From an uncultured Desulfovibrionaceae bacterium (GTDB lineage Bacteria; Desulfobacterota; Desulfovibrionia; Desulfovibrionales; Desulfovibrionaceae): 64,000 nucleotides of DNA. Shown here in pieces: positions 1-64,000 of this stretch. The stretch is from assembly GCA_964370015.1 (NCBI GenBank), contig CAYJHD010000001.1, positions 16,884 to 80,883 of the forward strand. Direction: 5' to 3'. A model generated the notes under the pieces. The model searched no databases, was not told the origin of the DNA, and saw nothing but the letters and a program-made list of their open reading frames with translations. Within the stretch, counting starts at the first letter, position 1. Each line of letters begins with the position of its first letter. The position numbers and the translations under genes are program-made.

Positions 1-794
1 TTATCTTTCTTAAGACTCGAAGGCTGAAATCCAAAAATTTCATACCAATCGTTGCCACACTCAGAAGCCAAAAGTTCTTGAATAAATGTAGCGTAGGAAA
101 CAGCCTGTAACATAGGTTTTGCTGTAATCGTGAAATCCTTTTTCAGCTCCATAATGCAAATAGTAGTTCCTCCACCTCGCCCTACCCTTGCTAAAATATC
201 AATTCCTCCGCCTGACCCTGCTGAGTATTTTAAATTTTTAGGATCTGACGCAGTAAAAGGCGTAGGCATTTGAAAACGGCAAATACCTGCAATTTTAACC
301 GGTTGAACACCGCATAACGCATCATTCTTTGACTTAGCATCAGTTTTTTCAAGTTCATCGAGTAAAAAAGATTCAAGCATATGCTCTTTTACACGTGGAA
401 ATTTTTCACAACTTTGAAAATGTTTCCTAAAGACTTTGGCTTCTTCGCTTAACCATAAAACTTTACCACGAGGAAAATCCTTTAGTGAGAAATATTTTTC
501 ATTTCCTTCGCTTTTAGTTACTTGCAAATAAATAGCATCATTTCCATAAACAATGTCTGCCACGTCTTGCCCACGAAATCTTAAATTAAAAGAATTCGCC
601 TTACCCTGCGCTTTCCCAACATTCATATACAAGTGCAAAGGAGCCCATTGATGAAAATTACTCTTTATTTTTTGCATTAGCCCAATATTTTCCTTAATTT
701 TTTGGGCATAATTAGCATACCGACCTTTCCATTCATCATTTTGCTGTAACCAGTTGCTTGCTACTTGCCATTGCTTGAAAAAATCAGAATTCAT
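1..794 (-). CDS. RecB/Cas4-like PD-(D/E)xK nuclease-domain protein, N-terminal 264 codons only (gene runs off the left edge)
   Basis: Absent from the ORF track. My own minus-strand translation from ATG 794-792 (GGAG at 804-801, directly after the upstream stop) stays open to base 1: MNSDFFKQWQ...HMLESFLLDELEK...GGIDILARVGRGGGTTICIMELKKDFTITAKPMLQAVSYATF. The order E / hhD / ExK / QxxxY matches RecB-family nuclease motifs. Confidence 0.6.
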   Translation of the reverse strand, partial: MNSDFFKQWQVASNWLQQNDEWKGRYANYAQKIKENIGLMQKIKSNFHQWAPLHLYMNVGKAQGKANSFNLRFRGQDVADIVYGNDAIYLQVTKSEGNEKYFSLKDFPRGKVLWLSEEAKVFRKHFQSCEKFPRVKEHMLESFLLDELEKTDAKSKNDALCGVQPVKIAGICRFQMPTPFTASDPKNLKYSAGSGGGIDILARVGRGGGTTICIMELKKDFTITAKPMLQAVSYATFIQELLASECGNDWYEIFGFQPSSLKKD

Positions 795-805
795 AATTCA
801 CTCCT

Positions 806-2065
806 TTATATTTCCATCCATTGACCATTAGCCACAGAAAACACAGTATCAAAGGTTGCCATATGCTCAGGCCAAGCTTCGCCATGCACCGGCACAAGCT
901 TAGCCCCTGTAAAGGCCGTAGCAATTTTTTGTAATATTTTCAAGGGGGCATGCCCACTCGTATGCATATGCTTAAAGCTACAAGGCGCTAAAAACTCTCT
1001 CTGAACTTTAGTACAATCCTGCTGCAGATATCCTCCCCACAAGGAAAAAATCCAGCTATCTTTTGACGTAGGAATAACGTTTTTTGCCGCAAAATCCCTA
1101 GCTAGAGAATCACGCACCACAATGACGCTTTTTTGCGCCTTAGCACTTTCCAAAGCCTCAGCGCCCAGAGCCACACGGTATTTTTTCAAATCTTCAATAT
1201 GCGGATCTTGCCCCATCCTTTTCAAATGGCGGAGCATACTTTTTGTGATAACCACGCGTAGATGCCCACCTTCCCAATGCGGCTGAGGAATACGCTCATG
1301 ATGCTGTAAAGTTCGTAAGGTGAGCATGGTGTATAAATCCACCACCAGCGTTCGCCCGCTTCGTTTACAAGCGCGGTATAAAGTCACCAATCTATCAATA
1401 TTACTAGAAGATGTGCTTATGAAAATGCGCCCTTGGCTTTCCGTAAATGCCTTCGCAAACTCATGCTCAAGCTCACTTTCCGTGGGAGTTGGCTTAGCGT
1501 GTACGCCTTGCTTTGGTAAATTAGTACCTTCCAGTAAAAGCACATCAGCCTTGGGAGGATGCGCCAAAAGATTTTCTGTTAAAAATGCCTTACGTCCATG
1601 CGCTCGAATATCTCCGGAATAAAAAAGGCTTTTTCCCTCCACCTCTATATGCAAAGCATAAGCATCAAAAGCCGAATGGTCCACCAGATACGGAGTAATG
1701 GTGAAAGGGCCTAAAGAAAAAGGGCGATTGTGTGAAAAATGCTTACATGGATGCTCTAAATGCTCTCCACCAGAAAGCAGAGAAAGACGCAGTAAGGCCT
1801 CCGTATCCTTACCACAATACACAGGCCACGTCTGCGGCAATTGTGATATCAAGCCACAATGATCCATATGCGCATGAGAAATAAACACCCCTGCCACAGG
1901 ACTATGCCTATCTAAAGATTCCGGCACTGGAGTGAGCACGCCGGAAGGAACATCCAAGGGACGTCCGGCATCCAGCAATATACGCTCCCCCGTGGAAGCC
2001 TTTACCTCTATGCACGAACCGCCAATGGTGTCCGCCCCCCTATGAATACATACTGAAACAGCCAT
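806..2065 (-). CDS. MBL-fold metallo-hydrolase of the beta-CASP nuclease type
   Basis: ORF track 806..2083; ATG 2065 preferred (AAGAGGAA 4 nt upstream). HxHxDH motif in ISHAHMDHCG, then VDHS, YSGD, LLLEGTN, and HTSGHA plus VPVHGE near the C-terminus. This is the layout of RNase J / CPSF73 / Artemis-type enzymes. Confidence 0.8.
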   Translation of the reverse strand: MAVSVCIHRGADTIGGSCIEVKASTGERILLDAGRPLDVPSGVLTPVPESLDRHSPVAGVFISHAHMDHCGLISQLPQTWPVYCGKDTEALLRLSLLSGGEHLEHPCKHFSHNRPFSLGPFTITPYLVDHSAFDAYALHIEVEGKSLFYSGDIRAHGRKAFLTENLLAHPPKADVLLLEGTNLPKQGVHAKPTPTESELEHEFAKAFTESQGRIFISTSSSNIDRLVTLYRACKRSGRTLVVDLYTMLTLRTLQHHERIPQPHWEGGHLRVVITKSMLRHLKRMGQDPHIEDLKKYRVALGAEALESAKAQKSVIVVRDSLARDFAAKNVIPTSKDSWIFSLWGGYLQQDCTKVQREFLAPCSFKHMHTSGHAPLKILQKIATAFTGAKLVPVHGEAWPEHMATFDTVFSVANGQWMEI

Positions 2066-2117
2066 ACATTCCTCTTTATACATGGTTAAAGAACACTTTT
2101 ACCTAAAGAAACATAGC

Positions 2118-2140
2118 ATCGTTTCAAAGTACGGAATGAT
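2118..2140. promoter_or_regulatory. Operator-like imperfect palindrome ATCGTTTC-N7-GGAATGAT, second copy of the WYL-gene operator
   Basis: 2117-2142 matches 8759-8784 at 22 of 26 positions in the same orientation. It lies 53-75 nt upstream of the beta-CASP ATG, in the divergent intergenic region. Confidence 0.45.
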
Positions 2141-2245
2141 AGCTAAAAAATTTATCTCCCTCCTCCTTAAAAATTGCTAAAAATCCTCTCCGTTCCGGCT
2201 TCTGGAATGACACCGTTATACAATTTTAAAAAAAGGAGTCATCCC

Positions 2246-2653
2246 ATGAAAATTTCCATGAAAAAAGCAATGTTGACAGCCCTGCTCTGCTTTATAAATA
2301 CACAAGCTCTAGCCCAAAGCCCCATGCAAGTACAAAAGACAAGTATGGCAGAAGTTAAAATTACCTCTTTACAAAATAACCTTGAAATCTATGCCATAAG
2401 TGTCAATAGGAATAATTGTATGCCCATACTTTCTTTGGATAGAGGGCAAGTTTTGAACTATGGAGATAGCTTCAACGCCATTGCCGTGGGAGAAAAAACC
2501 ACTAAAACCTATTTTTCCAATGAAGTAAGCAACGAAGCCCTGCACCAAATGAACCTCTTCATTAACATGGGTGTGAAGCAATATTGCACCGTCCTTGAAA
2601 TGACCATAGACAGCAGTGCTGGGCAATGGACTTTTTCTTGGGAAAACAAGTAA
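2246..2653 (+). CDS. Small secreted hypothetical protein
   Basis: ORF track 2174..2653; ATG 2246 preferred (AGGAG 2234-2238, 7 nt upstream). MKISMKKAMLTALLCFINTQALAQ looks like a Sec signal peptide. No recognisable domain. Confidence 0.55.
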   Translation: MKISMKKAMLTALLCFINTQALAQSPMQVQKTSMAEVKITSLQNNLEIYAISVNRNNCMPILSLDRGQVLNYGDSFNAIAVGEKTTKTYFSNEVSNEALHQMNLFINMGVKQYCTVLEMTIDSSAGQWTFSWENK

Positions 2654-2658
2654 AAAGC

Positions 2659-3873
2659 ATGAATAAAAATACACAACTGCTTTTCAAAGCCATACGTCAG
2701 GGGCGTCTTGAAAAAGTAAAAATTTTACTTATGAAAGACACAAATATAGAAGCGAGGCTTCCTAATGGATATACACCACTTCTTCATGCAATACGCTTTA
2801 AACAAGAAGAAATTGTTACTTTTTTACTTGGGAGCGATGCTTATATAGAAGCCAGAGAAAATCGTGAATATACCGCCCTGCTCTTGGCTGTAGAAAAAAA
2901 CATGCTCTCCATGGTGCAGTTGTTACTTGAACATGGCGCAGACGCTAATGCACGTAAATATTGTTATGACGGACACGATGAATGTGACCCAAGGCATTGG
3001 TCAGACTCTGCCCTCATCATAGCTGCAAAAAAGAATAATTACCCTATTGTTAAGCTTCTTTTGGAGCATGGGGCAGATGTGAATTTATGTGAAGAATGTG
3101 AGGCGGGAGCTGCTTTGCATTATACCAGTGATCCCCAGATAGTGCGTTTACTTATTGCTTATGGTGCTGATCTTGAAGCAGTGGCTGGCTGGCTTGGAAC
3201 GCCCTTAATGAGTGCTGCCTGTTGCCATAATTATGAAAAAGCAAAAATTCTTCTTGAGCACGGCGTAGATATCTATGCTGTGAATGGTGGAGAAGGAACT
3301 GCTGCTCATGTGGCAGCTAACAGTGGTTGCTTCTCTGTTCTTAAATTACTTTTGGATGCCCAGTATGACCCGCACTATGAAGTCTCACGTACCTTGAGCT
3401 TGCTATGGCATGGAAGTCTTGGCATTTCAGACAAGGACATTCATAAATTATTTAAATTACTATTAACATATGAATACAATGTAAATAAAAAATACAGAGG
3501 AACCCAGGATTTTATGAAGCTTTTGCATTGGCTTCCTCTAACGGTAGCAAAAGAAATTATTGCTTTAGGAGCTGATATTTATGCTGTAGACGATTATGGA
3601 AAAACAGCTTTTGGATATATAGCAAATCATAGCAGAGTAAAGAATGTAAAATATCTTTTTTCTTTAGGAATTAAGATGTCCAAAGCCGACGAAAAAAGCC
3701 TCTTTTTTTGCGTTGAACATGATCAGCTAGAGTTGCTACAAGTTTTTATAGAAAATGGTGCAAATATTCATGCTCTTAACGCGGAAGGTTGTAGCCTGGT
3801 GCAATACGCAAAAAAACTTGAACATGAAGAAATATATACTTATTTAGAAGAGCTTAAAATCTTAAAAGGTTAA
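2659..3873 (+). CDS. Ankyrin-repeat protein
   Basis: ORF track 2626..3873; ATG 2659 is the first Met after the upstream stop. Multiple ankyrin-type repeats, e.g. GYTPLLHAIRFKQEEIVTFLLGSDAYIEA, YTALLLAVEKNMLSMVQLLLEHGADANA, SALIIAAKKNNYPIVKLLLEHGADVN, GTPLMSAACCHNYEKAKILLEHGVDIYA. Confidence 0.85.
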   Translation: MNKNTQLLFKAIRQGRLEKVKILLMKDTNIEARLPNGYTPLLHAIRFKQEEIVTFLLGSDAYIEARENREYTALLLAVEKNMLSMVQLLLEHGADANARKYCYDGHDECDPRHWSDSALIIAAKKNNYPIVKLLLEHGADVNLCEECEAGAALHYTSDPQIVRLLIAYGADLEAVAGWLGTPLMSAACCHNYEKAKILLEHGVDIYAVNGGEGTAAHVAANSGCFSVLKLLLDAQYDPHYEVSRTLSLLWHGSLGISDKDIHKLFKLLLTYEYNVNKKYRGTQDFMKLLHWLPLTVAKEIIALGADIYAVDDYGKTAFGYIANHSRVKNVKYLFSLGIKMSKADEKSLFFCVEHDQLELLQVFIENGANIHALNAEGCSLVQYAKKLEHEEIYTYLEELKILKG

Positions 3874-3878
3874 ACAAA

Positions 3879-4133
3879 ATGAAGAAAATAGATTTTACTA
3901 CCGGAAGAAAAATTTCTTCACCTGATGTAAATATGACTTCCGCTGAGCAAACGCCAAGTGCTGAAGAATTTATCTTTGATGAAACTGACTTTGATTTGCC
4001 TGCCTTTCTTTCTCAACATACCTATGGCAATGAACAACCATTTCCACCTATTCAAAAATATCGTGGCCAAGTCTACGAAAAAAAGGCTTTTGCGGAAATG
4101 ATGCAGAAATATTTTAATAGGAATAAGGGGTGA
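3879..4133 (+). CDS. Hypothetical 84-aa protein
   Basis: ORF 5 nt after the ankyrin stop, same strand. No motif recognised and the RBS is weak. Confidence 0.35.
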   Translation: MKKIDFTTGRKISSPDVNMTSAEQTPSAEEFIFDETDFDLPAFLSQHTYGNEQPFPPIQKYRGQVYEKKAFAEMMQKYFNRNKG

Positions 4134-4229
4134 GTGAAATGAGTGCCCTTGTGTAGTTTCACATCATCCCATGAACAATTATATTGCTTTATTAATTGTT
4201 ACAAATAAGTCATCTAATTTTTAAGTCTC

Positions 4230-4266
4230 ATTTAATAACGTTTTATTTAATAATGTTTTATTTAAA
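4230..4266. repeat. 2.5 tandem copies of a 15-nt unit ATTTAATAAYGTTTT
   Basis: atttaataacgtttt / atttaataatgtttt / atttaaa read directly, in the convergent gap between 4133 and 4299. Confidence 0.6.
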
Positions 4267-4298
4267 CTGGGTGACATCACATGCACATAAGGCGTGGT

Positions 4299-6020
4299 TT
4301 ATTGGCGATGACTGCTTGCTAAAAGTTGGTGCATAGCTTCCCCATGCTGTTTAGCAAGGTTTTCATTCCAGACATTATTATTCTCTTCAGAAAGTTTAAA
4401 CATAAGTAATAATTTAATACTTTCGAGACTTTGCTCGTTTTTCAGTCTATCTTGTAGGCGTCCAAATTTTGTATTTATGGCATCATTACCTTGTGCAGAA
4501 TTGAAGCTAGCTGAAATCATAGCTAAGTTACCAAAGAAATGAACTTGGTCTCCAAATGAACCAGAAGATTGTGGATGCAAATGCTCAATGGAACGATTTT
4601 CCTTGAAAGAGTAATTTTTAATAGCTTTAAACTCATCTTTGTTAAATTTGAATTCATGCCTAGCAATATTTACCTTAATTGGCTCTTTTCCACTGCTCCA
4701 TTTTTTATCAACACATATTTCCCACAAAAGATAATCAAGCTTCCAAAACCAGTACCTTTCAATTTTTCCATAGCACATATCAACAAGTATTGGGAGGGGG
4801 CGATTATCAATTTCTTTAAGATGTTCGAGAGTTAAATCTCCTCCTTCTGACTTTTCATAAGCCTTCAGCACCCATTCTTGGCTTGCAAAAGAACTCACAC
4901 CAAGCATACTTTGATACTGTAATAATTTTCTTTTATTTATGTCTTCGTATTCTGATTCTTCACTATTGTCTTGTGATTTAAGATTAAAACCATTTTCTGT
5001 AATATAAATAATATTGCCATCTAACCATTTTCTGTACTTTTTCATTTTACTAATGAAATATTCTCCAAAAAAACACCTATTATCTATATTTTTTTTAAAA
5101 ATTTCTATAAGTTTATATTGATCCAAAGAAACCTTATCTCCTTTAAACAAAAAATCTGTATAAATTCTAAGAGCATGCAGGATAAAAGTAGACTCAGAAA
5201 CAATAGCTCGAGTTGTACTTTTTGGGCTTTTTTCAGTTGGCTCACTATACATGATATTTTCATCATCGCATTTTAATATATCTATAAAACTTTTTTTATC
5301 AGTGCATTGATTATTATTTTCAGAAATATTATCTTGAGAATATTTTTTTGAAAAATCTATAATCTTATTAAATTTAACTGCATGTTCTTGAAAATATTTC
5401 CCTTTTATAATGTCTTGAGGTTCTAACTGTCTTCCCGTAGCATTGATACGCTCAAAATGTCTATTTAGCTCATGAGGAGTATAGTTAGGATCAAGCTCTG
5501 AGCACAAAAATGTTGCTTGTGCTCGTACAAATGCAAAAAATTCACTTTTTTTGTTAATATTTTCAATAAAAGAATTAAAAGCATTAACAAACTTCCTAGT
5601 TTTCATATTTTTAATTTCATCAAATTTATTTTCAACAATATATTCTATATCTGTTGTGTCATGCTCTCTGCCTACATATTCCATTCGCAGTTCTTTATCA
5701 TTATTAAACAGAAAATCATCAAATTTTGGAGTTTCACCTTCCGCCAAGGCAGCAAAAAGAGTTAAAAATGTCAAACGTTGTTGCCCATCAACAATTTCCC
5801 AAACTTTCGCGTCTTCGCGCTTAACAATTGTTATTATACCTATATAGTAGGGGGTATCTTTCGCTTTTACCGACGCTTTATACAAATCGTCTAACAATTG
5901 ATTTATCTGCTTTTCATCCCATACAAAAAGACGTTGATAAATAGGAATACGATATCGTATACTCTTATTAATATCTTCAGACAATGACGCTATTGTATAT
6001 GAATTATTATTTTGGATCAT
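4299..6020 (-). CDS. DUF262 + DUF1524 (His-Me/HNH-like) protein, GmrSD/BrxU-like type IV restriction enzyme candidate
   Basis: N-terminal IPIYQRLFVWDEKQINQLLDDL and VDGQQRLTFLT (DUF262/ParB-like NTPase). C-terminal SIEHLHPQS ... GNLAMISASFNSAQGN (DUF1524-type nuclease). Very AT-rich coding sequence. Confidence 0.85.
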   Translation of the reverse strand: MIQNNNSYTIASLSEDINKSIRYRIPIYQRLFVWDEKQINQLLDDLYKASVKAKDTPYYIGIITIVKREDAKVWEIVDGQQRLTFLTLFAALAEGETPKFDDFLFNNDKELRMEYVGREHDTTDIEYIVENKFDEIKNMKTRKFVNAFNSFIENINKKSEFFAFVRAQATFLCSELDPNYTPHELNRHFERINATGRQLEPQDIIKGKYFQEHAVKFNKIIDFSKKYSQDNISENNNQCTDKKSFIDILKCDDENIMYSEPTEKSPKSTTRAIVSESTFILHALRIYTDFLFKGDKVSLDQYKLIEIFKKNIDNRCFFGEYFISKMKKYRKWLDGNIIYITENGFNLKSQDNSEESEYEDINKRKLLQYQSMLGVSSFASQEWVLKAYEKSEGGDLTLEHLKEIDNRPLPILVDMCYGKIERYWFWKLDYLLWEICVDKKWSSGKEPIKVNIARHEFKFNKDEFKAIKNYSFKENRSIEHLHPQSSGSFGDQVHFFGNLAMISASFNSAQGNDAINTKFGRLQDRLKNEQSLESIKLLLMFKLSEENNNVWNENLAKQHGEAMHQLLASSHRQ

Positions 6021-7335
6021 TTTTTGGCTCCAAATTTAATATTTTAGCATAATTTTCCACTGGTAAAATATGCTTATTAGGCAAGCATGTAAATAATTCG
6101 TGTAAACTCCTCAAGTAATTTTCTCGCACCCCCTCTGTATTTTCAGAAATATAACGATATTCCAATTTCAAACAGTGTACAAAGAGTACGCTTGGATTTG
6201 TAGAGGTATCAATAATTTGAACAAGATCTTGGAAAACATTTTGAGTATGAATAAAATCCTTCCGAACATAATTTTCATTACGTAATTCTGAAATTCTGTA
6301 AGCAATACAAAATAAAGCCTCAGAAAGATAATACTCACCAAATTTTAAATAAAATAAAAATGTAATAGCTTTAATAGCATTACAAAGAACACCATTACTA
6401 TGATTACGTAACTTTTTTTCTAGTTCTTTAATATCTTCAAAGTTTTCAAAAATATCTAATCTTAGCCTATGCTCATCAACAAATTCAAAAAAATCTATTC
6501 CACCATTAAAAATGGAATTATATTGCGTAAGAGTTGGTGCTACAGATATATTATCCATAATGCTATATTTTACAGAATAATGTTCAAATAGAAGGCGTCT
6601 TCCGTACTTATCTGGCTCAACATATGGCTTATCTTTGTAACTCCAATTACGCAATCTATACAGCATATAGTTAAGCAATTCTTCCTGTCTGTTTTCATCC
6701 ATTAAATTCCACTTACTCGCTATAAGACCAGATAAGTGATCAGGAACATAGCGTAAATGATGCGTTTTTAATAAATCATAGTCAGAAAGCTGCTTACCTG
6801 TTGCATTTGTAGCATTAAAAAATCTATACGCGAGATCTTCTGGCTCATCATTCGGAATAGTCACAAGGCAAACTTTAATTTCATCTAAAAAAAACTGTAA
6901 AACTTTGTCTTTTCCAAGAAACCACATTTCAATTGTTTTTAAAGCTCTAATAATATATCCTATATGCTCTTTTGATATATTTTCAGTTTCTGATATATCA
7001 CTTTGTAACAATGGTACACATTCATCCCCTTTCTCATTGCTAATGTAGATTAAAATTGAAAGAGTTATTAGTCTTTGTTGCCCATCAATAATGGAAAGTT
7101 CATCTTTTTCTCCCTGTTTTACAATAATAGTCCCCAGATGAAATGATGCGTTACTAGCATTTTTATGATTATAAATATCATCTAGCAAAGCAACAATATT
7201 TTCACTACGCCAACAATATCCTCGTTGATAGGCAGGAATACTAAGAGTTTTGAGAAGTAGCTTTTTTAATAATATGGTATCACAGGAAACTTGACTAGGA
7301 TTTGAGTTATTAGATAAAGAAATTTGATTTGACAT
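6007..7335 (-). CDS. DUF262 domain protein without recognisable nuclease domain
   Basis: ORF track 6007..7353; ATG 7335 preferred (GGAG 5 nt upstream). IPAYQRGYCWRSENIVALLDDI and IDGQQRLITLS. No HNH/DUF1524 motif seen downstream. 14-nt overlap with the next gene. Confidence 0.8.
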   Translation of the reverse strand: MSNQISLSNNSNPSQVSCDTILLKKLLLKTLSIPAYQRGYCWRSENIVALLDDIYNHKNASNASFHLGTIIVKQGEKDELSIIDGQQRLITLSILIYISNEKGDECVPLLQSDISETENISKEHIGYIIRALKTIEMWFLGKDKVLQFFLDEIKVCLVTIPNDEPEDLAYRFFNATNATGKQLSDYDLLKTHHLRYVPDHLSGLIASKWNLMDENRQEELLNYMLYRLRNWSYKDKPYVEPDKYGRRLLFEHYSVKYSIMDNISVAPTLTQYNSIFNGGIDFFEFVDEHRLRLDIFENFEDIKELEKKLRNHSNGVLCNAIKAITFLFYLKFGEYYLSEALFCIAYRISELRNENYVRKDFIHTQNVFQDLVQIIDTSTNPSVLFVHCLKLEYRYISENTEGVRENYLRSLHELFTCLPNKHILPVENYAKILNLEPKNDPK

Positions 7336-7367
7336 AGCCACTCCTAAAATCATAACAATAGAATGTA

Positions 7368-7661
7368 TTATCGTGGAAATTTTGGCCTATACAAAACGTC
7401 CGGTACTGTCAGCACCAAGCACATATTCACACCATCTCCATCCCAAGTAAGCCGCTCTCTGTGGCGTGCTTCCTCAAGTTCACGTTCCCTATGTGCTTTA
7501 CGCACGGCATCACTCAAGGACTCTACTCTAAGAGGATTTCTATAGGGGCAGGTCATAAAAGCTTCGTTTGAAACATATGCCCTTTGTTGTTTACGAAAAG
7601 CCTTATGTCCATTATTACCAGCGAGAAAAATCCCCATAAGGTTGCGCAATATTTTTAGCAC
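7368..7661 (-). CDS. Hypothetical 97-aa protein between the WYL regulator and the DUF262 genes
   Basis: GTG start at 7661 with a G-run immediately upstream. It lies 16 nt after the WYL gene stop. Arg/Glu-rich core RKAHRERELEEARHRER; no family recognised. Coding status unproven. Confidence 0.35.
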   Translation of the reverse strand: MLKILRNLMGIFLAGNNGHKAFRKQQRAYVSNEAFMTCPYRNPLRVESLSDAVRKAHRERELEEARHRERLTWDGDGVNMCLVLTVPDVLYRPKFPR

Positions 7662-7677
7662 AGTCCCCCCTTTTTCT

Positions 7678-8688
7678 TTAGTAGCTCTGTGCTAGCATAG
7701 TGACTTGTTTTTTCAGCTCATCCCGCAGCCAATGCGGTTCCAGCACCTTAGCTTTAGCCCCAAAGCTGAACACCCAAGACACAATTTCCGGTGGGCTTTG
7801 AGCGTCAAAATCTAACATCAACGAGCCATCATCTTGCACGGTCATACTTTGTCTATTGCTCCACACCCTATCGTAAATGTAGGCTGCCGTTTCTGCCGCA
7901 AAGAGGATGCGTACTCTAAAAGAATCCCCCTGCATAATGCCAAAGGGGCCTACCTTTGTACTCTCTTGAGCATAAGGCGGTTCTGAAATATGACTAGCAT
8001 CAAGCTCCGTCATCTGTACCTCTTGGCAACGTTGTAAATACAACGATAGTGCATTATCATATTTAGGTTGTGCAGGATGAGCCTCATCCACTTCCCAGCC
8101 ATGAAAAGAAAGACTCTCTCTAAAAGAAATAAGTCTCTTGGGCGCAAAGGCAAATGTTCTGGCAGGCTTGGAAGGGCTACGCTTATAGGTCACCATACAT
8201 ACTTTTTGCTTTTGCGTTGCTTGCAATAAGATGCTGTACTGCTTTTCATAAGACGCATAATCAATATAGCCCTTATGGAAGTTTTTGGCCGCTGCAGCAA
8301 AAGGAGAGAGCAAAGGAGACTCCGGTTTTTCTGCAGTTTGCGATGGGGCATCTCCTAAAAAAGCATTCATCCCTTTAGGCAGCATCTGCAAAAACAGATT
8401 CCGACAAAGATTGAGCTGCATAAGCTCCTTAACCCCAAGATTCAAATCGAGCATGGGCATGGGAGCAAAACGATGATAATGTTCCTTCCCCTTAACTAAA
8501 GGCGTATCCAGCTTGCCATATCCCGAAGCCTCTAATTGCAGTAAAAGACGTGATACTGTCTGCTTAGAGCATTCCAAAATGCGCGCTAGCTCCGTTAAAG
8601 ATGTATAGCTTTCCCCTTGCACCATGAAAAATGTGTACAGGGCTAAAAGCTTTTCACCGGGGCTTTTTTCAGATTTCTTCACTGGCAT
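7678..8688 (-). CDS. HTH-WYL-WCX transcriptional regulator (BrxR/CapW-like architecture)
   Basis: N-terminal wHTH SLTELARILECSKQTVSRLLLQLEASG. Central WYL-type segment VCMVTYKRSPSKPARTFAFAPKRLISFRESLSFHGW. C-terminal FRVRILFAAETAAYIYDRVW...GSLMLDF...WVFSFGAKAKVLEPHWLRDEL. RBS AGGAAGGA upstream of ATG 8688. Confidence 0.8.
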   Translation of the reverse strand: MPVKKSEKSPGEKLLALYTFFMVQGESYTSLTELARILECSKQTVSRLLLQLEASGYGKLDTPLVKGKEHYHRFAPMPMLDLNLGVKELMQLNLCRNLFLQMLPKGMNAFLGDAPSQTAEKPESPLLSPFAAAAKNFHKGYIDYASYEKQYSILLQATQKQKVCMVTYKRSPSKPARTFAFAPKRLISFRESLSFHGWEVDEAHPAQPKYDNALSLYLQRCQEVQMTELDASHISEPPYAQESTKVGPFGIMQGDSFRVRILFAAETAAYIYDRVWSNRQSMTVQDDGSLMLDFDAQSPPEIVSWVFSFGAKAKVLEPHWLRDELKKQVTMLAQSY

Positions 8689-8759
8689 ATTTTTTCCTTC
8701 CTATTGCATTACTAGGTAAAACCTTCTAATTTTTCGGCAGGGGTAAAATATATATAAAC

Positions 8760-8782
8760 ATCGTTCCAAAATACGGAACGAT
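8760..8782. promoter_or_regulatory. Perfect palindrome ATCGTTCC-N7-GGAACGAT, putative WYL-regulator operator
   Basis: Read directly. It lies 72-94 nt upstream of the WYL gene ATG and overlaps AT-rich promoter-like sequence (TATATATA). It is duplicated at 2117-2142. Confidence 0.5.
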
Positions 8783-8831
8783 AATGAAGAAAGTTCAACC
8801 GCTTTTTACTTAAGCTATCCTGAAAAACCAT

Positions 8832-8862
8832 AAAAGGCACTCCCATCACGAGAGTGCCTTTT
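8832..8862. terminator. Hairpin AAAAGGCACTC-N9-GAGTGCCTTTT with A/T runs on both sides
   Basis: Inverted repeat read directly, followed by TTTTGT on plus and by a T-run on minus. No gene ends immediately next to it, so its role is uncertain. Confidence 0.4.
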
Positions 8863-9082
8863 GTATGATTTCTTTTTTACTGAATAGCAAAAATGTATGG
8901 AAAAATTTATGTCATGCATCACGTAAAATTAACGTTTGGCATTCGTATGCTTTATTGCTAAAACATGACAAAAGTTGGAACTTGTGACATATTTATATTC
9001 TTTACACAAAACCTTAACAGTTCGAAAACGCATACTAAGCCCCTGTTCTCTTTCTTTAGTGAAAAACCAGAAATAAGAATGG

Positions 9083-9219
9083 GTGGCACAGAAGTGGCAC
9101 AACGACACTATGCCCTACGTGAGCATAAACGAAAAAATTTATCAAGAGCTTCACAACTCCCATTGATTCACGTCAGCTCACCTTATTTCATCTCCAAAAG
9201 TGGCACAGGAGTGGCACAA
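9083..9219. repeat. Two copies of GTGGCACAGRAGTGGCACAA (four GTGGCACA octamers)
   Basis: 9083-9102 and 9200-9219 differ at one base. They lie between the island and tRNA-Pro. Confidence 0.6.
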
Positions 9220-9230
9220 AACAGTACATA

Positions 9231-9267
9231 ACAGAAAAGGGACTTAAAGCAATTTGCTCTAAGTCCC
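9231..9267 (-). terminator. Rho-independent terminator downstream of tRNA-Pro
   Basis: Stem GGGACTTA (9239-9246) / TAAGTCCC (9260-9267), followed on the minus strand by TTTTCTGT. Confidence 0.55.
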
Positions 9268-9276
9268 TAAAATTTC

Positions 9277-9353
9277 TGGTCGGGATGAAAGGATTTGAAC
9301 CTTCGACCCCTTGAACCCCATTCAAGTGCGCTCCCAGGCTGCGCTACATCCCG
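9277..9353 (-). tRNA. tRNA-Pro, anticodon GGG, CCA encoded
   Basis: Manual cloverleaf: acceptor CGGGATG/CATCCCG, D stem GCGC/GCGC, anticodon stem CTTGA/TCAAG with loop ATGGGGT, T stem GAAGG/CCTTT, T loop TTCAAAT, discriminator A, CCA. 77 nt. Confidence 0.9.
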
Positions 9354-9690
9354 ACGAAGAAGAGTTTTAGGCTAGATGAGCCTTTCTGTCAACAGAAAAA
9401 AAACAAAAATTACATTTTTTTGTAAAACCCACGGAAAAAACTTATCCCTCAATAAAAATCAACTATAAAATCAAGCGAATACAAAACTTCACCTATATTA
9501 CTTCATTACGTTTTTATAAACGAAAAGGTTCATGAAGCAAGCAGTACTACCGTTTTCTATTAAATGTCCTAGCAGCATCAATACACATCTCCAGCACATA
9601 TTCTACTCTACTGTACTTATCTTATGCCCATGAGTTCTTGCGCAGCGCAATGCTTAGAGTCTTTGCATTCACTCCATCCCATTCGTATGA

Positions 9691-10629
9691 TTACAACAAA
9701 GAAAATTGCCTACGCATCACGCTATGGTTTGGACGTTGCGTGATAATGGCATCATCAGGTAACTGCCCCACCAGCAGCTGTGATGTAGGATCGTGCACAC
9801 GCACATTTCGCTTACCCCTTTCATCGCTGCTTAAAGCATAGCAATAAGAACAGCCATTGGCGCAAGAATTATACGTTCCAATTTCAATGCTTTCCACACA
9901 CTGACACTCAGGTCTTTGATGTTTATCGCGCGCAACATCTATGGAGCAACCCAGTATTTTCTCTATAATGTCTTTATCAATACAAGAAGAAGCTTGTACG
10001 CCATGGGCAGACAGGTCACTTTTTTCTGAGCACGTATGGAGTGTGAATCCGAACTCGCGCCCAATGGATGAAAAAGTTTCTGCAATGGCATTCATCATAT
10101 CATAAGAAACACTATACGCAGGTAATTTACCCAACCTATTTTGCATATTCTTATAAATATCCACAAAGCTTATGATACACCTATCGGTACATCCACTCAG
10201 ATGCCTTGCCATATATCTAAAGGCTTTTTCGTGATATTCCACAGTAAAAATACTATCCACCATGATGGGATCATAACGCCACACCATTCTATGCGCACCA
10301 AGTTGCTTACTCAGCTCTTGAAAAGCTTGTAAAAGTCGCACTTTATCGGGTAAATTTCTTTCTACGCTTTTATTATAGGGCGTTATGGTAAATTGAAAAT
10401 AATAAGGATAACCCAAACTATCTATGATGGGCAAGTATTGCAAAAAAGGAAGGGGATTTTTAGTCCAAAAAACAATGCAATCCACAGCTTCTCGCCGTAA
10501 ATCTACCCCATAATAACGCTGAGCATTATAAGGGTTTGGCACAAGAACATGACCTCTTTGCAAAGCATTTACAAACCACTGCCCATAATAGGACGGAATG
10601 TCCGTTCTTCTGCTGGCACTTAGTATCAT
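9691..10629 (-). CDS. DUF1848 family protein with C-terminal Cys cluster (possible Fe-S DNA-repair enzyme)
   Basis: N-terminus MILSASRRTDIPSYYGQWFVNALQRGHVLVPNPYN matches my memory of DUF1848. Cys cluster CQCVESIEIGTYNSCANGCSYCYA. Last gene of the umuDC-ogt-alkD operon. Confidence 0.7.
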   Translation of the reverse strand: MILSASRRTDIPSYYGQWFVNALQRGHVLVPNPYNAQRYYGVDLRREAVDCIVFWTKNPLPFLQYLPIIDSLGYPYYFQFTITPYNKSVERNLPDKVRLLQAFQELSKQLGAHRMVWRYDPIMVDSIFTVEYHEKAFRYMARHLSGCTDRCIISFVDIYKNMQNRLGKLPAYSVSYDMMNAIAETFSSIGREFGFTLHTCSEKSDLSAHGVQASSCIDKDIIEKILGCSIDVARDKHQRPECQCVESIEIGTYNSCANGCSYCYALSSDERGKRNVRVHDPTSQLLVGQLPDDAIITQRPNHSVMRRQFSLL

Positions 10630-10638
10630 AAATAGGTT

Positions 10639-11328
10639 CTATCTTCTCATGAGTTTAATACGTGCTTTGGTCTCAGCATCCACTTTTAACGATTCACGTA
10701 TTTTTTGTAACGATTTATTATACGTGAAATCGTCCAATCTATTTTTTTGCAAAAAAAGCAGAGTGCGTTCAGGAAAGGAGACAAAACACATGGACACAGC
10801 CCAAGCCACAGCCATTTTCACATAATAATCTTCATGTGTTATCTGATTAAACATCTCAAAAAGGCTCTCAAGGCACACCTCTTCTCTAAAGTACATCAAG
10901 CATAAAACCACAGCAAAGCGTATATCATAGGCCTGTGCAGATGCGGCATAAGGTTGCAAAAACTCCCAAAAAATTTCGGGATGTTTTTTTACTATTTTAA
11001 GCTCGGTGCAAAAAGAATCACACAAAGACCAATTGGTGATCTTAGGTACAAAAAAAGCCACATGAGGCAAAATAGTTTGCACATCCACCTTCATATTGCC
11101 AATGATAAGCCCTTTGAGCATGGTTTCTTCAAAGTAGATGTCGCTAGTATGATAAAGATATGCCTCTCCATCTTGCTTGGCAATGCGCTGCGCTATTTTG
11201 CGCAAAAGCGGTATGCGCACGCCCAACAGATTTTCACAGCCGGGAATGAGCGCCGCAGAAAATTTTTGATACTTGGGCTCAGCTAAAGCCAACAGTTCCT
11301 GACGTATGGTATTTTCTAAAGTATGCAT
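10639..11328 (-). CDS. DNA alkylation repair protein (AlkC/AlkD-like HEAT-repeat glycosylase family)
   Basis: 229 aa. LLALAEPKYQKFSAALIPGCENLLGVRIPLLRKIAQRIAK and a helical-repeat character typical of the DNA alkylation repair enzyme family. Confidence 0.75.
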   Translation of the reverse strand: MHTLENTIRQELLALAEPKYQKFSAALIPGCENLLGVRIPLLRKIAQRIAKQDGEAYLYHTSDIYFEETMLKGLIIGNMKVDVQTILPHVAFFVPKITNWSLCDSFCTELKIVKKHPEIFWEFLQPYAASAQAYDIRFAVVLCLMYFREEVCLESLFEMFNQITHEDYYVKMAVAWAVSMCFVSFPERTLLFLQKNRLDDFTYNKSLQKIRESLKVDAETKARIKLMRR

Positions 11329-11336
11329 ACAGCCCC

Positions 11337-11816
11337 CTACTTACAACGCGCTTCCAAAGTCAGTAAATACGCTTTCATTTCCACACCACTGGCATAGCCC
11401 ACCAATTTCCCGCTGGCCCCAATGACACGATGACAAGGCACAATAACACCTATGGGATTTTTATTATTGGCCATCCCCACGGCGCGACATGCTTTTTCAT
11501 TGCCAATGGCCACGGCTATATCTTTATAAGAGCGTGTTTCTCCATAGGGAATATCACATAGCGCCTTCCATACCTTTTGTTGGAACTCTGTTCCTTTACC
11601 GGCATAAGCAAAGGAAAAAACCTTCCTTTCTCCAGCAAAATACTCCAAAAGCTCAGCAAAGACAGCATCGGAAAAGGGGGATTTTTCTCCCATATCTTGC
11701 GTCTCTTGATCTTTTTGCAGAGTCTCTGACAATCTTTTAAAACGCGTTAGCACTTCACCTTCATAACACATTTCAAAAAAGCCAAACTCACAAAGATACA
11801 CAGCTCTTTTTTCCAT
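11337..11816 (-). CDS. ogt: Methylated-DNA--protein-cysteine methyltransferase
   Basis: Active-site PCHRV in IVPCHRVIGASGKLVGY, preceded by IPYGETRSYKDIA. Confidence 0.9.
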   Translation of the reverse strand: MEKRAVYLCEFGFFEMCYEGEVLTRFKRLSETLQKDQETQDMGEKSPFSDAVFAELLEYFAGERKVFSFAYAGKGTEFQQKVWKALCDIPYGETRSYKDIAVAIGNEKACRAVGMANNKNPIGVIVPCHRVIGASGKLVGYASGVEMKAYLLTLEARCK

Positions 11817-11825
11817 ACTATTCCT

Positions 11826-13217
11826 CTAACGACAAAAAGCTCTAGGGATGGCGTCCCAAGAGGTGGTAAATTTAGGAGAGCGGTATTTTTGCCGCATGCG
11901 CCAAGGTGCACTCACGCCTTCACTGGCCTCCACACCTTTTCCTAGGCCCTGCCCCGCGTATTGTAAGGTGTGCTGTCCATAGCGCGCGTTCACTCCATCC
12001 AGTGCTTGCATGAGCTTTTGAGCTCGCTTATTGGCCTGCTCTTGCCCTTGTGATGCCAGTGTTAGCAAAGACCCTTGCTGCGTATGGGCTGATCCTAAAT
12101 CAAAAAGCATAACTCCGGCCTTGGCGTAAATCACACCTTCTTTAAATAAAGCATCCAAGCCACGCATGGCCGTTTGTACCATGATTGTGGTATCATCTGT
12201 GGCATGGGCAAAACGCATTTGCAAGGTTTCATTATAAGGGTGTTCCCCTTCAATGCATCTATGCTTTGAGGCACGAATATGCACAGCCATGCCTCCCGCC
12301 AAAAGTTTTTCTCGGCGTAAGCGCTGCGCGGCATTGACAGTAAAGGTGGTCAGCGCCTCAGCAAGATGCCCCTTGGCATATACGCGTTCCCCAAAGGAGC
12401 GCGAAGAAACCAAGGTATGTCTATGGCTAGGGGCATTTTCTGCGTCAATGCAAGCTATTCCACGCAATTCCATGGCTGTGCGCAAGCCCGTCACCGTCAA
12501 TTTTTTTTGTATCCACGCATCGGGCATATTACGCAAAGCCAAGGCCGTATTCACACCCACCGCCGCAAGCTTTGCCGCTTGACGTCGCCCAATGCCCCAC
12601 ACTTCGCCCACGGGTATACGTGCCAGCAGAGCCTCTTGAGCCGCCGCTTCGACAGGGAATACATACACACCGTGCCCTGCTCCGTGCCCCATTGCTTTCT
12701 GCTGTTCTTTTTTTGCTAAGTGATTGGCAAGCTTAGCCAAGGTGCGCGTGGGGCCTATGCCCACCGACACCGCTATGCCCGTCCACTGCAAAACACGCTG
12801 ACGTATGAGCTGTGCAGCTTCTTGAGCTTGTTTTTGCAAGGGGCCTTCAAAGCGTAAAAAAGCTTCATCTATGGAATATTGCTCCATATGCGGTACCACG
12901 CCTTCCGTCACATCCATAACTCGCTGAGAGATATCACCATACAAAGTATAGTTGGAGGAAAACACCGCCACATTATGTCTTTTTAAAAAGGCACGCGCTT
13001 TAAATTCTGGTTCTGCCATGGGTATGCCTAAGGCTTTGGCCTCGGCGGAGCGCGCCACAATGCATCCATCATTATTGGAAAGCACCACTATGGGCCGCCC
13101 CTGTAAGTCCGGACGAAAAAGCCGCTCACAGGAAGCATAAAAATTATTGCAGTCCATGAGCCCCCAGAGCTGCCCTTGGCCCTGCTCACTGAGTAGCTTA
13201 GAGCTTATGGATGACAT
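11826..13217 (-). CDS. umuC: Y-family translesion DNA polymerase, UmuC-like
   Basis: MDCNNFYASCERLFRPDLQGRPIVVLSNNDGCIVARSAEAKALGI is near-identical in pattern to the E. coli UmuC N-terminus. The true start may be the internal Met at 13157. Confidence 0.9.
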   Translation of the reverse strand: MSSISSKLLSEQGQGQLWGLMDCNNFYASCERLFRPDLQGRPIVVLSNNDGCIVARSAEAKALGIPMAEPEFKARAFLKRHNVAVFSSNYTLYGDISQRVMDVTEGVVPHMEQYSIDEAFLRFEGPLQKQAQEAAQLIRQRVLQWTGIAVSVGIGPTRTLAKLANHLAKKEQQKAMGHGAGHGVYVFPVEAAAQEALLARIPVGEVWGIGRRQAAKLAAVGVNTALALRNMPDAWIQKKLTVTGLRTAMELRGIACIDAENAPSHRHTLVSSRSFGERVYAKGHLAEALTTFTVNAAQRLRREKLLAGGMAVHIRASKHRCIEGEHPYNETLQMRFAHATDDTTIMVQTAMRGLDALFKEGVIYAKAGVMLFDLGSAHTQQGSLLTLASQGQEQANKRAQKLMQALDGVNARYGQHTLQYAGQGLGKGVEASEGVSAPWRMRQKYRSPKFTTSWDAIPRAFCR

Positions 13218-13668
13218 AACTCACCACGCCCCATATGTGCACATGTTCGCGTTCGGTAATATCCACTTCGGGATAGTCGGGATTTTCCGGAAGTAGCCAC
13301 ACACGCCCTTGACGGCGCACCAAACGCTTGACCATAAGTTCTCCGTCCAATGCCGCTATGACCACGCGATTATGCCCGGCCTCCAGCGACCTATCAACAA
13401 TGAGCAAATCCCCATCATGAATGCCGGCATTGATCATGGATTGCCCCTCGGCACGCAAAAAAAACGTAGCCGCAGGATTACGCACCAAATGCGCATGCAA
13501 GTCCAACTTTTGCTCCACATAATCATCGGCCGGCGAAGGAAAGCCCGCCGCCACCGGTGTTAAATATAAGGGCAAACCTCGCTGCATGGATTCTTCTTCA
13601 CTACTCTGCCCCTCGAAGCGCAAACCATGTGCCAGCGGCAATGCATTTTCGTCAAAACAATTCTTCAT
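13198..13668 (-). CDS. umuD: UmuD-like S24 self-cleaving peptidase (Pol V accessory subunit)
   Basis: VAAGFPSPADDYVEQKLDLHAHLVRNPAATFFLRAEGQSMINAGIHDGDLLIVD ... VKRL gives the Ala-Gly site and the Ser/Lys dyad context, as in E. coli UmuD. Confidence 0.85.
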   Translation of the reverse strand: MKNCFDENALPLAHGLRFEGQSSEEESMQRGLPLYLTPVAAGFPSPADDYVEQKLDLHAHLVRNPAATFFLRAEGQSMINAGIHDGDLLIVDRSLEAGHNRVVIAALDGELMVKRLVRRQGRVWLLPENPDYPEVDITEREHVHIWGVVSYVIHKL

Positions 13669-13856
13669 GAGCGCACTATAAGCTTGATACCAAGGTGAGG
13701 CAAGGGCTTGAACACGAAGGAAGGACGATTCTCTAGATAGGCCATTTCAAAAAACTTTCTTTACGATACAACCGTATCTTTGAAAGAAGAGTTTGCCGCA
13801 CTGTGCTCTTGTAACCCGAATACAAGATTAAATTTTTTATATACTTTCATACATGC

Positions 13857-14004
13857 TAGATAGTATCGTCAAATTACGAATTTTAGCATTTTAGCAAGGA
13901 AAACAAGCAAGCTTTGAGGAAGTGTATATGGACATACACGACTGAAAAGCTTGCGAAGTCTGACGCTGATAAAAGCGAAAAGGCGTCTTTGGCGACACTA
14001 TCTA
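13857..14004. mobile_element. 148-bp MITE-like element with 17-bp terminal inverted repeats
   Basis: Left end TAGATAGTATCGTCAAA (13857-13873). The right end tttggcgacactatcta (13988-14004) reverse-complements to TAGATAGTGTCGCCAAA, a 15/17 match. No ORF inside. A solo copy of the end lies at 38141-38164. Confidence 0.45.
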
Positions 14005-14087
14005 AAATATCTCACATACTTCCCCTTTGCCTTTGGAAAGCTTTGTGCTAGAGTCTTGTTAGGTACATTTACCAATAAGGAAAAATC

Positions 14088-14654
14088 ATGACCACCACAT
14101 CGCATAGAGAAGAATATATAGCTGATATCATTGAACGAGAGCTGGAGATGTTTTTATCCACACAAAATGAGGGCGGCCCTGCCTCTTGCCAGCAAAACCC
14201 TGACATGTTTCGGCATTGGCGCTGGATGATATTTTCTGTGCTTTCCGATGCTTATATTGCGTCGTACTTGCAAGATTTGATGGATGCCAAAAGCGTGGGG
14301 CGCAATTTACTCATGGAAAAATACGCCCGCATGGACAATCTCATCCCTTGCGTTTCTCCCAATATGGAAAAAGTTCGTCGCATCACCGAAGTGGAAAGAA
14401 TATGGCTTACGCAATTGGCCGAAGAATTTCCTCTACAATTTGCGCAGCAAATGCAAAGATTTGATTTTTACTTTTCACCGGAAATAGAAACGCTTTCCGA
14501 AAAAACCTTGGACTGCTACCTTGAATGCATCGCTCATGCTCAAGCAGAAGGACGAAATTTGTGCAAAGAACGCTATGAAAATATGTATAGCCGCATGAAT
14601 TTACCAAGCGTGGCGGAAAAAGAACACTTGTTACGCGCAAAGCAGCAGGCTTAA
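14088..14654 (+). CDS. DUF4125-like protein
   Basis: IIERELEMFLSTQNEGGPASCQQNPDMFRHWRWMIFSVLSDAYIASYLQDL resembles DUF4125 as I remember it. It is paired with a DUF4037 gene, as is commonly seen. Confidence 0.55.
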   Translation: MTTTSHREEYIADIIERELEMFLSTQNEGGPASCQQNPDMFRHWRWMIFSVLSDAYIASYLQDLMDAKSVGRNLLMEKYARMDNLIPCVSPNMEKVRRITEVERIWLTQLAEEFPLQFAQQMQRFDFYFSPEIETLSEKTLDCYLECIAHAQAEGRNLCKERYENMYSRMNLPSVAEKEHLLRAKQQA

Positions 14655-14657
14655 ACC

Positions 14658-15635
14658 ATGCAAGGACTACGCTTAGCAAAACTCTTTTATGAAGACGTGG
14701 CGGCGCCCATTTTACAGCAAAAAATGGGCACTATCATGAACAATATGGCCATAGGACTGGTGGGTGAAGGCTCTGAATGCTTTGGTTTTGATGATATTCT
14801 TTCGCGTGACCATGACTTTGGAGCAGGATTTTGCCTCTGGGTACCGCATGAAAAAAAAGAAGCCTTCATGGAGCCTTTAGCAGCTGCTTTTGCAGCCTTA
14901 CCCAATACCTTCATGGGCTTTCCCGTACGCCTTAAACAAGAAGAAAATGCTCTGACGGGGCAACGATTGGGGCTCTTTTCCATAGAAGAGTTCTATCAAC
15001 GCTTTTGCAATATCCCTAGAGCACCGCAAAGCTGGCAAGAGTGGTATGTCATACCTGAACATTTTTTGGCAGTGGCCACCAATGGTGCTGTTTTCTTTGA
15101 CGCTTTGGGACAGTTCAGTACCGTGCGACAAGACTTGCTGGATTTCTATCCCGAAGATGTGCGCAAAAAGAAATTAGCCGCACGCCTCAGCGTCATGGCG
15201 CAAAGCGGACAATACAATTTACCCCGCCTTTTACAACGCAAGGACGGCGTGGGGGCACACCTTGCCTGCACGCGCTTTATGGAGTGCGCCATGGCTGCGT
15301 ATTTTCTTTTGCATAAACGCTATATGCCCTTTTATAAGTGGGCCCATAAAAGCCTTACCAAGCTTCCCCAAGGGCAAGAGTTTTCTGCTCAGCTACAAGA
15401 GCTTTTATGCTTTAATCTTATTGAAATGTGTCAGAATCCTTCAGAGCAACGAAATAATGAATTCATGGCATTGGTGGAGAATATCTGCTTGCGCTTTGTA
15501 CACCTTTTGAACGCACAAGAGCTTAGTTCCCTTGAAGAGCCGTGGCTCATGGCTCAAGCCGAGTATCTACAAAGTTCTATTACGCAAGATGCCATACGTA
15601 GCCTTCCCCTCTCGCATGGGGTGCACTATTCATAA
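14658..15635 (+). CDS. DUF4037 domain protein (nucleotidyltransferase-like)
   Basis: IGLVGEGSECFGFDDILSRDHDFGAGFCLWV matches the conserved N-terminal block of DUF4037. Confidence 0.6.
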   Translation: MQGLRLAKLFYEDVAAPILQQKMGTIMNNMAIGLVGEGSECFGFDDILSRDHDFGAGFCLWVPHEKKEAFMEPLAAAFAALPNTFMGFPVRLKQEENALTGQRLGLFSIEEFYQRFCNIPRAPQSWQEWYVIPEHFLAVATNGAVFFDALGQFSTVRQDLLDFYPEDVRKKKLAARLSVMAQSGQYNLPRLLQRKDGVGAHLACTRFMECAMAAYFLLHKRYMPFYKWAHKSLTKLPQGQEFSAQLQELLCFNLIEMCQNPSEQRNNEFMALVENICLRFVHLLNAQELSSLEEPWLMAQAEYLQSSITQDAIRSLPLSHGVHYS

Positions 15636-15999
15636 TTCGCTGAAAATGGGCAGCCGCTTGAAAAAGAATAATCTACGTAGTCAGACTCTTTTTTTGCTCC
15701 AGTCGAGTACCGTAAGAGTACACTTCTTTCGCAAAAAATTTCGTCTTCCTCGTATCTTATCCTTTTTGAACAGCCTGTTTTAGATAGGTGTTTGCATGTG
15801 CTGCACAAGACGTGCAACCACTTTTAAAATTGTTGAAAATAAAAACGTTCCTTCTCGTCTCATAAACATAACACAGTGAATCACTTGGATATTTAACGAA
15901 CACATCTTGACAAATCACAGGTAACATGTTTTTTAGCAACACGAAGTACCGCTTACTTTTTTGACAAAAAAATCATCTTCAACCTTGTTCAGAGGTCCC

Positions 16000-17322
16000 A
16001 TGCTCTATTTAGAATTTTTGTTTTTATTTTGTATGCTTTACCTAGGAAGCCGCTTCAGTGGTGTGGGCTTAGGTGCCCTTGCTGCTTTGGGCCTCATGGT
16101 GGAAGTCTTTATTTTCCGCATGCCTTTGGCAGAGCCCCCCGTGGCTGTTATGCTCATTATTCTTTCGGTGGTCACCTGTGCGGCTGTGTTGGAAGCTGCC
16201 GGCGGTTTAAAATTCATGCTGCAATTGGCAGAGCGTATTTTACGCAACAACCCCAAACGCATCACCATCTTAGGCCCTTTTACCACCTATTTCATCACCT
16301 TACTTTTGGGAACGGGGCACGCAGTGTATTCCATCATGCCCATCATTGGAGATGTGGCCTTAAAAAATAATATTCGCCCAGAACGCCCCATGGCCGCCGC
16401 TTCCGTGGCTTCGCAAATCGGCATTTGTGCAAGCCCCATTGCCGCTGTAACCGTATACTATTTAAGTCAATTAACCATGATTAACCCTAACATCAATTTG
16501 CTTAGCATTATTATGGTTACCATCCCTTCCACCTTTGTGGCTGTGTTGCTCATATCGCTATACAGCTTAAAGCGCGGCAAAGAATTGGCCGATGACCCCG
16601 ATTATCAGGAACGCCTTAAAGACCCAAAATGGCAAAAAATTCTTGCCAGCAAAGCCCCTTCTGCCGTGGAAGAGGAGCTTCCTCCCTCGGCTAAAACGTC
16701 TGTATTACTCTTCTTAGTGGCCCTCGTGACCATTATTTTTGTGGCCATGGTGCCTGAGGTGCGCACCATTGGCGAAGAGATTATTCCCATGGATAAAATC
16801 ATCCAAATGATGATGCTGGGCTTTGCAGGAATTATTCTTTTGGTTACCAGAACGAGTACCAGTAAGATTCCTGAAGGCGTGGTCTTTAAGTCCGGCATGG
16901 TGGCCACCATAGCCATTTTTGGTATTGCATGGATGAGCGACACCTTTTTCCAATACGCCATGCCCGTGTTTAAGGCTTCCATCACCGATATGGTGCATGA
17001 CTACCCCTGGACTTTTGCCTTGGCCCTTGCCGCCGTTTCTGTGGTGGTGAATTCTCAAGCGGCCACGGCGCGCATTATGCTACCGGTGGGGCTGGGACTT
17101 GGTTTACCGCCGGAAGTTCTCATTGGGCTTATTCCTGCCACCTATGCGTACTTTTTCTTCCCCGTATACCCTTCCGATGTGGCCACTTGTAACTTTGACC
17201 TCAGCGGCACCACCAAGGTGGGTAAATGGTATTTCAATCATAGCTTTATGATTCCGGGGCTCATAGGTATAAGCTCTGCTTGTACCGTGGGTTATATTTT
17301 GGCAAGTATTCTTATTTCGTAA
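16000..17322 (+). CDS. dcuB: Anaerobic C4-dicarboxylate transporter, DcuB-like
   Basis: ORF track 15961 (TTG); ATG 16000 preferred. AEPPVAVMLIILSVV, GGLKFMLQLAERILRNNPKRITILGPF and GTGHAVYSIMPIIGDVALKNNIRPERPMAAAS follow E. coli DcuB closely. Confidence 0.9.
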   Translation: MLYLEFLFLFCMLYLGSRFSGVGLGALAALGLMVEVFIFRMPLAEPPVAVMLIILSVVTCAAVLEAAGGLKFMLQLAERILRNNPKRITILGPFTTYFITLLLGTGHAVYSIMPIIGDVALKNNIRPERPMAAASVASQIGICASPIAAVTVYYLSQLTMINPNINLLSIIMVTIPSTFVAVLLISLYSLKRGKELADDPDYQERLKDPKWQKILASKAPSAVEEELPPSAKTSVLLFLVALVTIIFVAMVPEVRTIGEEIIPMDKIIQMMMLGFAGIILLVTRTSTSKIPEGVVFKSGMVATIAIFGIAWMSDTFFQYAMPVFKASITDMVHDYPWTFALALAAVSVVVNSQAATARIMLPVGLGLGLPPEVLIGLIPATYAYFFFPVYPSDVATCNFDLSGTTKVGKWYFNHSFMIPGLIGISSACTVGYILASILIS

Positions 17323-17360
17323 AATTATTCACGTAGCAACACATACCCCAAGGAGACTTT

Positions 17361-18764
17361 ATGGCCACACGCGTCGAACATGATTTTTTAGGTGAACTTG
17401 TTATCCCCAATGATGTGTATTATGGCGTACAAACCTATCGCGCCATTGAAAATTTCTACATCTCTCATAGCAAAATTAGTGATATTCCAGAATTCATCCG
17501 CGCTTTTGCCTATGTGAAAAAATCTGCCGCCATGGCCAATAAAGAATTTGGTTTATTGCCAGATGACGTATTCACCGCCATTTGTAGTGCTTGCGATGAA
17601 ATCATTGATGGTAAATTACACGATCAATTCCCCACAGATTGCCTGCAAGGCGGTGCCGGAACTTCTTGCAATATGAATGCCAACGAAGTTATCGCCAACA
17701 GAGCTTTGGAACTCATGGGCCATAAAAAGGGTGAATATCAATATTGCCACCCCAACAACCACGTAAACTGCTCTCAGTCCACCAACGATGCCTACCCCAC
17801 TGCTTTGCACCTTGCATTGCACGCCATGTTAAAGAGGCTCATCAATGCCATTCGTTATTTACACGATGGATTCATGCTTAAAGGTGAAGAATTTAGCGAT
17901 GTTGTAAAAATGGGCAGAACGCAATTGCAAGACGCCGTTCCCATGACCCTTGGCATGGAATTCACCGCCTATGCCACAACCTTGCAAGTGGAAGTGGGTC
18001 GCCTAGAGCATGCCGCCGCAAGCCTGCTAGAAGTAAATATGGGCGCCACAGCCATTGGCACCGGCATTTGCTCCCCCCAAGGTTATGCGCCTTTATGCAT
18101 TGAAAAATTAAGAGAAGTGAGCGGGCTTAATGTAAAATTATCCCCCAACCTCATCGAAGCCACATGGGACACGGGCGTGTATGTGCATGTGTCTGCAGCC
18201 ATCAAAAGCGCTGCTGTAAAAATTTCTAAAATCTGCAATGACTTAAGACTTCTTTCTTCGGGCCCTCGTTGCGGCCTCAATGAAATTAATTTACCCCAAT
18301 TGCAACCCGGCTCCTCCATCATGCCGGGCAAAGTGAATCCTGTCATACCCGAAGTGGTTAACCAGGTGTGCTTTGACGTCATGGGTAAAGACCTTACGGT
18401 TACCTTGGCCTCGGAAGCCGGCCAGTTGGAACTTAACGTCATGGAGCCCGTTATTGCGCACTGCCTCTTTGACGGCCTCAACCGCTTACGCCGCGCTGTG
18501 CGCACCTTGCAAGATAAATGCGTAGATGGCATCACCGCCAATAGAGAAGTTTGCCGCAATATGGTGGAAAACAGCATTGGCATTGTCACCGCGCTCAATC
18601 CGCACATTGGGTATGAAGCTTCTGCCTCCGTGGCTCGTGAAGCCCTCGAGAAAAATGCTTCTGTGTATGATCTTGTACTTGAGCGCAAACTCTTAAGTAA
18701 GGAAAAATTGGACGAGATTCTATCTCCAGAAGCCATGCTGCATCCCATAGAAGAGCACAAATAG
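17361..18764 (+). CDS. aspA: Aspartate ammonia-lyase
   Basis: [43 protein letters not shown] and signature [19 protein letters not shown]; collinear with E. coli AspA. Confidence 0.95.
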
Positions 18765-18770
18765 TATTAT

Positions 18771-18798
18771 TAGGCCCTTCACTCTTGTGAAGGGCCTA
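18771..18798 (+). terminator. Hairpin after aspA (TAGGCCCTTCAC-TCTT-GTGAAGGGCCTA)
   Basis: 12-bp perfect stem read directly, 7 nt after the aspA stop. There is no clean T-run, so terminator function is uncertain. Confidence 0.45.
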
Positions 18799-18876
18799 AG
18801 CTAATGAAATGTAAATAAGGCATTATTTTACAAATCACAGTGCGCCTAAATTTTATATTCAAAGATAGGCATACGC

Positions 18877-19021
18877 CGCAATGAAAGTTTTTTGGAAGGG
18901 CCTACCCAAAGGGCGCGCAGCGTTCCCGTTGGCGAGTTTGCGAGCCTTACGGGAATAGAGAGTGAAACGGGTCTGGGGCCAGCTTAGATGGGAGGCTTTT
19001 TTTCAAAAAAGGTTTCCCATC
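18877..19021. repeat. Composite intergenic repeat (family with 37119-37158 and 51137-51245)
   Basis: cgcaatgaaagttttttggaaggg (18877-18900), ggtctgggg (18970-18978) and an A/T-run hairpin (18988-19021) recur in inverted orientation at 51137-51210. This copy has about 69 extra nt (18901-18969). Confidence 0.5.
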
Positions 19022-19114
19022 AGTAGACTTTGTCAGCAGTCTGAATCGTATACATGCAAATTCTCTATAACACCATGTAAAAAAAGACTTTTCCAACATA
19101 CTATTAACTTCCCA

Positions 19115-19921
19115 CTAAAATCCGTAAATAATGCCCCCAAAGACGGAGTACGTCACCGGTTTATGCGTATCCACCATGGGACTATCTAGCACCTGTTCAC
19201 TTAAAAAACGCACACTGCCTCCAAGACTCACAGAAATATTTTCGGTGAAAGAATAATTCATGCGCAAGCCCACATAAGGCTCCACCGACATATTTGTAAT
19301 TTCATGCTTTTTTAAGCCACTCCGTACGGATTCTTTACCGCTCACGCCATAATAATAATCCACATATGCCGCACTAAAAACCTTGGCCCCCACAAAAGGT
19401 GTCAGCATGAGTGGCCCATACCGTAGCATATGGTCATATTCTAACGTGCCCACCACGCCGCCATGGGTGGCAAGCACATTGGTGGCCACCGAGGCACGCA
19501 CTTTACCCCCAAAAGGCATTTTCACCGTTGCCCCCACACCGGCAAGCAAAGAGCCATAACGATTTTCCAAATGTTCAAGGGCTTCATCATCGCTATTATG
19601 TGCGAAAAAGTTGGTGAAATCGTATTCTAAAAAGGCCCCCAAAGTGATATTTTGTGTGGGAGAAAATTGCACCCCACCTTGCGTACCGCGCACATAGAAA
19701 TATTTTCCATTGTAGGCAATGATGGGCGTGGGCGTCCAAGTGTCGTATTTTTTATATGGGCTAGACGTAAAAGCCCCCCCTGCCCCCAAAAGCCATGTGG
19801 GTTGCATGGGCCTTTGCGCCTTTGTGGCAGGATCTGCGGTGTTAGAGGAAGCCGCCAAAGCCACTCCCGCCATTATTATAAAGACCATACAAAAAACACT
19901 CATGGTACGCAGTAGTTTCAT
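19115..19921 (-). CDS. MipA/OmpV family outer-membrane protein
   Basis: Signal peptide MKLLRTMSVFCMVFIIMAGVALA. GAGGAFTSSPYKKYD ... PIIAYNGKYFYVRG. Beta-barrel-like alternating pattern ending in F. Confidence 0.7.
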   Translation of the reverse strand: MKLLRTMSVFCMVFIIMAGVALAASSNTADPATKAQRPMQPTWLLGAGGAFTSSPYKKYDTWTPTPIIAYNGKYFYVRGTQGGVQFSPTQNITLGAFLEYDFTNFFAHNSDDEALEHLENRYGSLLAGVGATVKMPFGGKVRASVATNVLATHGGVVGTLEYDHMLRYGPLMLTPFVGAKVFSAAYVDYYYGVSGKESVRSGLKKHEITNMSVEPYVGLRMNYSFTENISVSLGGSVRFLSEQVLDSPMVDTHKPVTYSVFGGIIYGF

Positions 19922-20127
19922 ACTCTCTCCTTGGTATATGCATGTATTTTAAAATAGTATCAGGCTACCATAGTACATTCACAAAATTTCATTTATAAAA
20001 CAAGCATCATAACACACATTTTATGATGTTTTTTTTTGAAGAGGCCATACTACTATTTGCACTTTTTCTTAACCCTGTATACAATACACCATAAATTATT
20101 CTACTTCTTTATGAAAAAGGACTTTGT

Positions 20128-21501
20128 ATGAACACATCTAGAGAACAATTGGCCTCGCGCCTTGGCTTTCTTTTGTTGTCTGCCGGCTGTGCCATTGGCC
20201 TTGGCAATGTTTGGCGCTTTCCCTTCGTTGCCGGACAATACGGCGGCGCAGTATTTTTGGTGACCTATCTTTTCTTCCTCTTCGCTGTGGGTTTGCCCAT
20301 TCTTATCATGGAATTTTCCATGGGACGCGCTGCACAAAAAAGCTGGGGACGCGCCTTTGATACTTTACAAAAGCCTGGCTCCCATTGGAGTAAACTAGGC
20401 TTCATTGGTGGCCTTGGGCCCTTCATTTTAATGATGTTTTATATTCCCGTGGCCAGTTGGTTGGTGGCCTATTGTTATCACACAGGCACTGGCGCATTGA
20501 GCTCCCTTAACCCTGAACAAGTGAAGGGCTTTTTTGGCTCCATGCTGGCAGATCCCATGACCATGTATGCATGGTCCATGCTGGTCATTGTGCTTGGTAT
20601 TGGCACATGTATGCTGGGTGTGCAAAAAGGTGTGGAACGCATAGTTAAGTTCCTCATGCTGGGCTTATTGGCGCTTTTACTGGTGCTGGCAGTGCATTCT
20701 CTTACCCTGCCCGGCGCCGCTGAAGGTATGCATTTTTACCTTGCGCCAGATTTTGCCAGAGCACAAAAAGCCGGTCTCTTGAACTTGCTTAATGATGCCA
20801 TGAACCAAGCTTTTTTCACCATCAGCGTGGGCATTGGCTCCATGATGATTTTTGGCTCTTATTTAAGCAAAGATCGCTCTCTCACCAGCGAAGCCTCGTA
20901 TATCATTGGCTTAGATACCTTTGTGGCCCTCATGGCCGGTGTTATCATTTTTCCCGCTTGCTTCACCTTCAATGTACAACCAGATTCCGGCCCAGACCTT
21001 ATCTTCATCACTCTGCCCAATATTTTTAACTCCATGGCTGGCGGCGAATTTTGGGGCTTGCTCTTCTTCATATTTATGGCTTGTGCGGCGTTAACCACAG
21101 TCATAGCCGTGTTTGAAGCCATCATTGCCTATTTTGTGGATGTGCATAATTTCTCTCGTAAAAAGAGTAATATCATCACCTTCATCGCCATTAGCATTGG
21201 AGTGTTGCCTTGCATCTTGGGCTTTAATGTGTGGGCTGGATTTGAACCTTTAGGAGAGGGCACCAATATACTTGTTTTGGAAGATTTTATCATCAGTCAA
21301 AACTTATTACCTTTGGGATCCTTGGCCTTACTTATTTTTTGTACTTCACGCTATGGCTGGGGGTATAAGAACTTTTTGCAAGAAACAAATACAGGAAAAG
21401 GTAGAAATTTCCCCACCTTTGTGCGCATATACCTCACGTATGTCTTACCACTCATTATCCTCTTTGTTTTTGCTCAAGGCTATATAAAGCTCTTTAAGTA
21501 A
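20128..21501 (+). CDS. Sodium-dependent transporter, NSS/SNF family
   Basis: REQLASRLGFLLLSAGCAIGLGNVWRFPFVAGQYGGAVFL is the canonical NSS TM1 block. Polytopic membrane protein. Confidence 0.9.
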   Translation: MNTSREQLASRLGFLLLSAGCAIGLGNVWRFPFVAGQYGGAVFLVTYLFFLFAVGLPILIMEFSMGRAAQKSWGRAFDTLQKPGSHWSKLGFIGGLGPFILMMFYIPVASWLVAYCYHTGTGALSSLNPEQVKGFFGSMLADPMTMYAWSMLVIVLGIGTCMLGVQKGVERIVKFLMLGLLALLLVLAVHSLTLPGAAEGMHFYLAPDFARAQKAGLLNLLNDAMNQAFFTISVGIGSMMIFGSYLSKDRSLTSEASYIIGLDTFVALMAGVIIFPACFTFNVQPDSGPDLIFITLPNIFNSMAGGEFWGLLFFIFMACAALTTVIAVFEAIIAYFVDVHNFSRKKSNIITFIAISIGVLPCILGFNVWAGFEPLGEGTNILVLEDFIISQNLLPLGSLALLIFCTSRYGWGYKNFLQETNTGKGRNFPTFVRIYLTYVLPLIILFVFAQGYIKLFK

Positions 21502-21521
21502 CAACAAAAATCCATAGAAAA

Positions 21522-21559
21522 GACTCCACACGGTTTATGGCCATGTGGAGTCTTTTTTT
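21522..21559 (+). terminator. Rho-independent terminator after the NSS transporter gene
   Basis: Stem GACTCCACA (21522-21530) / TGTGGAGTC (21544-21552) followed by TTTTTTT. Confidence 0.7.
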
Positions 21560-21578
21560 ATGTATATTGATTGCGCAA

Positions 21579-22427
21579 CTATGAGCCCATATTTTCCAAT
21601 GTCAGCTCGCTGTCATAACAATTTAAGGCAATGCCAAGGGGGGTAATCAACAAAGGATTGTAGGGCTTAATCACTTTTTTGCCCGTTTCTTTGGCCACAA
21701 TATGCTCCATGCCCGTAAGGCAGCATGTGCCACCCACAAGGTATATGCTATCCACATCAAAACCTTGAATTTCATTACGCACAATGAAGGCCATTTTTTC
21801 AATGACAGGACGCACTATGGGCAATAACTGACCATGGTTTTTTTCATCTCTTTTCATCTCTTCAGCTTCAGACACGGTAATACTGCGATTGCCAGAAATA
21901 ACCAAAGAAACATGCGTGCCGCCTGTGGGTTCATCGGCCGTATGAATAACCTTACCATCTTTGAAAATAGATAAACCTGTGGTGCCGCCGCCAATGTCCA
22001 CAATGACACCGTTGGAAATTTGCAATACGGCGTTGGCCGCCGTGGGTTCATCAAGGGTTCCCGTCACTTCAAGGCCAGCAGCTTCCACCACATAGCGATG
22101 CGTTGTACATGTACGAGCGTCGGTTCCCGGAGGCACGGCAATGGCGGCATTTTGTAATTTACAACCAAGACTCTCTTCCACCTCAGCCACCAAACGCCTT
22201 ACCACATCCACAGCGCCAGCATAATCCACCACAAGCCCATCACGAACCACATGAGCAAATTCCATGGCGCAAGCCAATGGTTTTTTTTGTTCATCCAGCA
22301 CCACAACCACCACAAAGGCGGTGCCAAGGTCCACACCCACATAAAGTTTTGCCTTGGGATCTTCTGGTTTACGTGGATTTTTTATACATTTTTCCAAATC
22401 TTGTAAGAGCGCTTGTGCTGATGCCAT
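21579..22427 (-). CDS. EutJ-like actin/Hsp70-fold ATPase
   Basis: ORF track extends to 22580; ATG 22427 (MASAQALLQDLEK) gives the usual length of about 280 aa. LYVGVDLGTAFVVVVVLDE, VDIGGGTTGLSIF and YLVGGTCCLTG are phosphate-1, phosphate-2 and adenosine motifs. Confidence 0.7.
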   Translation of the reverse strand: MASAQALLQDLEKCIKNPRKPEDPKAKLYVGVDLGTAFVVVVVLDEQKKPLACAMEFAHVVRDGLVVDYAGAVDVVRRLVAEVEESLGCKLQNAAIAVPPGTDARTCTTHRYVVEAAGLEVTGTLDEPTAANAVLQISNGVIVDIGGGTTGLSIFKDGKVIHTADEPTGGTHVSLVISGNRSITVSEAEEMKRDEKNHGQLLPIVRPVIEKMAFIVRNEIQGFDVDSIYLVGGTCCLTGMEHIVAKETGKKVIKPYNPLLITPLGIALNCYDSELTLENMGS

Positions 22428-22967
22428 ATATAATCCTTTTTGAAATAACTTTGCCCTGTTGTATACAGAGTTAACGCAAAAGGCAATGCTCAAAGCCAAG
22501 CAATGAAAGCTCCCAGCACAGTTGAACAAAATAGCACATCTCAAATAGTTTTCACCAAGGCTCTTACTTAACTTCCACACCTCTTTCCGCGAATACGTTT
22601 ATTATGAAGTTGATACCACAATCTTTATGCCCATGAATCGTATTTCTGTGCATGCTGCAAAGACTTTCCATCCAGTCATTGCATGTTTTATTTTTTTTAA
22701 TGAGTTCATTGCCATGAGAATTTTACGACTTATATTATGAATGGGTTTGCCTAGTATGGAGTTCTTCTCATCCATACGGATTACGTTATTTCCGCACAGA
22801 AGCAACTTTATTGAAACAGAAACCCCCTAACCATATTAGCGCAAACCCTTCCGCGCTCATTCGCAAACCCTAGCCCAAACATCAAAGCCGTGCACGACGT
22901 TTCTTATCTATATATTCAAGTAGTAAAAAATAGATCCTTACTCGTGCTCGTTCATTAAGAGGCGCAT

Positions 22968-24620
22968 ATGGCATATCCGGATAGCATGCTCCCTTCCTTA
23001 CATAAATTGGCACAAACACGCTCACATAGACTACACCACAAATACCCAGAACTCTCCCTTGAAAACAAAAACAGTCTCTTACAGAATTTCCATCCAGATT
23101 TTAATCCACGCATTAAACGCCCTTTGGCTGTGGGCATTAATTCCGGAGAAATAGTAGCCCAAGAAGTGGCTAACCTATTGGAAAGCCCTTCTCAAATAAC
23201 ACCATACGCGCAGGAATTATCTTTACAAAAAGCCCATTACACTACCGATATACTCATCATTGGCAGTGGTGGTGCTGGGCTTTCCGCTGCTTTGTGGCTC
23301 AAAAAGAATACATCATTACAAGTAATGATGTGCACTAAGCTGCGTACCCTAGATTCTAACACCGTCATGGCCGAAGGGGGAATTTCTGCCGCCACAGCCA
23401 GCAATGACAATCCTGCCATCCATTTTGTGGACACCATGGTGGGTGGGCGCTTTTGCAATGACCCAGACCTAGTGGAGACCATGGTCAGTCAAGGCCCCAT
23501 TATCATTCATTGGCTTGCTTCCTTAGGTGTATATTTTGATAGACGCCAAGACGGAGAATTTTTTACCCATCGCCCCGGAGGGCATTCACGCACTCGCTCT
23601 CACTCCATTCACGACATCACTGGTTTGGAAATAACGCGCATTCTTGCCGATGAAGCGCGTAATTGTGGACTACAGACACTGGAATTTTGTCCGGCTGTGG
23701 AGCTTTTACTGGACGAACATGGCGATTGCTCCGGAGCTATTTTACAAAATCTCGACACTAAGCAATATTATGTGGTGCATGCCAAAGCCGTCATCATGGC
23801 CAGCGGCGGCATGGGTCGCTTACATCCTCTGGGCTTCCCCACATCTAATTTTTACGGCGCCACTGCTGATGGACTGGTCTTAGGCTACAGAGCCGGTGCA
23901 AAAATTATTCATATGGACTCAGTACAATATCATCCCACAGGTACCGCATGGCCCAATCATTTATTGGGACTACTTATTTCCGAAGCTGTGCGTGCTCAAG
24001 GCGCCCAATTACTCAACTCCCACGGGGATATGTTCATAGGCAACCTCGAAACTCGTGACACTTTAGCCGCTGCCATCATTCAAGAAAGCTTTGGTAAACA
24101 AAAACATACCCTTACTCCCACAGGGAACCGCGGTGTATGGCTAGACACACCACTTATAGATTTACAGCAAGGACAAGGCACATTTGCCAGAAGGTTTGCC
24201 AGTATTCACAAGCGTTTTTTAGCCTGTGGTATAGACCCTGCTAAGGAGCCGATTTTAGTTTATCCCACGCAACACTATCAAAACGGGGGACTTGCCATCA
24301 CTCCACAGGCACAAACTTCGGTACCTTATCTTTACGCGGCAGGTGAAGTTGCTGGTGGCATACACGGGAAAAACCGCCTCGGCGGCAATGCTCTCTTAGA
24401 TATCTTCGTCTTTGGGCATGAAGCGGCTAAACAGGCCGCTACGCACGCACAAGAAAGACCCCACCCCACTACGCACAACCTTGACCATGTTTATGCATAC
24501 GAACAAGCCTTAACCAAACTATCCACGCATTGTGCACAAAGAGCACCTCTAATTTTGCCTGACTACCGTTTTGAAAAAGCTTTCGTCCTACCAAACTCTC
24601 CACGCACCCATGAGCACTAA
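22968..24620 (+). CDS. FAD-binding flavoprotein of the fumarate reductase/succinate dehydrogenase/L-aspartate oxidase superfamily
   Basis: ILIIGSGGAGLSAALWL dinucleotide fold starts near residue 95. AEGGISAA, VIMASGGMG and RLGGNALLDIFVFG are typical of the family. The N-terminal extension is unusual. Confidence 0.8.
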   Translation: MAYPDSMLPSLHKLAQTRSHRLHHKYPELSLENKNSLLQNFHPDFNPRIKRPLAVGINSGEIVAQEVANLLESPSQITPYAQELSLQKAHYTTDILIIGSGGAGLSAALWLKKNTSLQVMMCTKLRTLDSNTVMAEGGISAATASNDNPAIHFVDTMVGGRFCNDPDLVETMVSQGPIIIHWLASLGVYFDRRQDGEFFTHRPGGHSRTRSHSIHDITGLEITRILADEARNCGLQTLEFCPAVELLLDEHGDCSGAILQNLDTKQYYVVHAKAVIMASGGMGRLHPLGFPTSNFYGATADGLVLGYRAGAKIIHMDSVQYHPTGTAWPNHLLGLLISEAVRAQGAQLLNSHGDMFIGNLETRDTLAAAIIQESFGKQKHTLTPTGNRGVWLDTPLIDLQQGQGTFARRFASIHKRFLACGIDPAKEPILVYPTQHYQNGGLAITPQAQTSVPYLYAAGEVAGGIHGKNRLGGNALLDIFVFGHEAAKQAATHAQERPHPTTHNLDHVYAYEQALTKLSTHCAQRAPLILPDYRFEKAFVLPNSPRTHEH

Positions 24621-25326
24621 TATGGATATATCACAACAAAATACGCATACACTCTATATTATGGGTAACGCCTATACCGTTCCTGCCGGATTTACCATCA
24701 TGACCAGCATGGAGTATGCTGGCTTTCAACTTACACGCGGGTGCGGCTGTCGCGGTGCTGTCTGTGGAGCTTGTGCTGTAATATATCGAGTGGGCATAGA
24801 AAAACACTGGCATGTGGGATTGGCCTGTCAAACCCTCACGCAAGATCACATGAACTTTCTTTTTCTTCCTCACCATCAAGGGAAACAACCTATCTATCAA
24901 GCTCATACAAGTCCATGTACCGCTGAATTTATTGAAACTCTTTATCCTCAGCTATCACAATGCATCCATTGCAATACCTGCACAAAGTCCTGCCCCATGA
25001 ACCTTAAAGTTCTAGGGTATATCACTGCACTTCGACAAAATGACTTTGAGAAAGTGCGTAAACTTTCCATGGAATGTATACTTTGTGGCATATGCGCCAT
25101 GCGTTGCCCACGTGAAATATCCCCTTTTGCCATGGCTCTTATGGCGCGGCGCCTCTACACTATTAAAACCCTACAGCACACCAAAAATTTTACTCAAGGA
25201 CTCAACCAAGCCCAACAAAACCATTGGCAGCCTAAAATTAGTGCATTCAAAAACATGAACAAACAAGAACTCATTAATCAATATCAGCTCTTTCAAGCCA
25301 CTAAAGGCGCTGGGGTAAATGAATAA
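24610..25326 (+). CDS. SdhB/FrdB-like iron-sulfur protein
   Basis: ORF track 24571; ATG 24610 overlaps the upstream stop region. GCGCRGAVCGACAV (2Fe-2S-like), CIHCNTCTKSCP and CILCGICAMRCP (Cys clusters). Confidence 0.75.
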   Translation: MSTNMDISQQNTHTLYIMGNAYTVPAGFTIMTSMEYAGFQLTRGCGCRGAVCGACAVIYRVGIEKHWHVGLACQTLTQDHMNFLFLPHHQGKQPIYQAHTSPCTAEFIETLYPQLSQCIHCNTCTKSCPMNLKVLGYITALRQNDFEKVRKLSMECILCGICAMRCPREISPFAMALMARRLYTIKTLQHTKNFTQGLNQAQQNHWQPKISAFKNMNKQELINQYQLFQATKGAGVNE

Positions 25327-25753
25327 TATGAAAATATATAACAGCCCACTGTAAACAATCGATTTGAGACAGGCTTTTCAAAAATAGTAAGATGTTAGAA
25401 AGTGAAAAGGAGCACAATATACGTTACTTTAGAGACGCATAAACAGTTTGGCGCAGATTGCTGTTTTCAGCAATCTGATAATGGAGAGCTTCCTTTGGCT
25501 AGACACCACAAACAAGCGCAAATCACGCAACAGCTTCACCATGAGAGCTTGACATACGCTTCACCATGTTTAGTTTATTTGTACCGAGTATATTCTATTA
25601 CGGGCATCTCCTCTATTGTAGCCTCGCAATTCGCGGGTTTTGCTTCTTGCTCCTCTATCAATAGCCTCACATAGTTTATATACACATACGTGTACTCTTC
25701 AGTTTTGTGAAATATGTCTTCGACTCCTAAGTGTGTGAAAAGAGGATTTCATT

Positions 25754-26566
25754 ATGGCTTGTATAGTATTACACAGACCCACCCCAGGAGAAGTTGTCTT
25801 TATAGAACCTAAAAAAGACGATACTTTTGCCTTGAATTTTGATTCCGATGAAGCCCAAATAGAACGTCACGAACAAGACCTTGTACTTACCTTTGATCAT
25901 GACGCACAGCTATCCGGCATTGTAATGACAAATTTTTATCAAACTTATACCCTTGACTCCATGCCAGAAAATATTTTCGACTTTATTCTTGCAAAAATGA
26001 ATGACAGCAGCATCTGTGATATGTTCTATGAAGAAAACCCTGTACAATTTTTTTTCCCACCAACATTTGAATTTCATGAAAAAAAATTTTCGTCATTTGA
26101 GCATTGCGAGGAAAATGTATTTTTACACACAAACACCCCCCGCAATCAAAATTTTGAGAGCAGTTTTGCTCATATTTCACAGAACAGTGAAAGCAACACT
26201 ATCGATCAAGTTTACTTTACGGATATTATTATTGAAAATGTGCTTGCCATGGAGGGTGAAGAAGGTATAGACATTTTACTAGCAAGTGTTGACAGCTTGC
26301 CTCAAGTAAAAAGTCTTCTAGAACAAGGCACTTTTGAAAATATCAACACTGCAGAGCTTATAGTTCTTGCAGATAACATCGGCGGTACTACCGTGAACGA
26401 GGTTCTCACAAATCTTAACCTCGTTAGAAATGGTACGGAATTAAAGCAAGGAGAAGGTAGCACATGGACAGACACACTACACTCCAATGTAGTCGGCTAC
26501 CAAGCCTACACCAATAGTCAGGACATTACCATTTTAATAAAATCTAATCTGCTCATACACAGCTAG
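25754..26566 (+). CDS. Acidic hypothetical protein, no signal peptide
   Basis: 270-aa ORF followed by a strong terminator. N-terminal VVFIEPKKDDTFALNFDSDEAQIERHEQDLVLTFDHDAQLSGIVMTNFY is reminiscent of repeat-flanking modules in secreted RTX-type proteins (weak). Confidence 0.5.
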   Translation: MACIVLHRPTPGEVVFIEPKKDDTFALNFDSDEAQIERHEQDLVLTFDHDAQLSGIVMTNFYQTYTLDSMPENIFDFILAKMNDSSICDMFYEENPVQFFFPPTFEFHEKKFSSFEHCEENVFLHTNTPRNQNFESSFAHISQNSESNTIDQVYFTDIIIENVLAMEGEEGIDILLASVDSLPQVKSLLEQGTFENINTAELIVLADNIGGTTVNEVLTNLNLVRNGTELKQGEGSTWTDTLHSNVVGYQAYTNSQDITILIKSNLLIHS

Positions 26567-26586
26567 TCCTCACCTTGCTTTTCCCT

Positions 26587-26626
26587 AAGCCCTCACAGAC
26601 TTGACCCTTGTGAGGGCTTTTTTTTG
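26587..26626 (+). terminator. Rho-independent terminator
   Basis: Stem AAGCCCTCACA (26587-26597) / TGTGAGGGCTT (26609-26619) followed by a T-run to 26626. Confidence 0.75.
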
Positions 26627-26875
26627 CTGTCACCATACTCTCTCTAGAATTCTTCATTTGTACAATGAATTCTACATGGAGACAGCTCTTTAGCACCATG
26701 AGAACTTATATTCATACTTCAAGAAATTTTGTAGGAAGAAAATCAAATGCAGCGCGTGTAATTTGTTTTATGCGAATTCATACAAATAATGCACAAAACA
26801 AAGACCCCTTAGTAAAGTACAGGAAGGTACATACATACTAAGAGGTCCCATAAGGCCCAGAGGAGTAAGGCTTTT

Positions 26876-27430
<555 letters not shown>

Positions 27431-27649
27431 TTAACTAAAACTAAACTGTTAAAATATTATAAATTTTTGCGTATAAAATTTTAAACTTTATATTGACTTT
27501 AAAATTCATTTTCTTTAATTTTCTCTAAACGCATGTCTGTTCATTTTTATCCCCCTCACTCCCAAGGGCACGATAAACAGATACTGAGCAGACAATATAT
27601 TGAATTGTAGTAGATACATACAACTAACCTTTCACATTGAGGACGTACC

Positions 27650-29095
27650 ATGAAAAAAAAACTCATGACCCTTATCTTAGCCGCAGGGCTTATCACCACA
27701 TGCGCCTTTGAAGCCAAAGCCATTGATTTCAAAGCATCTGGTGAATGGTTCTTTGGTTTTGGCGTTTCTGATTCTACGTTAGTTAAAGATTCCACAGGCT
27801 CTGATCAGTTTAAGGCTGAGCAACGCTTACGTTTACAAATTGAAGCCATTGCTTCTGAAAGCCTTTCCGGTACCGTACAATTTGAAATTGGCGAAACCGT
27901 TTGGGGACAATCTGCTGAAGGCGGCGCCCTTGGTACCGACGGCAAAGTTGTTACTGTGCGCCAAGCCTATATTGACTGGTTTGTGCCCAATACCGAATTG
28001 CAATTCCGCATGGGCTTACAAGCCTTGGCCCTTCCCAACGTGGCCGGTGGCGCTGCCATTTTAGATGATCAAGTGGCTGCCGTTGTTGCCAATTACGCTT
28101 TCAATGAAAATGTGAGCTTAACTGCCGCTTGGTTGCGTCCTTACAACGACAACTACGGCAATGATGGTAACGGTGACAGCACAAACTACCTTGACAACAT
28201 GGATATGTTCTTGTTGAGCTTGCCCGTGGCCTATGACAATTTCACCATCAATCCATGGATTGCCTATGGCGTCATTGGACGTAATGCTGTTCATTCCGGA
28301 CCTGACGGCGATCCAGATTTCGAATTTGGTGCAAAAGATGTGATGCCTGTGGGCTTTGGTGGCGGCGCAGCCAATGAGCACGCCTATGCAACCTTATGGT
28401 ATGCAGGCTTACCCATGACTTATGCCATGGACAATTGGAATTTTGAGCTGGATCTTAACTACGGATCTGCTCATGGTTTCAACGATTATACTACTGCCAC
28501 AGGCGTTAAAGCCGATGCCTATCGCCAAGGTTTTGTCATTAAAGCTTTAGCAGAATACTCCATGGATTGGGGTACTCCCGGCGTCTTTGCTTGGTACGGT
28601 TCCGGCGATGATGGCAACGCCAAAGACGGCTCTGAGCGCATGCCCACCATTGCAGCATCTTCCAACTTCACAAGCTTCATGCAAGATGGCCCCAATGGAT
28701 ATTCCTTATCCGACGGCTCAGGCCTCATGCTCTCGTATAGCGGCACTTGGGGTCTTGGCGTGCAAGTTCGCGACATGTCCTTTGTGGAAGACTTAAGTCA
28801 CACCTTGCGTATCACCTATTGGGGCGGCACAAACAGCACTGATATGATTAAGCACATTGGCAATCCCAAAGGCTGGCGTGAAGAAGGCGGCATGTACCTT
28901 ACCCACAACGACTCCTTGGTGGAAATCAACTTTGATAGCACCTATCAAATTTATGAAAACCTCCAAGCTGTGGTGGAACTGGGCTACATATTCAACGGTA
29001 TTGACACTGACGAGTGGAACGATAACACCGCCGGTGCCACCATCGATGGACAAAACGGCTGGAAAGCTGCTCTTCTCATGATGTACAGCTTCTAA
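27650..29095 (+). CDS. Outer-membrane porin (Desulfovibrio homotrimeric-porin-like)
   Basis: Signal peptide MKKKLMTLILAAGLITTCAFEAKA. Beta-strand-rich, aromatic-rich sequence ending in MMYSF. The family call is from memory. Confidence 0.75.
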   Translation: MKKKLMTLILAAGLITTCAFEAKAIDFKASGEWFFGFGVSDSTLVKDSTGSDQFKAEQRLRLQIEAIASESLSGTVQFEIGETVWGQSAEGGALGTDGKVVTVRQAYIDWFVPNTELQFRMGLQALALPNVAGGAAILDDQVAAVVANYAFNENVSLTAAWLRPYNDNYGNDGNGDSTNYLDNMDMFLLSLPVAYDNFTINPWIAYGVIGRNAVHSGPDGDPDFEFGAKDVMPVGFGGGAANEHAYATLWYAGLPMTYAMDNWNFELDLNYGSAHGFNDYTTATGVKADAYRQGFVIKALAEYSMDWGTPGVFAWYGSGDDGNAKDGSERMPTIAASSNFTSFMQDGPNGYSLSDGSGLMLSYSGTWGLGVQVRDMSFVEDLSHTLRITYWGGTNSTDMIKHIGNPKGWREEGGMYLTHNDSLVEINFDSTYQIYENLQAVVELGYIFNGIDTDEWNDNTAGATIDGQNGWKAALLMMYSF

Positions 29096-29178
29096 GAAAA
29101 AAGAAGGGGCTTTAGTTGCGTTACATATAACGAAACCCACATGACGCAACTAAAGCCTTCAAAAACTTACTATATCTA

Positions 29179-29961
29179 TTACCCTATGCACAAAGAAGTC
29201 ATCTTTCCCATCTGCACACTACCTGCCCACCAAGCATATGGGCTTTGTGTTTGCGCAATTTCTGCTTGCAGCTGCATCAAAGAACGTTCTTCAGCGAGAC
29301 AATCTAATTTATTAAGCACAACTTTGCGCGCACATGATGTAGGGCAATCTTTAAAAAGACCTTTTTCGTGATGAGCCAAACAAAGCAAGTGGCTCAACTG
29401 AACATTCGCCCCCATGGGAACTTGCACCATGTGCGAAAAGAGCTCCGCCCTATGAACACGCTCCTCTGAGAGCACCGTGTCCACAACGTCAAGCCCCATG
29501 ACACCAAAGCATACATCGGCACTTTGTGGTATAACAGGTTCGTGTAAGGCTGGAGCTTTTAAAGCTTTACGAGCCGCTCCATCTGCTTCACACAAAATAA
29601 CATCGGCAAAGCCGGCATTGGCCCATGACTTCATGGCGTCAATGTGCTCGGTGGCTAAGCCCACAAGCTTCGAGCTCTTAGCATCTATATATGCCCCCAC
29701 CGCCACCACAGAATGTTGTTCCAAAGTCTTTTTTAAGACAGCATACATGTCGGCGCATGGGCTTTCCAGCACAAGGGGTATGGTGGTATCCACAAAGGTT
29801 TTTGTGGAAGTAACCACAAGCACACGCCTTCCCTCGCTGGCATAGGCTTGCGCCATGGCAGTAATAAGGGAGGTTTTCCCCCCTGCACCCACCACGGCAA
29901 TGAGCTTACATCCGCCGTCCAAAGATGGTAAAAGAGCTTGAATGCCCATATGATGCAACAT
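29179..29961 (-). CDS. yqeC: YqeC-type selenium-dependent hydroxylase accessory protein (P-loop)
   Basis: ORF track extends to 30093 and would overlap yqeB by 128 nt. ATG 29961 lies 4 nt after the yqeB stop. P-loop IAVVGAGGKTSLITAMA. Confidence 0.75.
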   Translation of the reverse strand: MLHHMGIQALLPSLDGGCKLIAVVGAGGKTSLITAMAQAYASEGRRVLVVTSTKTFVDTTIPLVLESPCADMYAVLKKTLEQHSVVAVGAYIDAKSSKLVGLATEHIDAMKSWANAGFADVILCEADGAARKALKAPALHEPVIPQSADVCFGVMGLDVVDTVLSEERVHRAELFSHMVQVPMGANVQLSHLLCLAHHEKGLFKDCPTSCARKVVLNKLDCLAEERSLMQLQAEIAQTQSPYAWWAGSVQMGKMTSLCIG

Positions 29962-29965
29962 AAAA

Positions 29966-30808
29966 TTAGCTCTTCTTATGGCCTTGCTGTAGCATAAAGT
30001 GCATAATGGCTTCCAGCACACCGCCACCAATGGACAATCCCTTATCAGAAACTTCGTCGCAATAGTCAATATCACAACGAGGATCCACATCACCCAGCTT
30101 GGTACGGTATTTCACAGGAGTGTTATCGCGTAAAAGACCACGAATGACGCCGGTAAAATTGGCATGAAAGGGCTTTCCATTGACCTGCCCAAGCTCTGCA
30201 CCTTCTTGTATCACCTCACCAATATGACATTGTGTGGTGAAAATGCCCTCTTCATGAGCCCAATGTACACGCTCCACACTGAAACCCTTCACAGGCGCAG
30301 GTGCACCGGTATTGGGTATGGCTGAGCCTTGGCGTATGACCCTGCCTAAATAATGCCCACGCATGGTTTCCACCACAGCATGCACGTCAGCCGTGGCATC
30401 TTGCCCTGCTGTAAAGCCTGGTCCAAGACCAATGACAAAGCGGGCCATGCCTTTATGTGTACCTATATTTTTCTTGGCCAAAATGGCATCCACCAGAACA
30501 TCGGCTTGCAACTGCGCAAGACAACTTCCTTCTGGATCCACCATGAGGGGAAGCGCGCCCTTATCCCATACGGCTTGCATCTGAGAGGGCTCAGTCACAA
30601 GCTCTACATGGATTCCTTCCACCGTACTACTGCCGCCATACACCGCCTCAGAAAAAGACACCGTCCTGCGCACAGCCAGTGGGCTTGGGGTTTCTAAAAA
30701 AACAATTCTTGTCAGCCCTGCACGGTACAAGCGCAAAGCCACACCGCTGGCTAAATCTCCTGCGCCGCGAAGCACAATTAAAGGCAAAGTTACATCTCGC
30801 ATTTTCAT
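29966..30808 (-). CDS. yqeB: YqeB-type selenium-dependent molybdenum hydroxylase system protein (XdhC-Rossmann-like)
   Basis: VLRGAGDLASGVALRLYRAGL near the N-terminus, about 280 aa. ATGA overlap with mocA upstream. Same neighbours as in the E. coli yqeB-yqeC-ygfJ locus. Confidence 0.75.
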   Translation of the reverse strand: MKMRDVTLPLIVLRGAGDLASGVALRLYRAGLTRIVFLETPSPLAVRRTVSFSEAVYGGSSTVEGIHVELVTEPSQMQAVWDKGALPLMVDPEGSCLAQLQADVLVDAILAKKNIGTHKGMARFVIGLGPGFTAGQDATADVHAVVETMRGHYLGRVIRQGSAIPNTGAPAPVKGFSVERVHWAHEEGIFTTQCHIGEVIQEGAELGQVNGKPFHANFTGVIRGLLRDNTPVKYRTKLGDVDPRCDIDYCDEVSDKGLSIGGGVLEAIMHFMLQQGHKKS

Positions 30809-31437
30809 TCTTCCCTAACGTACTTGGCGTACATTTCAGGTGTATCAATGTCCACAAAAGGAGCGTCCTCATCCATGGTCACAAAACGCTTTTCAAACAA
30901 AGTATTTTGCAATAAGGGGCGCGCACCGGTATCACCACATAATTCCAACACCCGTGCAAACTCCACCGAAGGAATAATTACGGGATTTCCCTTTTGTCCA
31001 TCGCCGGCACGCTGAGGAATCACCCAAGATGTGGGCGCCATGCGCGACTGCTCTACCAAGGTGTCAATAATATTTGGGGTCACAAAGGGCTGATCACCAA
31101 GAAGCACCATGGCGCCGCTCAGCGCAGGCAAAGCATGCATAACCACATGCTGCACGCCCACTTTTAGCGACTCTGACTGACCTAGCTCACACAAAGGATT
31201 ATATAAAACAATGCATCCATCCAAATTCAATTCAGAAATATACGACGCGTGTGAAGAAGTTGAAGCTCGCTCTGCCTCAGGGAAAACCACAATGACCTCA
31301 CGCAAGCAAGAAGCCAAAGCAGCATCAATCACATGCTGTAACATGGGCTTATTATGAATTTTAAGAGCCAATTTATTGCAGCCCATGCGCTTTGAAGCAC
31401 CACTGGCTAAAATTATTCCGCTTACTGTGGAACTCAT
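30805..31437 (-). CDS. mocA: Molybdenum cofactor cytidylyltransferase (MocA/YgfJ-like nucleotidyltransferase)
   Basis: ORF track extends to 31491; ATG 31437 gives MSSTVSGIILASGASKRMGCNKLAL, the MobA/MocA N-terminal nucleotide-binding block. Confidence 0.8.
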   Translation of the reverse strand: MSSTVSGIILASGASKRMGCNKLALKIHNKPMLQHVIDAALASCLREVIVVFPEAERASTSSHASYISELNLDGCIVLYNPLCELGQSESLKVGVQHVVMHALPALSGAMVLLGDQPFVTPNIIDTLVEQSRMAPTSWVIPQRAGDGQKGNPVIIPSVEFARVLELCGDTGARPLLQNTLFEKRFVTMDEDAPFVDIDTPEMYAKYVREE

Positions 31438-32021
31438 GGCGAACCTTTCCCCTCTATTTGCCTCACACCTATAAGTGTCAAAACATGCCACCCTTCATGG
31501 GCACAAGACAAATCTAGTAAAATATCCATACACATACTTCTCGCACATGCTTATTGCGAGGCACTGTAATGCAATTTTATGGGAATGTAAAAACAAGCTT
31601 TAATCTACAAAAAAGTATTTTTTCATAATCTATATTACTTTTTTCAAAATAAAATACACAAGAGAATTTATTATTTTAGCCATATTTCAACACATTATAC
31701 TTTTTCTACCCATGTGAAAAATGGATTTAGCAAGAAATTACCAGCTGGGGCTAGACATATTTTTGTATACCATGTAATTTTAACATGTGAACCATAAGTT
31801 TCGAATGGTGAAACTACTGGGCACGGTGATTTTCTCATACATATGCTGAAAAAATGCTACTTCATGAGGTTTCCAAAAAGACTCAAAAAATGTACCAAGC
31901 GTACTGATAATTTTTGACCTAGCTCTTGGCACCCTCTTAAGTATATTTGGTATGTATGCGCATTGTATACATTTCGGACAAAAAAGTATTCGTTCACGAT
32001 TTAACAGCAAAGGGTACAATT

Positions 32022-33353
32022 ATGAGTCATTCTCCTGCATCTGCTCCAACCTCAAGCAGTCATTTTTTGAAGTTTTTGATTTTAAGCTTCATTGGGGTTC
32101 TGGTTTTCTTCATTCCTGTTTATGAGGGAAAGATTCCTCTTGTACTCATCATCGGTTATGTGCGCGGCCTCATAGGAACTGGCATAGAAGGCTTTTCTGG
32201 CTCTCTCATCATTGCGCTCACCATTTTCTTGCTCATAAGCTGTCTTACCAAAAACGCTTTTGCACAAAAATACTTTGAAGGCATAGGCATGGTTCGCCGC
32301 TGTCTTTTCACCATAAGTTCCCTCATTGCCCTGCTGGTTTTGACTGGCGCAGACTTGGCTTTCATTCAGCACCCAAAAATTGGGGGCAATGTATTAAAAA
32401 TGGCCGGTATAGTGTTTTTAACCATTTTCATTGCAGGTAGTTTGGTTTCCTTTATCATTCGCTCAGGTATTGTGGAATTTTTATCCACCCTCACAGAACC
32501 CATCATGCGTCCTGTTTTTAAACTGCCAGGTCGCGCCGCAGTGGACATGCTCTCTTCCTTTGTGGCTTCGGCAGCTGTGGGCGTCTACTTTACTAGCCTT
32601 TATTATGAGAAAAAAGCCTATACTCAAAGGCAAGCATGTGCTGTGGTGACCAACTTCAGCGTTATCAGCCTCGGCTATATTGGTGTTTTGGCAAGTCTTG
32701 CTGGCCTCACTGCCATGTATGACACCTTTATCATCACTTCCTTTATCATTGTATTCATCATGGGTGCCATCATGGTGCGCATCCCCCCCATTTCCCTTAT
32801 TCCTGACACCTGCATTGACGGCAGTGAAGCTGCGTATCTTCCTGAAAAGATGACCTTCAACGAGCGCTTTACCCACGCAGTAAGCGAAGGTGTTAAGCGC
32901 GGTAAAGACTTCACCATTAAAGATTTTTTTGATAATATTCTCACCAGTTTTAAATTTGCCCACCAAACCATTTGCGTGCTTGTGGCCATTGCCACCACGG
33001 TATTAACCCTTGTATACTACACCAATGTCTTTAAATATTTAGGTGTGCCCTTTGCACCCATTTTAAAGTTCTTGGGTATTCCCAATGCAGAAATCATTGC
33101 CCCTTCTGTGCTCATCGGCATTGTGGAAGTCACCTTACCTACTTTATTGTTGGTAGGCTCAGGCATTGCGCAAGAGGCGTATTTCTTCATCGTGCTCTTA
33201 TCCATTGTACAAATTATTTTCTTCACCGAGTGCGGTACAGCCATTCTCGGTAGTAAAGTTCCCCTTTCACCCTTTAAACTTATTCTTATCTTCCTTGTGC
33301 GAACAGCCATTGCCATTCCCCTTGTGGCCGCGGCAACGCATATTATTTTTTAG
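32022..33353 (+). CDS. YjiH-type membrane protein (nucleoside-recognition GATE domain), paralog 1
   Basis: ORF track 31947; ATG 32022 preferred. Polytopic. IVEFLSTLTEPIMRPVFKLPGRAAVDMLSSFVASAAVGVYFT is shared almost verbatim with 39547-40896. Confidence 0.7.
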   Translation: MSHSPASAPTSSSHFLKFLILSFIGVLVFFIPVYEGKIPLVLIIGYVRGLIGTGIEGFSGSLIIALTIFLLISCLTKNAFAQKYFEGIGMVRRCLFTISSLIALLVLTGADLAFIQHPKIGGNVLKMAGIVFLTIFIAGSLVSFIIRSGIVEFLSTLTEPIMRPVFKLPGRAAVDMLSSFVASAAVGVYFTSLYYEKKAYTQRQACAVVTNFSVISLGYIGVLASLAGLTAMYDTFIITSFIIVFIMGAIMVRIPPISLIPDTCIDGSEAAYLPEKMTFNERFTHAVSEGVKRGKDFTIKDFFDNILTSFKFAHQTICVLVAIATTVLTLVYYTNVFKYLGVPFAPILKFLGIPNAEIIAPSVLIGIVEVTLPTLLLVGSGIAQEAYFFIVLLSIVQIIFFTECGTAILGSKVPLSPFKLILIFLVRTAIAIPLVAAATHIIF

Positions 33354-33463
33354 GCACTAGCAGGAAAAATAGGCTCGCATCATAGGAAGTACAAAAGATA
33401 CTAAAACTAAGACAAATTTCTTATTTTTAGTATGGATACGCTTTACATAACTTTCAGCAGAAT

Positions 33464-33503
33464 GCCTTACCATAAATAGCTTCATAAGCACTTATGGTAA
33501 GGC
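33464..33503 (+). promoter_or_regulatory. 12-bp perfect hairpin in the leader of the first Mo-hydroxylase operon
   Basis: GCCTTACCATAA (33464-33475) / TTATGGTAAGGC (33492-33503), ending 6 nt before RBS AAAGGAGGG and GTG 33523. No T-run. Confidence 0.35.
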
Positions 33504-33522
33504 GAAAAATAAAGGAGGGAGC

Positions 33523-35775
33523 GTGCGCCACATCGGTCACTCTTATCCCATTCACGATGCCCCATCCAAAGCCGCAGGTACAGCCTGTTATGCAGGCGAT
33601 ATGGTTTTACCTCGCATGCTGCACATGGCCATACTCTTTAGCCCCATTGCCCACGGCAGGGTAAAGCATCTCGATTGCTCCAAAGCCTTAGCTCTAGAAG
33701 GCGTGGTAGAAATTTTGCACTGCTTTAACGCAGAGCATAACACCTATAATCGCTACCAAACCCAGCTGGGCCAAAGCCTTGTACAAAACGAACGCGTGTT
33801 CAACGAACATGTTCGCTTTGTGGGCGACCGCATAGCCGGCGTTGTGGCGAAAACAGCAGACATTGCACGCCGCGCTGTGGACCTCATTGAAGTGGAGTAC
33901 GAACAATACCCCCATTCCCTCAGCATACAAGACAGCCTCACCGGTATTATTAACGATGTGCATGAGCAAGGTGCCGTCTATCCTGCGCTTCCCTTCGAAG
34001 CCGGTAGCAAGTGCCAAGATGAAGATCTCATCACTGTCACCAGTCAAAGCAAGCTTGGTCGCATCAATCATATTTGCATGGAGCCCCACGCTTGTGTGGC
34101 CCATTATGATCCCTTGAAAGGCAGCCTCACCGTATATTCTCCAAGCCAGGCTGTTTTTGGCATTCGCACCCTCTTGGCGCAGATGTTTGATATGGATTTT
34201 GCCTCTGTGCGCGTGGTAAAAACCACCATGGGCGGTTCCTTTGGCGGAAAGCAAGAATGGATATTGGAACCGGCGACAGCTTTAGCCTCGCGCGCTGTGG
34301 GACAACCCGTAAAATTGGTCTACACACGCGAGCAATGCATCATCTCCACCATTTGTCGCTCTCCCATCGACGCCACCATGCATATTGACTATAAGCCCGA
34401 TGGACGCATAGCCAATATCTTTTGCGATGCTTCTTTGGACGCCGGCGCATATGTGGGCAATTCCGTAAACTATGCCAACACCTTGGGCACTAAATTTACC
34501 AAACTATATCAATGTCAGCACATACATTATGTGGGCCGAGCCGTCATCACCAATACCAGCGTGAGCGGTGCCTTTCGCGGGTGGACAAGTCCCGAGGCTG
34601 CGCTCATCATAGAGTACAATCTTGACCTTGCCGCCAAACGCCTTGGCATGGATCGCGTGGATATACGTCTTTGCAATACCCACAATGCCCATGACCACGA
34701 TGTTAAAGGCATGAGCGTGGGGAACTTGCAAGCCAAAGAAGCTTTGCAAAGGGGCAGAGAGCTTTTCCACTGGGATGCACGTCAGAAAGAGGTGGCAGAC
34801 TTCAACGCCAAGAACACACGCTTTAAACGCGGCCTTGGCGTGGCTCTAGGCGGACATGTTTCCGGTTTTTACCCTGTGAAAACAGACTTTGGGCGCGTGG
34901 ATATTACCTTAAACGAAAGTGGTTCTGTGAGCTGTAATATCACCCTACACGACCATGGTTGTGGCACGGTGACGGCTTTTTCCATGGTTGTGGCTGAGGC
35001 CATGGGGCTGGAGCTCAAAGACGTGCACATGGGCGAAGGTGATACCAGCGTGACCCCCTTTGACATCGGGTGTTTTTCCAGCCGCACCATGTATGTGCTG
35101 GGAAGAGCCGCCTATGAAGCAGCCATGGGCTTACGCCAACGCATGAAGGAGTATTTTTCTACCTTAACCAAGGTGCCTGTGGAAGATGTGGACATGGAGG
35201 GAAAAACCATTTTCTCCAAAACCCAACCGGAATTGCACTTCACCTTTACGCAATTGGTGGAACAGTGCCAACAAGTGCTTAAATGTCATCCTTTTTATAG
35301 TTATGAACACATTCCCACCACCAATGACTTGGTGGGCGGTGCTCATTTTGCCCTTTTGGAAGTGGATACCTACACCTGCTTTGCTAAGGTGCTGGATTAT
35401 GTGGCCGTGCATGATGTGGGTCAAGCCATCAACAGAGAGATGTGCGTGGCACAAATTCAAGGGGCCGTCACCATGGCCATGGGCGCCGTGCTCTACGAAC
35501 ATGTGGGCATGAATTCGCAAGGCGTCCCCAAGGGCAGCTTGAAAGACTATCATGTGGTCAATGCCTTTGAAGCCCCCAATGTGCAGGTGGAGCTCATAGA
35601 GATGGGCACATCTCATGGGCCGTACAATGCTAAATCCATTGGCGAAGCAGCCATCGTACCTGCGGCGTCGGCCTTTTTAAGCGCCATCAATGATGCCTTG
35701 GATACCGAGCTTGGCACCATTCCCCTCATTCCCGATACCCTTGCCCAACATTTGATTACTTTAGGGAGAGTCTAA
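33523..35775 (+). CDS. Xanthine dehydrogenase family molybdopterin-binding subunit, set 1
   Basis: 750 aa. KAAGTACYAGDM N-terminus, GGSFGGK, SGAFRGW and C-terminal YNAKSIGEAAIVPAASA (conserved catalytic Glu context). Confidence 0.9.
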   Translation: MRHIGHSYPIHDAPSKAAGTACYAGDMVLPRMLHMAILFSPIAHGRVKHLDCSKALALEGVVEILHCFNAEHNTYNRYQTQLGQSLVQNERVFNEHVRFVGDRIAGVVAKTADIARRAVDLIEVEYEQYPHSLSIQDSLTGIINDVHEQGAVYPALPFEAGSKCQDEDLITVTSQSKLGRINHICMEPHACVAHYDPLKGSLTVYSPSQAVFGIRTLLAQMFDMDFASVRVVKTTMGGSFGGKQEWILEPATALASRAVGQPVKLVYTREQCIISTICRSPIDATMHIDYKPDGRIANIFCDASLDAGAYVGNSVNYANTLGTKFTKLYQCQHIHYVGRAVITNTSVSGAFRGWTSPEAALIIEYNLDLAAKRLGMDRVDIRLCNTHNAHDHDVKGMSVGNLQAKEALQRGRELFHWDARQKEVADFNAKNTRFKRGLGVALGGHVSGFYPVKTDFGRVDITLNESGSVSCNITLHDHGCGTVTAFSMVVAEAMGLELKDVHMGEGDTSVTPFDIGCFSSRTMYVLGRAAYEAAMGLRQRMKEYFSTLTKVPVEDVDMEGKTIFSKTQPELHFTFTQLVEQCQQVLKCHPFYSYEHIPTTNDLVGGAHFALLEVDTYTCFAKVLDYVAVHDVGQAINREMCVAQIQGAVTMAMGAVLYEHVGMNSQGVPKGSLKDYHVVNAFEAPNVQVELIEMGTSHGPYNAKSIGEAAIVPAASAFLSAINDALDTELGTIPLIPDTLAQHLITLGRV

Positions 35776-36266
35776 TGCAACTTCATTTCACCTTAAATAA
35801 CAAGGCTGTGAGCCTAGACGTCCCTGATTCCAAACGCCTCATTGATATTTTACGCGATGATTTTTTACTCACAGGCACCAAGGAAGGTTGCGGCGAAGGC
35901 GAGTGCGGCGCGTGCACCGTCATCATGAATGGTGAAGCCGTACATGCCTGTCTTGTGCTGGCCTGCCAAATGGAGCAAGCAAACATACTTACCATTGAAG
36001 GCCTTTCACCCAAGGCGCATCTAGGGCAACTTTCCACCATTCAGCAAAACTTTGTGGATGAAATAGCCATACAATGCGGCTTTTGCACTTCGGGTATGAT
36101 CATGACCGCCGAGGCTCTTTTGCGTGAAAATCCCGATCCTAGCCAAGAAGAAATTCGCACAGCCCTTTCGGGAAATATCTGTCGCTGTTCCGGCTATACG
36201 CAAATACTTTCCGCCGTGGATAAAACCGCCAAGGACTATCAAGACCTAAACAAGGGAGAAAAGTAA
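35775..36266 (+). CDS. (2Fe-2S)-binding subunit, set 1
   Basis: GCGEGECGACTV, CGFCTSGM, CRCSGY. TAATG overlap with the Mo subunit. Confidence 0.92.
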   Translation: MQLHFTLNNKAVSLDVPDSKRLIDILRDDFLLTGTKEGCGEGECGACTVIMNGEAVHACLVLACQMEQANILTIEGLSPKAHLGQLSTIQQNFVDEIAIQCGFCTSGMIMTAEALLRENPDPSQEEIRTALSGNICRCSGYTQILSAVDKTAKDYQDLNKGEK

Positions 36267-36267
36267 T

Positions 36268-37098
36268 ATGCACTCCTTTCGTCCCAGCACCTTGCAAGAG
36301 GTACCGCAAGTTCTTGCAAACATGACAGAACAAAGCAAAATTTTAGCGGGTGGTACAGACCTTATCATCAATTTATGTAAGGATGTGCATCCCGACCAAC
36401 TCTGCTATTTTGGTCATATTCCTGAATTACAAGGTGTTAGCCAAACAGATACGCATATCCAATTGGGTGCCTACACCACCATGCGCACTTTAGAAAAAGA
36501 CCCCATCATTCAGCAGCACTTGCCTGCGGTGGTTGATGCCGCCGCCGATGTGGGCTCTTGGCAAATTGCCAACAAAGCCACCATTGGGGGGAATATAGCC
36601 AATGCCTCTCCGGCGGCAGATTTACTGCCTGTGCTGTGCATGTTCAAAGCCACGGCTCATATTATGGGGCCACAAGGCACACGCCAACTACCCGTGGAAG
36701 ACATCATGCAGTCCTCCAGAAAAACCTGCTTGGCACACAATGAGCTCATCACCGCCTTCAGCATGCCCAAACCCAATTTTATGTCGGCCTTTTATAAGAT
36801 GGGCTCACGTAAAAAAGTGACCATTTCTCGCTTTGGCATTGCGCTGGGGTGCACCATGTCTGGCAAAGTTGTGGAACAAGCGCATATATATGTGGGTGCC
36901 ATCGCCCCCAAGGCCGTGCATTTGGCGGTGGCAGAGGAGTTTTTACAAGGAAAAGAACTTACAGAAGAAAATATTTTGCAAGCCGGTCTTCTCCTTTCGG
37001 AGCATATTAAGAACACCACGGGCCGCATATATAAAGGCTTTGCCGCCAAAGGGGTCATGTGTGATGCTTTTAGTCGGCTGTTGCCACGATTAACGTAA
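36268..37098 (+). CDS. FAD-binding (CO dehydrogenase flavoprotein-like) subunit, set 1
   Basis: LAGGTDLIINL, ATIGGNIANASPAADL; 276 aa. Confidence 0.88.
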   Translation: MHSFRPSTLQEVPQVLANMTEQSKILAGGTDLIINLCKDVHPDQLCYFGHIPELQGVSQTDTHIQLGAYTTMRTLEKDPIIQQHLPAVVDAAADVGSWQIANKATIGGNIANASPAADLLPVLCMFKATAHIMGPQGTRQLPVEDIMQSSRKTCLAHNELITAFSMPKPNFMSAFYKMGSRKKVTISRFGIALGCTMSGKVVEQAHIYVGAIAPKAVHLAVAEEFLQGKELTEENILQAGLLLSEHIKNTTGRIYKGFAAKGVMCDAFSRLLPRLT

Positions 37099-37103
37099 CA
37101 GGG

Positions 37104-37193
37104 CGTTAATAATATTTTCTGGGAGAAAACCTTTTCTGAAGAAAAGGTTTTCTCCCAGCATATTCTAGCATCACGAATAGTACGTTAATAATA
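37104..37193. repeat. REP/MITE-like hairpin element flanked by an 11-bp direct repeat
   Basis: 18-bp perfect stem CTGGGAGAAAACCTTTTC (37119-37136) / GAAAAGGTTTTCTCCCAG (37141-37158). CGTTAATAATA occurs at 37104-37114 and 37183-37193. Confidence 0.55.
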
Positions 37194-37202
37194 CTCAAAA
37201 AA

Positions 37203-38099
37203 TTATTTCTTTTTCGCGCCGCTATTACTCCAAATAATACCACCAATGATAAGCGCGCCGCTCACCGCATGTACAAAGCTCATGCCTTCCCCCAAAACCA
37301 CATAGGCCTGCAAGCCTGCCCATAAAGGTAAAGTAAAGTAAATACTTGCGCATACGGAAGCTCCGGCCTTACTCAAAGCTACGTTCCACGCCCACCAAGG
37401 TATTATGGAGCTACACACCGCAGAAAAAACAATGCAGAACATCACGGTGGCATTCCAATGGAACACGGCATAGCTTTGTTGCACTTCCCACACGGCACTG
37501 GGAATAAGCATTATGGTGGCTAGAAAAGTCATCCATAGCATAATAGTACCGCTGGAAAGCCCCTTGGGAGGATTTTTAATGACAATACTATACACAGCAA
37601 AGCCCAGGGTGGCGCATACCATGATGATATCCCCCTTGGTGAATTGCAAATGCCATAAACTCCCAAGCTGTCCACCGCTCACCAGATACAAAGCCCCGAG
37701 CAAAGCTAAGCCGCACCCACCCCAACGATGCAAAGAATGTTTTTCACCGCGTAAGGCGTCCAAAATGACAATGAATACGGGTGTGGTCACAGAAAGAAGA
37801 GAGAGGTTCAGTGCCGATGTGCTCTGCGCGGCAAAATAACTCAGCGGTGCAAATGCCGCCACGCCCACCAATGCTCCCAAGGTCATGTGCGGCAAAAAAG
37901 CCTTGGTTAAGGCCCATTCTCGGCGCGCTTGAGGCACCAACACAAAACATAGTAAGAGCAAAGCCAGTAAAGCTCGCGCGGCTCCCAGCGTTAAGGGAGA
38001 AATTTCCCCCACGGCGATGCGCGCCACAATGAGCGATCCTGCCCAAAATATGGTGGCTGTTAAGGCACATATCGCGCCCAAAAGAAGTTGTTTATTCAC
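37203..38099 (-). CDS. DMT superfamily (EamA-like) transporter
   Basis: 298 aa, about 10 TM segments, two-fold internal EamA-like repeat. Confidence 0.8.
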   Translation of the reverse strand: MNKQLLLGAICALTATIFWAGSLIVARIAVGEISPLTLGAARALLALLLLCFVLVPQARREWALTKAFLPHMTLGALVGVAAFAPLSYFAAQSTSALNLSLLSVTTPVFIVILDALRGEKHSLHRWGGCGLALLGALYLVSGGQLGSLWHLQFTKGDIIMVCATLGFAVYSIVIKNPPKGLSSGTIMLWMTFLATIMLIPSAVWEVQQSYAVFHWNATVMFCIVFSAVCSSIIPWWAWNVALSKAGASVCASIYFTLPLWAGLQAYVVLGEGMSFVHAVSGALIIGGIIWSNSGAKKK

Positions 38100-38137
38100 A
38101 GTTTCTTCCCTCTCTTTTATTCCATATGCGCATTATC

Positions 38138-39379
38138 TTAGCTAGATAGTGTCGTCAAATTGCGGAGAAATTCCATGGTAACCTTGGCGGCTATATGTAA
38201 ATCTTGAGGGCATACACTTTCGCGCGGATTATGGCTGATGCCATCTTTACAGCGCACAAAAAGCATGGACACAGGGCACATATGCGCCATCTCTTGCGCA
38301 TCATGCCCAGCCCCGCTGGCTAAATACGTCACGGGCACATTCACACGCTCCATGGCTTTTTTCCACTGATCTTGCAAATTCTCATCACAAGGGGTAGACG
38401 GCACAAGATGCTTTTGCACTAGGGTAAAAGTGGTGCTGTTTTCTGCACAAAAGCTTGCAAGGTCACTCTTAAATTTTTCCATGATGCGGCGTATTTTTTC
38501 TTCATGCGGACTTCGAATATCCACTGAAAAAATCACCCTTTGAGCAATGACATTGGGCGCCCCTGGTTGAGCATGTATATACCCCACCGTGGCCACCACA
38601 TCTTCTTCGGCGCGCACGTCTTGCAAAAGTTTTACCATGGCTTGGCTTGCCGTGAGCATGGGGTCTTGGCGCAAAGCCATGGGGACAGTGCCAGCATGGC
38701 CTGCCATGCCTTCGATACTTACTTCATATAAGCCCAAACTTTGTATGGACGTCACTATGCCCACGGGCAATTGCGCCTTATCAAGCACGGGACCTTGCTC
38801 TATGTGCACCTCCACATAAGCATCCGTGGGCTTGGCTTGCATATGCTTGGCTTGCTCTAGATCTAGACCATATGCCTGCAAAGCTTGCTCAAGGCTTATG
38901 CCATCTTCATCTTGACTTAACCACAAGGAAGGCTCGCAACGTCCATTGAAGGCTCTGCTACCAAGGTAATCCGTATGAAAACGCACCCCTTCTTCATCGG
39001 CAAAGGCCACCACCGAAACATTACAAAAAAGTTGATTTTGGCCAATAAGCTCACCCACACAAAAAATAGCTAAAATAATACCCAAGGCACCATCATATTT
39101 TCCGCCACTTTTTACTGAGTCTTGATGCGACCCCATAACAATATTTTTTGCTTTAATATCATACACATAACGGCCAACAACATTACCAATGGCGTCCATT
39201 TCCACCTGCAAGCCGGCCTCTTCCATGAGCTGCTGTATATATAAAGAAGCCGCTTTATGCTCCTTGGTGAAGGGCAAACGCGTGACCCCCTCAGCAGAAG
39301 TAGAAAAAAAACTCAGTTTTTCTAAACAAGTGAAAATTTTCCCACCAAAATGTATATTTTTGCTGCTTTTGTCGCCCAT
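38138..39379 (-). CDS. M20 Zn-dependent amidohydrolase, allantoate amidohydrolase / N-carbamoyl-amino-acid hydrolase (AllC/AmaB) family, paralog 1
   Basis: EGVTRLPFTKEHKAASLYIQQLMEEAGLQVEMDAIGNVVGRY, MGSHQDSVKSGGKYDGALGI, AFADEEG, ASGAGHDA. The last 8 codons lie in a copy of the MITE end. Confidence 0.85.
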   Translation of the reverse strand: MGDKSSKNIHFGGKIFTCLEKLSFFSTSAEGVTRLPFTKEHKAASLYIQQLMEEAGLQVEMDAIGNVVGRYVYDIKAKNIVMGSHQDSVKSGGKYDGALGIILAIFCVGELIGQNQLFCNVSVVAFADEEGVRFHTDYLGSRAFNGRCEPSLWLSQDEDGISLEQALQAYGLDLEQAKHMQAKPTDAYVEVHIEQGPVLDKAQLPVGIVTSIQSLGLYEVSIEGMAGHAGTVPMALRQDPMLTASQAMVKLLQDVRAEEDVVATVGYIHAQPGAPNVIAQRVIFSVDIRSPHEEKIRRIMEKFKSDLASFCAENSTTFTLVQKHLVPSTPCDENLQDQWKKAMERVNVPVTYLASGAGHDAQEMAHMCPVSMLFVRCKDGISHNPRESVCPQDLHIAAKVTMEFLRNLTTLSS

Positions 39380-39393
39380 TTTCCTCTACCTTC

Positions 39394-39422
39394 TTGACAA
39401 AACATATTTATTACCTTACTAA
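39394..39422 (+). promoter_or_regulatory. Candidate sigma-70-type promoter for the second YjiH/hydroxylase operon
   Basis: TTGACA (39394-39399), 17-nt spacer, TACTAA (39417-39422). Pattern match only. Confidence 0.3.
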
Positions 39423-39546
39423 GAGAGAAACATATCAAAAATGAAACTACCATTTTACGATGTGAAACTCAATCTCTATTAGGAGCCAGCTCGCAACAAC
39501 AAAGACGAGACGCATTTCATCATTTAACACGTTAACGGAGTCCACA

Positions 39547-40896
39547 ATGACAGCAATTCCACAGCCAAACTGTACACCACAAACTTCGCAAGGAAGTATC
39601 CCCAAATTTATACTACTTAGTATTATAGGGTTATTTATTTTCTTTGTACCTGTAAGTGAAGGTCGCGTTCCATTAGTTATGCTAGTGACGTTTATTAAAG
39701 ACACCTTAAAAAATGCTAACTTGCTTCCCTACCTTGCTTTGGGCATCAGCGCATCCCTCATGGTGACGCTTTTCCTTGGCAAAGTGATGAAAATTCCTTT
39801 CTTTAAACGTCACCATAAAGGTGATACTGCATTCCGTATTTCTTTTTACGTGGCAGGACTTATCCTTAGCGTTATGATTTTAACCAAGCAAGCTCCAGCC
39901 TTTATTTTAGACCCCGAAGTGGGCGGTTTAGCTTTATATCTTTCTGCTGTTATTTTCTTAACTGTATCTTTGGCCGGGTGGCTTGTTTCCATCATCTTAA
40001 ATTCCGGCATCGTGGAATTCATGGCCGTTATTTTAGAACCCATCATGCGCCCTGCATTTAAGCTCCCCGGCGACTCCGCTGTGGACGCCATGTCTGCCTT
40101 TGTATCTTCTTCCGCTGTGGGTGTATACATCGCTGACCAACACTACCTTGATGGTAGATATACCCGCAAAGAAGCCTATGGTGTTGTGACCAACTTCTGC
40201 GTCATGAGCGTAGGTTACATGGGCGTTATTTCCGGCATTGGCAATGTATCTCAATATTTTACTGAAATTGTGCTCACCATTTTTGCTTCTGTTTTCATCA
40301 TTACAGCCATTATGATGCGCCTGCCTCCCATTGCCACCCTTCCCGGTATTTACAATGACGGTAGCACCCAAACTCCTGAGCAAAGAAAGCCTGTAAAGCG
40401 CGCAAATCGCTTTAAGGATGCCGTGGACATTGCTGTACAACAATCTGCACATTTTAACATTCCTTCTTTTGGTAAGAGCTTCATTTCCGCCATCTTCTTT
40501 GGGCAAAAAATTGTGGGCTTCTTAATGTGTATCGTTGTGTTAGCCATGGCTACCTACTACTACACACCTGTGTTCACCATCATCGGTCAGCCCATGGCAC
40601 CAGTACTAGACTTCTTTGGAATTCCTGATGCTGCCAAAATTGGCGCTGCCACCCTTATTGGTTTCATCGACGTAACCTTGCCTGCCATTGCTGTTTCTGA
40701 TCCTAGCATTGCACCCATGGCAGCTTTCTTCATCGTCGCTTTGTCCGCCGTACAAGTTATCTCTGTATCTGAAGCCGCCATCGCCATGGTGGAAGCTCAC
40801 TTCATGGTACGCGTATGGCACTTATTAGTTATTTTTGTATTGCGTACAGCCATTGCCATTCCTGTGGTAGCTGCATCCGCACACTTCTTTTTTTAA
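39547..40896 (+). CDS. YjiH-type membrane protein, paralog 2
   Basis: IVEFMAVILEPIMRPAFKLPGDSAVDAMSAFVSSSAVGVYIA and an overall TM pattern parallel to 32022-33353. Confidence 0.7.
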   Translation: MTAIPQPNCTPQTSQGSIPKFILLSIIGLFIFFVPVSEGRVPLVMLVTFIKDTLKNANLLPYLALGISASLMVTLFLGKVMKIPFFKRHHKGDTAFRISFYVAGLILSVMILTKQAPAFILDPEVGGLALYLSAVIFLTVSLAGWLVSIILNSGIVEFMAVILEPIMRPAFKLPGDSAVDAMSAFVSSSAVGVYIADQHYLDGRYTRKEAYGVVTNFCVMSVGYMGVISGIGNVSQYFTEIVLTIFASVFIITAIMMRLPPIATLPGIYNDGSTQTPEQRKPVKRANRFKDAVDIAVQQSAHFNIPSFGKSFISAIFFGQKIVGFLMCIVVLAMATYYYTPVFTIIGQPMAPVLDFFGIPDAAKIGAATLIGFIDVTLPAIAVSDPSIAPMAAFFIVALSAVQVISVSEAAIAMVEAHFMVRVWHLLVIFVLRTAIAIPVVAASAHFFF

Positions 40897-40957
40897 AACA
40901 TTCTTCCATGAGTAATGGTAGAGCCCATACACATCCCTGCGGTAAGGAGATTTAGCC

Positions 40958-41830
40958 GTGAAACAAAGTAAAGCACAAGAATTCATCTGTCCCACCACAT
41001 TACAAGAAGCCGTGGAGGCTTTTGCCAAAGTTCAAGGCAAAGCCCTCTACTTAGCCGGTGCCACCGATGTTTTCGCCGAAAACAGCCAAGCAGATGCCTT
41101 CATTGATGTTACCCAAATTGGTTTAAACTATATGGAAGAGCGTGGTTCTGTCATCGCCATTGGCGCTGCCACCACCTTCAGTGACATCATAGCTTCCCCT
41201 CTTATGCAAGAAAAATGCACCGTTCTTTATGACGCTGCCAAGGTTCTTGCCGATAAAACCATTCGCAACGTGGCCACTTTTGCTGGCAACCTTGCTTCTG
41301 CTTTGCCCTCTGGCGATGCCATCCCCACCGTATATGTGACCCAAGCAGAACTTGTGCTCGTAAGCCCTGAAGGCGAACGTCGCGTTAAGGGTGAAGACTT
41401 TTTCACTGGCCCTCGCCAAACCGTGCTCAAACAAGGCGAACTCATTAAAGAAATACTTGTGCCAGCTTGTTGCGCTGCCCATAACAACGGAACTGCTTTT
41501 GAAAAAATTGCCAGAAACTCCGTTGATATTGCCGTGGCCAATGCCGGTGCCTATGTGGCCGTTAATGAAAAGCAAGAAGTCACCGACATTTGCCTCGCCC
41601 TTGGTGCTGTGGGCCCTACCGTTATGCGTGCTAAAAATGTGGAAGCCGCCCTTCAAGGCGCAGTGCTCACAGAAGAAGCTGTCAGCGCAGCCGTGGAAAA
41701 ACTGCCCGCAGACATTGCTCCCATTGACAATGTGCGCAGTACTGCCACCTATCGCCATGATGTAAGTAAGGTGCTTGCACAACGCGCCATCATGCGTGCC
41801 TACGATCAAGCCCTGAATAAAAAAGCATAA
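40958..41830 (+). CDS. FAD-binding subunit, set 2
   Basis: GTG start with RBS TAAGGAGA. LAGATDVFAEN, ATFAGNLASALPSGD; 290 aa. Confidence 0.88.
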   Translation: MKQSKAQEFICPTTLQEAVEAFAKVQGKALYLAGATDVFAENSQADAFIDVTQIGLNYMEERGSVIAIGAATTFSDIIASPLMQEKCTVLYDAAKVLADKTIRNVATFAGNLASALPSGDAIPTVYVTQAELVLVSPEGERRVKGEDFFTGPRQTVLKQGELIKEILVPACCAAHNNGTAFEKIARNSVDIAVANAGAYVAVNEKQEVTDICLALGAVGPTVMRAKNVEAALQGAVLTEEAVSAAVEKLPADIAPIDNVRSTATYRHDVSKVLAQRAIMRAYDQALNKKA

Positions 41831-41853
41831 GCGTTCGTTAAAAAGGATAAGAC

Positions 41854-42330
41854 ATGAAATACCCCATTACACTTTGTATCAATGGCATAGAAAGAGAAGC
41901 CCTTGTGAGCGCCGGCACCACATTAACCTCCCTCTTACGCGATGAATTTCGCTTAACCGGTGGCAAGATTGGCTGCGACGATGGCGATTGCGGCGCTTGC
42001 ACAGTTATTGTGGATGGAAAGGCTGTAAAGTCTTGCATCTACCCCGCAGTACGCGCCAATGGTAAAAATGTTACCACCATCGAAGGCGTGGCTGTGAACG
42101 GTGTTCTGCATCCCCTCCAAGAAAAGTTTGTGGAATTTGCCTCCATCCAATGCGGTTATTGTTCTCCCGGTTTCATCATGGCCGCCAAAGCCATGCTTGA
42201 CGCCAACCCCAATCCCACCGAAGAAGAAGCAAAAGATTGTATTTCTGGTAACATCTGCCGCTGTACTGGTTATGTGAAGCCTGTACAAGCCATCATGGCA
42301 GCAGCACAAGAAATGAAGAAGGGGAACTAA
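41854..42330 (+). CDS. (2Fe-2S)-binding subunit, set 2
   Basis: GCDDGDCGACTV, CGYCSPGF, CRCTGY. Confidence 0.92.
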   Translation: MKYPITLCINGIEREALVSAGTTLTSLLRDEFRLTGGKIGCDDGDCGACTVIVDGKAVKSCIYPAVRANGKNVTTIEGVAVNGVLHPLQEKFVEFASIQCGYCSPGFIMAAKAMLDANPNPTEEEAKDCISGNICRCTGYVKPVQAIMAAAQEMKKGN

Positions 42331-42332
42331 TC

Positions 42333-44621
42333 ATGAGCACCTACAAAGTATTAGGAAAATCCTTAGAAAGAAGCGACGCACGCAATAAAGTCACCGGCGC
42401 CGCCGAATACACCACCGACATGCACATCCCCGGCATGACCATTGCCAAAGCTGTGCGTTGCCCTTATGCCCATGCCAAAATCATTTCCATGAACAAAGCA
42501 GAAGTGGAAGCTTTGCCCGGCGTTATTCGCGTTGTCACATGGGAAGACTTACCAAGAAAGCGTTACTGCACCGCCGGTTATCCCAAGGAAACCATCCCCG
42601 GTGTGGCCAAGGGTGTGGATCCTGAATTCCTCTTTGACAAATACATTTTAGATCAAGAGCTGCATTATGAAGGCGAAATTGCCGCCGTGGTAGTGGCAGA
42701 AAATGAAGATATTGCCGAAGCTGCTGCGCTCAAACTCAACATTGAATACGAAGAGCTTCCCTTTGTCACAGAAATCGACGACGCTCTTGCCCCCGATGCA
42801 CCCTTTGTGCATGGTGGCTCCAGAAAGAACGTCATCGATGCTGAAATGAGCAAAGGCGATGTGGAAGAAGGCTTTAAGCAAGCTGACCACATCTTTGAAG
42901 ACACATATTTCATGCATCCACAACAGCATGTATGTATGGAGCCTTGCTGCACCATTGCTAAGGAAGATCCTTCCGGTCGTATCACCGTATGGTCCACCAC
43001 ACAGGTGCCCTACCACACCAGAAGAAATATCGCCGAAACCTTAGATATTCCCATTAGCAAAATCCGTGTTATCAAGCCCACCCTTGGCGGCGGTTTTGGC
43101 GAAAGACAAATGGTCATCAATGAAATCCTCTTGGTTGCCATCACTCGTTTCATCAAGCGTCCCGTGAAGATGATCATGACACGTCAAGAAAACTTGGCCT
43201 ATGTGTCCTTCCGTCACGAAGCCCGCATTAGCCTTAAGACCGGCGTGAAAAATGACGGCTCCATTGTGGCTTACCAAATGAAGGTACAATCCAATGCCGG
43301 TGCGTACACAGGTCACAGCCCCTATGTGACCAAGGCCATGGCCACCAAGCTTCCTTATCGCATTCCCAATGTGCAATTTAACGCTGAGATTGTGTTCACC
43401 AACCGTGCAGAAGGCGGCGCCTTCCGTGGTTATGGTAACCCACAAATGGCCTTTGCCCGCGAAACACATTTGGACCGCATTGCCGAAGCTTTGAATTTGG
43501 ATCCGGTGGCATTCCGCCGCTTAAACGTGGTGCGCGTGGGTGAAGCCAACCCCGTGGCTCTAAAATCCCCGTGGATTTTGCAAAGTAATGGTTTAGAAGA
43601 GTGCCTTGACAAGGGCATGGAAGCCATTGGTTGGGATAAGCCCCTGCCTTCCGCCACCCCAGGTAAGCTCTATGGTCGCGGTCTTTCTTGTTCCTTGCAC
43701 GTGACAGGCACCTCAGCGGAACCGGACTTCTCCTCTGCGCAAGTGAAGGTCAACGAAGACGGCACCGTGATTTTGCTCATCGGTTCCCCAGACTTGGGTC
43801 AAGGTTCCGACACAGCTCACTCCATGATTTGCGCCGAAACCCTTGGCGTGCGTTATGAAGATATTTACTGCTACTCTGCCGATACCGACGTGACTTCCTT
43901 CGACATGGGTTCTTACGCATCGCGTCAAACCTATGTGGCAGGTAATGCCGTGTATCTTGCTGCGCAAAAAGCCAAAGAAAAGCTCATCCGTTTTGGTAGC
44001 GAAAAGACTGGCTTAAAGCGCGGTCACTTGAATATTAAGGAAGGCTGGCTTGTGCGTGTGGAAAATGAAGAGCGCATCATGCCTTTGGCTGAAGTGGCTT
44101 ACTATGGTCTCTATCAAGCTCCAGACCCAGAGTTCATCGACGAAACCGCTTCTTATTCTGCCCTCAACTGCCCACCGGCCTTTGGTGCAGACTTCTGCGA
44201 ACTTGAAGTGGACGAAGCCACCGGCGCTGTGAACATTCTTCACTTTGTGGCCGCCCATGACACCGGTACCGCCGTGAACCCTGCCCTCATCGAAGGTCAG
44301 ATTGAAGGTTGTATCTCTCAAGGCATAGGTCAAACCTTCATGGAAGATATGATCTACAACAGCCGTGGCAAACTCATGAACGACACATTCAAAGATTACA
44401 AAGTGCCCCGCGCCAATGACATGCCCCCCATCACTTCCATCATTGTGGAAGCTTATGAGCCTTCCGGCCCCTTTGGTGCCAAGAGTGTGGGCGAAATGGC
44501 TGTGGCACCCGTGCCTGGTGCCATTGTAAACGCTTTGTACCAAGCCACAGGCGTACGTTTCACACATTTGCCCATTTCCAAGGGCGATATTTTACAAGCG
44601 CTTAAAGACAAGAAGGCATAA
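42333..44621 (+). CDS. Xanthine dehydrogenase family molybdopterin-binding subunit, set 2
   Basis: 762 aa. KVTGAAEYTTDM, GGGFGER, GGAFRGYG, FGAKSVGEMAVAPVPGA. Confidence 0.9.
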   Translation: MSTYKVLGKSLERSDARNKVTGAAEYTTDMHIPGMTIAKAVRCPYAHAKIISMNKAEVEALPGVIRVVTWEDLPRKRYCTAGYPKETIPGVAKGVDPEFLFDKYILDQELHYEGEIAAVVVAENEDIAEAAALKLNIEYEELPFVTEIDDALAPDAPFVHGGSRKNVIDAEMSKGDVEEGFKQADHIFEDTYFMHPQQHVCMEPCCTIAKEDPSGRITVWSTTQVPYHTRRNIAETLDIPISKIRVIKPTLGGGFGERQMVINEILLVAITRFIKRPVKMIMTRQENLAYVSFRHEARISLKTGVKNDGSIVAYQMKVQSNAGAYTGHSPYVTKAMATKLPYRIPNVQFNAEIVFTNRAEGGAFRGYGNPQMAFARETHLDRIAEALNLDPVAFRRLNVVRVGEANPVALKSPWILQSNGLEECLDKGMEAIGWDKPLPSATPGKLYGRGLSCSLHVTGTSAEPDFSSAQVKVNEDGTVILLIGSPDLGQGSDTAHSMICAETLGVRYEDIYCYSADTDVTSFDMGSYASRQTYVAGNAVYLAAQKAKEKLIRFGSEKTGLKRGHLNIKEGWLVRVENEERIMPLAEVAYYGLYQAPDPEFIDETASYSALNCPPAFGADFCELEVDEATGAVNILHFVAAHDTGTAVNPALIEGQIEGCISQGIGQTFMEDMIYNSRGKLMNDTFKDYKVPRANDMPPITSIIVEAYEPSGPFGAKSVGEMAVAPVPGAIVNALYQATGVRFTHLPISKGDILQALKDKKA

Positions 44622-44635
44622 TAAAAGGAAATTTT

Positions 44636-46978
44636 ATGACCACATACGCACCAGAAACCTTTATAGTTGGGAAAAACCAAAGCAAGCATGATGCCCTGCT
44701 CAAAGCAACAGGGCAAATGCAATATACCGGAGATATGACCTTCCCCGATATGTTGCATTGTAAAGTGCTGCGCAGTCCCCACGCCCATGCCCTTGTGAAG
44801 AGCATTGACGTTTCCGAGGCTCTTGCCATGGAAGGCGTTGTTGATGTTATCACACATGACGATTGTCCTAAAATTTTAAGCATGCACCAATTTCTGCACG
44901 TGCCAGAAATCATGTACTATGACAGCTACATTTTAGAAAATCATGCCCGTCACGTGGGTGACCGCATAGCCGCCGTGGCCGCGGAAAGCGAAGAAATTGC
45001 CTTGGCAGCTTTGAAAAAAATCAAGGTGGAATATGAAATTCTCCCTTGCGCTGTGACACCAGAGCAAGCCCTTGCCGAAAATGCTCCGCAAATTCACCAT
45101 GAAGCTCGTCGCGGCGATAAGCCCGTGGAGTTCAATGGTAGCAATATCCTTGAAACCAAGGACGTAAGCATTGGTGATACGGATAAATGCTTTGCAGAGT
45201 CCGACACCATCATTGAGCGTACCTACAAAACTTCTCGTCCAAACCCAGCCATGCTTGAGCGCACTTGCGTCATAGCCAAGAAGCGTTTGGACGGACGCAT
45301 TGATATGTGGGCCACATCCCAAGGTATTCATGCCATGCGCATGAACGTTTCCCATTCCTTGGGCGTGCCCGTGAGCAAAATCAATTGCAACAGAATGTAC
45401 CTTGGCGGTGCCTTTGGTGCGCACATCCACACTGGCTTCATTGAAAACATCGCCGCTCTGCTCACCATGCGTACCGGTCGCCCTGTGCGCTGCGAAAAGA
45501 GCCGTGAAGAAATCTTCATGTCTTGTGGACGTCACCCCATGATTCTTAAGCTTCGTGTGGGCTTCTTAAAAGACGGCACCATGAAGGCTTTCCACGTGGA
45601 CGTCACCGACGACACCGGCGGCTATGCTTTCTCCGGTAGCTCCAAGCTTTCTTTATCTTGTGGCTTTTCCATGTCCATGTACAAGTCTGAAAGCTTGCGC
45701 ATGACGGGTCGCTCCATTTACACCAACACGCCTCCCATGTCTGCCATGCGCGGCGCGGGTAACCCCCAAGCCAACTGGGCCGTGGAAAGCTTCATGAACG
45801 AAGCGGCCAAAGAGCTGAACATCGACCCCATTGCCTTGCGCATGAAGAACAACCTTGGCGTGGGCGATATCTTCTACGGTCAAGGCCCAGATGTGCGCGC
45901 ACGCATTCAAAGCTGTGGAACTCCGGAGCTTTTAGCCGTGGGCGCAGCCAAAATTGGCTGGGAAGAGCGCAAAAAAATCAACCGCACACCGTATCCTGAT
46001 AAGCCATGGATTAAGCGCGGCATTGGTTTTGCTCGTGGTTTCCACACCTCAGGTTGCGGTTCTGAAAAGCCCAACCGCTACATCATCGACCATAGCGCAT
46101 GCTTCTTGAAAATGAACGAAGACGGCACAGCTCAGCTCATGAACTCTTGTGCTGACCTTGGCACAGGCGTGCTTTCTGCACACCAAGCCATTGTTGCCGA
46201 AACATTGGGTATCAGCTTTGACCAAGTCATTGTGAACCTTGGCGACACCGACACCACACCTTTTGACGGTCCCACCCACGCCAGCCGTGGTTTGTATGGT
46301 TCCGGTCAAGCTGTGCATGCCGCCGCCAAGAAAATCCGCGTGAAGCTTTTGGAATGGGCCGCTCGTTTCCTTTCTTGCGGTACAGAAGACATTGAGCTTC
46401 GCAACAATCAGGCTTATTTCCATAATGATCCTAGCCGTTGCGTTTCCATTGCAGACATTGTATCCACCGCGCACTTCAGCGGTTGGGGCACAGCCACTGC
46501 AGAAGCTGCGGTTCGTCCCAATTGTTGTCCTCCTCACTTCGTGGTTATCTTCATCGAAGCCGATGTGGACACCCACACAGGTAAAGTGGACGTGGTTCGC
46601 GCCATCAGTGGCGTGGATACCGGCACTCCCATCAACCTGCTCAACGTGGAAGGACAAATGGAAGGCGGTATGCATATGGGCCTTGGTTTTGCGCTCATGG
46701 AAGACGCGCTCATTGACCCAGAAAATGGCCACTTGCTCAATGCAAACTTTGCCGACTATAAAATGTTGACCATGCAAGACATGCCACGTGTGGAAAAGTT
46801 CTTAGCCAATATCTATGAACCTTCCGGCCCCTTTGGTGCCAAGGCCATTGGCGAAGGCGTAACCAACCCCATTGCCGCCGCCGTGGCCGACGCCATTGAC
46901 GACGCTGTGGGTGTACGCATTCGTGATTTGCCCTGCTCGCCAGAAAAAATCCTTAAAGCACTAAACGTTCTTGCATAA
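44636..46978 (+). CDS. Xanthine dehydrogenase family molybdopterin-binding subunit, set 3
   Basis: 780 aa. KATGQMQYTGDM, GGAFGAH, MSAMRGAGNPQ, FGAKAIGEGVTNPIAAA. Confidence 0.9.
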   Translation: MTTYAPETFIVGKNQSKHDALLKATGQMQYTGDMTFPDMLHCKVLRSPHAHALVKSIDVSEALAMEGVVDVITHDDCPKILSMHQFLHVPEIMYYDSYILENHARHVGDRIAAVAAESEEIALAALKKIKVEYEILPCAVTPEQALAENAPQIHHEARRGDKPVEFNGSNILETKDVSIGDTDKCFAESDTIIERTYKTSRPNPAMLERTCVIAKKRLDGRIDMWATSQGIHAMRMNVSHSLGVPVSKINCNRMYLGGAFGAHIHTGFIENIAALLTMRTGRPVRCEKSREEIFMSCGRHPMILKLRVGFLKDGTMKAFHVDVTDDTGGYAFSGSSKLSLSCGFSMSMYKSESLRMTGRSIYTNTPPMSAMRGAGNPQANWAVESFMNEAAKELNIDPIALRMKNNLGVGDIFYGQGPDVRARIQSCGTPELLAVGAAKIGWEERKKINRTPYPDKPWIKRGIGFARGFHTSGCGSEKPNRYIIDHSACFLKMNEDGTAQLMNSCADLGTGVLSAHQAIVAETLGISFDQVIVNLGDTDTTPFDGPTHASRGLYGSGQAVHAAAKKIRVKLLEWAARFLSCGTEDIELRNNQAYFHNDPSRCVSIADIVSTAHFSGWGTATAEAAVRPNCCPPHFVVIFIEADVDTHTGKVDVVRAISGVDTGTPINLLNVEGQMEGGMHMGLGFALMEDALIDPENGHLLNANFADYKMLTMQDMPRVEKFLANIYEPSGPFGAKAIGEGVTNPIAAAVADAIDDAVGVRIRDLPCSPEKILKALNVLA

Positions 46979-47841
46979 TGGAGTTTGGTATGCATTCCCT
47001 AGAGTTTTATACCCCAAATACAGTAGAAGAAGCCTGCACGCTCTTACAAGAGCTGGGCTCCAAAGCCACCGTTCTTGCCGGCGGTACCGACGTTGTCATG
47101 CGTCACAACAAAGGCATTGTGGCTTATGAAAAAATGGTGAGCATTGCCAAGCTTGATGCTTTACGCGGCATCACAGAAAAAGACGGCGCCTTGTGCATTG
47201 GTGCATTAACAACCCATGCGCAAGTGGCAGAAAATGCCCTTGTGAAAGAGCATTTCCCTGCTCTGGCCCATGCTTGCTTACAAGTGGGCTCCGCACTCAT
47301 TCGTAATCGCGGCACCGTGGGCGGCAATATTTGTAATGCTTCCCCCGTGGCAGATTCCGTATGTGCACTCATGGCCTTAAACGCCACCTTCTGCCTACAA
47401 AGTGTCAACGGCACACGCCAAGTGGCCGTGGCGGACTTTTTCACAGGTCCCGGTCAATGCGTACGCAAGGCAGATGAATTGCTCACCTGCATATGCATTC
47501 CTTTGGCCAAGCAAGAACAATGTTTCTCCAAGCTTGGTCCCAGAAAAAATGCCGACATTGCTGTGGTGAACATGGCCTTTGCCTTTGAAATGCAAAGCGG
47601 CGTTGTGGCACAAGCCAAGGTGGCCTTTGGTGCTGTGGCTCCCACCGTCATTCGCATCAGCCAAGCTGAACAGCTCATGAATGGTAAAAAGCCTGCCGAA
47701 CTAGACCTTGACGCCATCGCCCAAGCATGCGAAGCCGGTGTACGCCCCATCAGCGACTGGCGCGGTAGTAAAGAATACCGTACAAAAACGGCTTACTTCC
47801 TCGTGCGTGATGCCTTGGAAGCCTTGATAAAAAAATTATAG
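46978..47841 (+). CDS. FAD-binding subunit, set 3
   Basis: TAATG overlap with the set 3 Mo subunit. LAGGTDVVMRH, GTVGGNICNASPVADS. Confidence 0.88.
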   Translation: MEFGMHSLEFYTPNTVEEACTLLQELGSKATVLAGGTDVVMRHNKGIVAYEKMVSIAKLDALRGITEKDGALCIGALTTHAQVAENALVKEHFPALAHACLQVGSALIRNRGTVGGNICNASPVADSVCALMALNATFCLQSVNGTRQVAVADFFTGPGQCVRKADELLTCICIPLAKQEQCFSKLGPRKNADIAVVNMAFAFEMQSGVVAQAKVAFGAVAPTVIRISQAEQLMNGKKPAELDLDAIAQACEAGVRPISDWRGSKEYRTKTAYFLVRDALEALIKKL

Positions 47842-47851
47842 GAACATTGTC

Positions 47852-48394
47852 ATGGAAAAACAGATTACCTTTACCCTTAACGGAAAATCAGTGAATGCCA
47901 CAGTGCCCACCCATTGGACGCTTATGCAATTTTTGCGTGAAGGCCTTGGGCTCACCGGCACCAAGTGTTCCTGCGCAGAAGGCGAATGTGGCACATGCAC
48001 CGTCATTTATGATGGTAAAGCCGTGACGTCTTGCCTTGTGATGGCCGCTGAAATTGACGGGCATAGCGTGGAAACCATTGAAGGCCTTTCCCAAGGTCTT
48101 TCCACCATTGAAGCTTTGCATCCCTTACAAAAGGCTTTCATTGCCAAGGGTGCCATTCAATGCGGTTTTTGCACACCTGGCATGATTATGGCTGCCAAGG
48201 CCTTGCTTGATGAAAATCCAACCCCCACCGAAGACGACATCAAACAAGCTCTGTACGGTAACCTTTGCCGTTGCACAGGCTATGAAAAAATTCTTGATGC
48301 CGTGCTCAGCGTTGTGAATAAAGAAGAGTTTACCATTGACGACAGCGTGTGGCGCGTAGCTGCCAATGCCGAAGGGCATGGCTGTAAGCAATAA
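47852..48394 (+). CDS. (2Fe-2S)-binding subunit, set 3
   Basis: SCAEGECGTCTV, CGFCTPGM, CRCTGY. C-terminal extension of about 20 aa. Confidence 0.9.
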   Translation: MEKQITFTLNGKSVNATVPTHWTLMQFLREGLGLTGTKCSCAEGECGTCTVIYDGKAVTSCLVMAAEIDGHSVETIEGLSQGLSTIEALHPLQKAFIAKGAIQCGFCTPGMIMAAKALLDENPTPTEDDIKQALYGNLCRCTGYEKILDAVLSVVNKEEFTIDDSVWRVAANAEGHGCKQ

Positions 48395-48483
48395 TCACTC
48401 TGCGCGCCGTATGTTCATACATAAGACATGCGGCGCGCACTATTTTTACCCTTTTGACATTTTTTAAAAGAGACGGGATTTCC

Positions 48484-49860
48484 ATGACAGCGGATTTACT
48501 AATAACTCATGTACATATTGCCACAGCACGCGACACAGTAAAAGGCAGTGTCGCCGTAAAAGACGGGAAAATTTGCGCCATTTTGGCTGAAAATCAAATG
48601 ATTGAAGCCAAAGAAATTGTGGATGGAAAAGGCCACTATCTTATCCCCGGCGGTGTGGACCCCCATGTACATATACGCTATCCCGGATCTGCTCACCGTG
48701 AAACCTTTTCCACCGGCACCAAGGCCGCTGCAGCCGGCGGAAGCACCACCATCATTGAACATCCCATTTCTTCGCCGCCGCAATACTCTCCGGAAATTTT
48801 GCTCAAACGCGTGGAAGCTGCTGCGCCTCAAGCCGTGGTGGACTATGCCTTTTTGGGAGCCGCCGGTGGTGAGTTTCCCGAAGAAATTGAGCGCATTGGC
48901 AAGGCCGGCATTGTGGGATACAAAACTTTTCTCCACGCCGCTCCCGAAGGACGCGATAAAGAATTTCAAGGCCTTACCAGCAAAAACACCTTTGAGCTTC
49001 AAGAAGCCGTGCGCCGCATAGCCAAAACAGGCCTGCTGGCCGCCGCTCACACCGAAGACAATGACCTTGTGGCCGGTACCATTGCCAACTTACGCAAAGA
49101 AGGCAAAGTGCACCCCACCGCACACTGCTTATCTCGTCCGCCTTTGGCAGAAGTGCTGGCCGTGCAAAAACTCCTTGCCCTTGCCAAAGAAGAAGGCGCG
49201 CGCGTGTACCTTGTGCATATCTCCACTCCCGAAGCCGTGGCCCTAGCCAAACAAGCCAAGGCTGAGGGCATGGAAGTGTATGTGGAAACCTGTCCGCATT
49301 ATTTGCACATGAATGCAGGAGCCCTTGAAGCCCATGGCGCCTATGCCAAATGTAATCCGGCCTTACGCGAGCAAGAGCTTGTGGATGGCCTATGGGAATA
49401 TGTGCTTGATGGCACCATTGATGTCATCGCCAGTGACCATGCCCCCTACACTGTGGAAGAAAAAGAAGCCAATCCCGACGATATTTTCAAGGCTCCTGCC
49501 GGTTTCCCCGGCATTGAAACACGCATTCCTTTCATCATGAAGGATGTGCAAGAGGGTAAAATCACCTTAAATCGCGCCGTGGCTTTGCTGTGCACCAATC
49601 CTGCACGTATTTATGGCCTTGAAGGCAAGGGCGACATTGCTCTTGGATACGATGCTGATCTTGTACTGTTGGATCCATACGAAGCCACCACGCTGGACCA
49701 CAAAAATATGTTCACCATGGCCAAAGACATTTGCGCCTTCCAAGATGGTTTAGCTGTGAGCGGCATGCCAAAAATGACTTGGGTTCGCGGCACCTTGGTT
49801 TTTGACCATGGAACCGTTGTGGGTGAAGAAGGTCATGGCCAGTGGCTTAAAAAAGCCTAA
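48484..49860 (+). CDS. Cyclic amidohydrolase (allantoinase / dihydropyrimidinase / hydantoinase family)
   Basis: ORF track 48454; ATG 48484 preferred. PGGVDPHVHIRYPGSAHRETFSTGTKAAAAGGSTTIIEHP, later VHIS and SDHAP. The PG...E.F.TGT.AAA.GG.TT..E.P block looks closest to allantoinase. Confidence 0.85.
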   Translation: MTADLLITHVHIATARDTVKGSVAVKDGKICAILAENQMIEAKEIVDGKGHYLIPGGVDPHVHIRYPGSAHRETFSTGTKAAAAGGSTTIIEHPISSPPQYSPEILLKRVEAAAPQAVVDYAFLGAAGGEFPEEIERIGKAGIVGYKTFLHAAPEGRDKEFQGLTSKNTFELQEAVRRIAKTGLLAAAHTEDNDLVAGTIANLRKEGKVHPTAHCLSRPPLAEVLAVQKLLALAKEEGARVYLVHISTPEAVALAKQAKAEGMEVYVETCPHYLHMNAGALEAHGAYAKCNPALREQELVDGLWEYVLDGTIDVIASDHAPYTVEEKEANPDDIFKAPAGFPGIETRIPFIMKDVQEGKITLNRAVALLCTNPARIYGLEGKGDIALGYDADLVLLDPYEATTLDHKNMFTMAKDICAFQDGLAVSGMPKMTWVRGTLVFDHGTVVGEEGHGQWLKKA

Positions 49861-49935
49861 CAGGCTATCCAAAAAGCAAGTTACGTTGTCAGTGTAAAAA
49901 AGCCAAAGAGCTTATGTAGCATCAAGGAGAATTTC

Positions 49936-51126
49936 ATGGCAAAGATTAATGCAGAACGTCTTATGCAAAGCATACGTGAACAGGGAGCCATTGGTTGGCA
50001 AGAAGCTGGTCTTTTTAGAGAAGGTTTCACCGAAAACTTTTTTGCCGTACGCGATTACGTGCAAAAAGACCTTGAAGCCCACGGCATAGCCACGCGCATA
50101 GACTCTTTGGGCAATCTTTTTGGTATTGTTCCCGGTAAAAATCCTGAGTCCATCATCTTAAGCGGCTCTCATTTAGACTCTGTGAAAGCCGGTGGCATTT
50201 TGGACGGTGCCTATGGCGTCATGGCTGCGGTGGAAATTGCCAAATGCCTCAAAGAGCAAAATATCACCTTGGAGCATAGCTTTGAAGTGGTGGGTTTCAA
50301 TGCCGAAGAAGGCAGCGACCTTGGCGGTAGCTTTGGTAGCCGCGCCTTTAGCGGTATGATGAAAGAATATCCCCCCCAAGACGTGCTGGCCAAATATAAG
50401 CTCACCGAAAAAGATATTGATGATGCCAAAGGGCAATTGCAAAAGTATGCGGCCTTTTTGGAATTACACATAGAGCAAGGCATTGTCTTACACGAAAATA
50501 GCATTGCGCTGGGCGTGCCCACTGCCATTGCCGGCATTACGCGCTACAGCTGCAAAGTATTTGGTCGTAGCAATCACTCTGGCACAACACCCATGCAAAT
50601 GCGCAAAGATGCCCTCTTTGAAACCATGCAAGCCATGACTGCTTGGATGGAATATATGCGCAAAGAAGAAACCATGGTGTGCAATATTGGCTATATGAAT
50701 GTGAAACCGGGGCATATTTGCGTGGTTCCCGAAGAGGTGGAATTCACCGTGGAAATGCGCGCCATTGACCATAAAGACATTGAACGCGGCGCGGCCTATT
50801 TGGAAGAATGCTTCCAAAACATGCCCACCTGCACTGCCAGTGTCTCCTTACAAATAGACAAGCCTTCTGCTGCCCTGCACGAAGGCCTTGCCCAAAGCAT
50901 TTATGAAACGGGTCTTAGCCAAGGCTATTCCATCCAAAAGATGATCAGCGGTGCCTCACATGATGCCAGCCCCATTTCTTATGTGATGCCCACGGCCATG
51001 ATATTTGTGCCCAGTGTGGATGGTATAAGTCACGCACCGGAAGAGTTTACCAGTGAGCAAGACCTTATCATGGGTACGCAATTGCTCATGGATAGCTTGC
51101 TCAGTATGGATAAGCAAGCATTGTAA
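49936..51126 (+). CDS. M20 Zn-dependent amidohydrolase, AllC/AmaB family, paralog 2
   Basis: INAERLMQSIREQGAIG, IDSLGNLFGIVPG, SGSHLDSVKAGGILDGAYGV, FNAEEGS, ISGASHDA. Confidence 0.85.
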   Translation: MAKINAERLMQSIREQGAIGWQEAGLFREGFTENFFAVRDYVQKDLEAHGIATRIDSLGNLFGIVPGKNPESIILSGSHLDSVKAGGILDGAYGVMAAVEIAKCLKEQNITLEHSFEVVGFNAEEGSDLGGSFGSRAFSGMMKEYPPQDVLAKYKLTEKDIDDAKGQLQKYAAFLELHIEQGIVLHENSIALGVPTAIAGITRYSCKVFGRSNHSGTTPMQMRKDALFETMQAMTAWMEYMRKEETMVCNIGYMNVKPGHICVVPEEVEFTVEMRAIDHKDIERGAAYLEECFQNMPTCTASVSLQIDKPSAALHEGLAQSIYETGLSQGYSIQKMISGASHDASPISYVMPTAMIFVPSVDGISHAPEEFTSEQDLIMGTQLLMDSLLSMDKQAL

Positions 51127-51136
51127 GGAAAATATA

Positions 51137-51245
51137 CTGGGTGAAAACCTTTTCTGAAGAAAAGGTTCTTCCCCCAGACCCCCTTTCCAAAAAACTTTCA
51201 TTGCGACAAAATCTTATCTTTAACAAATAAGATTTTGTCGCAATG
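51137..51245. repeat. Composite intergenic repeat: hairpin-family copy plus a 19-bp perfect inverted repeat
   Basis: CTGGGTGAAAACCTTTTC-TGAA-GAAAAGGTTCTTCCCCCAG (51137-51177). The reverse complement of 51181-51207 is gtcgcaatgaaagttttttggaaaggg, which matches 18875-18900. CATTGCGACAAAATCTTAT (51199-51217) / ATAAGATTTTGTCGCAATG (51227-51245). Confidence 0.55.
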
Positions 51246-51366
51246 AAATAGTATAAAATATACACTTATGGAATGATTTTTTGTTAAAAAATCTTTTATT
51301 ATGCAATCTAAGGCCTCCACGCATTGTGCGGGGCCTTTTGTTTTATATATGATTACAGCGTGGTTT

Positions 51367-52131
51367 TTACGAAGTAGCAGTTTCTTTATAACCAAACAAC
51401 GTGGAAACTTCATGCGCTGCTTGTAATAAATCCTGAATATTTTGCTGCGTATCGCCTTCAGACAGACGAAATTCCGGCCCAACAATGCTTAAAGAGCCCA
51501 TCACTGATGCCGTATGGTTAAACAAAGGAGCTGAAATGGCATAAACACCTTTATCCAACTGCCCCACGGAAATTAAATAACCATCTTTACGTCCTTGGGC
51601 TCGCCATAGCTCCATATCAGCAGGAGGCTGCGTATGAAAAGAATGCGCTTGCACTTCAATGACTTCTTGCAGCTCTTTATCATCAAGAAAGGACGTTATG
51701 ATACGGCCCGTGGCCCCCAAAAAGGGATGCACATATTGCCCCACACTGGAGGCTATTTTCACCATATGATTGCTTTCCACATGCTCAAGACATACAGCTC
51801 TAAAATTTTCATATTGCACAAGCACGACACTTTCGCCACATGCACGCACAAGATGCTGCATAAAGGGTAAAGCTTCACGCTTAAGTCTATTTTGCTCGGT
51901 AAGCCATGCGGCAAAATGGTACATCTCTGCACCAAGCACATATCTTCCATTGGGGGTTACACTTAAAAAACCTTCTGTTTTTAAGGTGTGTACCATGCGA
52001 AAGACAGTGCTTTTATTCAATTGCACCTGCGAGGACAATTCCATCAGCGACCATTCTGTCTTATTGGCTGTAAAGCATTTTAAGATGCTCAACGCGCGCA
52101 CCACAGATTGCACAGAATGACTACTATCCAT
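51367..52131 (-). CDS. IclR family transcriptional regulator
   Basis: ORF track extends to 52182; ATG 52131 (GGGAGAA just upstream). VQSVVRALSILKCF ... WSLMELSSQVQLNKSTVFRMVHTLKTEGFL (wHTH), then an IclR-type effector domain (ISAPLFNHTASVMGSLSIVGP). Confidence 0.85.
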   Translation of the reverse strand: MDSSHSVQSVVRALSILKCFTANKTEWSLMELSSQVQLNKSTVFRMVHTLKTEGFLSVTPNGRYVLGAEMYHFAAWLTEQNRLKREALPFMQHLVRACGESVVLVQYENFRAVCLEHVESNHMVKIASSVGQYVHPFLGATGRIITSFLDDKELQEVIEVQAHSFHTQPPADMELWRAQGRKDGYLISVGQLDKGVYAISAPLFNHTASVMGSLSIVGPEFRLSEGDTQQNIQDLLQAAHEVSTLFGYKETATS

Positions 52132-52401
52132 ATATTCTCCCATATTCCATATGAACTCAAACCTAAATACATGTAGGTACATCTTAACGATATGATAAAA
52201 AGCTATGTGCTACTCTATCCTCGCGCGAAGGCACCCGCAAAGCATAAATACACCAAGTGCGACGCATTGTACACAAACATAATAAGGTTCTGATACAGTC
52301 AAGGAGAAAAACCAAGCAAAGCTCTACACTGTTAAATATAAAGATTTTTTCTATGGTAAAGTAAAAACATACACTCTGATATACATTATATCATTACTTT
52401 T

Positions 52402-53100
52402 TTAATATATCATTCTCTTGGTCATGCCACCATCAACAATTATGTTGGCTCCATTTATAAAATCATTTTCAGGATTTGCTAAAAACAAACAAACATTTGA
52501 AATATCACGTGGTTTACCCACTCTATTTGAAGGATGTATGGTGTGATCGCGTTCCTCAAGTTCTTTCCAAGCACCTGTATATATATGGCCAGGACTTATG
52601 GCATTTACTGTTATATGTGTTCCTCTTAAAGACACACACAAGGAATTTGTGAGCGATACCATGCCGCCCTTACTCATCCCATATAATTCCCAATCTTCCA
52701 TGTTTTGATGCCATCTTGTGGAAGATATATTTATTATCCGACCATAGTTTTCGCCTTGATTAAGCTGTATGAATTCTTTAGCACACAAAAACGCACCGCG
52801 CAGATTTGTATCCATAACACTATTATAATCTTCGAGGCTTACTTCTGTTATACGTTTTACAAAAACAGATACGGCTCCATTGTTAATTAAAATGTGGGCT
52901 TTAGTATATTTTTCTTTTATATATCGAAAGGCTTTTTCAATGGATTTTGGGTCTGCGAGATTTGTTTCAAAAAAATCTATACCTTTTTCTTGCGCTGGCT
53001 TAACATCTAAAACAATAACTGTATGACCTTCTTTAAGAAACCTTTGTGCCATATCTTTGCCTAATCCCTGCGCACCGCCAGTGACAATACATATTTTCAT
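52402..53100 (-). CDS. SDR family oxidoreductase
   Basis: MKICIVTGGAQGLGKDMA (TGxxxGxG), NNGA, YGMSKGG (YxxxK). AT-rich. Confidence 0.88.
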   Translation of the reverse strand: MKICIVTGGAQGLGKDMAQRFLKEGHTVIVLDVKPAQEKGIDFFETNLADPKSIEKAFRYIKEKYTKAHILINNGAVSVFVKRITEVSLEDYNSVMDTNLRGAFLCAKEFIQLNQGENYGRIINISSTRWHQNMEDWELYGMSKGGMVSLTNSLCVSLRGTHITVNAISPGHIYTGAWKELEERDHTIHPSNRVGKPRDISNVCLFLANPENDFINGANIIVDGGMTKRMIY

Positions 53101-53281
53101 GATAAAACCTCTATATACTAATTTATTTCATAAATTATCATTTCAGAGTGTTAAACATTACACATGCAATATAAAAGCATGTACATTATTTTACTTTTTT
53201 TAATACAAATACGCTCATTTAGCATACACTGCGCCATGGGCTCTAAGATCGCCATGCCAAAAGCATCAATTAAAATCTCGT

Positions 53282-54274
53282 TTAAAGTACAGTAATGCAG
53301 GCAGTTTCGTAAGCTTCAATACGCACCTCACCGCCAATGGGAAAAGTAAAGAAAGGAGTAGTATGCCCAAAGTCAGCACCTCCTATGACGGGAATATGGT
53401 CGAGCTCTGGCTTGTTTTTTATAAGGGATATCCACTTTTCTTTAAACATATTACTTTCTTTTTCTGCTCGTCCCAAAACAATACCTTTTACAGCCGCAAA
53501 GCTCGGTAAATGTATGAGAGATTGTAAATCTCTATCAAAGTTAAAAAGAAAGTCTTTCCCTGTAAGAGCATCATCCTCAAGAAAAAGGACTTTGTTTTCT
53601 ATGCTTGGCATATACTCTGTACCTTGTAAAAGATTCAATGTACAAAGATTGCCGCCTACAATACTTCCTTGAGCTGTACCTTTGTTTATGACAAACATGC
53701 CATCATTATCATAAAAAATTCTGTTTTCTTGATCTTTATACCAAGCATCATTACTCCATTGTGAGGAGCTTGTGAGAGGAATAGGACTTTGCTGAAAGAA
53801 TATTTTTTCAAAATACTCTATGGTATAATCTAAGCCGTGAAGCATTCCGAAAGAGGAAAAATGCGGCCCTGAGTATGTAACAAGCCCTGTTTTGGCATGA
53901 ATAGCATTGGACAAAGCCGTTATATCTGAAAAGCCGCAAAAAATTTTAGGATTTTCTCTTATAAGGTCATAATCCAAGTATTCCAAAAGCTGATTTGCAT
54001 TATAACCACCCAAGGTCGTCAATATGGCTTTAACTTGTGAGTCTTTAAAGGCCTCATGAATATCATGAACCCTATGAGCAATACTGCCATTATTATAATA
54101 AAGATTATTTTCTTCAGCATACTGACTAAAGGTCACTTTAAGGCCAAGTTCTGACAATCTTTGCATGGCTAAGGCCCTGACATGAGTATCGATTAAACTC
54201 AAACTGCGCGATGGAGCAACGACTCTTACTTCATGGCCATGTTGTAACGGGAGGGGAGGCAAATTGGGTATCAT
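53282..54274 (-). CDS. S66 family LD-carboxypeptidase (LdcA/MccF-like)
   Basis: VRVVAPSRSL, GGYNANQLL, CGFSDITAL (nucleophile Ser), FLEDD, DFGHTTP. Confidence 0.85.
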   Translation of the reverse strand: MIPNLPPLPLQHGHEVRVVAPSRSLSLIDTHVRALAMQRLSELGLKVTFSQYAEENNLYYNNGSIAHRVHDIHEAFKDSQVKAILTTLGGYNANQLLEYLDYDLIRENPKIFCGFSDITALSNAIHAKTGLVTYSGPHFSSFGMLHGLDYTIEYFEKIFFQQSPIPLTSSSQWSNDAWYKDQENRIFYDNDGMFVINKGTAQGSIVGGNLCTLNLLQGTEYMPSIENKVLFLEDDALTGKDFLFNFDRDLQSLIHLPSFAAVKGIVLGRAEKESNMFKEKWISLIKNKPELDHIPVIGGADFGHTTPFFTFPIGGEVRIEAYETACITVL

Positions 54275-54533
54275 GACCTTACCTTCTTAAAGTTTCAATG
54301 CCTACAGTTAACACTATTTGACATATCAAAATATGCGTTTTCACAACTCAAAGTACAGTTTTTATAAACTATATTCATTTATGACACGTAAACTAATTCA
54401 TGAGAATACTCTTTAAAATTGTACATATAATTGCTAAAAAAAGAGCTTGCACGAACTACAACCTCCTTTTATAGATAAAATATTTACACAAAATCATGGA
54501 ATATTATTTATCTTGCACTCAAAAACTATTCAA

Positions 54534-55982
54534 CTATCCAGTGGCACTTCGTGATGGGTCTATACTTTTGGCAAGGACATTTTCTATTTGCTGCGCCATG
54601 TCATCTTTAAACATAAGTGTATTACGCTGGGAGTGCGTTTGAGAAGAACCAGCTGTATCATTTGCTGAAGACTTTGTTTTTTCAGATGATGCATTTTTAC
54701 CGTTTTGCTTTTGTTCATTCAAAATACTATCAACCACTTGCCCAAGAAGAGCACCAGTAACCATGGCCTTTTCTTCAGCAATACGTATGATAGAATCTTG
54801 ATTATCTTTAATCTCTACAGAACTTTGCTTTCCGGACATTTGTATACTACTAAAATATGCTGTAGTAATATTGACCGTATTTTCTCCATAGCCACCTTCT
54901 AGAGTCGCTTCCTTTATTTGGTCTAGAGAAATAGTATTATCTCCATCACCTACGACAATATCACCTCTAAAAACGCCAGAACCAATGGAAATTTCATTAT
55001 CTCCATTGCCAACTGTTATGGAGTTAGTGCTATTTTCTGAATCACTTAAGAGTGTGAGAATGGAAATTATATTATCCCCTTCTCCGCCATCAATGGTAAA
55101 ACTACTGGCCGTAAGCGAACCTATTTGAATATTATCGTTACCGTCCCCGCCATGGAGGGTAAGATTTGCAGCTTGCAATGTGCCTATGCTAATACTATCG
55201 TCACCATCTCCGGCACTTATGTCAAGATCACCATGAACCCTAAGACTATGGCTCTCTATGGTGTCATCACCTTCACCAAGGTCGATAGTGAGCTCATCAA
55301 AAACAGTATCGCCAAAAATAATCTCATCATCTCCGGCTCCGGCACTAATGGTGGCAGATTTACTCAGTTGAAATATGACATCATCCCCACCACCGGCGTT
55401 CACGTATGTACCATTGCGATTAATAATGTAATCCTTACCTTCTGTGCCGGTGAGAGGGTCAAAACTACCTCTTTCAGAAGCTATGCGATTACCGTCTTTG
55501 TCATAAGTAACGCGAAGCATATCCGTAACAACAGTTACAGTGCCATCCTCACCTTCGGTTACCCTAAAATTACCATCATTGATAAAGGGTAAAGCAAGTG
55601 TAATACCGCTAGGTAAAGTGAGTTCATTGGCGTCAGGATTGATGGAGAGTTTTCCCCCTGCCAAAGTAGAACCTGCCTCTGCATTCACAAAGGAAATTTT
55701 TGTGCTCACAGCATCCGCAAGGGTTTCCCCCATGGGCCCATTGGAAGTAGTTCGTTTCAATTTATCCGTATTTCGTGCAAGAGCACTTTGTGCTTCCTCT
55801 CCCCATAGACCAACTCTTGAACCTGTATATGCTGTCCCTGAGCTGGCATTTTCAAGAAAATCAAAGCCAAAGCCACTGGATGCACCTGCGCCACCTAAAG
55901 CTTTTGAAGATGCCTGTGTGGAGGGCAAAAAACTTGTCTGATTAGATACACTTGTAACAGTACTCATTATGAGATCCTCCAA
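54534..55982 (-). CDS. Acidic repeat protein with about 10 G-(D/E)-G-D-(D/N)-x-I units, no signal peptide (possible non-Sec secreted, Ca-binding beta-solenoid)
   Basis: AGGGDDVIF, AGAGDDEIIF, LGEGDDTIE, AGDGDDSISI, GGDGNDNIQI, GGEGDNIISI, VGNGDNEISI, VGDGDNTISL and GGYGENTVNI, spaced about 17-22 aa apart. Ser/Thr-rich N- and C-termini. Confidence 0.6.
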   Translation of the reverse strand: MEDLIMSTVTSVSNQTSFLPSTQASSKALGGAGASSGFGFDFLENASSGTAYTGSRVGLWGEEAQSALARNTDKLKRTTSNGPMGETLADAVSTKISFVNAEAGSTLAGGKLSINPDANELTLPSGITLALPFINDGNFRVTEGEDGTVTVVTDMLRVTYDKDGNRIASERGSFDPLTGTEGKDYIINRNGTYVNAGGGDDVIFQLSKSATISAGAGDDEIIFGDTVFDELTIDLGEGDDTIESHSLRVHGDLDISAGDGDDSISIGTLQAANLTLHGGDGNDNIQIGSLTASSFTIDGGEGDNIISILTLLSDSENSTNSITVGNGDNEISIGSGVFRGDIVVGDGDNTISLDQIKEATLEGGYGENTVNITTAYFSSIQMSGKQSSVEIKDNQDSIIRIAEEKAMVTGALLGQVVDSILNEQKQNGKNASSEKTKSSANDTAGSSQTHSQRNTLMFKDDMAQQIENVLAKSIDPSRSATG

Positions 55983-56118
55983 ACCTTACATAAATACAAA
56001 CCCGTTTGGTACGTAAGGAAAAAATTACCGATGAAAGCTATCTCGTTAATTTCATGCAAAATTCACTCCAGATTTACAGGAAAATGAAGCTGAATATTTG
56101 GACGGTTTATCACTGAAA

Positions 56119-56154
56119 CGAAAAAAGGAGACTGTATATAACTACAATCTCCTT
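56119..56154 (-). terminator. Rho-independent terminator after the 197-aa membrane protein gene
   Basis: Minus strand AAGGAGATTGTA-loop-TACAGTCTCCTT followed by TTTTTTCG. Stem arms at 56125-56136 and 56143-56154, with one mismatch. Confidence 0.6.
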
Positions 56155-56343
56155 CATATGTTCCACATTAAACCTGACAACACTATGAATAGTGCCATAA
56201 CTATGTGAATAACACCCAAAATAGAGGTTAACCATGCTTACGCTCTGACGTTTTGAATGAGGCAAGAAAAGTAAAAGAAATTTCACGCTCCACGATAAAT
56301 TGCGTGAAAACTTTTTGTCATTAAAAGCCCAAAAGCATACACT

Positions 56344-56937
56344 CTAGTCTTCTTTTTCATCAACAAGTTGCATTTGTTTGCTGGCCCCTACAGCACCTAA
56401 AAGGCAAGCCACCACCACACAAACTATGGTTGTCCCCTGCGAAAATTCAGATTCCACGGAGATGTGATAAGCAAAACCACCATAGCAACCGAGAATATAG
56501 CACCAAAAAATACCATAACCCAAGAGCCGCAAAGGCTTTGAAAGCGTTCCAATAGAAACAAGAATAAAACGGAATACCTGCCACATAATAAAAGTTAGCG
56601 CCACTAAAGTTACCAGATTAGCAGCCAAAAGCATCAGTCCGTCCATAAAGTGCCGATAGACCTCATGCCACAAAAAGACCATGATAAGCCAAGCCGGCAA
56701 CAAGGCAGGAATGTTTTTTAGTATGGAGAAGATACTATGTAAAACAAATTCTACAGCATGTGAGCCGTCACCAGAACTTACACTTGTTTCCTGACTTTTT
56801 GCGTATTCGTATGCCTTATAATTTTGCCTATCACGCTCTTCCTGTTCTTTTCTGTATAATTCGTTAACTTTGTACTCAGCTTCGCTTTCAGTAAATGAAC
56901 TTTCTATGGCATCTTTTATTTGGCCTTCAGTGGGCAT
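56344..56937 (-). CDS. Hypothetical membrane protein (charged N-terminus, about 4 TM)
   Basis: 197-aa ORF. N-terminal EAEYKVNELYRKEQEERDRQNYKAYEYAKSQ, then hydrophobic segments. No family recognised. Confidence 0.5.
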   Translation of the reverse strand: MPTEGQIKDAIESSFTESEAEYKVNELYRKEQEERDRQNYKAYEYAKSQETSVSSGDGSHAVEFVLHSIFSILKNIPALLPAWLIMVFLWHEVYRHFMDGLMLLAANLVTLVALTFIMWQVFRFILVSIGTLSKPLRLLGYGIFWCYILGCYGGFAYHISVESEFSQGTTIVCVVVACLLGAVGASKQMQLVDEKED

Positions 56938-57033
56938 TGGACACCTCCCGCAAATATCAAATAGTAGTTTTAGACAAAATACTTTTTAAAATATATAAGC
57001 ACCGCCTCATAAAAGACGGTGCCCATAACTTGC

Positions 57034-57645
57034 TTATTTCTTCCTGAATAATACTTGAGCCGCGGGCACAGGGGCATTGTCTGTGGGGCTCTTTATGCGT
57101 AGTTCGAAGCCACAATCTTTACGAACACCACCGGAAGCAGCTAAACGCCTATCCACACGTGTAGCATATTTAAATTCCACAAGATGCACACCTGGTTCTA
57201 ACTCAACATTACCAACTATGGTGCCTGTGTCTTCATAACCTTTGATAATTTCTTTATCATTTACAAATATGACTCCATAATTATCATACCCCTTTGTGTT
57301 CATCATAAGTACATAATAGCCTTTCTTTTCTGCCACAATATAGGCCTGGCCTTGCCAGCCAATACTTTTATTCTTTATGGGAAACCCTAAGGATTTTTCA
57401 TAGTCATTGACCATGGCGCCAGAACCTTGAGCCTTGAAGCTCCCCATGGACGCCGGAGGAAAAGTTGTCACATTCTCACCTCTGGAAAAAGCATAAATAT
57501 TGGCCACCCAGCCTGATTCCAAATCACTGAGTTTAATCTCGCCGAATTTTTCTTCCATTTGTGGCACTTCGGAGGCATTCACAGGCACTATGGCAGCAAT
57601 CACAAAGAGTGCAGTCAACATACATCCAAAAATTTTCTTTAACAT
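57034..57645 (-). CDS. Secreted protein, possibly PA14-like beta-barrel
   Basis: ATG 57645 (GGAG upstream). Signal peptide MLKKIFGCMLTALFVIAAIVPVNAS. IGWQGQAYIVAEKKGYYVLMM ... VIFVNDKEII ... VELEPGVHLVEFKY ... GFELRIKSP resembles the PA14 pattern (weak, from memory). Confidence 0.5.
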   Translation of the reverse strand: MLKKIFGCMLTALFVIAAIVPVNASEVPQMEEKFGEIKLSDLESGWVANIYAFSRGENVTTFPPASMGSFKAQGSGAMVNDYEKSLGFPIKNKSIGWQGQAYIVAEKKGYYVLMMNTKGYDNYGVIFVNDKEIIKGYEDTGTIVGNVELEPGVHLVEFKYATRVDRRLAASGGVRKDCGFELRIKSPTDNAPVPAAQVLFRKK

Positions 57646-57712
57646 ATCATTCTCCATTTATACTTTTTAGTTACCTACTCCATCGACAAAAGAGCCTTTG
57701 CCGCTCCCCATC

Positions 57713-60700
57713 CTACTTTTCTATTATGGAATACGTGCGCGAACCATCCTTGTGGAAGAAGATAACACGTAAACGAATTTTAGCATTACCAATACTGCCA
57801 TTATCCTGCATAACAAGATCTAATGTCACTGGACTGGACACATCCACACTGAAAGCCGCATCATTGACATTGAGCGCTTTACCGTCTTGCATCACAGCCA
57901 AAACGCCAATCGCCTTGGTCTTAACACTTTGAGTCTTCCAAGAAGCATTGCTACCACCTAGACTCTCCACACGCACACCCACCAAGGGGCTTTTGCCATG
58001 GGCTAATACGCGTATGTTCGAATCTGGTTTACTATCGGAGGTAAAAGCAGTAAGGCTCATACTATCCGTAGTTATGGGCACAATGACAGCCTTGCCTGGC
58101 TTTTTGGGCGCGGGAGCTGTAGGTTGCGCTCCAGTGATAGCAATGGGTGCAGTTTTAACTTCAGCTTGCACCGGCTTAACTTCTGCCTGGACAGGAGTTT
58201 CAGCTTTAGCCTCGGCTTTAGCGGGAGCCGCAGTCTCTGGCTTATCTTCAGATTTAGTTTCAGGTTTAGCTTCAGACTTAGTTCCAGCTTTAACATCGGG
58301 CTTAGTTTCAGCTTTAGCTTCAACTTGGACAGGCATCTGTGTTTTAGCTTCGGCGGAAGCCGCGGCTTTGGTCAATTGATTCAAATGTCCAGTATGTGCA
58401 GTCACAGAGGTTTTACTCTTTTTCATGCCATCCCACATGGCTTTTTGAACCTTATCTTCGGCGCTCCTCCACTGTAGCATGGGCTTTACAGGTGCAAATT
58501 GCCCCAATTGCCACATGCCATCGGGCAACTGTTTGGGGTCTATCATGGAGCTAAAACGCTTATACGTGTCTTTATTCATGGTGGCTTCAGAAGTGCGCAC
58601 CATAAAATGCATTTTTCCAGCTTCAGCTTGCTGCAGAAGATAGATTTCCTTTTCATTGGGGAAAAATTCCCATTCAAAGGTCTGTGTAGCACCAGGTTTG
58701 ATATTTTCTGAAGTAACCTTTGTGACCCAAGGCAACCAACCCTGCCCCTTTGCATCTTCAAAGAACATCATAAATTTCGTGGGCTTTACAGCTTGTTTTG
58801 CAGTATTTTGCACTATTGCCTGCACACGCAATTGCACTGTGCCCTTTTCCGTTTTAAACACTTCATAAGAGCCGCCTGTAACGTGTAACAAGTCCAGTAC
58901 GGCATTGCTGACTGTTTGAGCAGCCACAGTACGTAAAGTGGCTTTTTTGCCATTGGCAAGTTCTTTTTCACGGTCAGGGAAACGTTGTCTAAGTTCACCC
59001 CTTTGAGTGGCACTGAGCTTTCCTACCATGCCTTGCAGTATAAAGTTATTATCTTTTTTCACAAAAAATAGATTATTGTCATTCATTTCCAGCATAAGCA
59101 TTTGGGGAGTAAGAATATGCAGATTGCTTTTTTCAAGCTTACGTGGAGTAATTTCCAATGTCCCCACAGTGAACGTACCCTTTTCCGACACAGATTTAGC
59201 AATGCTCTCGGCTTGTGCAGTGTATTTTTGCTCATCGAAAAGCTCATTATGAATCTGCTCTTCTAAACCGCTGGCTCTATCTTGCAGATTTTTCCACGAA
59301 ACAAGATTGGGCACATTGATGAATTCTAAAAATTTCTTGCCATTTTTACTGCGCAAGGTTTCCACCATGAACATAAGTTCTTGGCGTGGTTCATCGAGCT
59401 TATAACCAGATAAGAGCTGCATCCATGCTTCAGCCAACATAGTGCCATTTTTTTCAAAGTAACGCTTATCAGTGCTGGGCGGCACTATAAGCTTGTACGA
59501 ATTATTAAAAGGTACAAAAAGCGCATAGGTATTGGTCGTGGCTGTAGGGAGCGTTGCCAACACACACTGTTCTTTGCCATCAAGAAAGGCAAAAGTAGCC
59601 TTCTTCCACGCTTCAATGTCCCAAATGGGAGTTACATACTTAGAAGATGGTGTGCCTGTTTTTACACTGTTCCTAAAGCTACTTTGTATAGAATGCAATG
59701 GCGCTAATTTTGCGCGTAATGAACCTCTCAACTCATCCTGTATTGCAAGAAAAACAGTAAGTATATCTATGGAAGATTCAATATATTTCTCAGCCAAGGG
59801 AGCATTTTTTTCCGTAATGGCTTTCACAATATTGGCACTGACTTCCTGCATTTTTTTCTGCATTTCGGCCAAAACTTTTTGTTTGCGAGCTTCCTCCTTG
59901 GCTATTTCTTCTTCTATGACTTTGGCGCGTGTGGCCACGTCTGCGTGCCAGTTTTCAGGACGCTTTAAAGAAGTTGCATTGGAGGCATAACGTACGATTT
60001 TCCACGCGTCTTTTTCTGTTTTACGCACTAAGAGCAAGTGCTGATTCGGCAAACTCACAATGGCTTCCAGTGGTTGTACTGCCATGGACGAAATTTTTGC
60101 AAAACCGTCCTTCAGAGGGGTCTTTTTCTGCCATTTGCCCGTGCTCACTTGCTCTAAAAAAGCTTTTACGTCGGCATTACTCTTGGCATTGACGGCCATG
60201 GCCTGAGCTGTGTTTTCAAGGTTGCCATTATCACGCAAAAAAGAGGGTAGGTCGATATACTGCTCAAAAACTTTAGGGTCATTGGCAGTGTAAGCCTTTT
60301 GTAAGGCAGTGAACACGACTTGAACGGAATCATTCAAAGCAAATTGTACTTCATACTTTTTGACAAGGTCAGCCAGCTTAGCATCCCAATCTTTGGGACG
60401 AATTAACTCTCCTACGGTATTAATTCGAGCTAATTTCCACGGCTCATCCCCCTTTTTTCTTTCAAAAAAATAAAAAGTTTCTTTACCTCTTCTCTGCATC
60501 ACCACTTCTAATTCGTCCACAAAAAAACTATCTACATCTTTTAAGCTAAATGTTGATGTTCCATTACGAATTCCATCGAGAAATTTTTCTACGTCTTCAT
60601 TGTTTTTACCATATTTGGCCATGGCAATAGCCGTTTTATTTATGTCTCCATCATCGCGAATCACCATGGGCAAGGCAAGGTATTTCTCAAATACTTCTGG

Positions 60701-62092
60701 CGAGTTATTCACTATAGCTTTATTAAGTTCAGCTATAATATTTTCTATTTCCTTCGTCCATTTAGCTTCGTTGGCTACTTGCGTTTGAGCTTTGATATAA
60801 AGTTCTGAAAACTTTTTAGCTAAAGTAATCATGTATTCTTCAAGGGATACAGTTACAATAGTATTATCTTTTTCAAATGGATAATATGTTACACGAGCAT
60901 AATTCTTCCCGAACTTGAAAGGGTCGTACTGCGCAAGAGCACTTCCCTTACCAATCCACTTATCACCTTCTTTTAAAAGAATGGTATAGAAAAATGAACT
61001 TCCAGCATCATTCGTGTCAAAATTTATCCATTTTGTATAAGAATTTTTATAGGCATCTACAGTTGATCTTCCTTCTGTAGGAACATATTGCTTTAAAAGC
61101 ATAGTATTATCATTTTTCCATACAACTTCTACCGTAGCCATGGTAGCATAGTGTTGTAAAAAAATACCGAATGAAACTGACTCTTCAATGCCTTTCATTG
61201 TACTATCTATGAACTTCTGTGCCTCTTTTTCAAGTTTTATATTTTCATATATTCCTAAAGAGACTAAGTTCCAAAATGCCTTAGAATTATATTCAGCTTT
61301 TGTATTTACATGATACATATTAAAATATCGAGGACCTGACATTTCATATGTTGTTTTGGCAACTTCTGGCCATTTTTTTTCATTGGCAAAGGTTTGAAGT
61401 TGCTTTAATTGCGGTCCCATTTCTTGCAAATACAGTTCTGCCCCCTTTTTGCGCGCAGCAATTCTTGCCAGCATATCTTCCTCCACCTTGCGAGCAGCTT
61501 CAGCTCTGTCCATGGCAGCTTTTTTATTACCGGCAAGGCTTACGATACGCCATTTCTTATCAATGAACGCAAGACCAAGCACGCCTTCTTGCCCATCAGG
61601 CATGGTGGCCACAGCGGCAATAATGCCCTCTTGTTTACCTTCACCCATATCACCATAAGTAAGCTTGCTCAGCACATTGGGATCAAAGGGTAGCGTGGAG
61701 CTTTTGTATTTGCGGCAATAATTAGCAAAATCCCCCGAGGCAACCGTATTCGTGATGGTCTTAAGCAAGGCATCCATCATGAAATAAGATTGAGTGGCAC
61801 GGTCAGCATTAAGCCGACGAACCTGCTTAAAAGCATCGCCCTTCACAAAGAGATCTTTAAGCCACGCATAGCTGGGGTTTTCATGGTCGCCTCTGTATAC
61901 TTCAGCAAGTCGTACCCAATATTCCTTGGGCACACGCTCCATAAAGGCCACATGGTCATTATTTTCAATGGCTGTAATGAGAGCTTTGACGCCTTCTTCC
62001 GGCTTTTCGCCGCCCATACCCAAAAAGCCCGTGCTCAGCGTGAGCGTTATACCCACAATGACAAAAGATAAGATTTTTTGCACCATACGCAT
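57713..62092 (-). CDS. 1459-aa secreted modular protein with tandem modules of about 140 aa, a Lys/Glu/Ala/Pro linker and a 130-aa C-terminal domain shared with the upstream gene
   Basis: AAGGAG 8 nt upstream of ATG 62092. Signal-like MRMVQKILSFVIVGITLTLSTGFLG. Repeated helix motif xxAIxxNDxxxFExYIDLP. C-terminus KKPGKAVIVPITTD...FFHKDGSRTYSIIEK. Confidence 0.7.
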   Translation of the reverse strand: MRMVQKILSFVIVGITLTLSTGFLGMGGEKPEEGVKALITAIENNDHVAFMERVPKEYWVRLAEVYRGDHENPSYAWLKDLFVKGDAFKQVRRLNADRATQSYFMMDALLKTITNTVASGDFANYCRKYKSSTLPFDPNVLSKLTYGDMGEGKQEGIIAAVATMPDGQEGVLGLAFIDKKWRIVSLAGNKKAAMDRAEAARKVEEDMLARIAARKKGAELYLQEMGPQLKQLQTFANEKKWPEVAKTTYEMSGPRYFNMYHVNTKAEYNSKAFWNLVSLGIYENIKLEKEAQKFIDSTMKGIEESVSFGIFLQHYATMATVEVVWKNDNTMLLKQYVPTEGRSTVDAYKNSYTKWINFDTNDAGSSFFYTILLKEGDKWIGKGSALAQYDPFKFGKNYARVTYYPFEKDNTIVTVSLEEYMITLAKKFSELYIKAQTQVANEAKWTKEIENIIAELNKAIVNNSPEVFEKYLALPMVIRDDGDINKTAIAMAKYGKNNEDVEKFLDGIRNGTSTFSLKDVDSFFVDELEVVMQRRGKETFYFFERKKGDEPWKLARINTVGELIRPKDWDAKLADLVKKYEVQFALNDSVQVVFTALQKAYTANDPKVFEQYIDLPSFLRDNGNLENTAQAMAVNAKSNADVKAFLEQVSTGKWQKKTPLKDGFAKISSMAVQPLEAIVSLPNQHLLLVRKTEKDAWKIVRYASNATSLKRPENWHADVATRAKVIEEEIAKEEARKQKVLAEMQKKMQEVSANIVKAITEKNAPLAEKYIESSIDILTVFLAIQDELRGSLRAKLAPLHSIQSSFRNSVKTGTPSSKYVTPIWDIEAWKKATFAFLDGKEQCVLATLPTATTNTYALFVPFNNSYKLIVPPSTDKRYFEKNGTMLAEAWMQLLSGYKLDEPRQELMFMVETLRSKNGKKFLEFINVPNLVSWKNLQDRASGLEEQIHNELFDEQKYTAQAESIAKSVSEKGTFTVGTLEITPRKLEKSNLHILTPQMLMLEMNDNNLFFVKKDNNFILQGMVGKLSATQRGELRQRFPDREKELANGKKATLRTVAAQTVSNAVLDLLHVTGGSYEVFKTEKGTVQLRVQAIVQNTAKQAVKPTKFMMFFEDAKGQGWLPWVTKVTSENIKPGATQTFEWEFFPNEKEIYLLQQAEAGKMHFMVRTSEATMNKDTYKRFSSMIDPKQLPDGMWQLGQFAPVKPMLQWRSAEDKVQKAMWDGMKKSKTSVTAHTGHLNQLTKAAASAEAKTQMPVQVEAKAETKPDVKAGTKSEAKPETKSEDKPETAAPAKAEAKAETPVQAEVKPVQAEVKTAPIAITGAQPTAPAPKKPGKAVIVPITTDSMSLTAFTSDSKPDSNIRVLAHGKSPLVGVRVESLGGSNASWKTQSVKTKAIGVLAVMQDGKALNVNDAAFSVDVSSPVTLDLVMQDNGSIGNAKIRLRVIFFHKDGSRTYSIIEK
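58120..58340 (-). repeat. Low-complexity coding repeats (AKAETKPDVKAGTKSEAKPETKSEDKPETAAPAKAEAKAETPVQAEVKPVQAEVK)
   Basis: Degenerate short DNA repeats (tttagcttcag / tttagtttcag units) read directly. They encode the linker in front of the C-terminal domain. Confidence 0.6.
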
Positions 62093-62118
62093 GGAAGAAC
62101 TCCTTACTGGGGTTTAGA

Positions 62119-63975
62119 TTATCGCTCTATAAGCGAATAATTTCTTGAACCATCTTTATGATAAAACACGACGCGTAAGCGAGTTTTAGCGTCTTGCAAA
62201 GCACCATTATCTTGAACACACAGAGTGAGAGGCGTTTCGTTGGAAATATCAAGTGTAAAAGATGCGTCACTAGCATTAACAACCTTGCCGTCTTGCTGCA
62301 CAGCCAGCACCCCTAAAGCTGTAGTTTTCACATCTTTAGTCTTCCATGAGGCTTGCACCCCTCCCATGCTTTCGAAACGTACACCCGTAAGTGGGCTAGG
62401 GTTTAAAGCAAGCACCTGTACACAAGAGTCAGGCTTTTGATCTGGCGTAAAAGCTGTGAAGCTCATAATATCAGTCGTTGTGGATACAATGAAACCCTTA
62501 CCCGGTTTTTTGAGAGCAGGTGCTTCTAAAGTTTTTGTTTTTGACACTGCAAGCGATGAAGAAGTAAAACCTTTATCAGCTACAATAGGAGCAACCTTTT
62601 CAGTAGTGCCAGAAGAAACTTTATCTATCTTAAACTTCTCAGCAGCTTTGGCTTTGTCCATAGGGCTTGCATCTGTGAGCCTGACTTTTTTTCCTGAGAG
62701 CAAAAAAGCCATTAAACTTTCTTTACTTTTTGCAAATTCTTTTGCTTTTTCCCATCTTTCTTCGCTGAAATTAAAATCAAGAGTTCTCCACCCTTCCCAA
62801 TTTCCCAAATATGTTGGCGGAAATTTTTCTTTAAAATACATTGTCTTTTCAAGTTTAGGAATGCTATTTTGAGCAAGTGGTTTTGCCCATGGGCTTTTAC
62901 AATGAGAATATTCCACAGAGAGAGCTTTCGCTTGAGGCAAGTTCTGATCTCCACTCACACCCAAGGCAAGCATTTCTATCAATGGCAAAACAAGGTCACA
63001 TGTTCTTCCTCTAAAACCAGATGTATTATATTTATCCGCATAAAAAGAACGTGCCTTTTTAATATCTTGAGGCAATATCTTTCCAGTATACAGTGGTTGT
63101 GCCAAGATTCCTTGTGCAATATGCTTATTATCCAAATTGCTTGTCGCAATATACCAAAGAATAGTTGCGCCAAGAAACACATCATCTTGAGATTTACCTT
63201 CTTTAAATAAAGACTCTGCCTTCCAAGTGAGTGCTGTGGTATAGTTTTTTACCATATCAGCCAGCTTCGCATTTTCATCCATGGCAAATTCAATATTGTG
63301 CAAACGACCAAGCCTTTCCACAGCATCAGAACTACCAAGTTTCGCCGCACGGGTAAGTAAATCTACTTCACGCGCCTTATCATCTCCGCCATTATTAGGA
63401 AGCAAAGTTAAACGTATAAGAGCCTTTGGGTCGCCCATGCGAGCAGCTGTGAGTATAGCTTCAAACCCTTCAATGGGCTTACGAAAACCCTGATCGAAAG
63501 CAATAATATTTCCATACGTTAGCATTGCTGGTAAATATTTTAGCTGTACGGCTTTCGCTAGATTATACATGGCAGAACTACGTAATAACTCTTGACTCTT
63601 TTTATTTTTTTCCAAAGGATATTTTTTTAAGTAGTCCAATGCCACCTGATACATATACGGAGGATAATCACTTATCGCACTTGTAATATGCATATCAAAG
63701 TATCCAAGTGTAAAAAGTTTTTTCTCACTGTCATTATAAATCATGAAAGATAATTCTTTCATGATATTATTTTTTCTCAACGATTCATATTCACTTGATT
63801 TTAAAAATTTTTTCTTATTTTCACTATACTTCTTTATAAGTATTTTTTCTTCATCAGTAGGCGTATACCTATATAAATCATAAACTTTAGTATTTAAAAC
63901 ACCTGAATCTACTTTGTTAGTAACACTCATAGCCAACCACAACGGCGCTGAAATACCCAATTTTTCATTGTTCAT
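62119..63975 (-). CDS. 618-aa protein with Sel1-like repeats and the shared 130-aa C-terminal domain
   Basis: AARMGDPKALIRLTLL and RAAKLGSSDAVERLGRLH are Sel1/TPR-like. C-terminus KKPGKGFIVSTTTD...FYHKDGSRNYSLIER. The stop lies 26 nt before the 1459-aa gene start. Confidence 0.65.
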   Translation of the reverse strand: MNNEKLGISAPLWLAMSVTNKVDSGVLNTKVYDLYRYTPTDEEKILIKKYSENKKKFLKSSEYESLRKNNIMKELSFMIYNDSEKKLFTLGYFDMHITSAISDYPPYMYQVALDYLKKYPLEKNKKSQELLRSSAMYNLAKAVQLKYLPAMLTYGNIIAFDQGFRKPIEGFEAILTAARMGDPKALIRLTLLPNNGGDDKAREVDLLTRAAKLGSSDAVERLGRLHNIEFAMDENAKLADMVKNYTTALTWKAESLFKEGKSQDDVFLGATILWYIATSNLDNKHIAQGILAQPLYTGKILPQDIKKARSFYADKYNTSGFRGRTCDLVLPLIEMLALGVSGDQNLPQAKALSVEYSHCKSPWAKPLAQNSIPKLEKTMYFKEKFPPTYLGNWEGWRTLDFNFSEERWEKAKEFAKSKESLMAFLLSGKKVRLTDASPMDKAKAAEKFKIDKVSSGTTEKVAPIVADKGFTSSSLAVSKTKTLEAPALKKPGKGFIVSTTTDIMSFTAFTPDQKPDSCVQVLALNPSPLTGVRFESMGGVQASWKTKDVKTTALGVLAVQQDGKVVNASDASFTLDISNETPLTLCVQDNGALQDAKTRLRVVFYHKDGSRNYSLIER

Positions 63976-64000
63976 AAACTCAGCATTAAGTTTAAGTAAG

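Follow-up and report, generated by a model that had tools for sequence, protein, structure and literature searches.

A probable WYL-regulated, TgvAB-type two-component restriction module swapped in behind a resident regulator in a Desulfovibrionaceae genome

The locus described here is probably a Type IV (modification-dependent) restriction module of the GmrSD family: a WYL-regulated, TgvAB-type two-component system, swapped in behind a resident regulator. It lies in the window, i.e. the whole 64,000-nt stretch of DNA that was analysed. The locus and its neighbourhood comprise the following features:

2174-3873, plus strand: left flank, with genes for a 159-aa protein and an ankyrin-repeat protein, in synteny with the related contig L082
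3874-4298, no strand: left-hand junction, containing an 84-aa ORF
3879-4133, plus strand: the 84-aa ORF, with no match in Pfam, PADLOC or NCBIfam
4299-6020, minus strand: TgvB-like ORF, 573 aa
6007-7353, minus strand: TgvA-like ORF, 448 aa, overlapping the tgvB-like ORF by 14 nt
7336-7380, minus strand: right-hand cassette junction, AT-rich, with an RBS only and no room for a promoter
7368-7661, minus strand: ORF97, 97 aa, GTG start
7381-7440, and weakly to ~7481, minus strand: likely scar, at the 3' end of ORF97, left by the first gene of the cassette that was replaced
7678-8688, minus strand: WYL regulator ORF, 336 aa
8759-8783, minus strand: inverted repeat ATCGTTCC-N7-GGAACGAT, perfect 8-bp arms
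8832-8862, minus strand: strong terminator-like hairpin, a 14-bp stem followed by a T-run (terminator scan)
9277-9353, minus strand: tRNA-Pro(GGG), next to the locus on the right

The four minus-strand genes are as tightly packed as an earlier note on this DNA had stated, with its ORF positions exact and all gaps or overlaps at 32 nt or less: ORF97 is separated by 16 nt from the WYL gene and by 14 nt from tgvA, or by 32 nt with M7 (7335) as the tgvA start. M7 is likely the true start, giving 442 aa; it is the start of the gene caller's version (P0001), and an RBS, AGGAG, lies ahead of it at 7343-7347.

The TgvA-like and TgvB-like proteins

The 573-aa protein has an N-terminal DUF262 (GmrSD_N) NTPase/sensor domain (Pfam 1.6e-31), and its C-terminal part is, as judged from its motifs, a DUF1524 His-Me-finger nuclease domain: the GmrSD_C/DUF1524 match scores 20.2 bits, below the 23-bit Pfam cut-off, with the motifs intact. 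In an alignment of this protein and 12 homologues, every one with PF07510, the invariant elements are Y28-Q29-R30, D78-G-Q-Q-R82 and F189...N193, together with S477-I-E-H-L-H-P-Q484, F496-G-N-L-A-M-I-S503 and N507/Q510/N512. The 448-aa protein combines GmrSD_N (6.2e-30) with DUF7834 (5.8e-13; 49.7 bits vs a cut-off of 27) in Pfam, and is without a nuclease domain. The earlier note had correctly called DUF262 in both genes and the HTH and WCX domains of the regulator but overlooked DUF7834. Across 64 TgvA-like sequences P40, Q43-R44, D90-G-Q-Q-R94, F178-F179...N183, K196 and H199-L-R201 are invariant. The AF2 model of the protein (pLDDT 86.9, pTM 0.79) has DndI (9jfl_B) and SspE (6jiv) as top fold matches in the PDB. 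The idea of the DUF262-only gene as a decayed duplicate whose NTPase motifs are disrupted is contradicted by these data, because the motifs are intact; what has probably been lost is a reader domain (see below).

TgvAB is a two-gene system of V. cholerae that cuts modified-base phage DNA, requires both TgvA and TgvB for activity and has 1,341 occurrences in 41,142 genomes (PMC11411939; bioRxiv 10.1101/2024.04.05.588314). The V. cholerae TgvA (VC1767, sequence from Table S3 of PMC11411939) shows GmrSD_N and DUF7834 as well (Pfam 3.4e-38). In BLASTP against the first 399 aa of each V. cholerae protein, so that identity covers the DUF262 part only, the window proteins match TgvA at 31% over 236 aa (E 1e-24) and TgvB (VC1766) at 27% over 217 aa (E 8e-14). 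Thus, on sequence grounds, the pairing of a DUF262-only with a DUF262/DUF1524 protein, which had been thought to stand apart from known systems, is already known as the TgvAB architecture, described in 2024. In both, A (DUF262 and DUF7834, no nuclease) precedes B (DUF262 and a DUF1524 His-Me nuclease) in a two-gene operon; the QR, DGQQR and FxxxN motifs occur in both proteins and H...N...N in B. An A-then-B gene pair is found in 42/85 fetched loci, mostly overlapping; all ten A-position proteins sampled in other phyla have GmrSD_N and DUF7834, and the TgvA-like and TgvB-like match lists have at least 13 contigs in common. The window pair differs from TgvAB in its low identity (only 27-31%), in lying outside a type I R-M cluster and behind a WYL regulator instead, in the foreign composition of the cassette, in a shorter B (573 aa, compared to catalytic H and N at 571 and 602 in TgvB), and in that the closest relatives of A have an additional EVE/YTH-like N-terminal domain.

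The single-chain members of the GmrSD family (Eco94GmrSD, BrxU PDB 7p9k, SspE PDB 6jiv and DndI PDB 9jfl) share the DUF262 NTPase/sensor fold and the DUF1524 nuclease chemistry with the window pair, and SspE, DndI and BrxU are recovered with the window proteins in profile and fold searches. Unlike the window pair, these act as one polypeptide (dimers); the window adds a nuclease-less DUF262 protein from a translationally overlapping gene. A second two-protein GmrSD-like system, GrwAB (PMC12409362), likewise has DUF262 in both partners and DUF1524 in one, but by its description GrwB is set apart by its extended C-terminus, which holds several unknown domains instead of DUF7834.

The N-terminal domain present in the closest relatives of the window TgvA-like protein, and absent from the latter, adopts an EVE/YTH-like fold with VcaM4I (PDB 6yex) as its top match (E 4e-6, TMq 0.66), and this modelled fold suggests a modified-base reader. 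It thus resembles the reader fold of EVE-domain enzymes such as VcaM4I; unlike in VcaM4I, it is fused to the DUF262 partner, not directly to a nuclease. The window tgvA probably lost it through 5' truncation.

The WYL regulator and upstream elements

The 336-aa protein shows a WYL domain (PADLOC model, 5.3e-17), a WCX domain (Pfam, 3.9e-17) and weak HTH matches at residues 21-59, by which it is assigned as a resident HTH-WYL-WCX regulator of the BrxR/CapW/DriD class. It has 92 homologues, the window's own excluded, the named ones coming from Desulfovibrionaceae/Desulfovibrio MAGs. As in BrxR, CapW and DriD (Picton et al. 2022 PMC9122601; Blankenchip et al. 2022; Gozzi et al. 2022), a gene for a three-domain WYL protein lies directly upstream of defence genes on the same strand, with an inverted repeat upstream. 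It has no direct sequence match to the BrxR or CapW structures: a profile search of the PDB recovers the WYL-domain regulators 8tp8, 9pfq, 7u02 and 7tzv (E 2.5e-11 to 1e-9) and also PafC, with neither BrxR nor CapW at E <= 1, and its nearest solved relatives are DriD-like. BrxR-family regulators co-localise with type IV restriction (PMC9122601). Picton et al. report no BrxR homologues in the class of the Desulfovibrionaceae at their threshold (PMC9122601), the class to which the present host belongs.

The repeat at 8759-8783 precedes the WYL start codon by 70-95 nt and is a candidate operator, as inferred from its form and place; the terminator scan lists it as a terminator-like hairpin as well. 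The repeat is not conserved upstream of the WYL orthologues in three related loci (L083-L085), and a half-site, TATCGTTCC, is present in L084. The hairpin at 8832-8862 is predicted to insulate the WYL operon from transcription upstream. Neither a repeat of the 3' end of tRNA-Pro(GGG) nor an integrase was found at the locus, so these searches give no support for integration at this tRNA gene.

A cassette swap with a scar

The composition of the window is non-uniform on windowed calculation, with the tgvA-like and tgvB-like genes at 0.30-0.31 GC vs 0.45 +/- 0.05 in the 42 other genes. Gene by gene, GC and GC3 are 0.302 and 0.203 in the tgvA-like gene and 0.308 and 0.226 in the tgvB-like gene, against means of 0.451 (sd 0.047) and 0.439 (sd 0.082) in those 42; both genes thus fall ~3 sd below in GC and GC3 and have the lowest values in the window. 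ORF97 (GC 0.442) and the WYL gene (GC 0.451) are host-like. The counts sampled in the earlier note (10 G+C of 60 at 5041-5100, 29 of 60 at 8161-8220) are exact, and the switch it had placed at 7355-7365 agrees within resolution with the best computed change-point, 7370-7395 (400-nt flanks). On the left, the edge is blurred by the ankyrin gene, whose 3' half is already low in GC. The closest relative of the cassette (L001, 68-70% DNA identity) lies in a contig with GC 0.325. By its foreign composition, the pair is taken to be horizontally acquired.

Synteny points to what was there before. The Desulfovibrionaceae contig L082 carries a WYL orthologue (62% identical) and has kept both left-flank genes: its ankyrin gene matches window 2742-3845 at 65% (blastn), with ankyrin matches in the window flank in Pfam, and its 140-aa protein matches window 2258-2650 (40% over 140 aa, E 4e-30). 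Between its WYL and ankyrin genes, however, L082 has a 220-aa gene and an Mrr-type nuclease gene (Mrr_cat), and no tgvAB. The orthologous WYL gene is followed by PDC-S26 and Mrr_cat in L083 and by type I-E cas genes in L084; short, unrelated ORFs follow it in L083 and L085. The left-hand junction has no similarity to any fetched locus, and the matching L082 spacer holds an N run.

ORF97, for which the earlier note had recognised no family, indeed has none in Pfam, PADLOC or NCBIfam, and phmmer against 1.84 billion (1.84e9) representative proteins returns only the self-match. Its residues 61-94, however, match L082 1166-1267 (tblastn, E 1e-3 in 1.2 Mb), a segment that spans codons 11-44 in the 220-aa gene right after the orthologous WYL gene; the pairwise BLASTP core with the encoded protein is GDGVNMCLVLTVPDVLYRPK / SDAMNMCLALTVPEHMYTPK (E 2e-7). 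At the DNA level, identity to L082 is 43/60 in 7440-7381 vs ~35% on either side; the homology ends at window 7381/7380, matching the composition change-point and stopping 3-4 codons short of the ORF97 stop codon. The match is short: 20-34 aa, 60 nt. Since the last ~20-34 codons correspond to the start of the 220-aa gene and the homology ends at ~7380, ORF97 is most likely left over from the cassette that was replaced, which would explain its lack of a recognisable family, and probably not a functional gene. The scar, the different cassette between the conserved flanks of L082 and the other cassettes behind orthologous WYL genes lend support to the proposal, already made in the earlier note, that a nuclease cassette was swapped in behind a resident regulator; here one of tgvAB type would have replaced a different one behind the WYL gene.

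Alternative explanations

Among other readings, the least improbable, though still unlikely, is that the cassette is a damaged, decaying relic whose target recognition was lost when insertion removed the TgvA reader. The system could be impaired because its tgvA is without a domain common to the whole clade, in which it is the sole short form (NJ tree); the domain it lacks folds like a modified-base reader, and the breakpoint lies ~15-45 nt upstream of the tgvA-like start codon. Against decay, both ORFs are full length to their C-termini with all residues invariant among the 64 and 13 homologues kept, a good RBS precedes M7 and the translational overlap persists; moreover, short TgvA-like forms without the N-terminal domain recur in the family (17/119 close homologues), and V. 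cholerae TgvA, active in experiments, likewise lacks that domain, its DUF262 beginning at residue ~32. There is a slim chance that ORF97, rather than being a scar, encodes a real small protein, for instance one that assists the nuclease pair or regulates it in an antitoxin-like way: its 97-codon frame is unbroken with a coding-like GC1 > GC2 pattern (0.56/0.40/0.37), it fits closely between WYL and tgvA, and the gene caller predicts an 89-aa version (P0334). Yet it has no homologue or family in the searches above, its sole similarity is to the N-terminus of the syntenic 220-aa protein, its GTG start has a poorly spaced G-run instead of an RBS, and the WYL genes of L083 and L085 are also followed by short unrelated ORFs.

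Slimmer still is the chance that WYL and tgvAB arrived as a single mobile three-gene unit, with no swap. HTH-WYL-WCX genes do immediately precede TgvAB-like pairs in several phyla (Streptococcus, Prevotella, Gallibacterium and others), with a gap of 8 nt in Streptococcus infantis (L029) and further cases in L030, L031, L005, L006, L008 and L026. However, the WYL proteins of other phyla are only distantly related (E 1e-7 to 1e-12 vs the profile), whereas the close homologues of the window's own WYL protein (56-62% identity) have other cassettes behind them and the left flank is conserved; further, the WYL gene is host-like in GC with a sharp change-point before the pair, and the scar left by the earlier cassette separates WYL from tgvA. 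AT-richness is common among defence genes, and the adjoining ankyrin gene (GC3 0.29) and several further window genes (GC3 ~0.27-0.31) are low as well; it is nonetheless very improbable that the low GC is a trait intrinsic to the family or a product of selection on defence genes, with no recent transfer, given that the GC3 of the pair (0.20-0.23) is the lowest among 44 window genes, that the abrupt switch coincides with the homology breakpoint, that the pair is wholly absent from the syntenic L082 and that its nearest relative lies in a low-GC contig.

Proposed mode of action

Under the favoured reading of a swapped-in TgvAB-type module, recombination would have replaced the earlier cassette by the incoming tgvAB and removed the 5' ~125 codons of tgvA, which encode the EVE/YTH-like reader in all nearest relatives. 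Between 7354 and 7700 a simple consensus scan detects nothing promoter-like on the minus strand; the cassette, presumably lacking its own promoter, would depend on that of the WYL operon for transcription. If it works as BrxR, CapW and DriD do, the WYL regulator may bind the candidate operator upstream of its own gene and change expression upon sensing a ligand such as ssDNA. As in TgvAB, both DUF262 NTPase domains would be needed to recognise hypermodified phage DNA, which the TgvB-like His-Me nuclease would then cleave.

The TgvAB-type pair and its composition

The locus consists of four minus-strand genes, whose coordinates agree with those given in an earlier note on this DNA:

Genes of the locus and their composition
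4299-6020, minus strand: TgvB-like protein, 573 aa; GC 0.308, GC3 0.226
6007-7353, minus strand: TgvA-like protein, 448 aa; GC 0.302, GC3 0.203
7368-7661, minus strand: ORF97, 97 aa, GTG start; GC 0.442, GC3 0.367
7678-8688, minus strand: WYL regulator, 336 aa; GC 0.451, GC3 0.442
42 other genes of the window, mean (sd): GC 0.451 (0.047), GC3 0.439 (0.082)

The TgvA-like gene lies 5' of the co-oriented TgvB-like gene and overlaps it by 14 nt; gaps of 14 nt and 16 nt separate it from ORF97 and ORF97 from the WYL gene, respectively. With a start at M7 (7335) of the 448-aa gene the gap to ORF97 becomes 32 nt instead of 14; this start has a ribosome-binding site (AGGAG, 7343-7347) and is the one used in the gene caller's 442-aa protein, P0001. 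The composition drop described earlier for the DUF262 pair holds on a per-gene basis, with GC values of 0.302-0.308, the lowest among the window genes, against the 0.451 mean of the 42 other genes; the two sampled G+C counts (10/60 and 29/60) are exact on recomputation. The best GC change-point falls at 7370-7395, and the left GC edge is diffuse because the ankyrin gene is already GC-poor in its 3' half.

Pfam searches recover the GmrSD_N domain in both DUF262 proteins (6.2e-30 in the TgvA-like and 1.6e-31 in the TgvB-like protein). The second domain of the TgvA-like protein is DUF7834 (49.7 bits against a cut-off of 27), with no Pfam match to GmrSD_C; in the TgvB-like protein GmrSD_C is found below threshold (20.2 versus 23 bits). 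The architecture of the former is that of VC1767, the Vibrio cholerae TgvA, in which GmrSD_N is likewise combined with DUF7834 (132.3 bits, E 3.4e-38). In BLASTP comparisons with the first 399 residues of each V. cholerae protein (Table S3 of PMC11411939), the TgvA-like protein is 31% identical to VC1767 over 236 aa (E 1e-24) and the TgvB-like protein 27% identical to VC1766, the V. cholerae TgvB, over 217 aa (E 8e-14). HMMs built from our own alignments detect the same A-then-B adjacency, usually with an overlap, in 42 of the 85 fetched loci, and at least 13 contigs are common to the two lists of homologues. All ten sampled proteins in the A position, from Prevotella, Bifidobacterium, Halomonas, Gallibacterium, Streptococcus, Treponema and others, combine GmrSD_N with DUF7834. 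By these sequence comparisons, the TgvAB-like pair is a conserved module. TgvA-like relatives are encoded on 515 PLSDB plasmids, 464 of them from Klebsiella and 402 predicted to be conjugative, which fits mobility of the module.

The pairing of a DUF262-only protein with a DUF262/DUF1524 protein had been considered architecturally novel; it is already published as TgvAB. In the V. cholerae VPI-2 system both proteins are required, defense is abolished by DGQQR mutants of either protein or by His-Me mutants of TgvB, and the targets are phages with glucosyl- or arabinosyl-hmC (PMC11411939; bioRxiv 10.1101/2024.04.05.588314). The name refers to the placing of the pair inside a type I R-M cluster, with hsd genes on either side; this embedding is not obligatory, since among 41,142 genomes stand-alone pairs numbered 1,341 and embedded ones 79 (PMC11411939). 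Whereas hsd genes flank the V. cholerae pair, the window pair is flanked by the WYL regulator and an ankyrin gene, and a domain search of the neighboring genes found no hsd genes. We also considered assignment to the single-chain GmrSD, BrxU or SspE enzymes, in which DUF262 and DUF1524 form one polypeptide that suffices for restriction, with no dedicated DUF262 partner; the window pair, in contrast, has a conserved, overlapping gene for a DUF262 + DUF7834 partner, and by gene content does not fit this class. We class the window locus as a system of the TgvAB type, combined with a WYL regulator; the system and its association with WYL regulators are both already known.

Among annotation resources, NCBIfam gives no matches for any of the four genes, and the PADLOC matches to the DUF262 genes (HEC-06, Orf5 and SspE) are N-terminal only, since the 2023 release predates TgvAB. 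Exact-sequence look-ups of the window proteins gave no match, and single-sequence PDB searches were near empty, so that profile searches were needed.

Integrity and predicted fold of the two proteins

In an alignment of the TgvB-like protein with 12 homologues, all with PF07510, the motifs Y28-Q-R30, D78-GQQ-R82 and F189/N193 are invariant across the 13 sequences, as are the nuclease motifs of the His-Me finger (H...N...H/N), SIEHLHPQ (477-484), FGNLAMIS (496-503) and N507/Q510/N512. This invariance argues that the nuclease is intact despite its weak Pfam score. In the TgvA-like protein P40, Q43-R44, D90-GQQ-R94, F178-F179/N183, K196 and H199-L-R201 are invariant among 64 sequences. Its AF2 model is confident (pLDDT 86.9, pTM 0.79) and combines a ParB/sulfiredoxin-like domain at the N-terminus with an all-α domain at the C-terminus, with DndI (9jfl_B, E 4e-6) and SspE (6jiv, E 5e-5) as top PDB matches. 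With its motifs invariant and its predicted fold confident, the DUF262-only gene does not have the features of the decayed duplicate that the earlier note had entertained.

The WYL regulator

The 336-aa protein is of the HTH-WYL-WCX type: Pfam detects WCX (62.8 bits) and weak HTH matches at residues 21-59, and the PADLOC WYL model matches residues 146-330 (5.3e-17). The Pfam WYL domain PF13280 is recorded for many of its homologues, which number 92 apart from the window protein; those named are proteins of Desulfovibrionaceae or Desulfovibrio MAGs. A profile search of PDB sequences recovered the WYL regulators 8tp8, 9pfq, 7u02 and 7tzv, which we take to include DriD entries, as well as PafC; no chain labelled BrxR or CapW was recovered at E <= 1. 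WYL regulators of the BrxR class are found upstream of diverse defense systems, most frequently BREX and type IV restriction (PMC9122601), with BLASTP E < 1e-5 to BrxR as the threshold for family membership (Picton et al.). The window regulator shares with BrxR/CapW-type regulators the wHTH-WYL-WCX architecture and the upstream, co-oriented position: its gene lies upstream of the DUF262 pair on the same strand, and a terminator scan found no strong terminator between them. Genes for HTH-WYL-WCX proteins are also found upstream of TgvAB-like pairs in Streptococcus (with gaps of 8, 250 and 582 nt), Prevotella, Gallibacterium, Muribaculaceae and others; thus, the WYL-TgvAB association is recurrent. 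Regulators of the BrxR/CapW type repress their operon by binding an inverted repeat located between promoter and start codon. From reading the sequence and the terminator scan we noted one candidate operator, which is not conserved in orthologous WYL loci:

8759-8783: inverted repeat, ATCGTTCC-N7-GGAACGAT

Probable exchange of the cassette behind the regulator

The earlier note had proposed that a nuclease cassette was swapped in behind a resident regulator. This is well supported by the contigs that carry the four WYL homologues closest in sequence (56-62% identity):

Gene content around the closest WYL homologues
L082 (GCA_964369255.1): WYL, a 220-aa gene (p220), Mrr_cat, then on the other strand ankyrin and 140-aa genes
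L083 (GCA_964372165.1): SpoU, WYL, PDC-S26 (PDDEXK_4, 2e-118), a 143-aa WYL C-terminal fragment, Mrr_cat
L084 (GCA_964368195.1): DrmD-like SNF2, TgvA-like, TgvB-like, LRR protein, WYL, type I-E cas genes
L085 (GCA_964368845.1): SpoU, WYL, unrelated genes

Compared across these homologous loci the effectors differ, namely p220 and Mrr_cat in L082, PDC-S26 in L083 and cas in L084. In L082 the synteny with the window extends to both flanks: by blastn the WYL genes and the ankyrin genes are each 65% identical, and its 140-aa protein matches window 2258-2650 (40%, E 4e-30). No blastn alignment is found between these shared flanks, which enclose a different cassette in L082. No remnants of Mrr_cat or SpoU genes are found in the window. 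TgvAB-like pairs are present in L084 and in L001; the latter contig has the closest tgvAB relative, with 68-70% DNA identity and a contig GC of 0.325, with which a low-GC donor of the cassette fits.

The right-hand breakpoint can be placed through ORF97. A phmmer search of 1.84 billion representative proteins matched only ORF97 itself. In a tblastn search of all fetched loci (1.2 Mb), the single notable match is between its residues 61-94 and L082 1166-1267 (E 1e-3), that is, codons 11-44 of p220, the first gene after the orthologous WYL gene. The pairwise core has 12 of 20 residues identical (E 2e-7), and the reciprocal search agrees. At the DNA level window 7440-7381 is identical to L082 at 43 of 60 positions, with about 35% identity on either side, and the homology ends at 7381/7380, three to four codons before the ORF97 stop and inside the GC change-point. 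From the sequence we therefore conclude that ORF97 is most probably, for the larger part, the 5' remnant of the first gene of an earlier cassette, continuing into the incoming DNA up to a stop codon present there by chance, and that the right breakpoint lies at about 7380. Between this breakpoint and the tgvA start there are about 45 nt of AT-rich DNA with a ribosome-binding site only, and a consensus scan found no minus-strand promoter-like site in 7354-7700; hence, we infer that the cassette is probably transcribed from the WYL operon. In its character, the exchange is an ordinary defense-island event.

Further rearrangements are apparent in the relatives. The 143-aa WYL fragment of L083 (3424-3855), corresponding to the WCX end, matches the WYL profile with E 2e-55, has 68% DNA identity to window 7703-8073 and sits between PDC-S26 and Mrr_cat, downstream of the complete WYL gene. 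This arrangement resembles the scar of a recombination in which a 'WYL + PDC-S26' unit entered a locus that already had 'WYL + Mrr'. In L084 (1585-18441) the SNF2 helicase is DrmD-like (2e-185), the LRR protein is a 574-aa BspA-type protein and the WYL gene lies directly upstream of cas3 of a complete type I-E operon. Genes for a bpMoxR AAA+ ATPase and a VWA-domain protein are found directly 5' of the TgvAB-like pair in L001 (6191-9243) and L008 (4364-7347), two unrelated genomes, and MoxR-VWA modules may be recurrently tied to TgvAB-type restriction.

An N-terminal domain missing from the window TgvA

Most close TgvA-like homologues have about 130 additional residues at the N-terminus, with 102 of 119 reaching a length of 480 aa or more. 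Pfam detects nothing in these extensions. One type is a domain of about 125 aa, for which residues 1-131 of P0002 (L001:10001-10393), the sister of the window protein, gave an AF2 model with pLDDT 91.7. In structure searches this model matches the EVE domain of VcaM4I (6yex, E 4e-6, TMq 0.66), a modification-dependent endonuclease, as well as the archaeal EVE/ASCH-like 2p5d and 2hd9 and many YTH m6A readers. The matches suggest that in the closest relatives a predicted modified-base reader is fused to the nuclease-less partner of the TgvAB-type pair. The same domain is found on P0003-P0009, P0011, P0015, P0019 and others; the window protein is without it. In a neighbor-joining tree the window protein groups with P0002 inside a clade whose other members all have an N-terminal domain, making its loss in the window lineage the parsimonious reading of the sequences. 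Given the position of the breakpoint, a 5' truncation of tgvA at insertion is plausible. The V. cholerae TgvA is naturally without such a domain; thus, its lack does not imply an inactive protein.

A second and commoner class of N-terminal extension (about 150 aa; P0010, P0013, P0020-P0026, P0033, P0038, P0041 and others) has the motifs VHYELIKRG...FVEFHVE..YANGRDEL, and further variants are found on P0008 and P0014. The N-terminus of the TgvA-like family looks like a variable sensor slot. Neither the link to DUF7834 nor these N-domain observations change the classification of the window locus.

The flanks and the rest of the window

The left junction has no similarity to any fetched locus, with Ns at this position in L082. 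It includes one small frame, 5 nt after the ankyrin gene, with no Pfam, PADLOC or NCBIfam family and no similarity to the fetched loci:

3879-4133: 84-aa ORF

On the right, an Rfam E-value scan of 7300-9450 gave the tRNA as its sole match. Integration targeted to this tRNA-Pro was considered and is not supported: the 3' end of the tRNA does not recur as a direct repeat, and a search over 9 kb found no integrase. Between the tRNA and the WYL operon lies a 375-nt stretch (8863-9237), bounded by terminator-like hairpins at 9238-9268 and 8832-8862, with no Rfam family and no convincing ORF. A 20-nt direct repeat, GTGGCACAG[A/G]AGTGGCACAA, occurs in it twice, at 9083-9102 and 9200-9219. Past the tRNA, 9691-13668 (minus strand) is a DNA-damage/repair run of DUF1848 (8e-101), an AlkD-like DNA alkylation repair protein, an Ogt-type methyltransferase, UmuC and UmuD, the last two with a GC of 0.52, noticeably above that of their neighbors. 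Elsewhere, 54534-63975 (minus strand) has five consecutive genes for proteins of 482, 197, 207, 1459 and 618 aa with a somewhat low GC (0.38-0.42) and no Pfam family at E <= 1e-4 (E <= 1e-5 for the 1459-aa gene).

Proposed mechanism and implications

The sequence analysis establishes the homology and domain architecture, the intact motifs, the foreign composition, the synteny and the scar; beyond this, a mechanism may be sketched by analogy. The WYL protein would control a promoter upstream of 8688, with the inverted repeat at 8759-8783 as its candidate operator, and tgvA and tgvB would be co-transcribed and translationally coupled. Both DUF262 NTPase domains would sense hypermodified DNA, which the His-Me nuclease of the TgvB-like protein would then cleave.

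A bolder reading, which we place on the unlikely side, is that in this Desulfovibrionaceae clade the WYL gene is a permanent landing site for nuclease cassettes that lack a promoter: recombination within the gene or immediately behind it would swap the effector and keep the sensor-regulator, the same event trimming the EVE-like reader off TgvA. If so, ORF97 in the window and the duplicated 143-aa piece of the WYL C-terminus in L083 would be scars of such exchanges; the unrelated effectors TgvAB, p220 + Mrr, PDC-S26 and type I-E Cas would all come under one ligand-sensing switch; and the trimming of TgvA would be a natural test of whether TgvAB needs a dedicated base reader.

With the window locus the TgvAB family gains a divergent member from the Desulfovibrionaceae, and the base-level breakpoint shows how one defense effector cassette probably gave way to another while the WYL regulator was retained. 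A literature search found no mention of DUF7834 and no TgvAB structure; DUF7834 emerges as the C-terminal hallmark of the TgvA-type partners. That many TgvA-like proteins have variable N-terminal domains, one of them EVE/YTH-like, bears on how GmrSD-like enzymes recognize modified DNA.

Follow-up and report, generated by a model that had tools for sequence, protein, structure and literature searches.

Growth of C. difficile on xanthine and urate requires both yqeB and selD, and deletion of yqeC in that organism is without phenotype (PMC11448449); in C. sporogenes, DOPDH activity requires selD (bioRxiv 10.1101/2025.04.24.650524). The arrangement mocA-yqeB-yqeC beside the gene trio of a xanthine dehydrogenase (XDH)-family enzyme is common in Pseudodesulfovibrio and Halodesulfovibrio, where it has already been annotated. 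The initial annotation was aware of no study of a multi-step heterocycle oxidation pathway in a sulfate-reducer-like lineage, and our literature search indeed found no experimental work there, but the combination of selenium-cofactor maturation genes with an XDH-family enzyme is widespread, is annotated in cultured Desulfovibrionaceae and is not new to sulfate reducers. The 64-kb stretch of DNA analysed here (the window), from a gut-type member of the Desulfovibrionaceae, carries a 23-kb island that combines selenium-cofactor maturation genes with genes for three molybdenum hydroxylases, for carbamoylases and for a ring-opening enzyme of hydantoinase-like type. A pathway conserved in several phyla is made up of two of these hydroxylases (Mo2 and Mo3), the hydantoinase-like enzyme and one of the carbamoylases; it is uncharacterized and probably degrades a nitrogen heterocycle to an amino acid. 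Our best explanation, which as a whole we favour with modest confidence, is that the island (29179–52182) is catabolic, is directed at one or more nitrogen heterocycles and consists of four transcription units.

The first of these, unit A, on the reverse strand, would be mocA-yqeB-yqeC. Profile searches had been named in advance as the point on which the yqeB and yqeC assignments might fail; both products score above the curated NCBIfam cut-offs, the selenium-cofactor accessory protein YqeC (29179–29961; P-loop GAGGKT; PF19842) with 164 bits against TIGR03172 (cut-off 73) and YqeB (29966–30808; EF2563 family) with 313.6 bits against TIGR03309 (cut-off 220). The window YqeB is a short form that matches the C-terminal half of E. 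coli YqeB (46% identity to residues 270–529), and it is 53–61% identical to YqeB of cultured Desulfovibrionaceae. The MocA/YgfJ-like molybdenum cofactor cytidylyltransferase (30805–31437; NTP_transf_3, PF12804) has TIGR03310 as its top match, with a score of 141.9 bits that does not reach the cut-off (186.45), and shares 42–46% identity with the products of genes located 5' of yqeB in two other loci (L009 and L010). The description of these genes as an overlapping operon holds for mocA and yqeB, whose stop and start overlap by 4 nt (ATGA), but not for yqeB and yqeC, the ATG of yqeC (29961) lying 4 nt past the yqeB stop. Unit A would convert the cofactor to its molybdopterin cytosine dinucleotide form and, to judge from the protein family, would install a labile selenium ligand on XDH-family enzymes. 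No selD gene lies within the 64-kb window.

Unit B, on the forward strand, would be a self-contained import-plus-hydroxylation cassette, Gate1-Mo1-FeS1-FAD1. Gate1 (31947–33353, true start probably ATG 32022) is a Gate/'nucleoside recognition' membrane protein (PF07670, 48 bits) and putative importer; it is followed by the molybdopterin subunit of hydroxylase 1 (Mo1, 33523–35775), a 2x[2Fe-2S] subunit (FeS1, 35775–36266) and an FAD-binding subunit (FAD1, 36268–37098). Unit C, on the reverse strand, would hold the amidase gene Amd1 and an EamA/DMT-family transporter gene (37203–38099; PF00892, 116.6 bits), the latter also present in one orthologous cluster (L008). Unit D, the predicted core, comprises nine tightly spaced forward-strand genes (gaps of 2–75 nt), opening with the Gate-domain membrane protein Gate2 (39547–40896; PF07670; 38% identical to Gate1) and continuing with FAD2 (40958–41830), FeS2 (41854–42330), Mo2 (42333–44621), Mo3 (44636–46978), FAD3 (46978–47841), FeS3 (47852–48394), a hydantoinase-like gene and a carbamoylase-like gene. 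The initial annotation ended at 48394; the functional unit runs on to 52182, adding the cyclic amidohydrolase, the amidase and an IclR-family gene.

The three complete Mo/FeS/FAD sets are where they had been reported, in the reported gene orders and with cofactor motifs intact. All FAD and FeS subunits were recognized by profile matches, each of the three FeS subunits carries both 2Fe-2S cysteine motifs, and the Mo=O-binding Gln, GGxFG, the xxRG loop and the catalytic Glu are kept in all three Mo subunits. A C-terminal G-A-K block, ascribed earlier to every Mo subunit, is found in Mo2 (GAKSVGE) and Mo3 (GAKAIGE) but not in Mo1, which has N-A-K-S-I-G-E. The Mo subunits are deep paralogues (mutual identity 26–32%). 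No subunit reaches any XDH equivalog threshold, and the enzymes are not equivalogs of the characterized XDH, purine hydroxylase or selenium-dependent XDH types; against the XdhA model NF043082 (cut-off 780 bits), Mo1, Mo2 and Mo3 score 497, 675 and 550 bits, respectively.

Since the best NCBIfam matches of all nine subunits are nevertheless the XdhA, XdhB and XdhC models, and the nearest named relative of Mo2 is E. coli XdhA (37.6% identity), a purine substrate is possible. The island would then degrade purines, with Mo1–Mo3, as in Clostridium purinolyticum, serving as a purine hydroxylase and xanthine dehydrogenases of differing regiospecificity, the cyclic amidohydrolase as an allantoinase or the long-sought xanthine amidohydrolase, which is still without assigned genes (PMC3519856), and the M20 amidases acting on 4-ureido-5-imidazolecarboxylate or allantoate. 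The 'nucleoside recognition' domain of the Gate proteins fits this scheme, as does the fact that experimentally supported yqeB functions all concern purines. We nevertheless regard it as rather unlikely: besides the equivalog cut-offs missed by every subunit, both purine hydroxylations are normally performed by one XDH, and the window is without guanine or adenine deaminase, an NCS2 purine permease and later-step genes (aminoimidazole, formiminoglycine, glycine, ureidoglycolate plus oxamate). No gene of the 2,8-dioxopurine pathway is present either.

The amidohydrolase and amidases bear directly on this question. The cyclic, L-hydantoinase-like amidohydrolase (48454–49860, forward; probable start ATG 48484) keeps the metal ligands HxH, K, H, H and D and falls some 2 bits short of the allantoinase model TIGR03178 (355.5 against a cut-off of 357.85). 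Allantoate amidohydrolase models score 343–421 bits. Both results would suit purine breakdown. Among solved structures, however, the amidohydrolase matches L-hydantoinase best (1GKR, 265.7 bits; allantoinase 3E74, 228 bits). Amd2 (49936–51126, forward), an M20 L-carbamoylase-like amidase and the conserved partner of the hydantoinase, scores 294.7 bits against TIGR01879 (cut-off 204), and Amd1 (38138–39379, reverse), an M20 amidase of the hydantoinase/carbamoylase family, scores 348.9 bits; the best solved relative of both is L-N-carbamoylase 3N5F (195 and 256.9 bits, respectively). Neither allantoinase nor allantoate amidohydrolase is the nearest solved relative. Amd1 is 32% identical to Amd2 and is an additional paralogue in this lineage. 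The initial annotation passed over these enzymes and concluded that the substrates could not be read from the sequence, but their closest solved relatives, together with a sister clade found in classic hyu operons, allow the substrate range to be narrowed, and weigh against a purine.

Comparison with other genomes shows that Mo2 and Mo3 are a conserved pair and that Mo1 belongs to a distinct cassette, which includes a Gate transporter of its own. The pair recurs in Bacillota, Synergistota and metagenomes, together with the same Gate transporter, an IclR gene and L-hydantoinase-like and L-carbamoylase-like genes. Orthologues of Mo2 and Mo3 lie side by side in Lutispora (L006), Synergistes jonesii (L007), a Tissierellaceae MAG (L012) and three metagenome contigs (L008, L024 and L029), with 51–60% identity for Mo2 and 60–70% for Mo3, the latter range including L014, where only Mo3 falls inside the stretch compared. 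In loci that reach far enough, the pair is adjoined by orthologues of Gate2, of the hydantoinase-like enzyme (56–61% identity in every full cluster) and of Amd2 (42–50%), and by an IclR gene; Gate2 orthologues head the cluster in L006, L007, L008, L012 and L029, and FAD2 is 43–50% identical to its partners in L006, L007 and L008. The Mo1 cassette occurs alone in Lachnospiraceae (Mo1 orthologue 56% identical) and Natranaerobius (50%), and in L003, L004 and L005 a Gate1 orthologue lies beside an Mo1-type trio. The earlier proposal that three paralogues imply one multi-step pathway therefore gives way to a narrower one: across genomes, Mo2 and Mo3 alone co-occur, and the genes of hydantoinase-like and carbamoylase-like type invariably accompany them.

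The most likely mechanism that we infer for this pathway comprises two hydroxylations, ring opening and decarbamoylation. After import of the substrate, two different hydroxylases would each add an oxo group at a ring carbon beside nitrogen, one converting an N-CH=N carbon to a ureide carbonyl and the other creating a ring amide, and the aromatic ring would become a cyclic ureide of hydantoin type; electrons would pass from the 2x[2Fe-2S] centres through FAD to an acceptor. The L-hydantoinase-like enzyme would open the ring amide, and the L-carbamoylase-like enzyme would strip the carbamoyl group, giving an amino acid, NH3 and CO2. No additional catabolic gene is conserved in the Mo2/Mo3 clusters, which in other phyla end at the M20 amidase, and the carbamoylase would therefore be expected to deliver a central metabolite; the same end point is a further argument against purine degradation. 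Parsimony favours a C4-substituted imidazole as the substrate class. Imidazole propionate or imidazole acetate, acids derived from histidine, would be examples, with glutamate or aspartate as the product.

Alternatively, the enzymes may be dehydroxylases that strip oxo groups from an oxidized heterocycle as an electron sink, in the manner of DOPDH (urate to 2,8-dioxopurine), 4-hydroxybenzoyl-CoA reductase (4-HBCR) and urolithin dehydroxylase. 4-HBCR heads the solved relatives of Mo1 and Mo2, DOPDH/XdhD is reductive in anaerobes, where XDH-family enzymes can run as dehydroxylases, and a flavodoxin gene is located nearby (26876–27418). Yet the FAD subunits are without the extra 4Fe-4S insertion of 4-HBCR (TIGR03195 matches in two pieces with a low score), the downstream hydantoinase and carbamoylase require that oxo groups be present, and the reductive urate pathway requires YgfK or UacX plus SsnA, which are absent here. 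The host also encodes anaerobic respiration, including a fumarate reductase-like flavoprotein with dcu and aspA that could take the electrons of an oxidative route, and we consider dehydroxylation very unlikely.

The proposed link of YqeB and YqeC to XDH-family enzymes is strengthened by the comparison. In three phyla and three arrangements, yqeB adjoins the Mo2/Mo3 cluster, namely in the window, in S. jonesii (40.6% identity) and in the Tissierellaceae MAG (41.5%), where yqeC and mocA accompany it; this is independent support for selenium dependence of the pair, and is hardly due to chance. An ordinary sulfido (Mo=S) cofactor, with yqeB and yqeC serving one enzyme or another elsewhere and the island not selenium-dependent as a whole, is in our view unlikely, even though several observations point that way. 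In both S. jonesii and the Tissierellaceae MAG, the cluster is bordered by classic XdhC genes, for sulfurated-Moco chaperones, which makes a sulfur-type cofactor possible, and four of eight full or partial clusters (L006, L008, L024 and L029) are without yqeB within 10 kb. Mo1-type cassettes in L003, L004 and L005 have no yqeBC nearby, the Mo1-yqeBC adjacency being lineage-specific and missing even in the 87%-identical relative L005; mocA-yqeBC of other Desulfovibrionaceae serves a different, non-orthologous trio; and growth of C. difficile on hypoxanthine is independent of selD and yqeB (PMC11448449). The window itself, however, contains no XdhC gene, and its mocA-yqeBC genes are divergent from the Gate1-Mo1 operon, with a promoter motif common to the second divergent region.

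That motif, TGAAACTAC, occurs in both divergent promoter regions, between mocA and Gate1 (31438–31946; candidate operator around 31787–31817, GTGAACCATAAGTTTCGAATGGTGAAACTAC) and between Amd1 and Gate2 (39380–39546; copies at 39442 and 39463, two TGAAACT sites 21 bp apart), and is kept 5' of Gate1 in the related MAG L005. The window has 13 TGAAACT sites, of which three fall in the 684 bp of these regions; with only three sites, the candidate operator is suggestive only. The IclR-family regulator (51367–52182, reverse; profile match), whose gene lies alongside the cluster in L006, L007, L008, L012, L014 and L029, probably controls the island units. A hairpin with an 18-bp stem between convergent genes (37119–37158; dG −29 kcal/mol, z −7.4) is likely to be a bidirectional terminator or REP-like element; a second copy lies between Amd2 and the IclR gene (51137–51176).

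The sister clade of the amidohydrolase (44–53% identity) sits in hyu-type units that, unlike this island, are without Mo enzymes. One such unit (L017) consists of a LysR gene, hydantoinase, SSF permease, carbamoylase and Asp/Glu/hydantoin racemase, and another (L013) of AroM, hydantoinase and carbamoylase; the island has no hydantoin racemase. In mammals, molybdenum hydroxylases convert imidazolone propionate to hydantoin-5-propionate. A case report on xanthinuria reportedly discusses the latter compound (PMC10622199).

The island at 29179-52182, which runs from mocA-yqeB-yqeC to the gene for an IclR regulator (51367-52182), couples a selenium-dependent molybdenum hydroxylase (SDMH) trait that is known and annotated in the family to an uncharacterized cross-phylum pathway of two hydroxylases, a hydantoinase and a carbamoylase, and carries in addition a cassette for a third hydroxylase, separate from that pathway. 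An ORF listing combined with profile searches recovered every gene named in the initial annotation, including three full xanthine dehydrogenase (XDH)-family sets in the gene orders that it gave: Mo1-FeS1-FAD1 (33523-37098), FAD2-FeS2-Mo2 (40958-44621) and Mo3-FAD3-FeS3 (44636-48394). It is the other genes of the island, absent from that annotation, that narrow the function. They encode the paralogous PF07670 (Gate-domain) membrane proteins Gate1 (31947-33353) and Gate2 (39547-40896), an EamA transporter (37203-38099), a cyclic amidohydrolase (48454-49860), the M20 amidases Amd1 (38138-39379) and Amd2 (49936-51126), and the IclR regulator. Gene spacing divides the island into four units, namely mocA-yqeB-yqeC, Gate1-Mo1-FeS1-FAD1, Amd1 with the EamA gene, and a nine-gene operon in the order Gate2-FAD2-FeS2-Mo2-Mo3-FAD3-FeS3-amidohydrolase-Amd2.

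The hydroxylase sets have the XDH-type architecture of a molybdenum subunit, two [2Fe-2S] clusters and an FAD subunit, and they keep both the catalytic Glu and the Mo=O-binding Gln. Both 2Fe-2S cysteine motifs are found in each FeS subunit, and all Mo subunits contain four catalytic features, the Mo=O-binding Gln, GGxFG, the xxRG loop and the catalytic Glu, of which the Gln and the Glu were mapped via Gln224 and Glu743 of quinoline oxidoreductase (Qor). Alignment to that enzyme places the Gln in an S/T-x-S/T-Q motif kept in Mo1, Mo2 and Mo3. The C-terminal block, said to read G-A-K-S/A-I/V-G-E in all three, does so in Mo2 (GAKSVGE) and Mo3 (GAKAIGE); Mo1 differs from it by one residue (NAKSIGE). 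Mo1, Mo2 and Mo3 are deeply diverged paralogues (pairwise identity 26-32%), and all nine subunits stay below the equivalog cut-offs for XdhABC (NF043082/83/84; PRK09970/71, PRK09908): Mo1, Mo2 and Mo3 score 497, 675 and 550 bits against 780, FeS1, FeS2 and FeS3 183, 170 and 171 bits against 217, and FAD1, FAD2 and FAD3 158, 162 and 240 bits against 310. Scores against TIGR03311, the model for selenium-dependent XDH and DOPDH (XdhD, EF2570, XdhAC), are 247, 341 and 326 bits for a cut-off of 830, and separate genes encode the FeS and Mo parts, in place of the fused FeS-Mo polypeptide of that type. At the position of the purine-binding Glu that follows GGxFGxK (bovine Glu802), Mo1, Mo2 and Mo3 have Q, Q and I, and E. 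coli XdhA has Q. Because E. coli XdhA itself has Gln there, the Glu802/Arg880 pair was dropped as a criterion for xanthine specificity.

The closest solved relative of the cyclic amidohydrolase is the non-ATP L-hydantoinase 1GKR (265.7 bits, versus 228 for allantoinase), and all of its binuclear-metal ligands (HxH, carboxylated Lys, His, His and Asp) align with those of 1GKR. The allantoinase model TIGR03178 gave 355.5 bits for a cut-off of 357.85, a shortfall of about 2 bits. Amd1 (348.9 bits) and Amd2 (294.7 bits) both exceed the cut-off of 204 for TIGR01879, the hydantoinase/carbamoylase family, and their nearest solved relative is the L-N-carbamoylase 3N5F (257 and 195 bits), with allantoate amidohydrolase at about 165. 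Against the AllC model TIGR03176 they fall far below the cut-off (228 and 234 versus 597.75 bits), and the allantoate-type model NF006775 gave 421 bits against a cut-off of 479. Metagenomic homologues of the amidohydrolase with at least 56% identity occur with Mo2/Mo3 orthologues, and those with 44-53% identity form a sister clade found in hyu-type units that have no Mo enzymes. In one such contig (L017, 8851-14939) a LysR gene is followed by genes for a hydantoinase, an SSF permease, a carbamoylase and an Asp/Glu/hydantoin racemase; another (L013, 9207-12675) encodes AroM, a hydantoinase and a carbamoylase. A racemase of the Asp/Glu/hydantoin type was not found in the window.

Comparison with other genomes separates the hydroxylases. 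The initial annotation had placed all three in one multi-step pathway, a view that the distribution of the genes contradicts: Mo2 and Mo3 travel with the hydrolases as one module across phyla, and the Mo1 cassette, judged from these loci, is a module of its own. Relatives of Mo1 are 86-98% identical in four related MAGs and thereafter at most 58% identical, in Lachnospiraceae, Natranaerobius, Peptoniphilus, Fusobacterium and Treponema. The conserved Mo1-type unit, as seen in Lachnospiraceae and Natranaerobius (loci L003 and L004), consists of Mo-FeS-FAD and one or two Gate proteins, with no hydrolases alongside and no yqeBC within 10 kb, and in an 87%-identical Desulfovibrionaceae relative (L005) the Mo1 cassette is likewise not beside yqeBC. 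The relatives of Mo3 (60-71% identity) belong to Lutispora, Tissierellaceae and Synergistales including Synergistes jonesii, and wherever the flanking sequence suffices the Mo3 orthologue adjoins a Mo2 orthologue (51-61% identity). These loci also have orthologues of the amidohydrolase (56-61%), Amd2 (42-50%), a Gate protein and the IclR regulator; those counted are from Lutispora (L006), S. jonesii (L007), a JGI contig (L008), a Tissierellaceae MAG (L012) and two metagenome contigs (L024 and L029), and the gene order of the JGI contig is the same as that of the window. In a further cluster (L014) only Mo3 and the hydrolases are seen, and there the stretch examined ends. No other catabolic gene is conserved in the Mo2/Mo3 clusters examined, and a 57%-identical homologue in a Desulfobacterales genome belongs to a lone trio. 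This co-occurrence across loci indicates that Mo2, Mo3 and the two hydrolases constitute a discrete pathway module that crosses phyla. In Lutispora saccharofermentans (15882-19686 of L006), the carbamoylase gene is followed directly by a third set, FeS-Mo-FAD, whose Mo subunit is 28-39% identical to Mo1, Mo2 and Mo3; as this set is not orthologous to that of Mo1, additional hydroxylases have joined the Mo2/Mo3 cluster more than once.

The accessory genes were identified by profile searches, in which yqeB (30808-29966, minus strand; TIGR03309, 313.6 bits, cut-off 220) and yqeC (29961-29179, minus strand; TIGR03172, 164.2 bits, cut-off 73.05; PF19842, 125 bits; P-loop GAGGKT) both score above curated cut-offs, in agreement with their earlier assignment. 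The best model for mocA (31437-30805, minus strand; Pfam NTP_transf_3) is TIGR03310, for which its 141.9 bits fall below the cut-off of 186.45; despite this score the gene occupies the conserved slot before yqeB, as it does in two yqeB loci of cultured Desulfovibrionaceae (L009 and L010). The three genes had been described as an overlapping operon. They are indeed densely packed, but overlap only in part, as the mocA stop and yqeB start share 4 nt and the ATG of yqeC lies 4 nt past the yqeB stop. The unit is divergent from the Gate1-Mo1 operon and lies less than 17 kb from all three trios. The YqeB of the window corresponds to the C-terminal half of the E. coli protein (46% identity to residues 270-529).

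Accessory genes stand beside XDH-family genes also in S. jonesii, the Tissierellaceae MAG and the two loci of cultured Desulfovibrionaceae. The gene after the Mo2 orthologue in S. jonesii is a homologue of yqeB (40.6% identity), and in the Tissierellaceae MAG the M20 gene is followed directly by genes for XdhC, YqeB (41.5% identity), YqeC and MocA. The presence of yqeB at the Mo2/Mo3 cluster in three phyla and in three arrangements argues that YqeB is likely to be functionally tied to the Mo2 and Mo3 enzymes. Two observations speak against this link: four other clusters lack yqeB over a distance of 10 kb, and two clusters come with classic XdhC genes as well. A profile scan of the ORFs did not find selD in the 64-kb window. 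In a selD mutant of C. sporogenes DOPDH is inactive (bioRxiv 10.1101/2025.04.24.650524), and the Deltaproteobacteria are a selenoprotein-rich group (PMC5029168).

What the Mo2/Mo3 module might do can be approached from the requirements of its enzymes. Molybdenum hydroxylases put oxo groups on ring carbons next to nitrogen, a hydantoinase requires a ring amide and a carbamoylase requires a ureido group, so that two hydroxylases, a hydantoinase and a carbamoylase are the exact set needed for a route of three steps. An N-CH=N heteroaromatic ring lacking both oxo groups would be converted by the two hydroxylases to a cyclic ureide, the ureide ring would be opened, and an amino acid, CO2 and NH3 would then be released; the lack of further conserved genes in the clusters fits these end products. 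The simplest fit would be the conversion of a C4-substituted imidazole to a 5-substituted hydantoin. Mammalian molybdenum hydroxylases convert imidazolone propionate to hydantoin-5-propionate, a compound reportedly discussed in a xanthinuria case report, and imidazole propionate is a gut metabolite. Our most specific proposal, advanced as a speculative one that we think rather improbable, is that the cluster represents an undescribed, oxygen-independent imidazole-ring pathway, in which two selenium-dependent hydroxylases would turn a histidine-derived imidazole acid (imidazole propionate or imidazole acetate) into a 5-substituted hydantoin, and this in turn would yield glutamate or aspartate.

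Other routes have to be weighed against the imidazole proposal. No ring reductase is present in the window, unlike in the 2,8-dioxopurine pathway, and the ring must therefore become hydrolysable by oxidation, not reduction. That the hydroxylases themselves run reductively, as dehydroxylases, is a minor rival. A purine route via xanthine amidohydrolase, by contrast, has to be taken seriously as a rival, since that enzyme has yet to be assigned to genes (PMC3519856). Two further candidates were rejected: the barbiturase route for uracil, in which the ring-opening family differs, and the nicotinate route, which involves no ureido group and hence does not need a carbamoylase.

Two repeated elements were found between the units. 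A hairpin with an 18-bp stem ends each of two plus-strand operons (37119-37158 and 51137-51176, with predicted ΔG of -29 and -20.7 kcal/mol, respectively). The copies are near-identical 40-nt palindromes, CTGGGAGAAAACCTTTTCTGAAGAAAAGGTTTTCTCCCAG, both situated between convergent genes and at no other locus in the window, and the junction corresponding to 37132/37158 in a conspecific MAG (L001) also holds a copy. It may act as a bidirectional terminator or represent a REP-like repeat. A second motif, TGAAACTAC, occurs in both divergent promoter regions (31787-31817 and 39441-39470), with related half-sites approximately 21-22 bp apart, and the related MAG L005 keeps it upstream of its own Gate1 orthologue (8262-8295); TGAAACT has 13 sites in the window, three of which fall inside the 684 bp that make up the two divergent promoter regions. 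The shared motif hints faintly that the units might have a common regulator, and TGAAACTAC is a candidate operator for the IclR protein.

The conspecific Desulfovibrionaceae MAG L001, the one locus returned by a contig scan seeded with Amd1, and the window are collinear, with a nucleotide identity of 89-96%; CAYJLO010000017.1 is a conspecific contig. The GC content of the island genes (0.48-0.50) is the same as that of the nearby aspA, dcu and porin genes (0.47-0.485; the last a DESULF_POR1 gene at 27650-29095), so base composition gives no signal of recent horizontal transfer, and this origin was set aside. A block at 15961-25326 encodes a Dcu C4-dicarboxylate transporter and aspartate ammonia-lyase (aspA) and, further on, a fumarate reductase/aspartate oxidase-like flavoprotein (22968-24620) and an Fe-S protein (24571-25326), the latter pair being found also upstream of the Mo1 cassette in L005. 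The block may represent a module for fumarate respiration and a potential sink for electrons. Unrelated genes lie between it and the island, and a link between the two, as aspartate sink or electron acceptor, is therefore speculative. Within the same block a EutJ-like chaperone gene (21579-22580), above its NCBIfam cut-off, stands alone with no other eut genes near. At 4299-8688 a low-GC block (31-35%) codes for a WYL/WCX-domain HTH regulator and for two adjacent GmrSD/DUF262-type proteins, one of them with DUF7834; it probably constitutes a small islet for defence against phages. DNA-damage genes follow on the minus strand at 9691-13668 (DUF1848, an AlkD-like DNA alkylation repair protein, the methylated-DNA-protein-cysteine methyltransferase gene ogt, umuC and umuD). 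Beyond the island, in a region of about 40% GC, are three ORFs of 482, 1459 and 618 aa without a Pfam or NCBIfam match (54534-55982, 57713-62092 and 62119-63975).

Together with its orthologues in Bacillota and Synergistota, the island defines a compact cross-phylum cluster in which two non-orthologous hydroxylases are joined to a hydantoinase and a carbamoylase, and with yqeB beside it in three phyla the cluster is a concrete, testable candidate for new SDMHs. It bears also on an old question, the natural substrates of L-hydantoinase/carbamoylase systems. The SDMHs known to us are a handful, comprising nicotinate dehydrogenase, clostridial XDH and purine hydroxylase and, recently, DOPDH; were the imidazole-ring reading true, two members would be added to this very short list and L-hydantoinase/L-carbamoylase systems would gain their first natural upstream source. 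A histidine-derived imidazole or a purine as substrate in gut Desulfovibrionaceae would be relevant to host-metabolite turnover and to the selenium economy of the gut. If the enzymes are ordinary purine XDHs, the island is one more routine case of a trait already annotated.

In its accessory genes the island resembles the SDMH system of C. difficile, E. faecalis and the E. coli ygeV-ygfT region (Haft and Self 2008), with which it shares a one-operon accessory trio beside XDH-family enzymes. As in C. difficile, where four of five hydroxylase loci are close together, several hydroxylase loci lie near each other, and like other SDMH carriers the host is an anaerobe, probably host-associated. Unlike E. 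coli YqeB, the protein of the window is a short form without the XdhC-like N-terminal half, and unlike those of the type systems, the hydroxylases have three subunits and are not orthologous to XdhD, EF2570 or DOPDH; the accompanying hydrolases differ too. Nearer relatives of the host, Pseudodesulfovibrio tunisiensis and Halodesulfovibrio marinisediminis, have orthologous mocA-yqeB-yqeC genes (YqeB 56-57%, MocA 42-46%, YqeC 37-39%) directly beside a single XDH-family trio, although their Mo subunits are just 25-36% identical and not orthologous to Mo1, Mo2 or Mo3 and their loci have neither hydantoinase nor carbamoylase. Homologues of yqeB with 53-61% identity occur commonly among cultured Desulfovibrionaceae and in other Thermodesulfobacteriota, and NCBI already names them YqeB or EF2563 family. 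SDMH genes with a trio in these two genera mean that the trait as such is not new for the family. Searches of the literature gave no description of the Mo2/Mo3-hydantoinase-carbamoylase cluster.

With E. coli XdhABC and the clostridial selenium-dependent XDH and purine hydroxylase, the sets of the island share three-subunit architecture and cofactor motifs, and the order Mo-FAD-FeS of the third trio is that of xdhABC. Unlike the E. coli enzyme, however, the Mo subunits are 28-38% identical to XdhA with all scores sub-equivalog, and unlike in XdhABC-type purine systems the context contains no purine salvage or deaminase genes. The 2,8-dioxopurine pathway (XdhD/XdhAC, YgfK/UacX, SsnA, HyuA, YgeY, YgeW/UacY, YqeA, YgeX) follows a common logic of selenium-linked XDH-family enzyme, cyclic amidohydrolase and ureido-removing M20 hydrolase. 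The amidohydrolase of the window is 32% identical to E. coli HyuA, and the island has two or three FAD-containing trios as against the single FeS-Mo fusion of that pathway. A scan of window ORFs of at least 130 aa, complete except for short ones that lay inside larger genes or overlapped them, did not find SsnA, YgfK/UacX, YgeW/UacY, YqeA or YgeX, the genes of the 2,8-dioxopurine and reductive urate pathways. The hydrolases, finally, are nearest to 1GKR and 3N5F, and thus resemble the hyu operons of the Arthrobacter aurescens type, which consist of L-hydantoinase, L-N-carbamoylase, hydantoin racemase and permease. Unlike these operons, the island has no racemase and a transporter of the Gate type, not SSF or NCS1, and its hydantoinase/carbamoylase pair is uniquely in an operon with two molybdenum hydroxylases.
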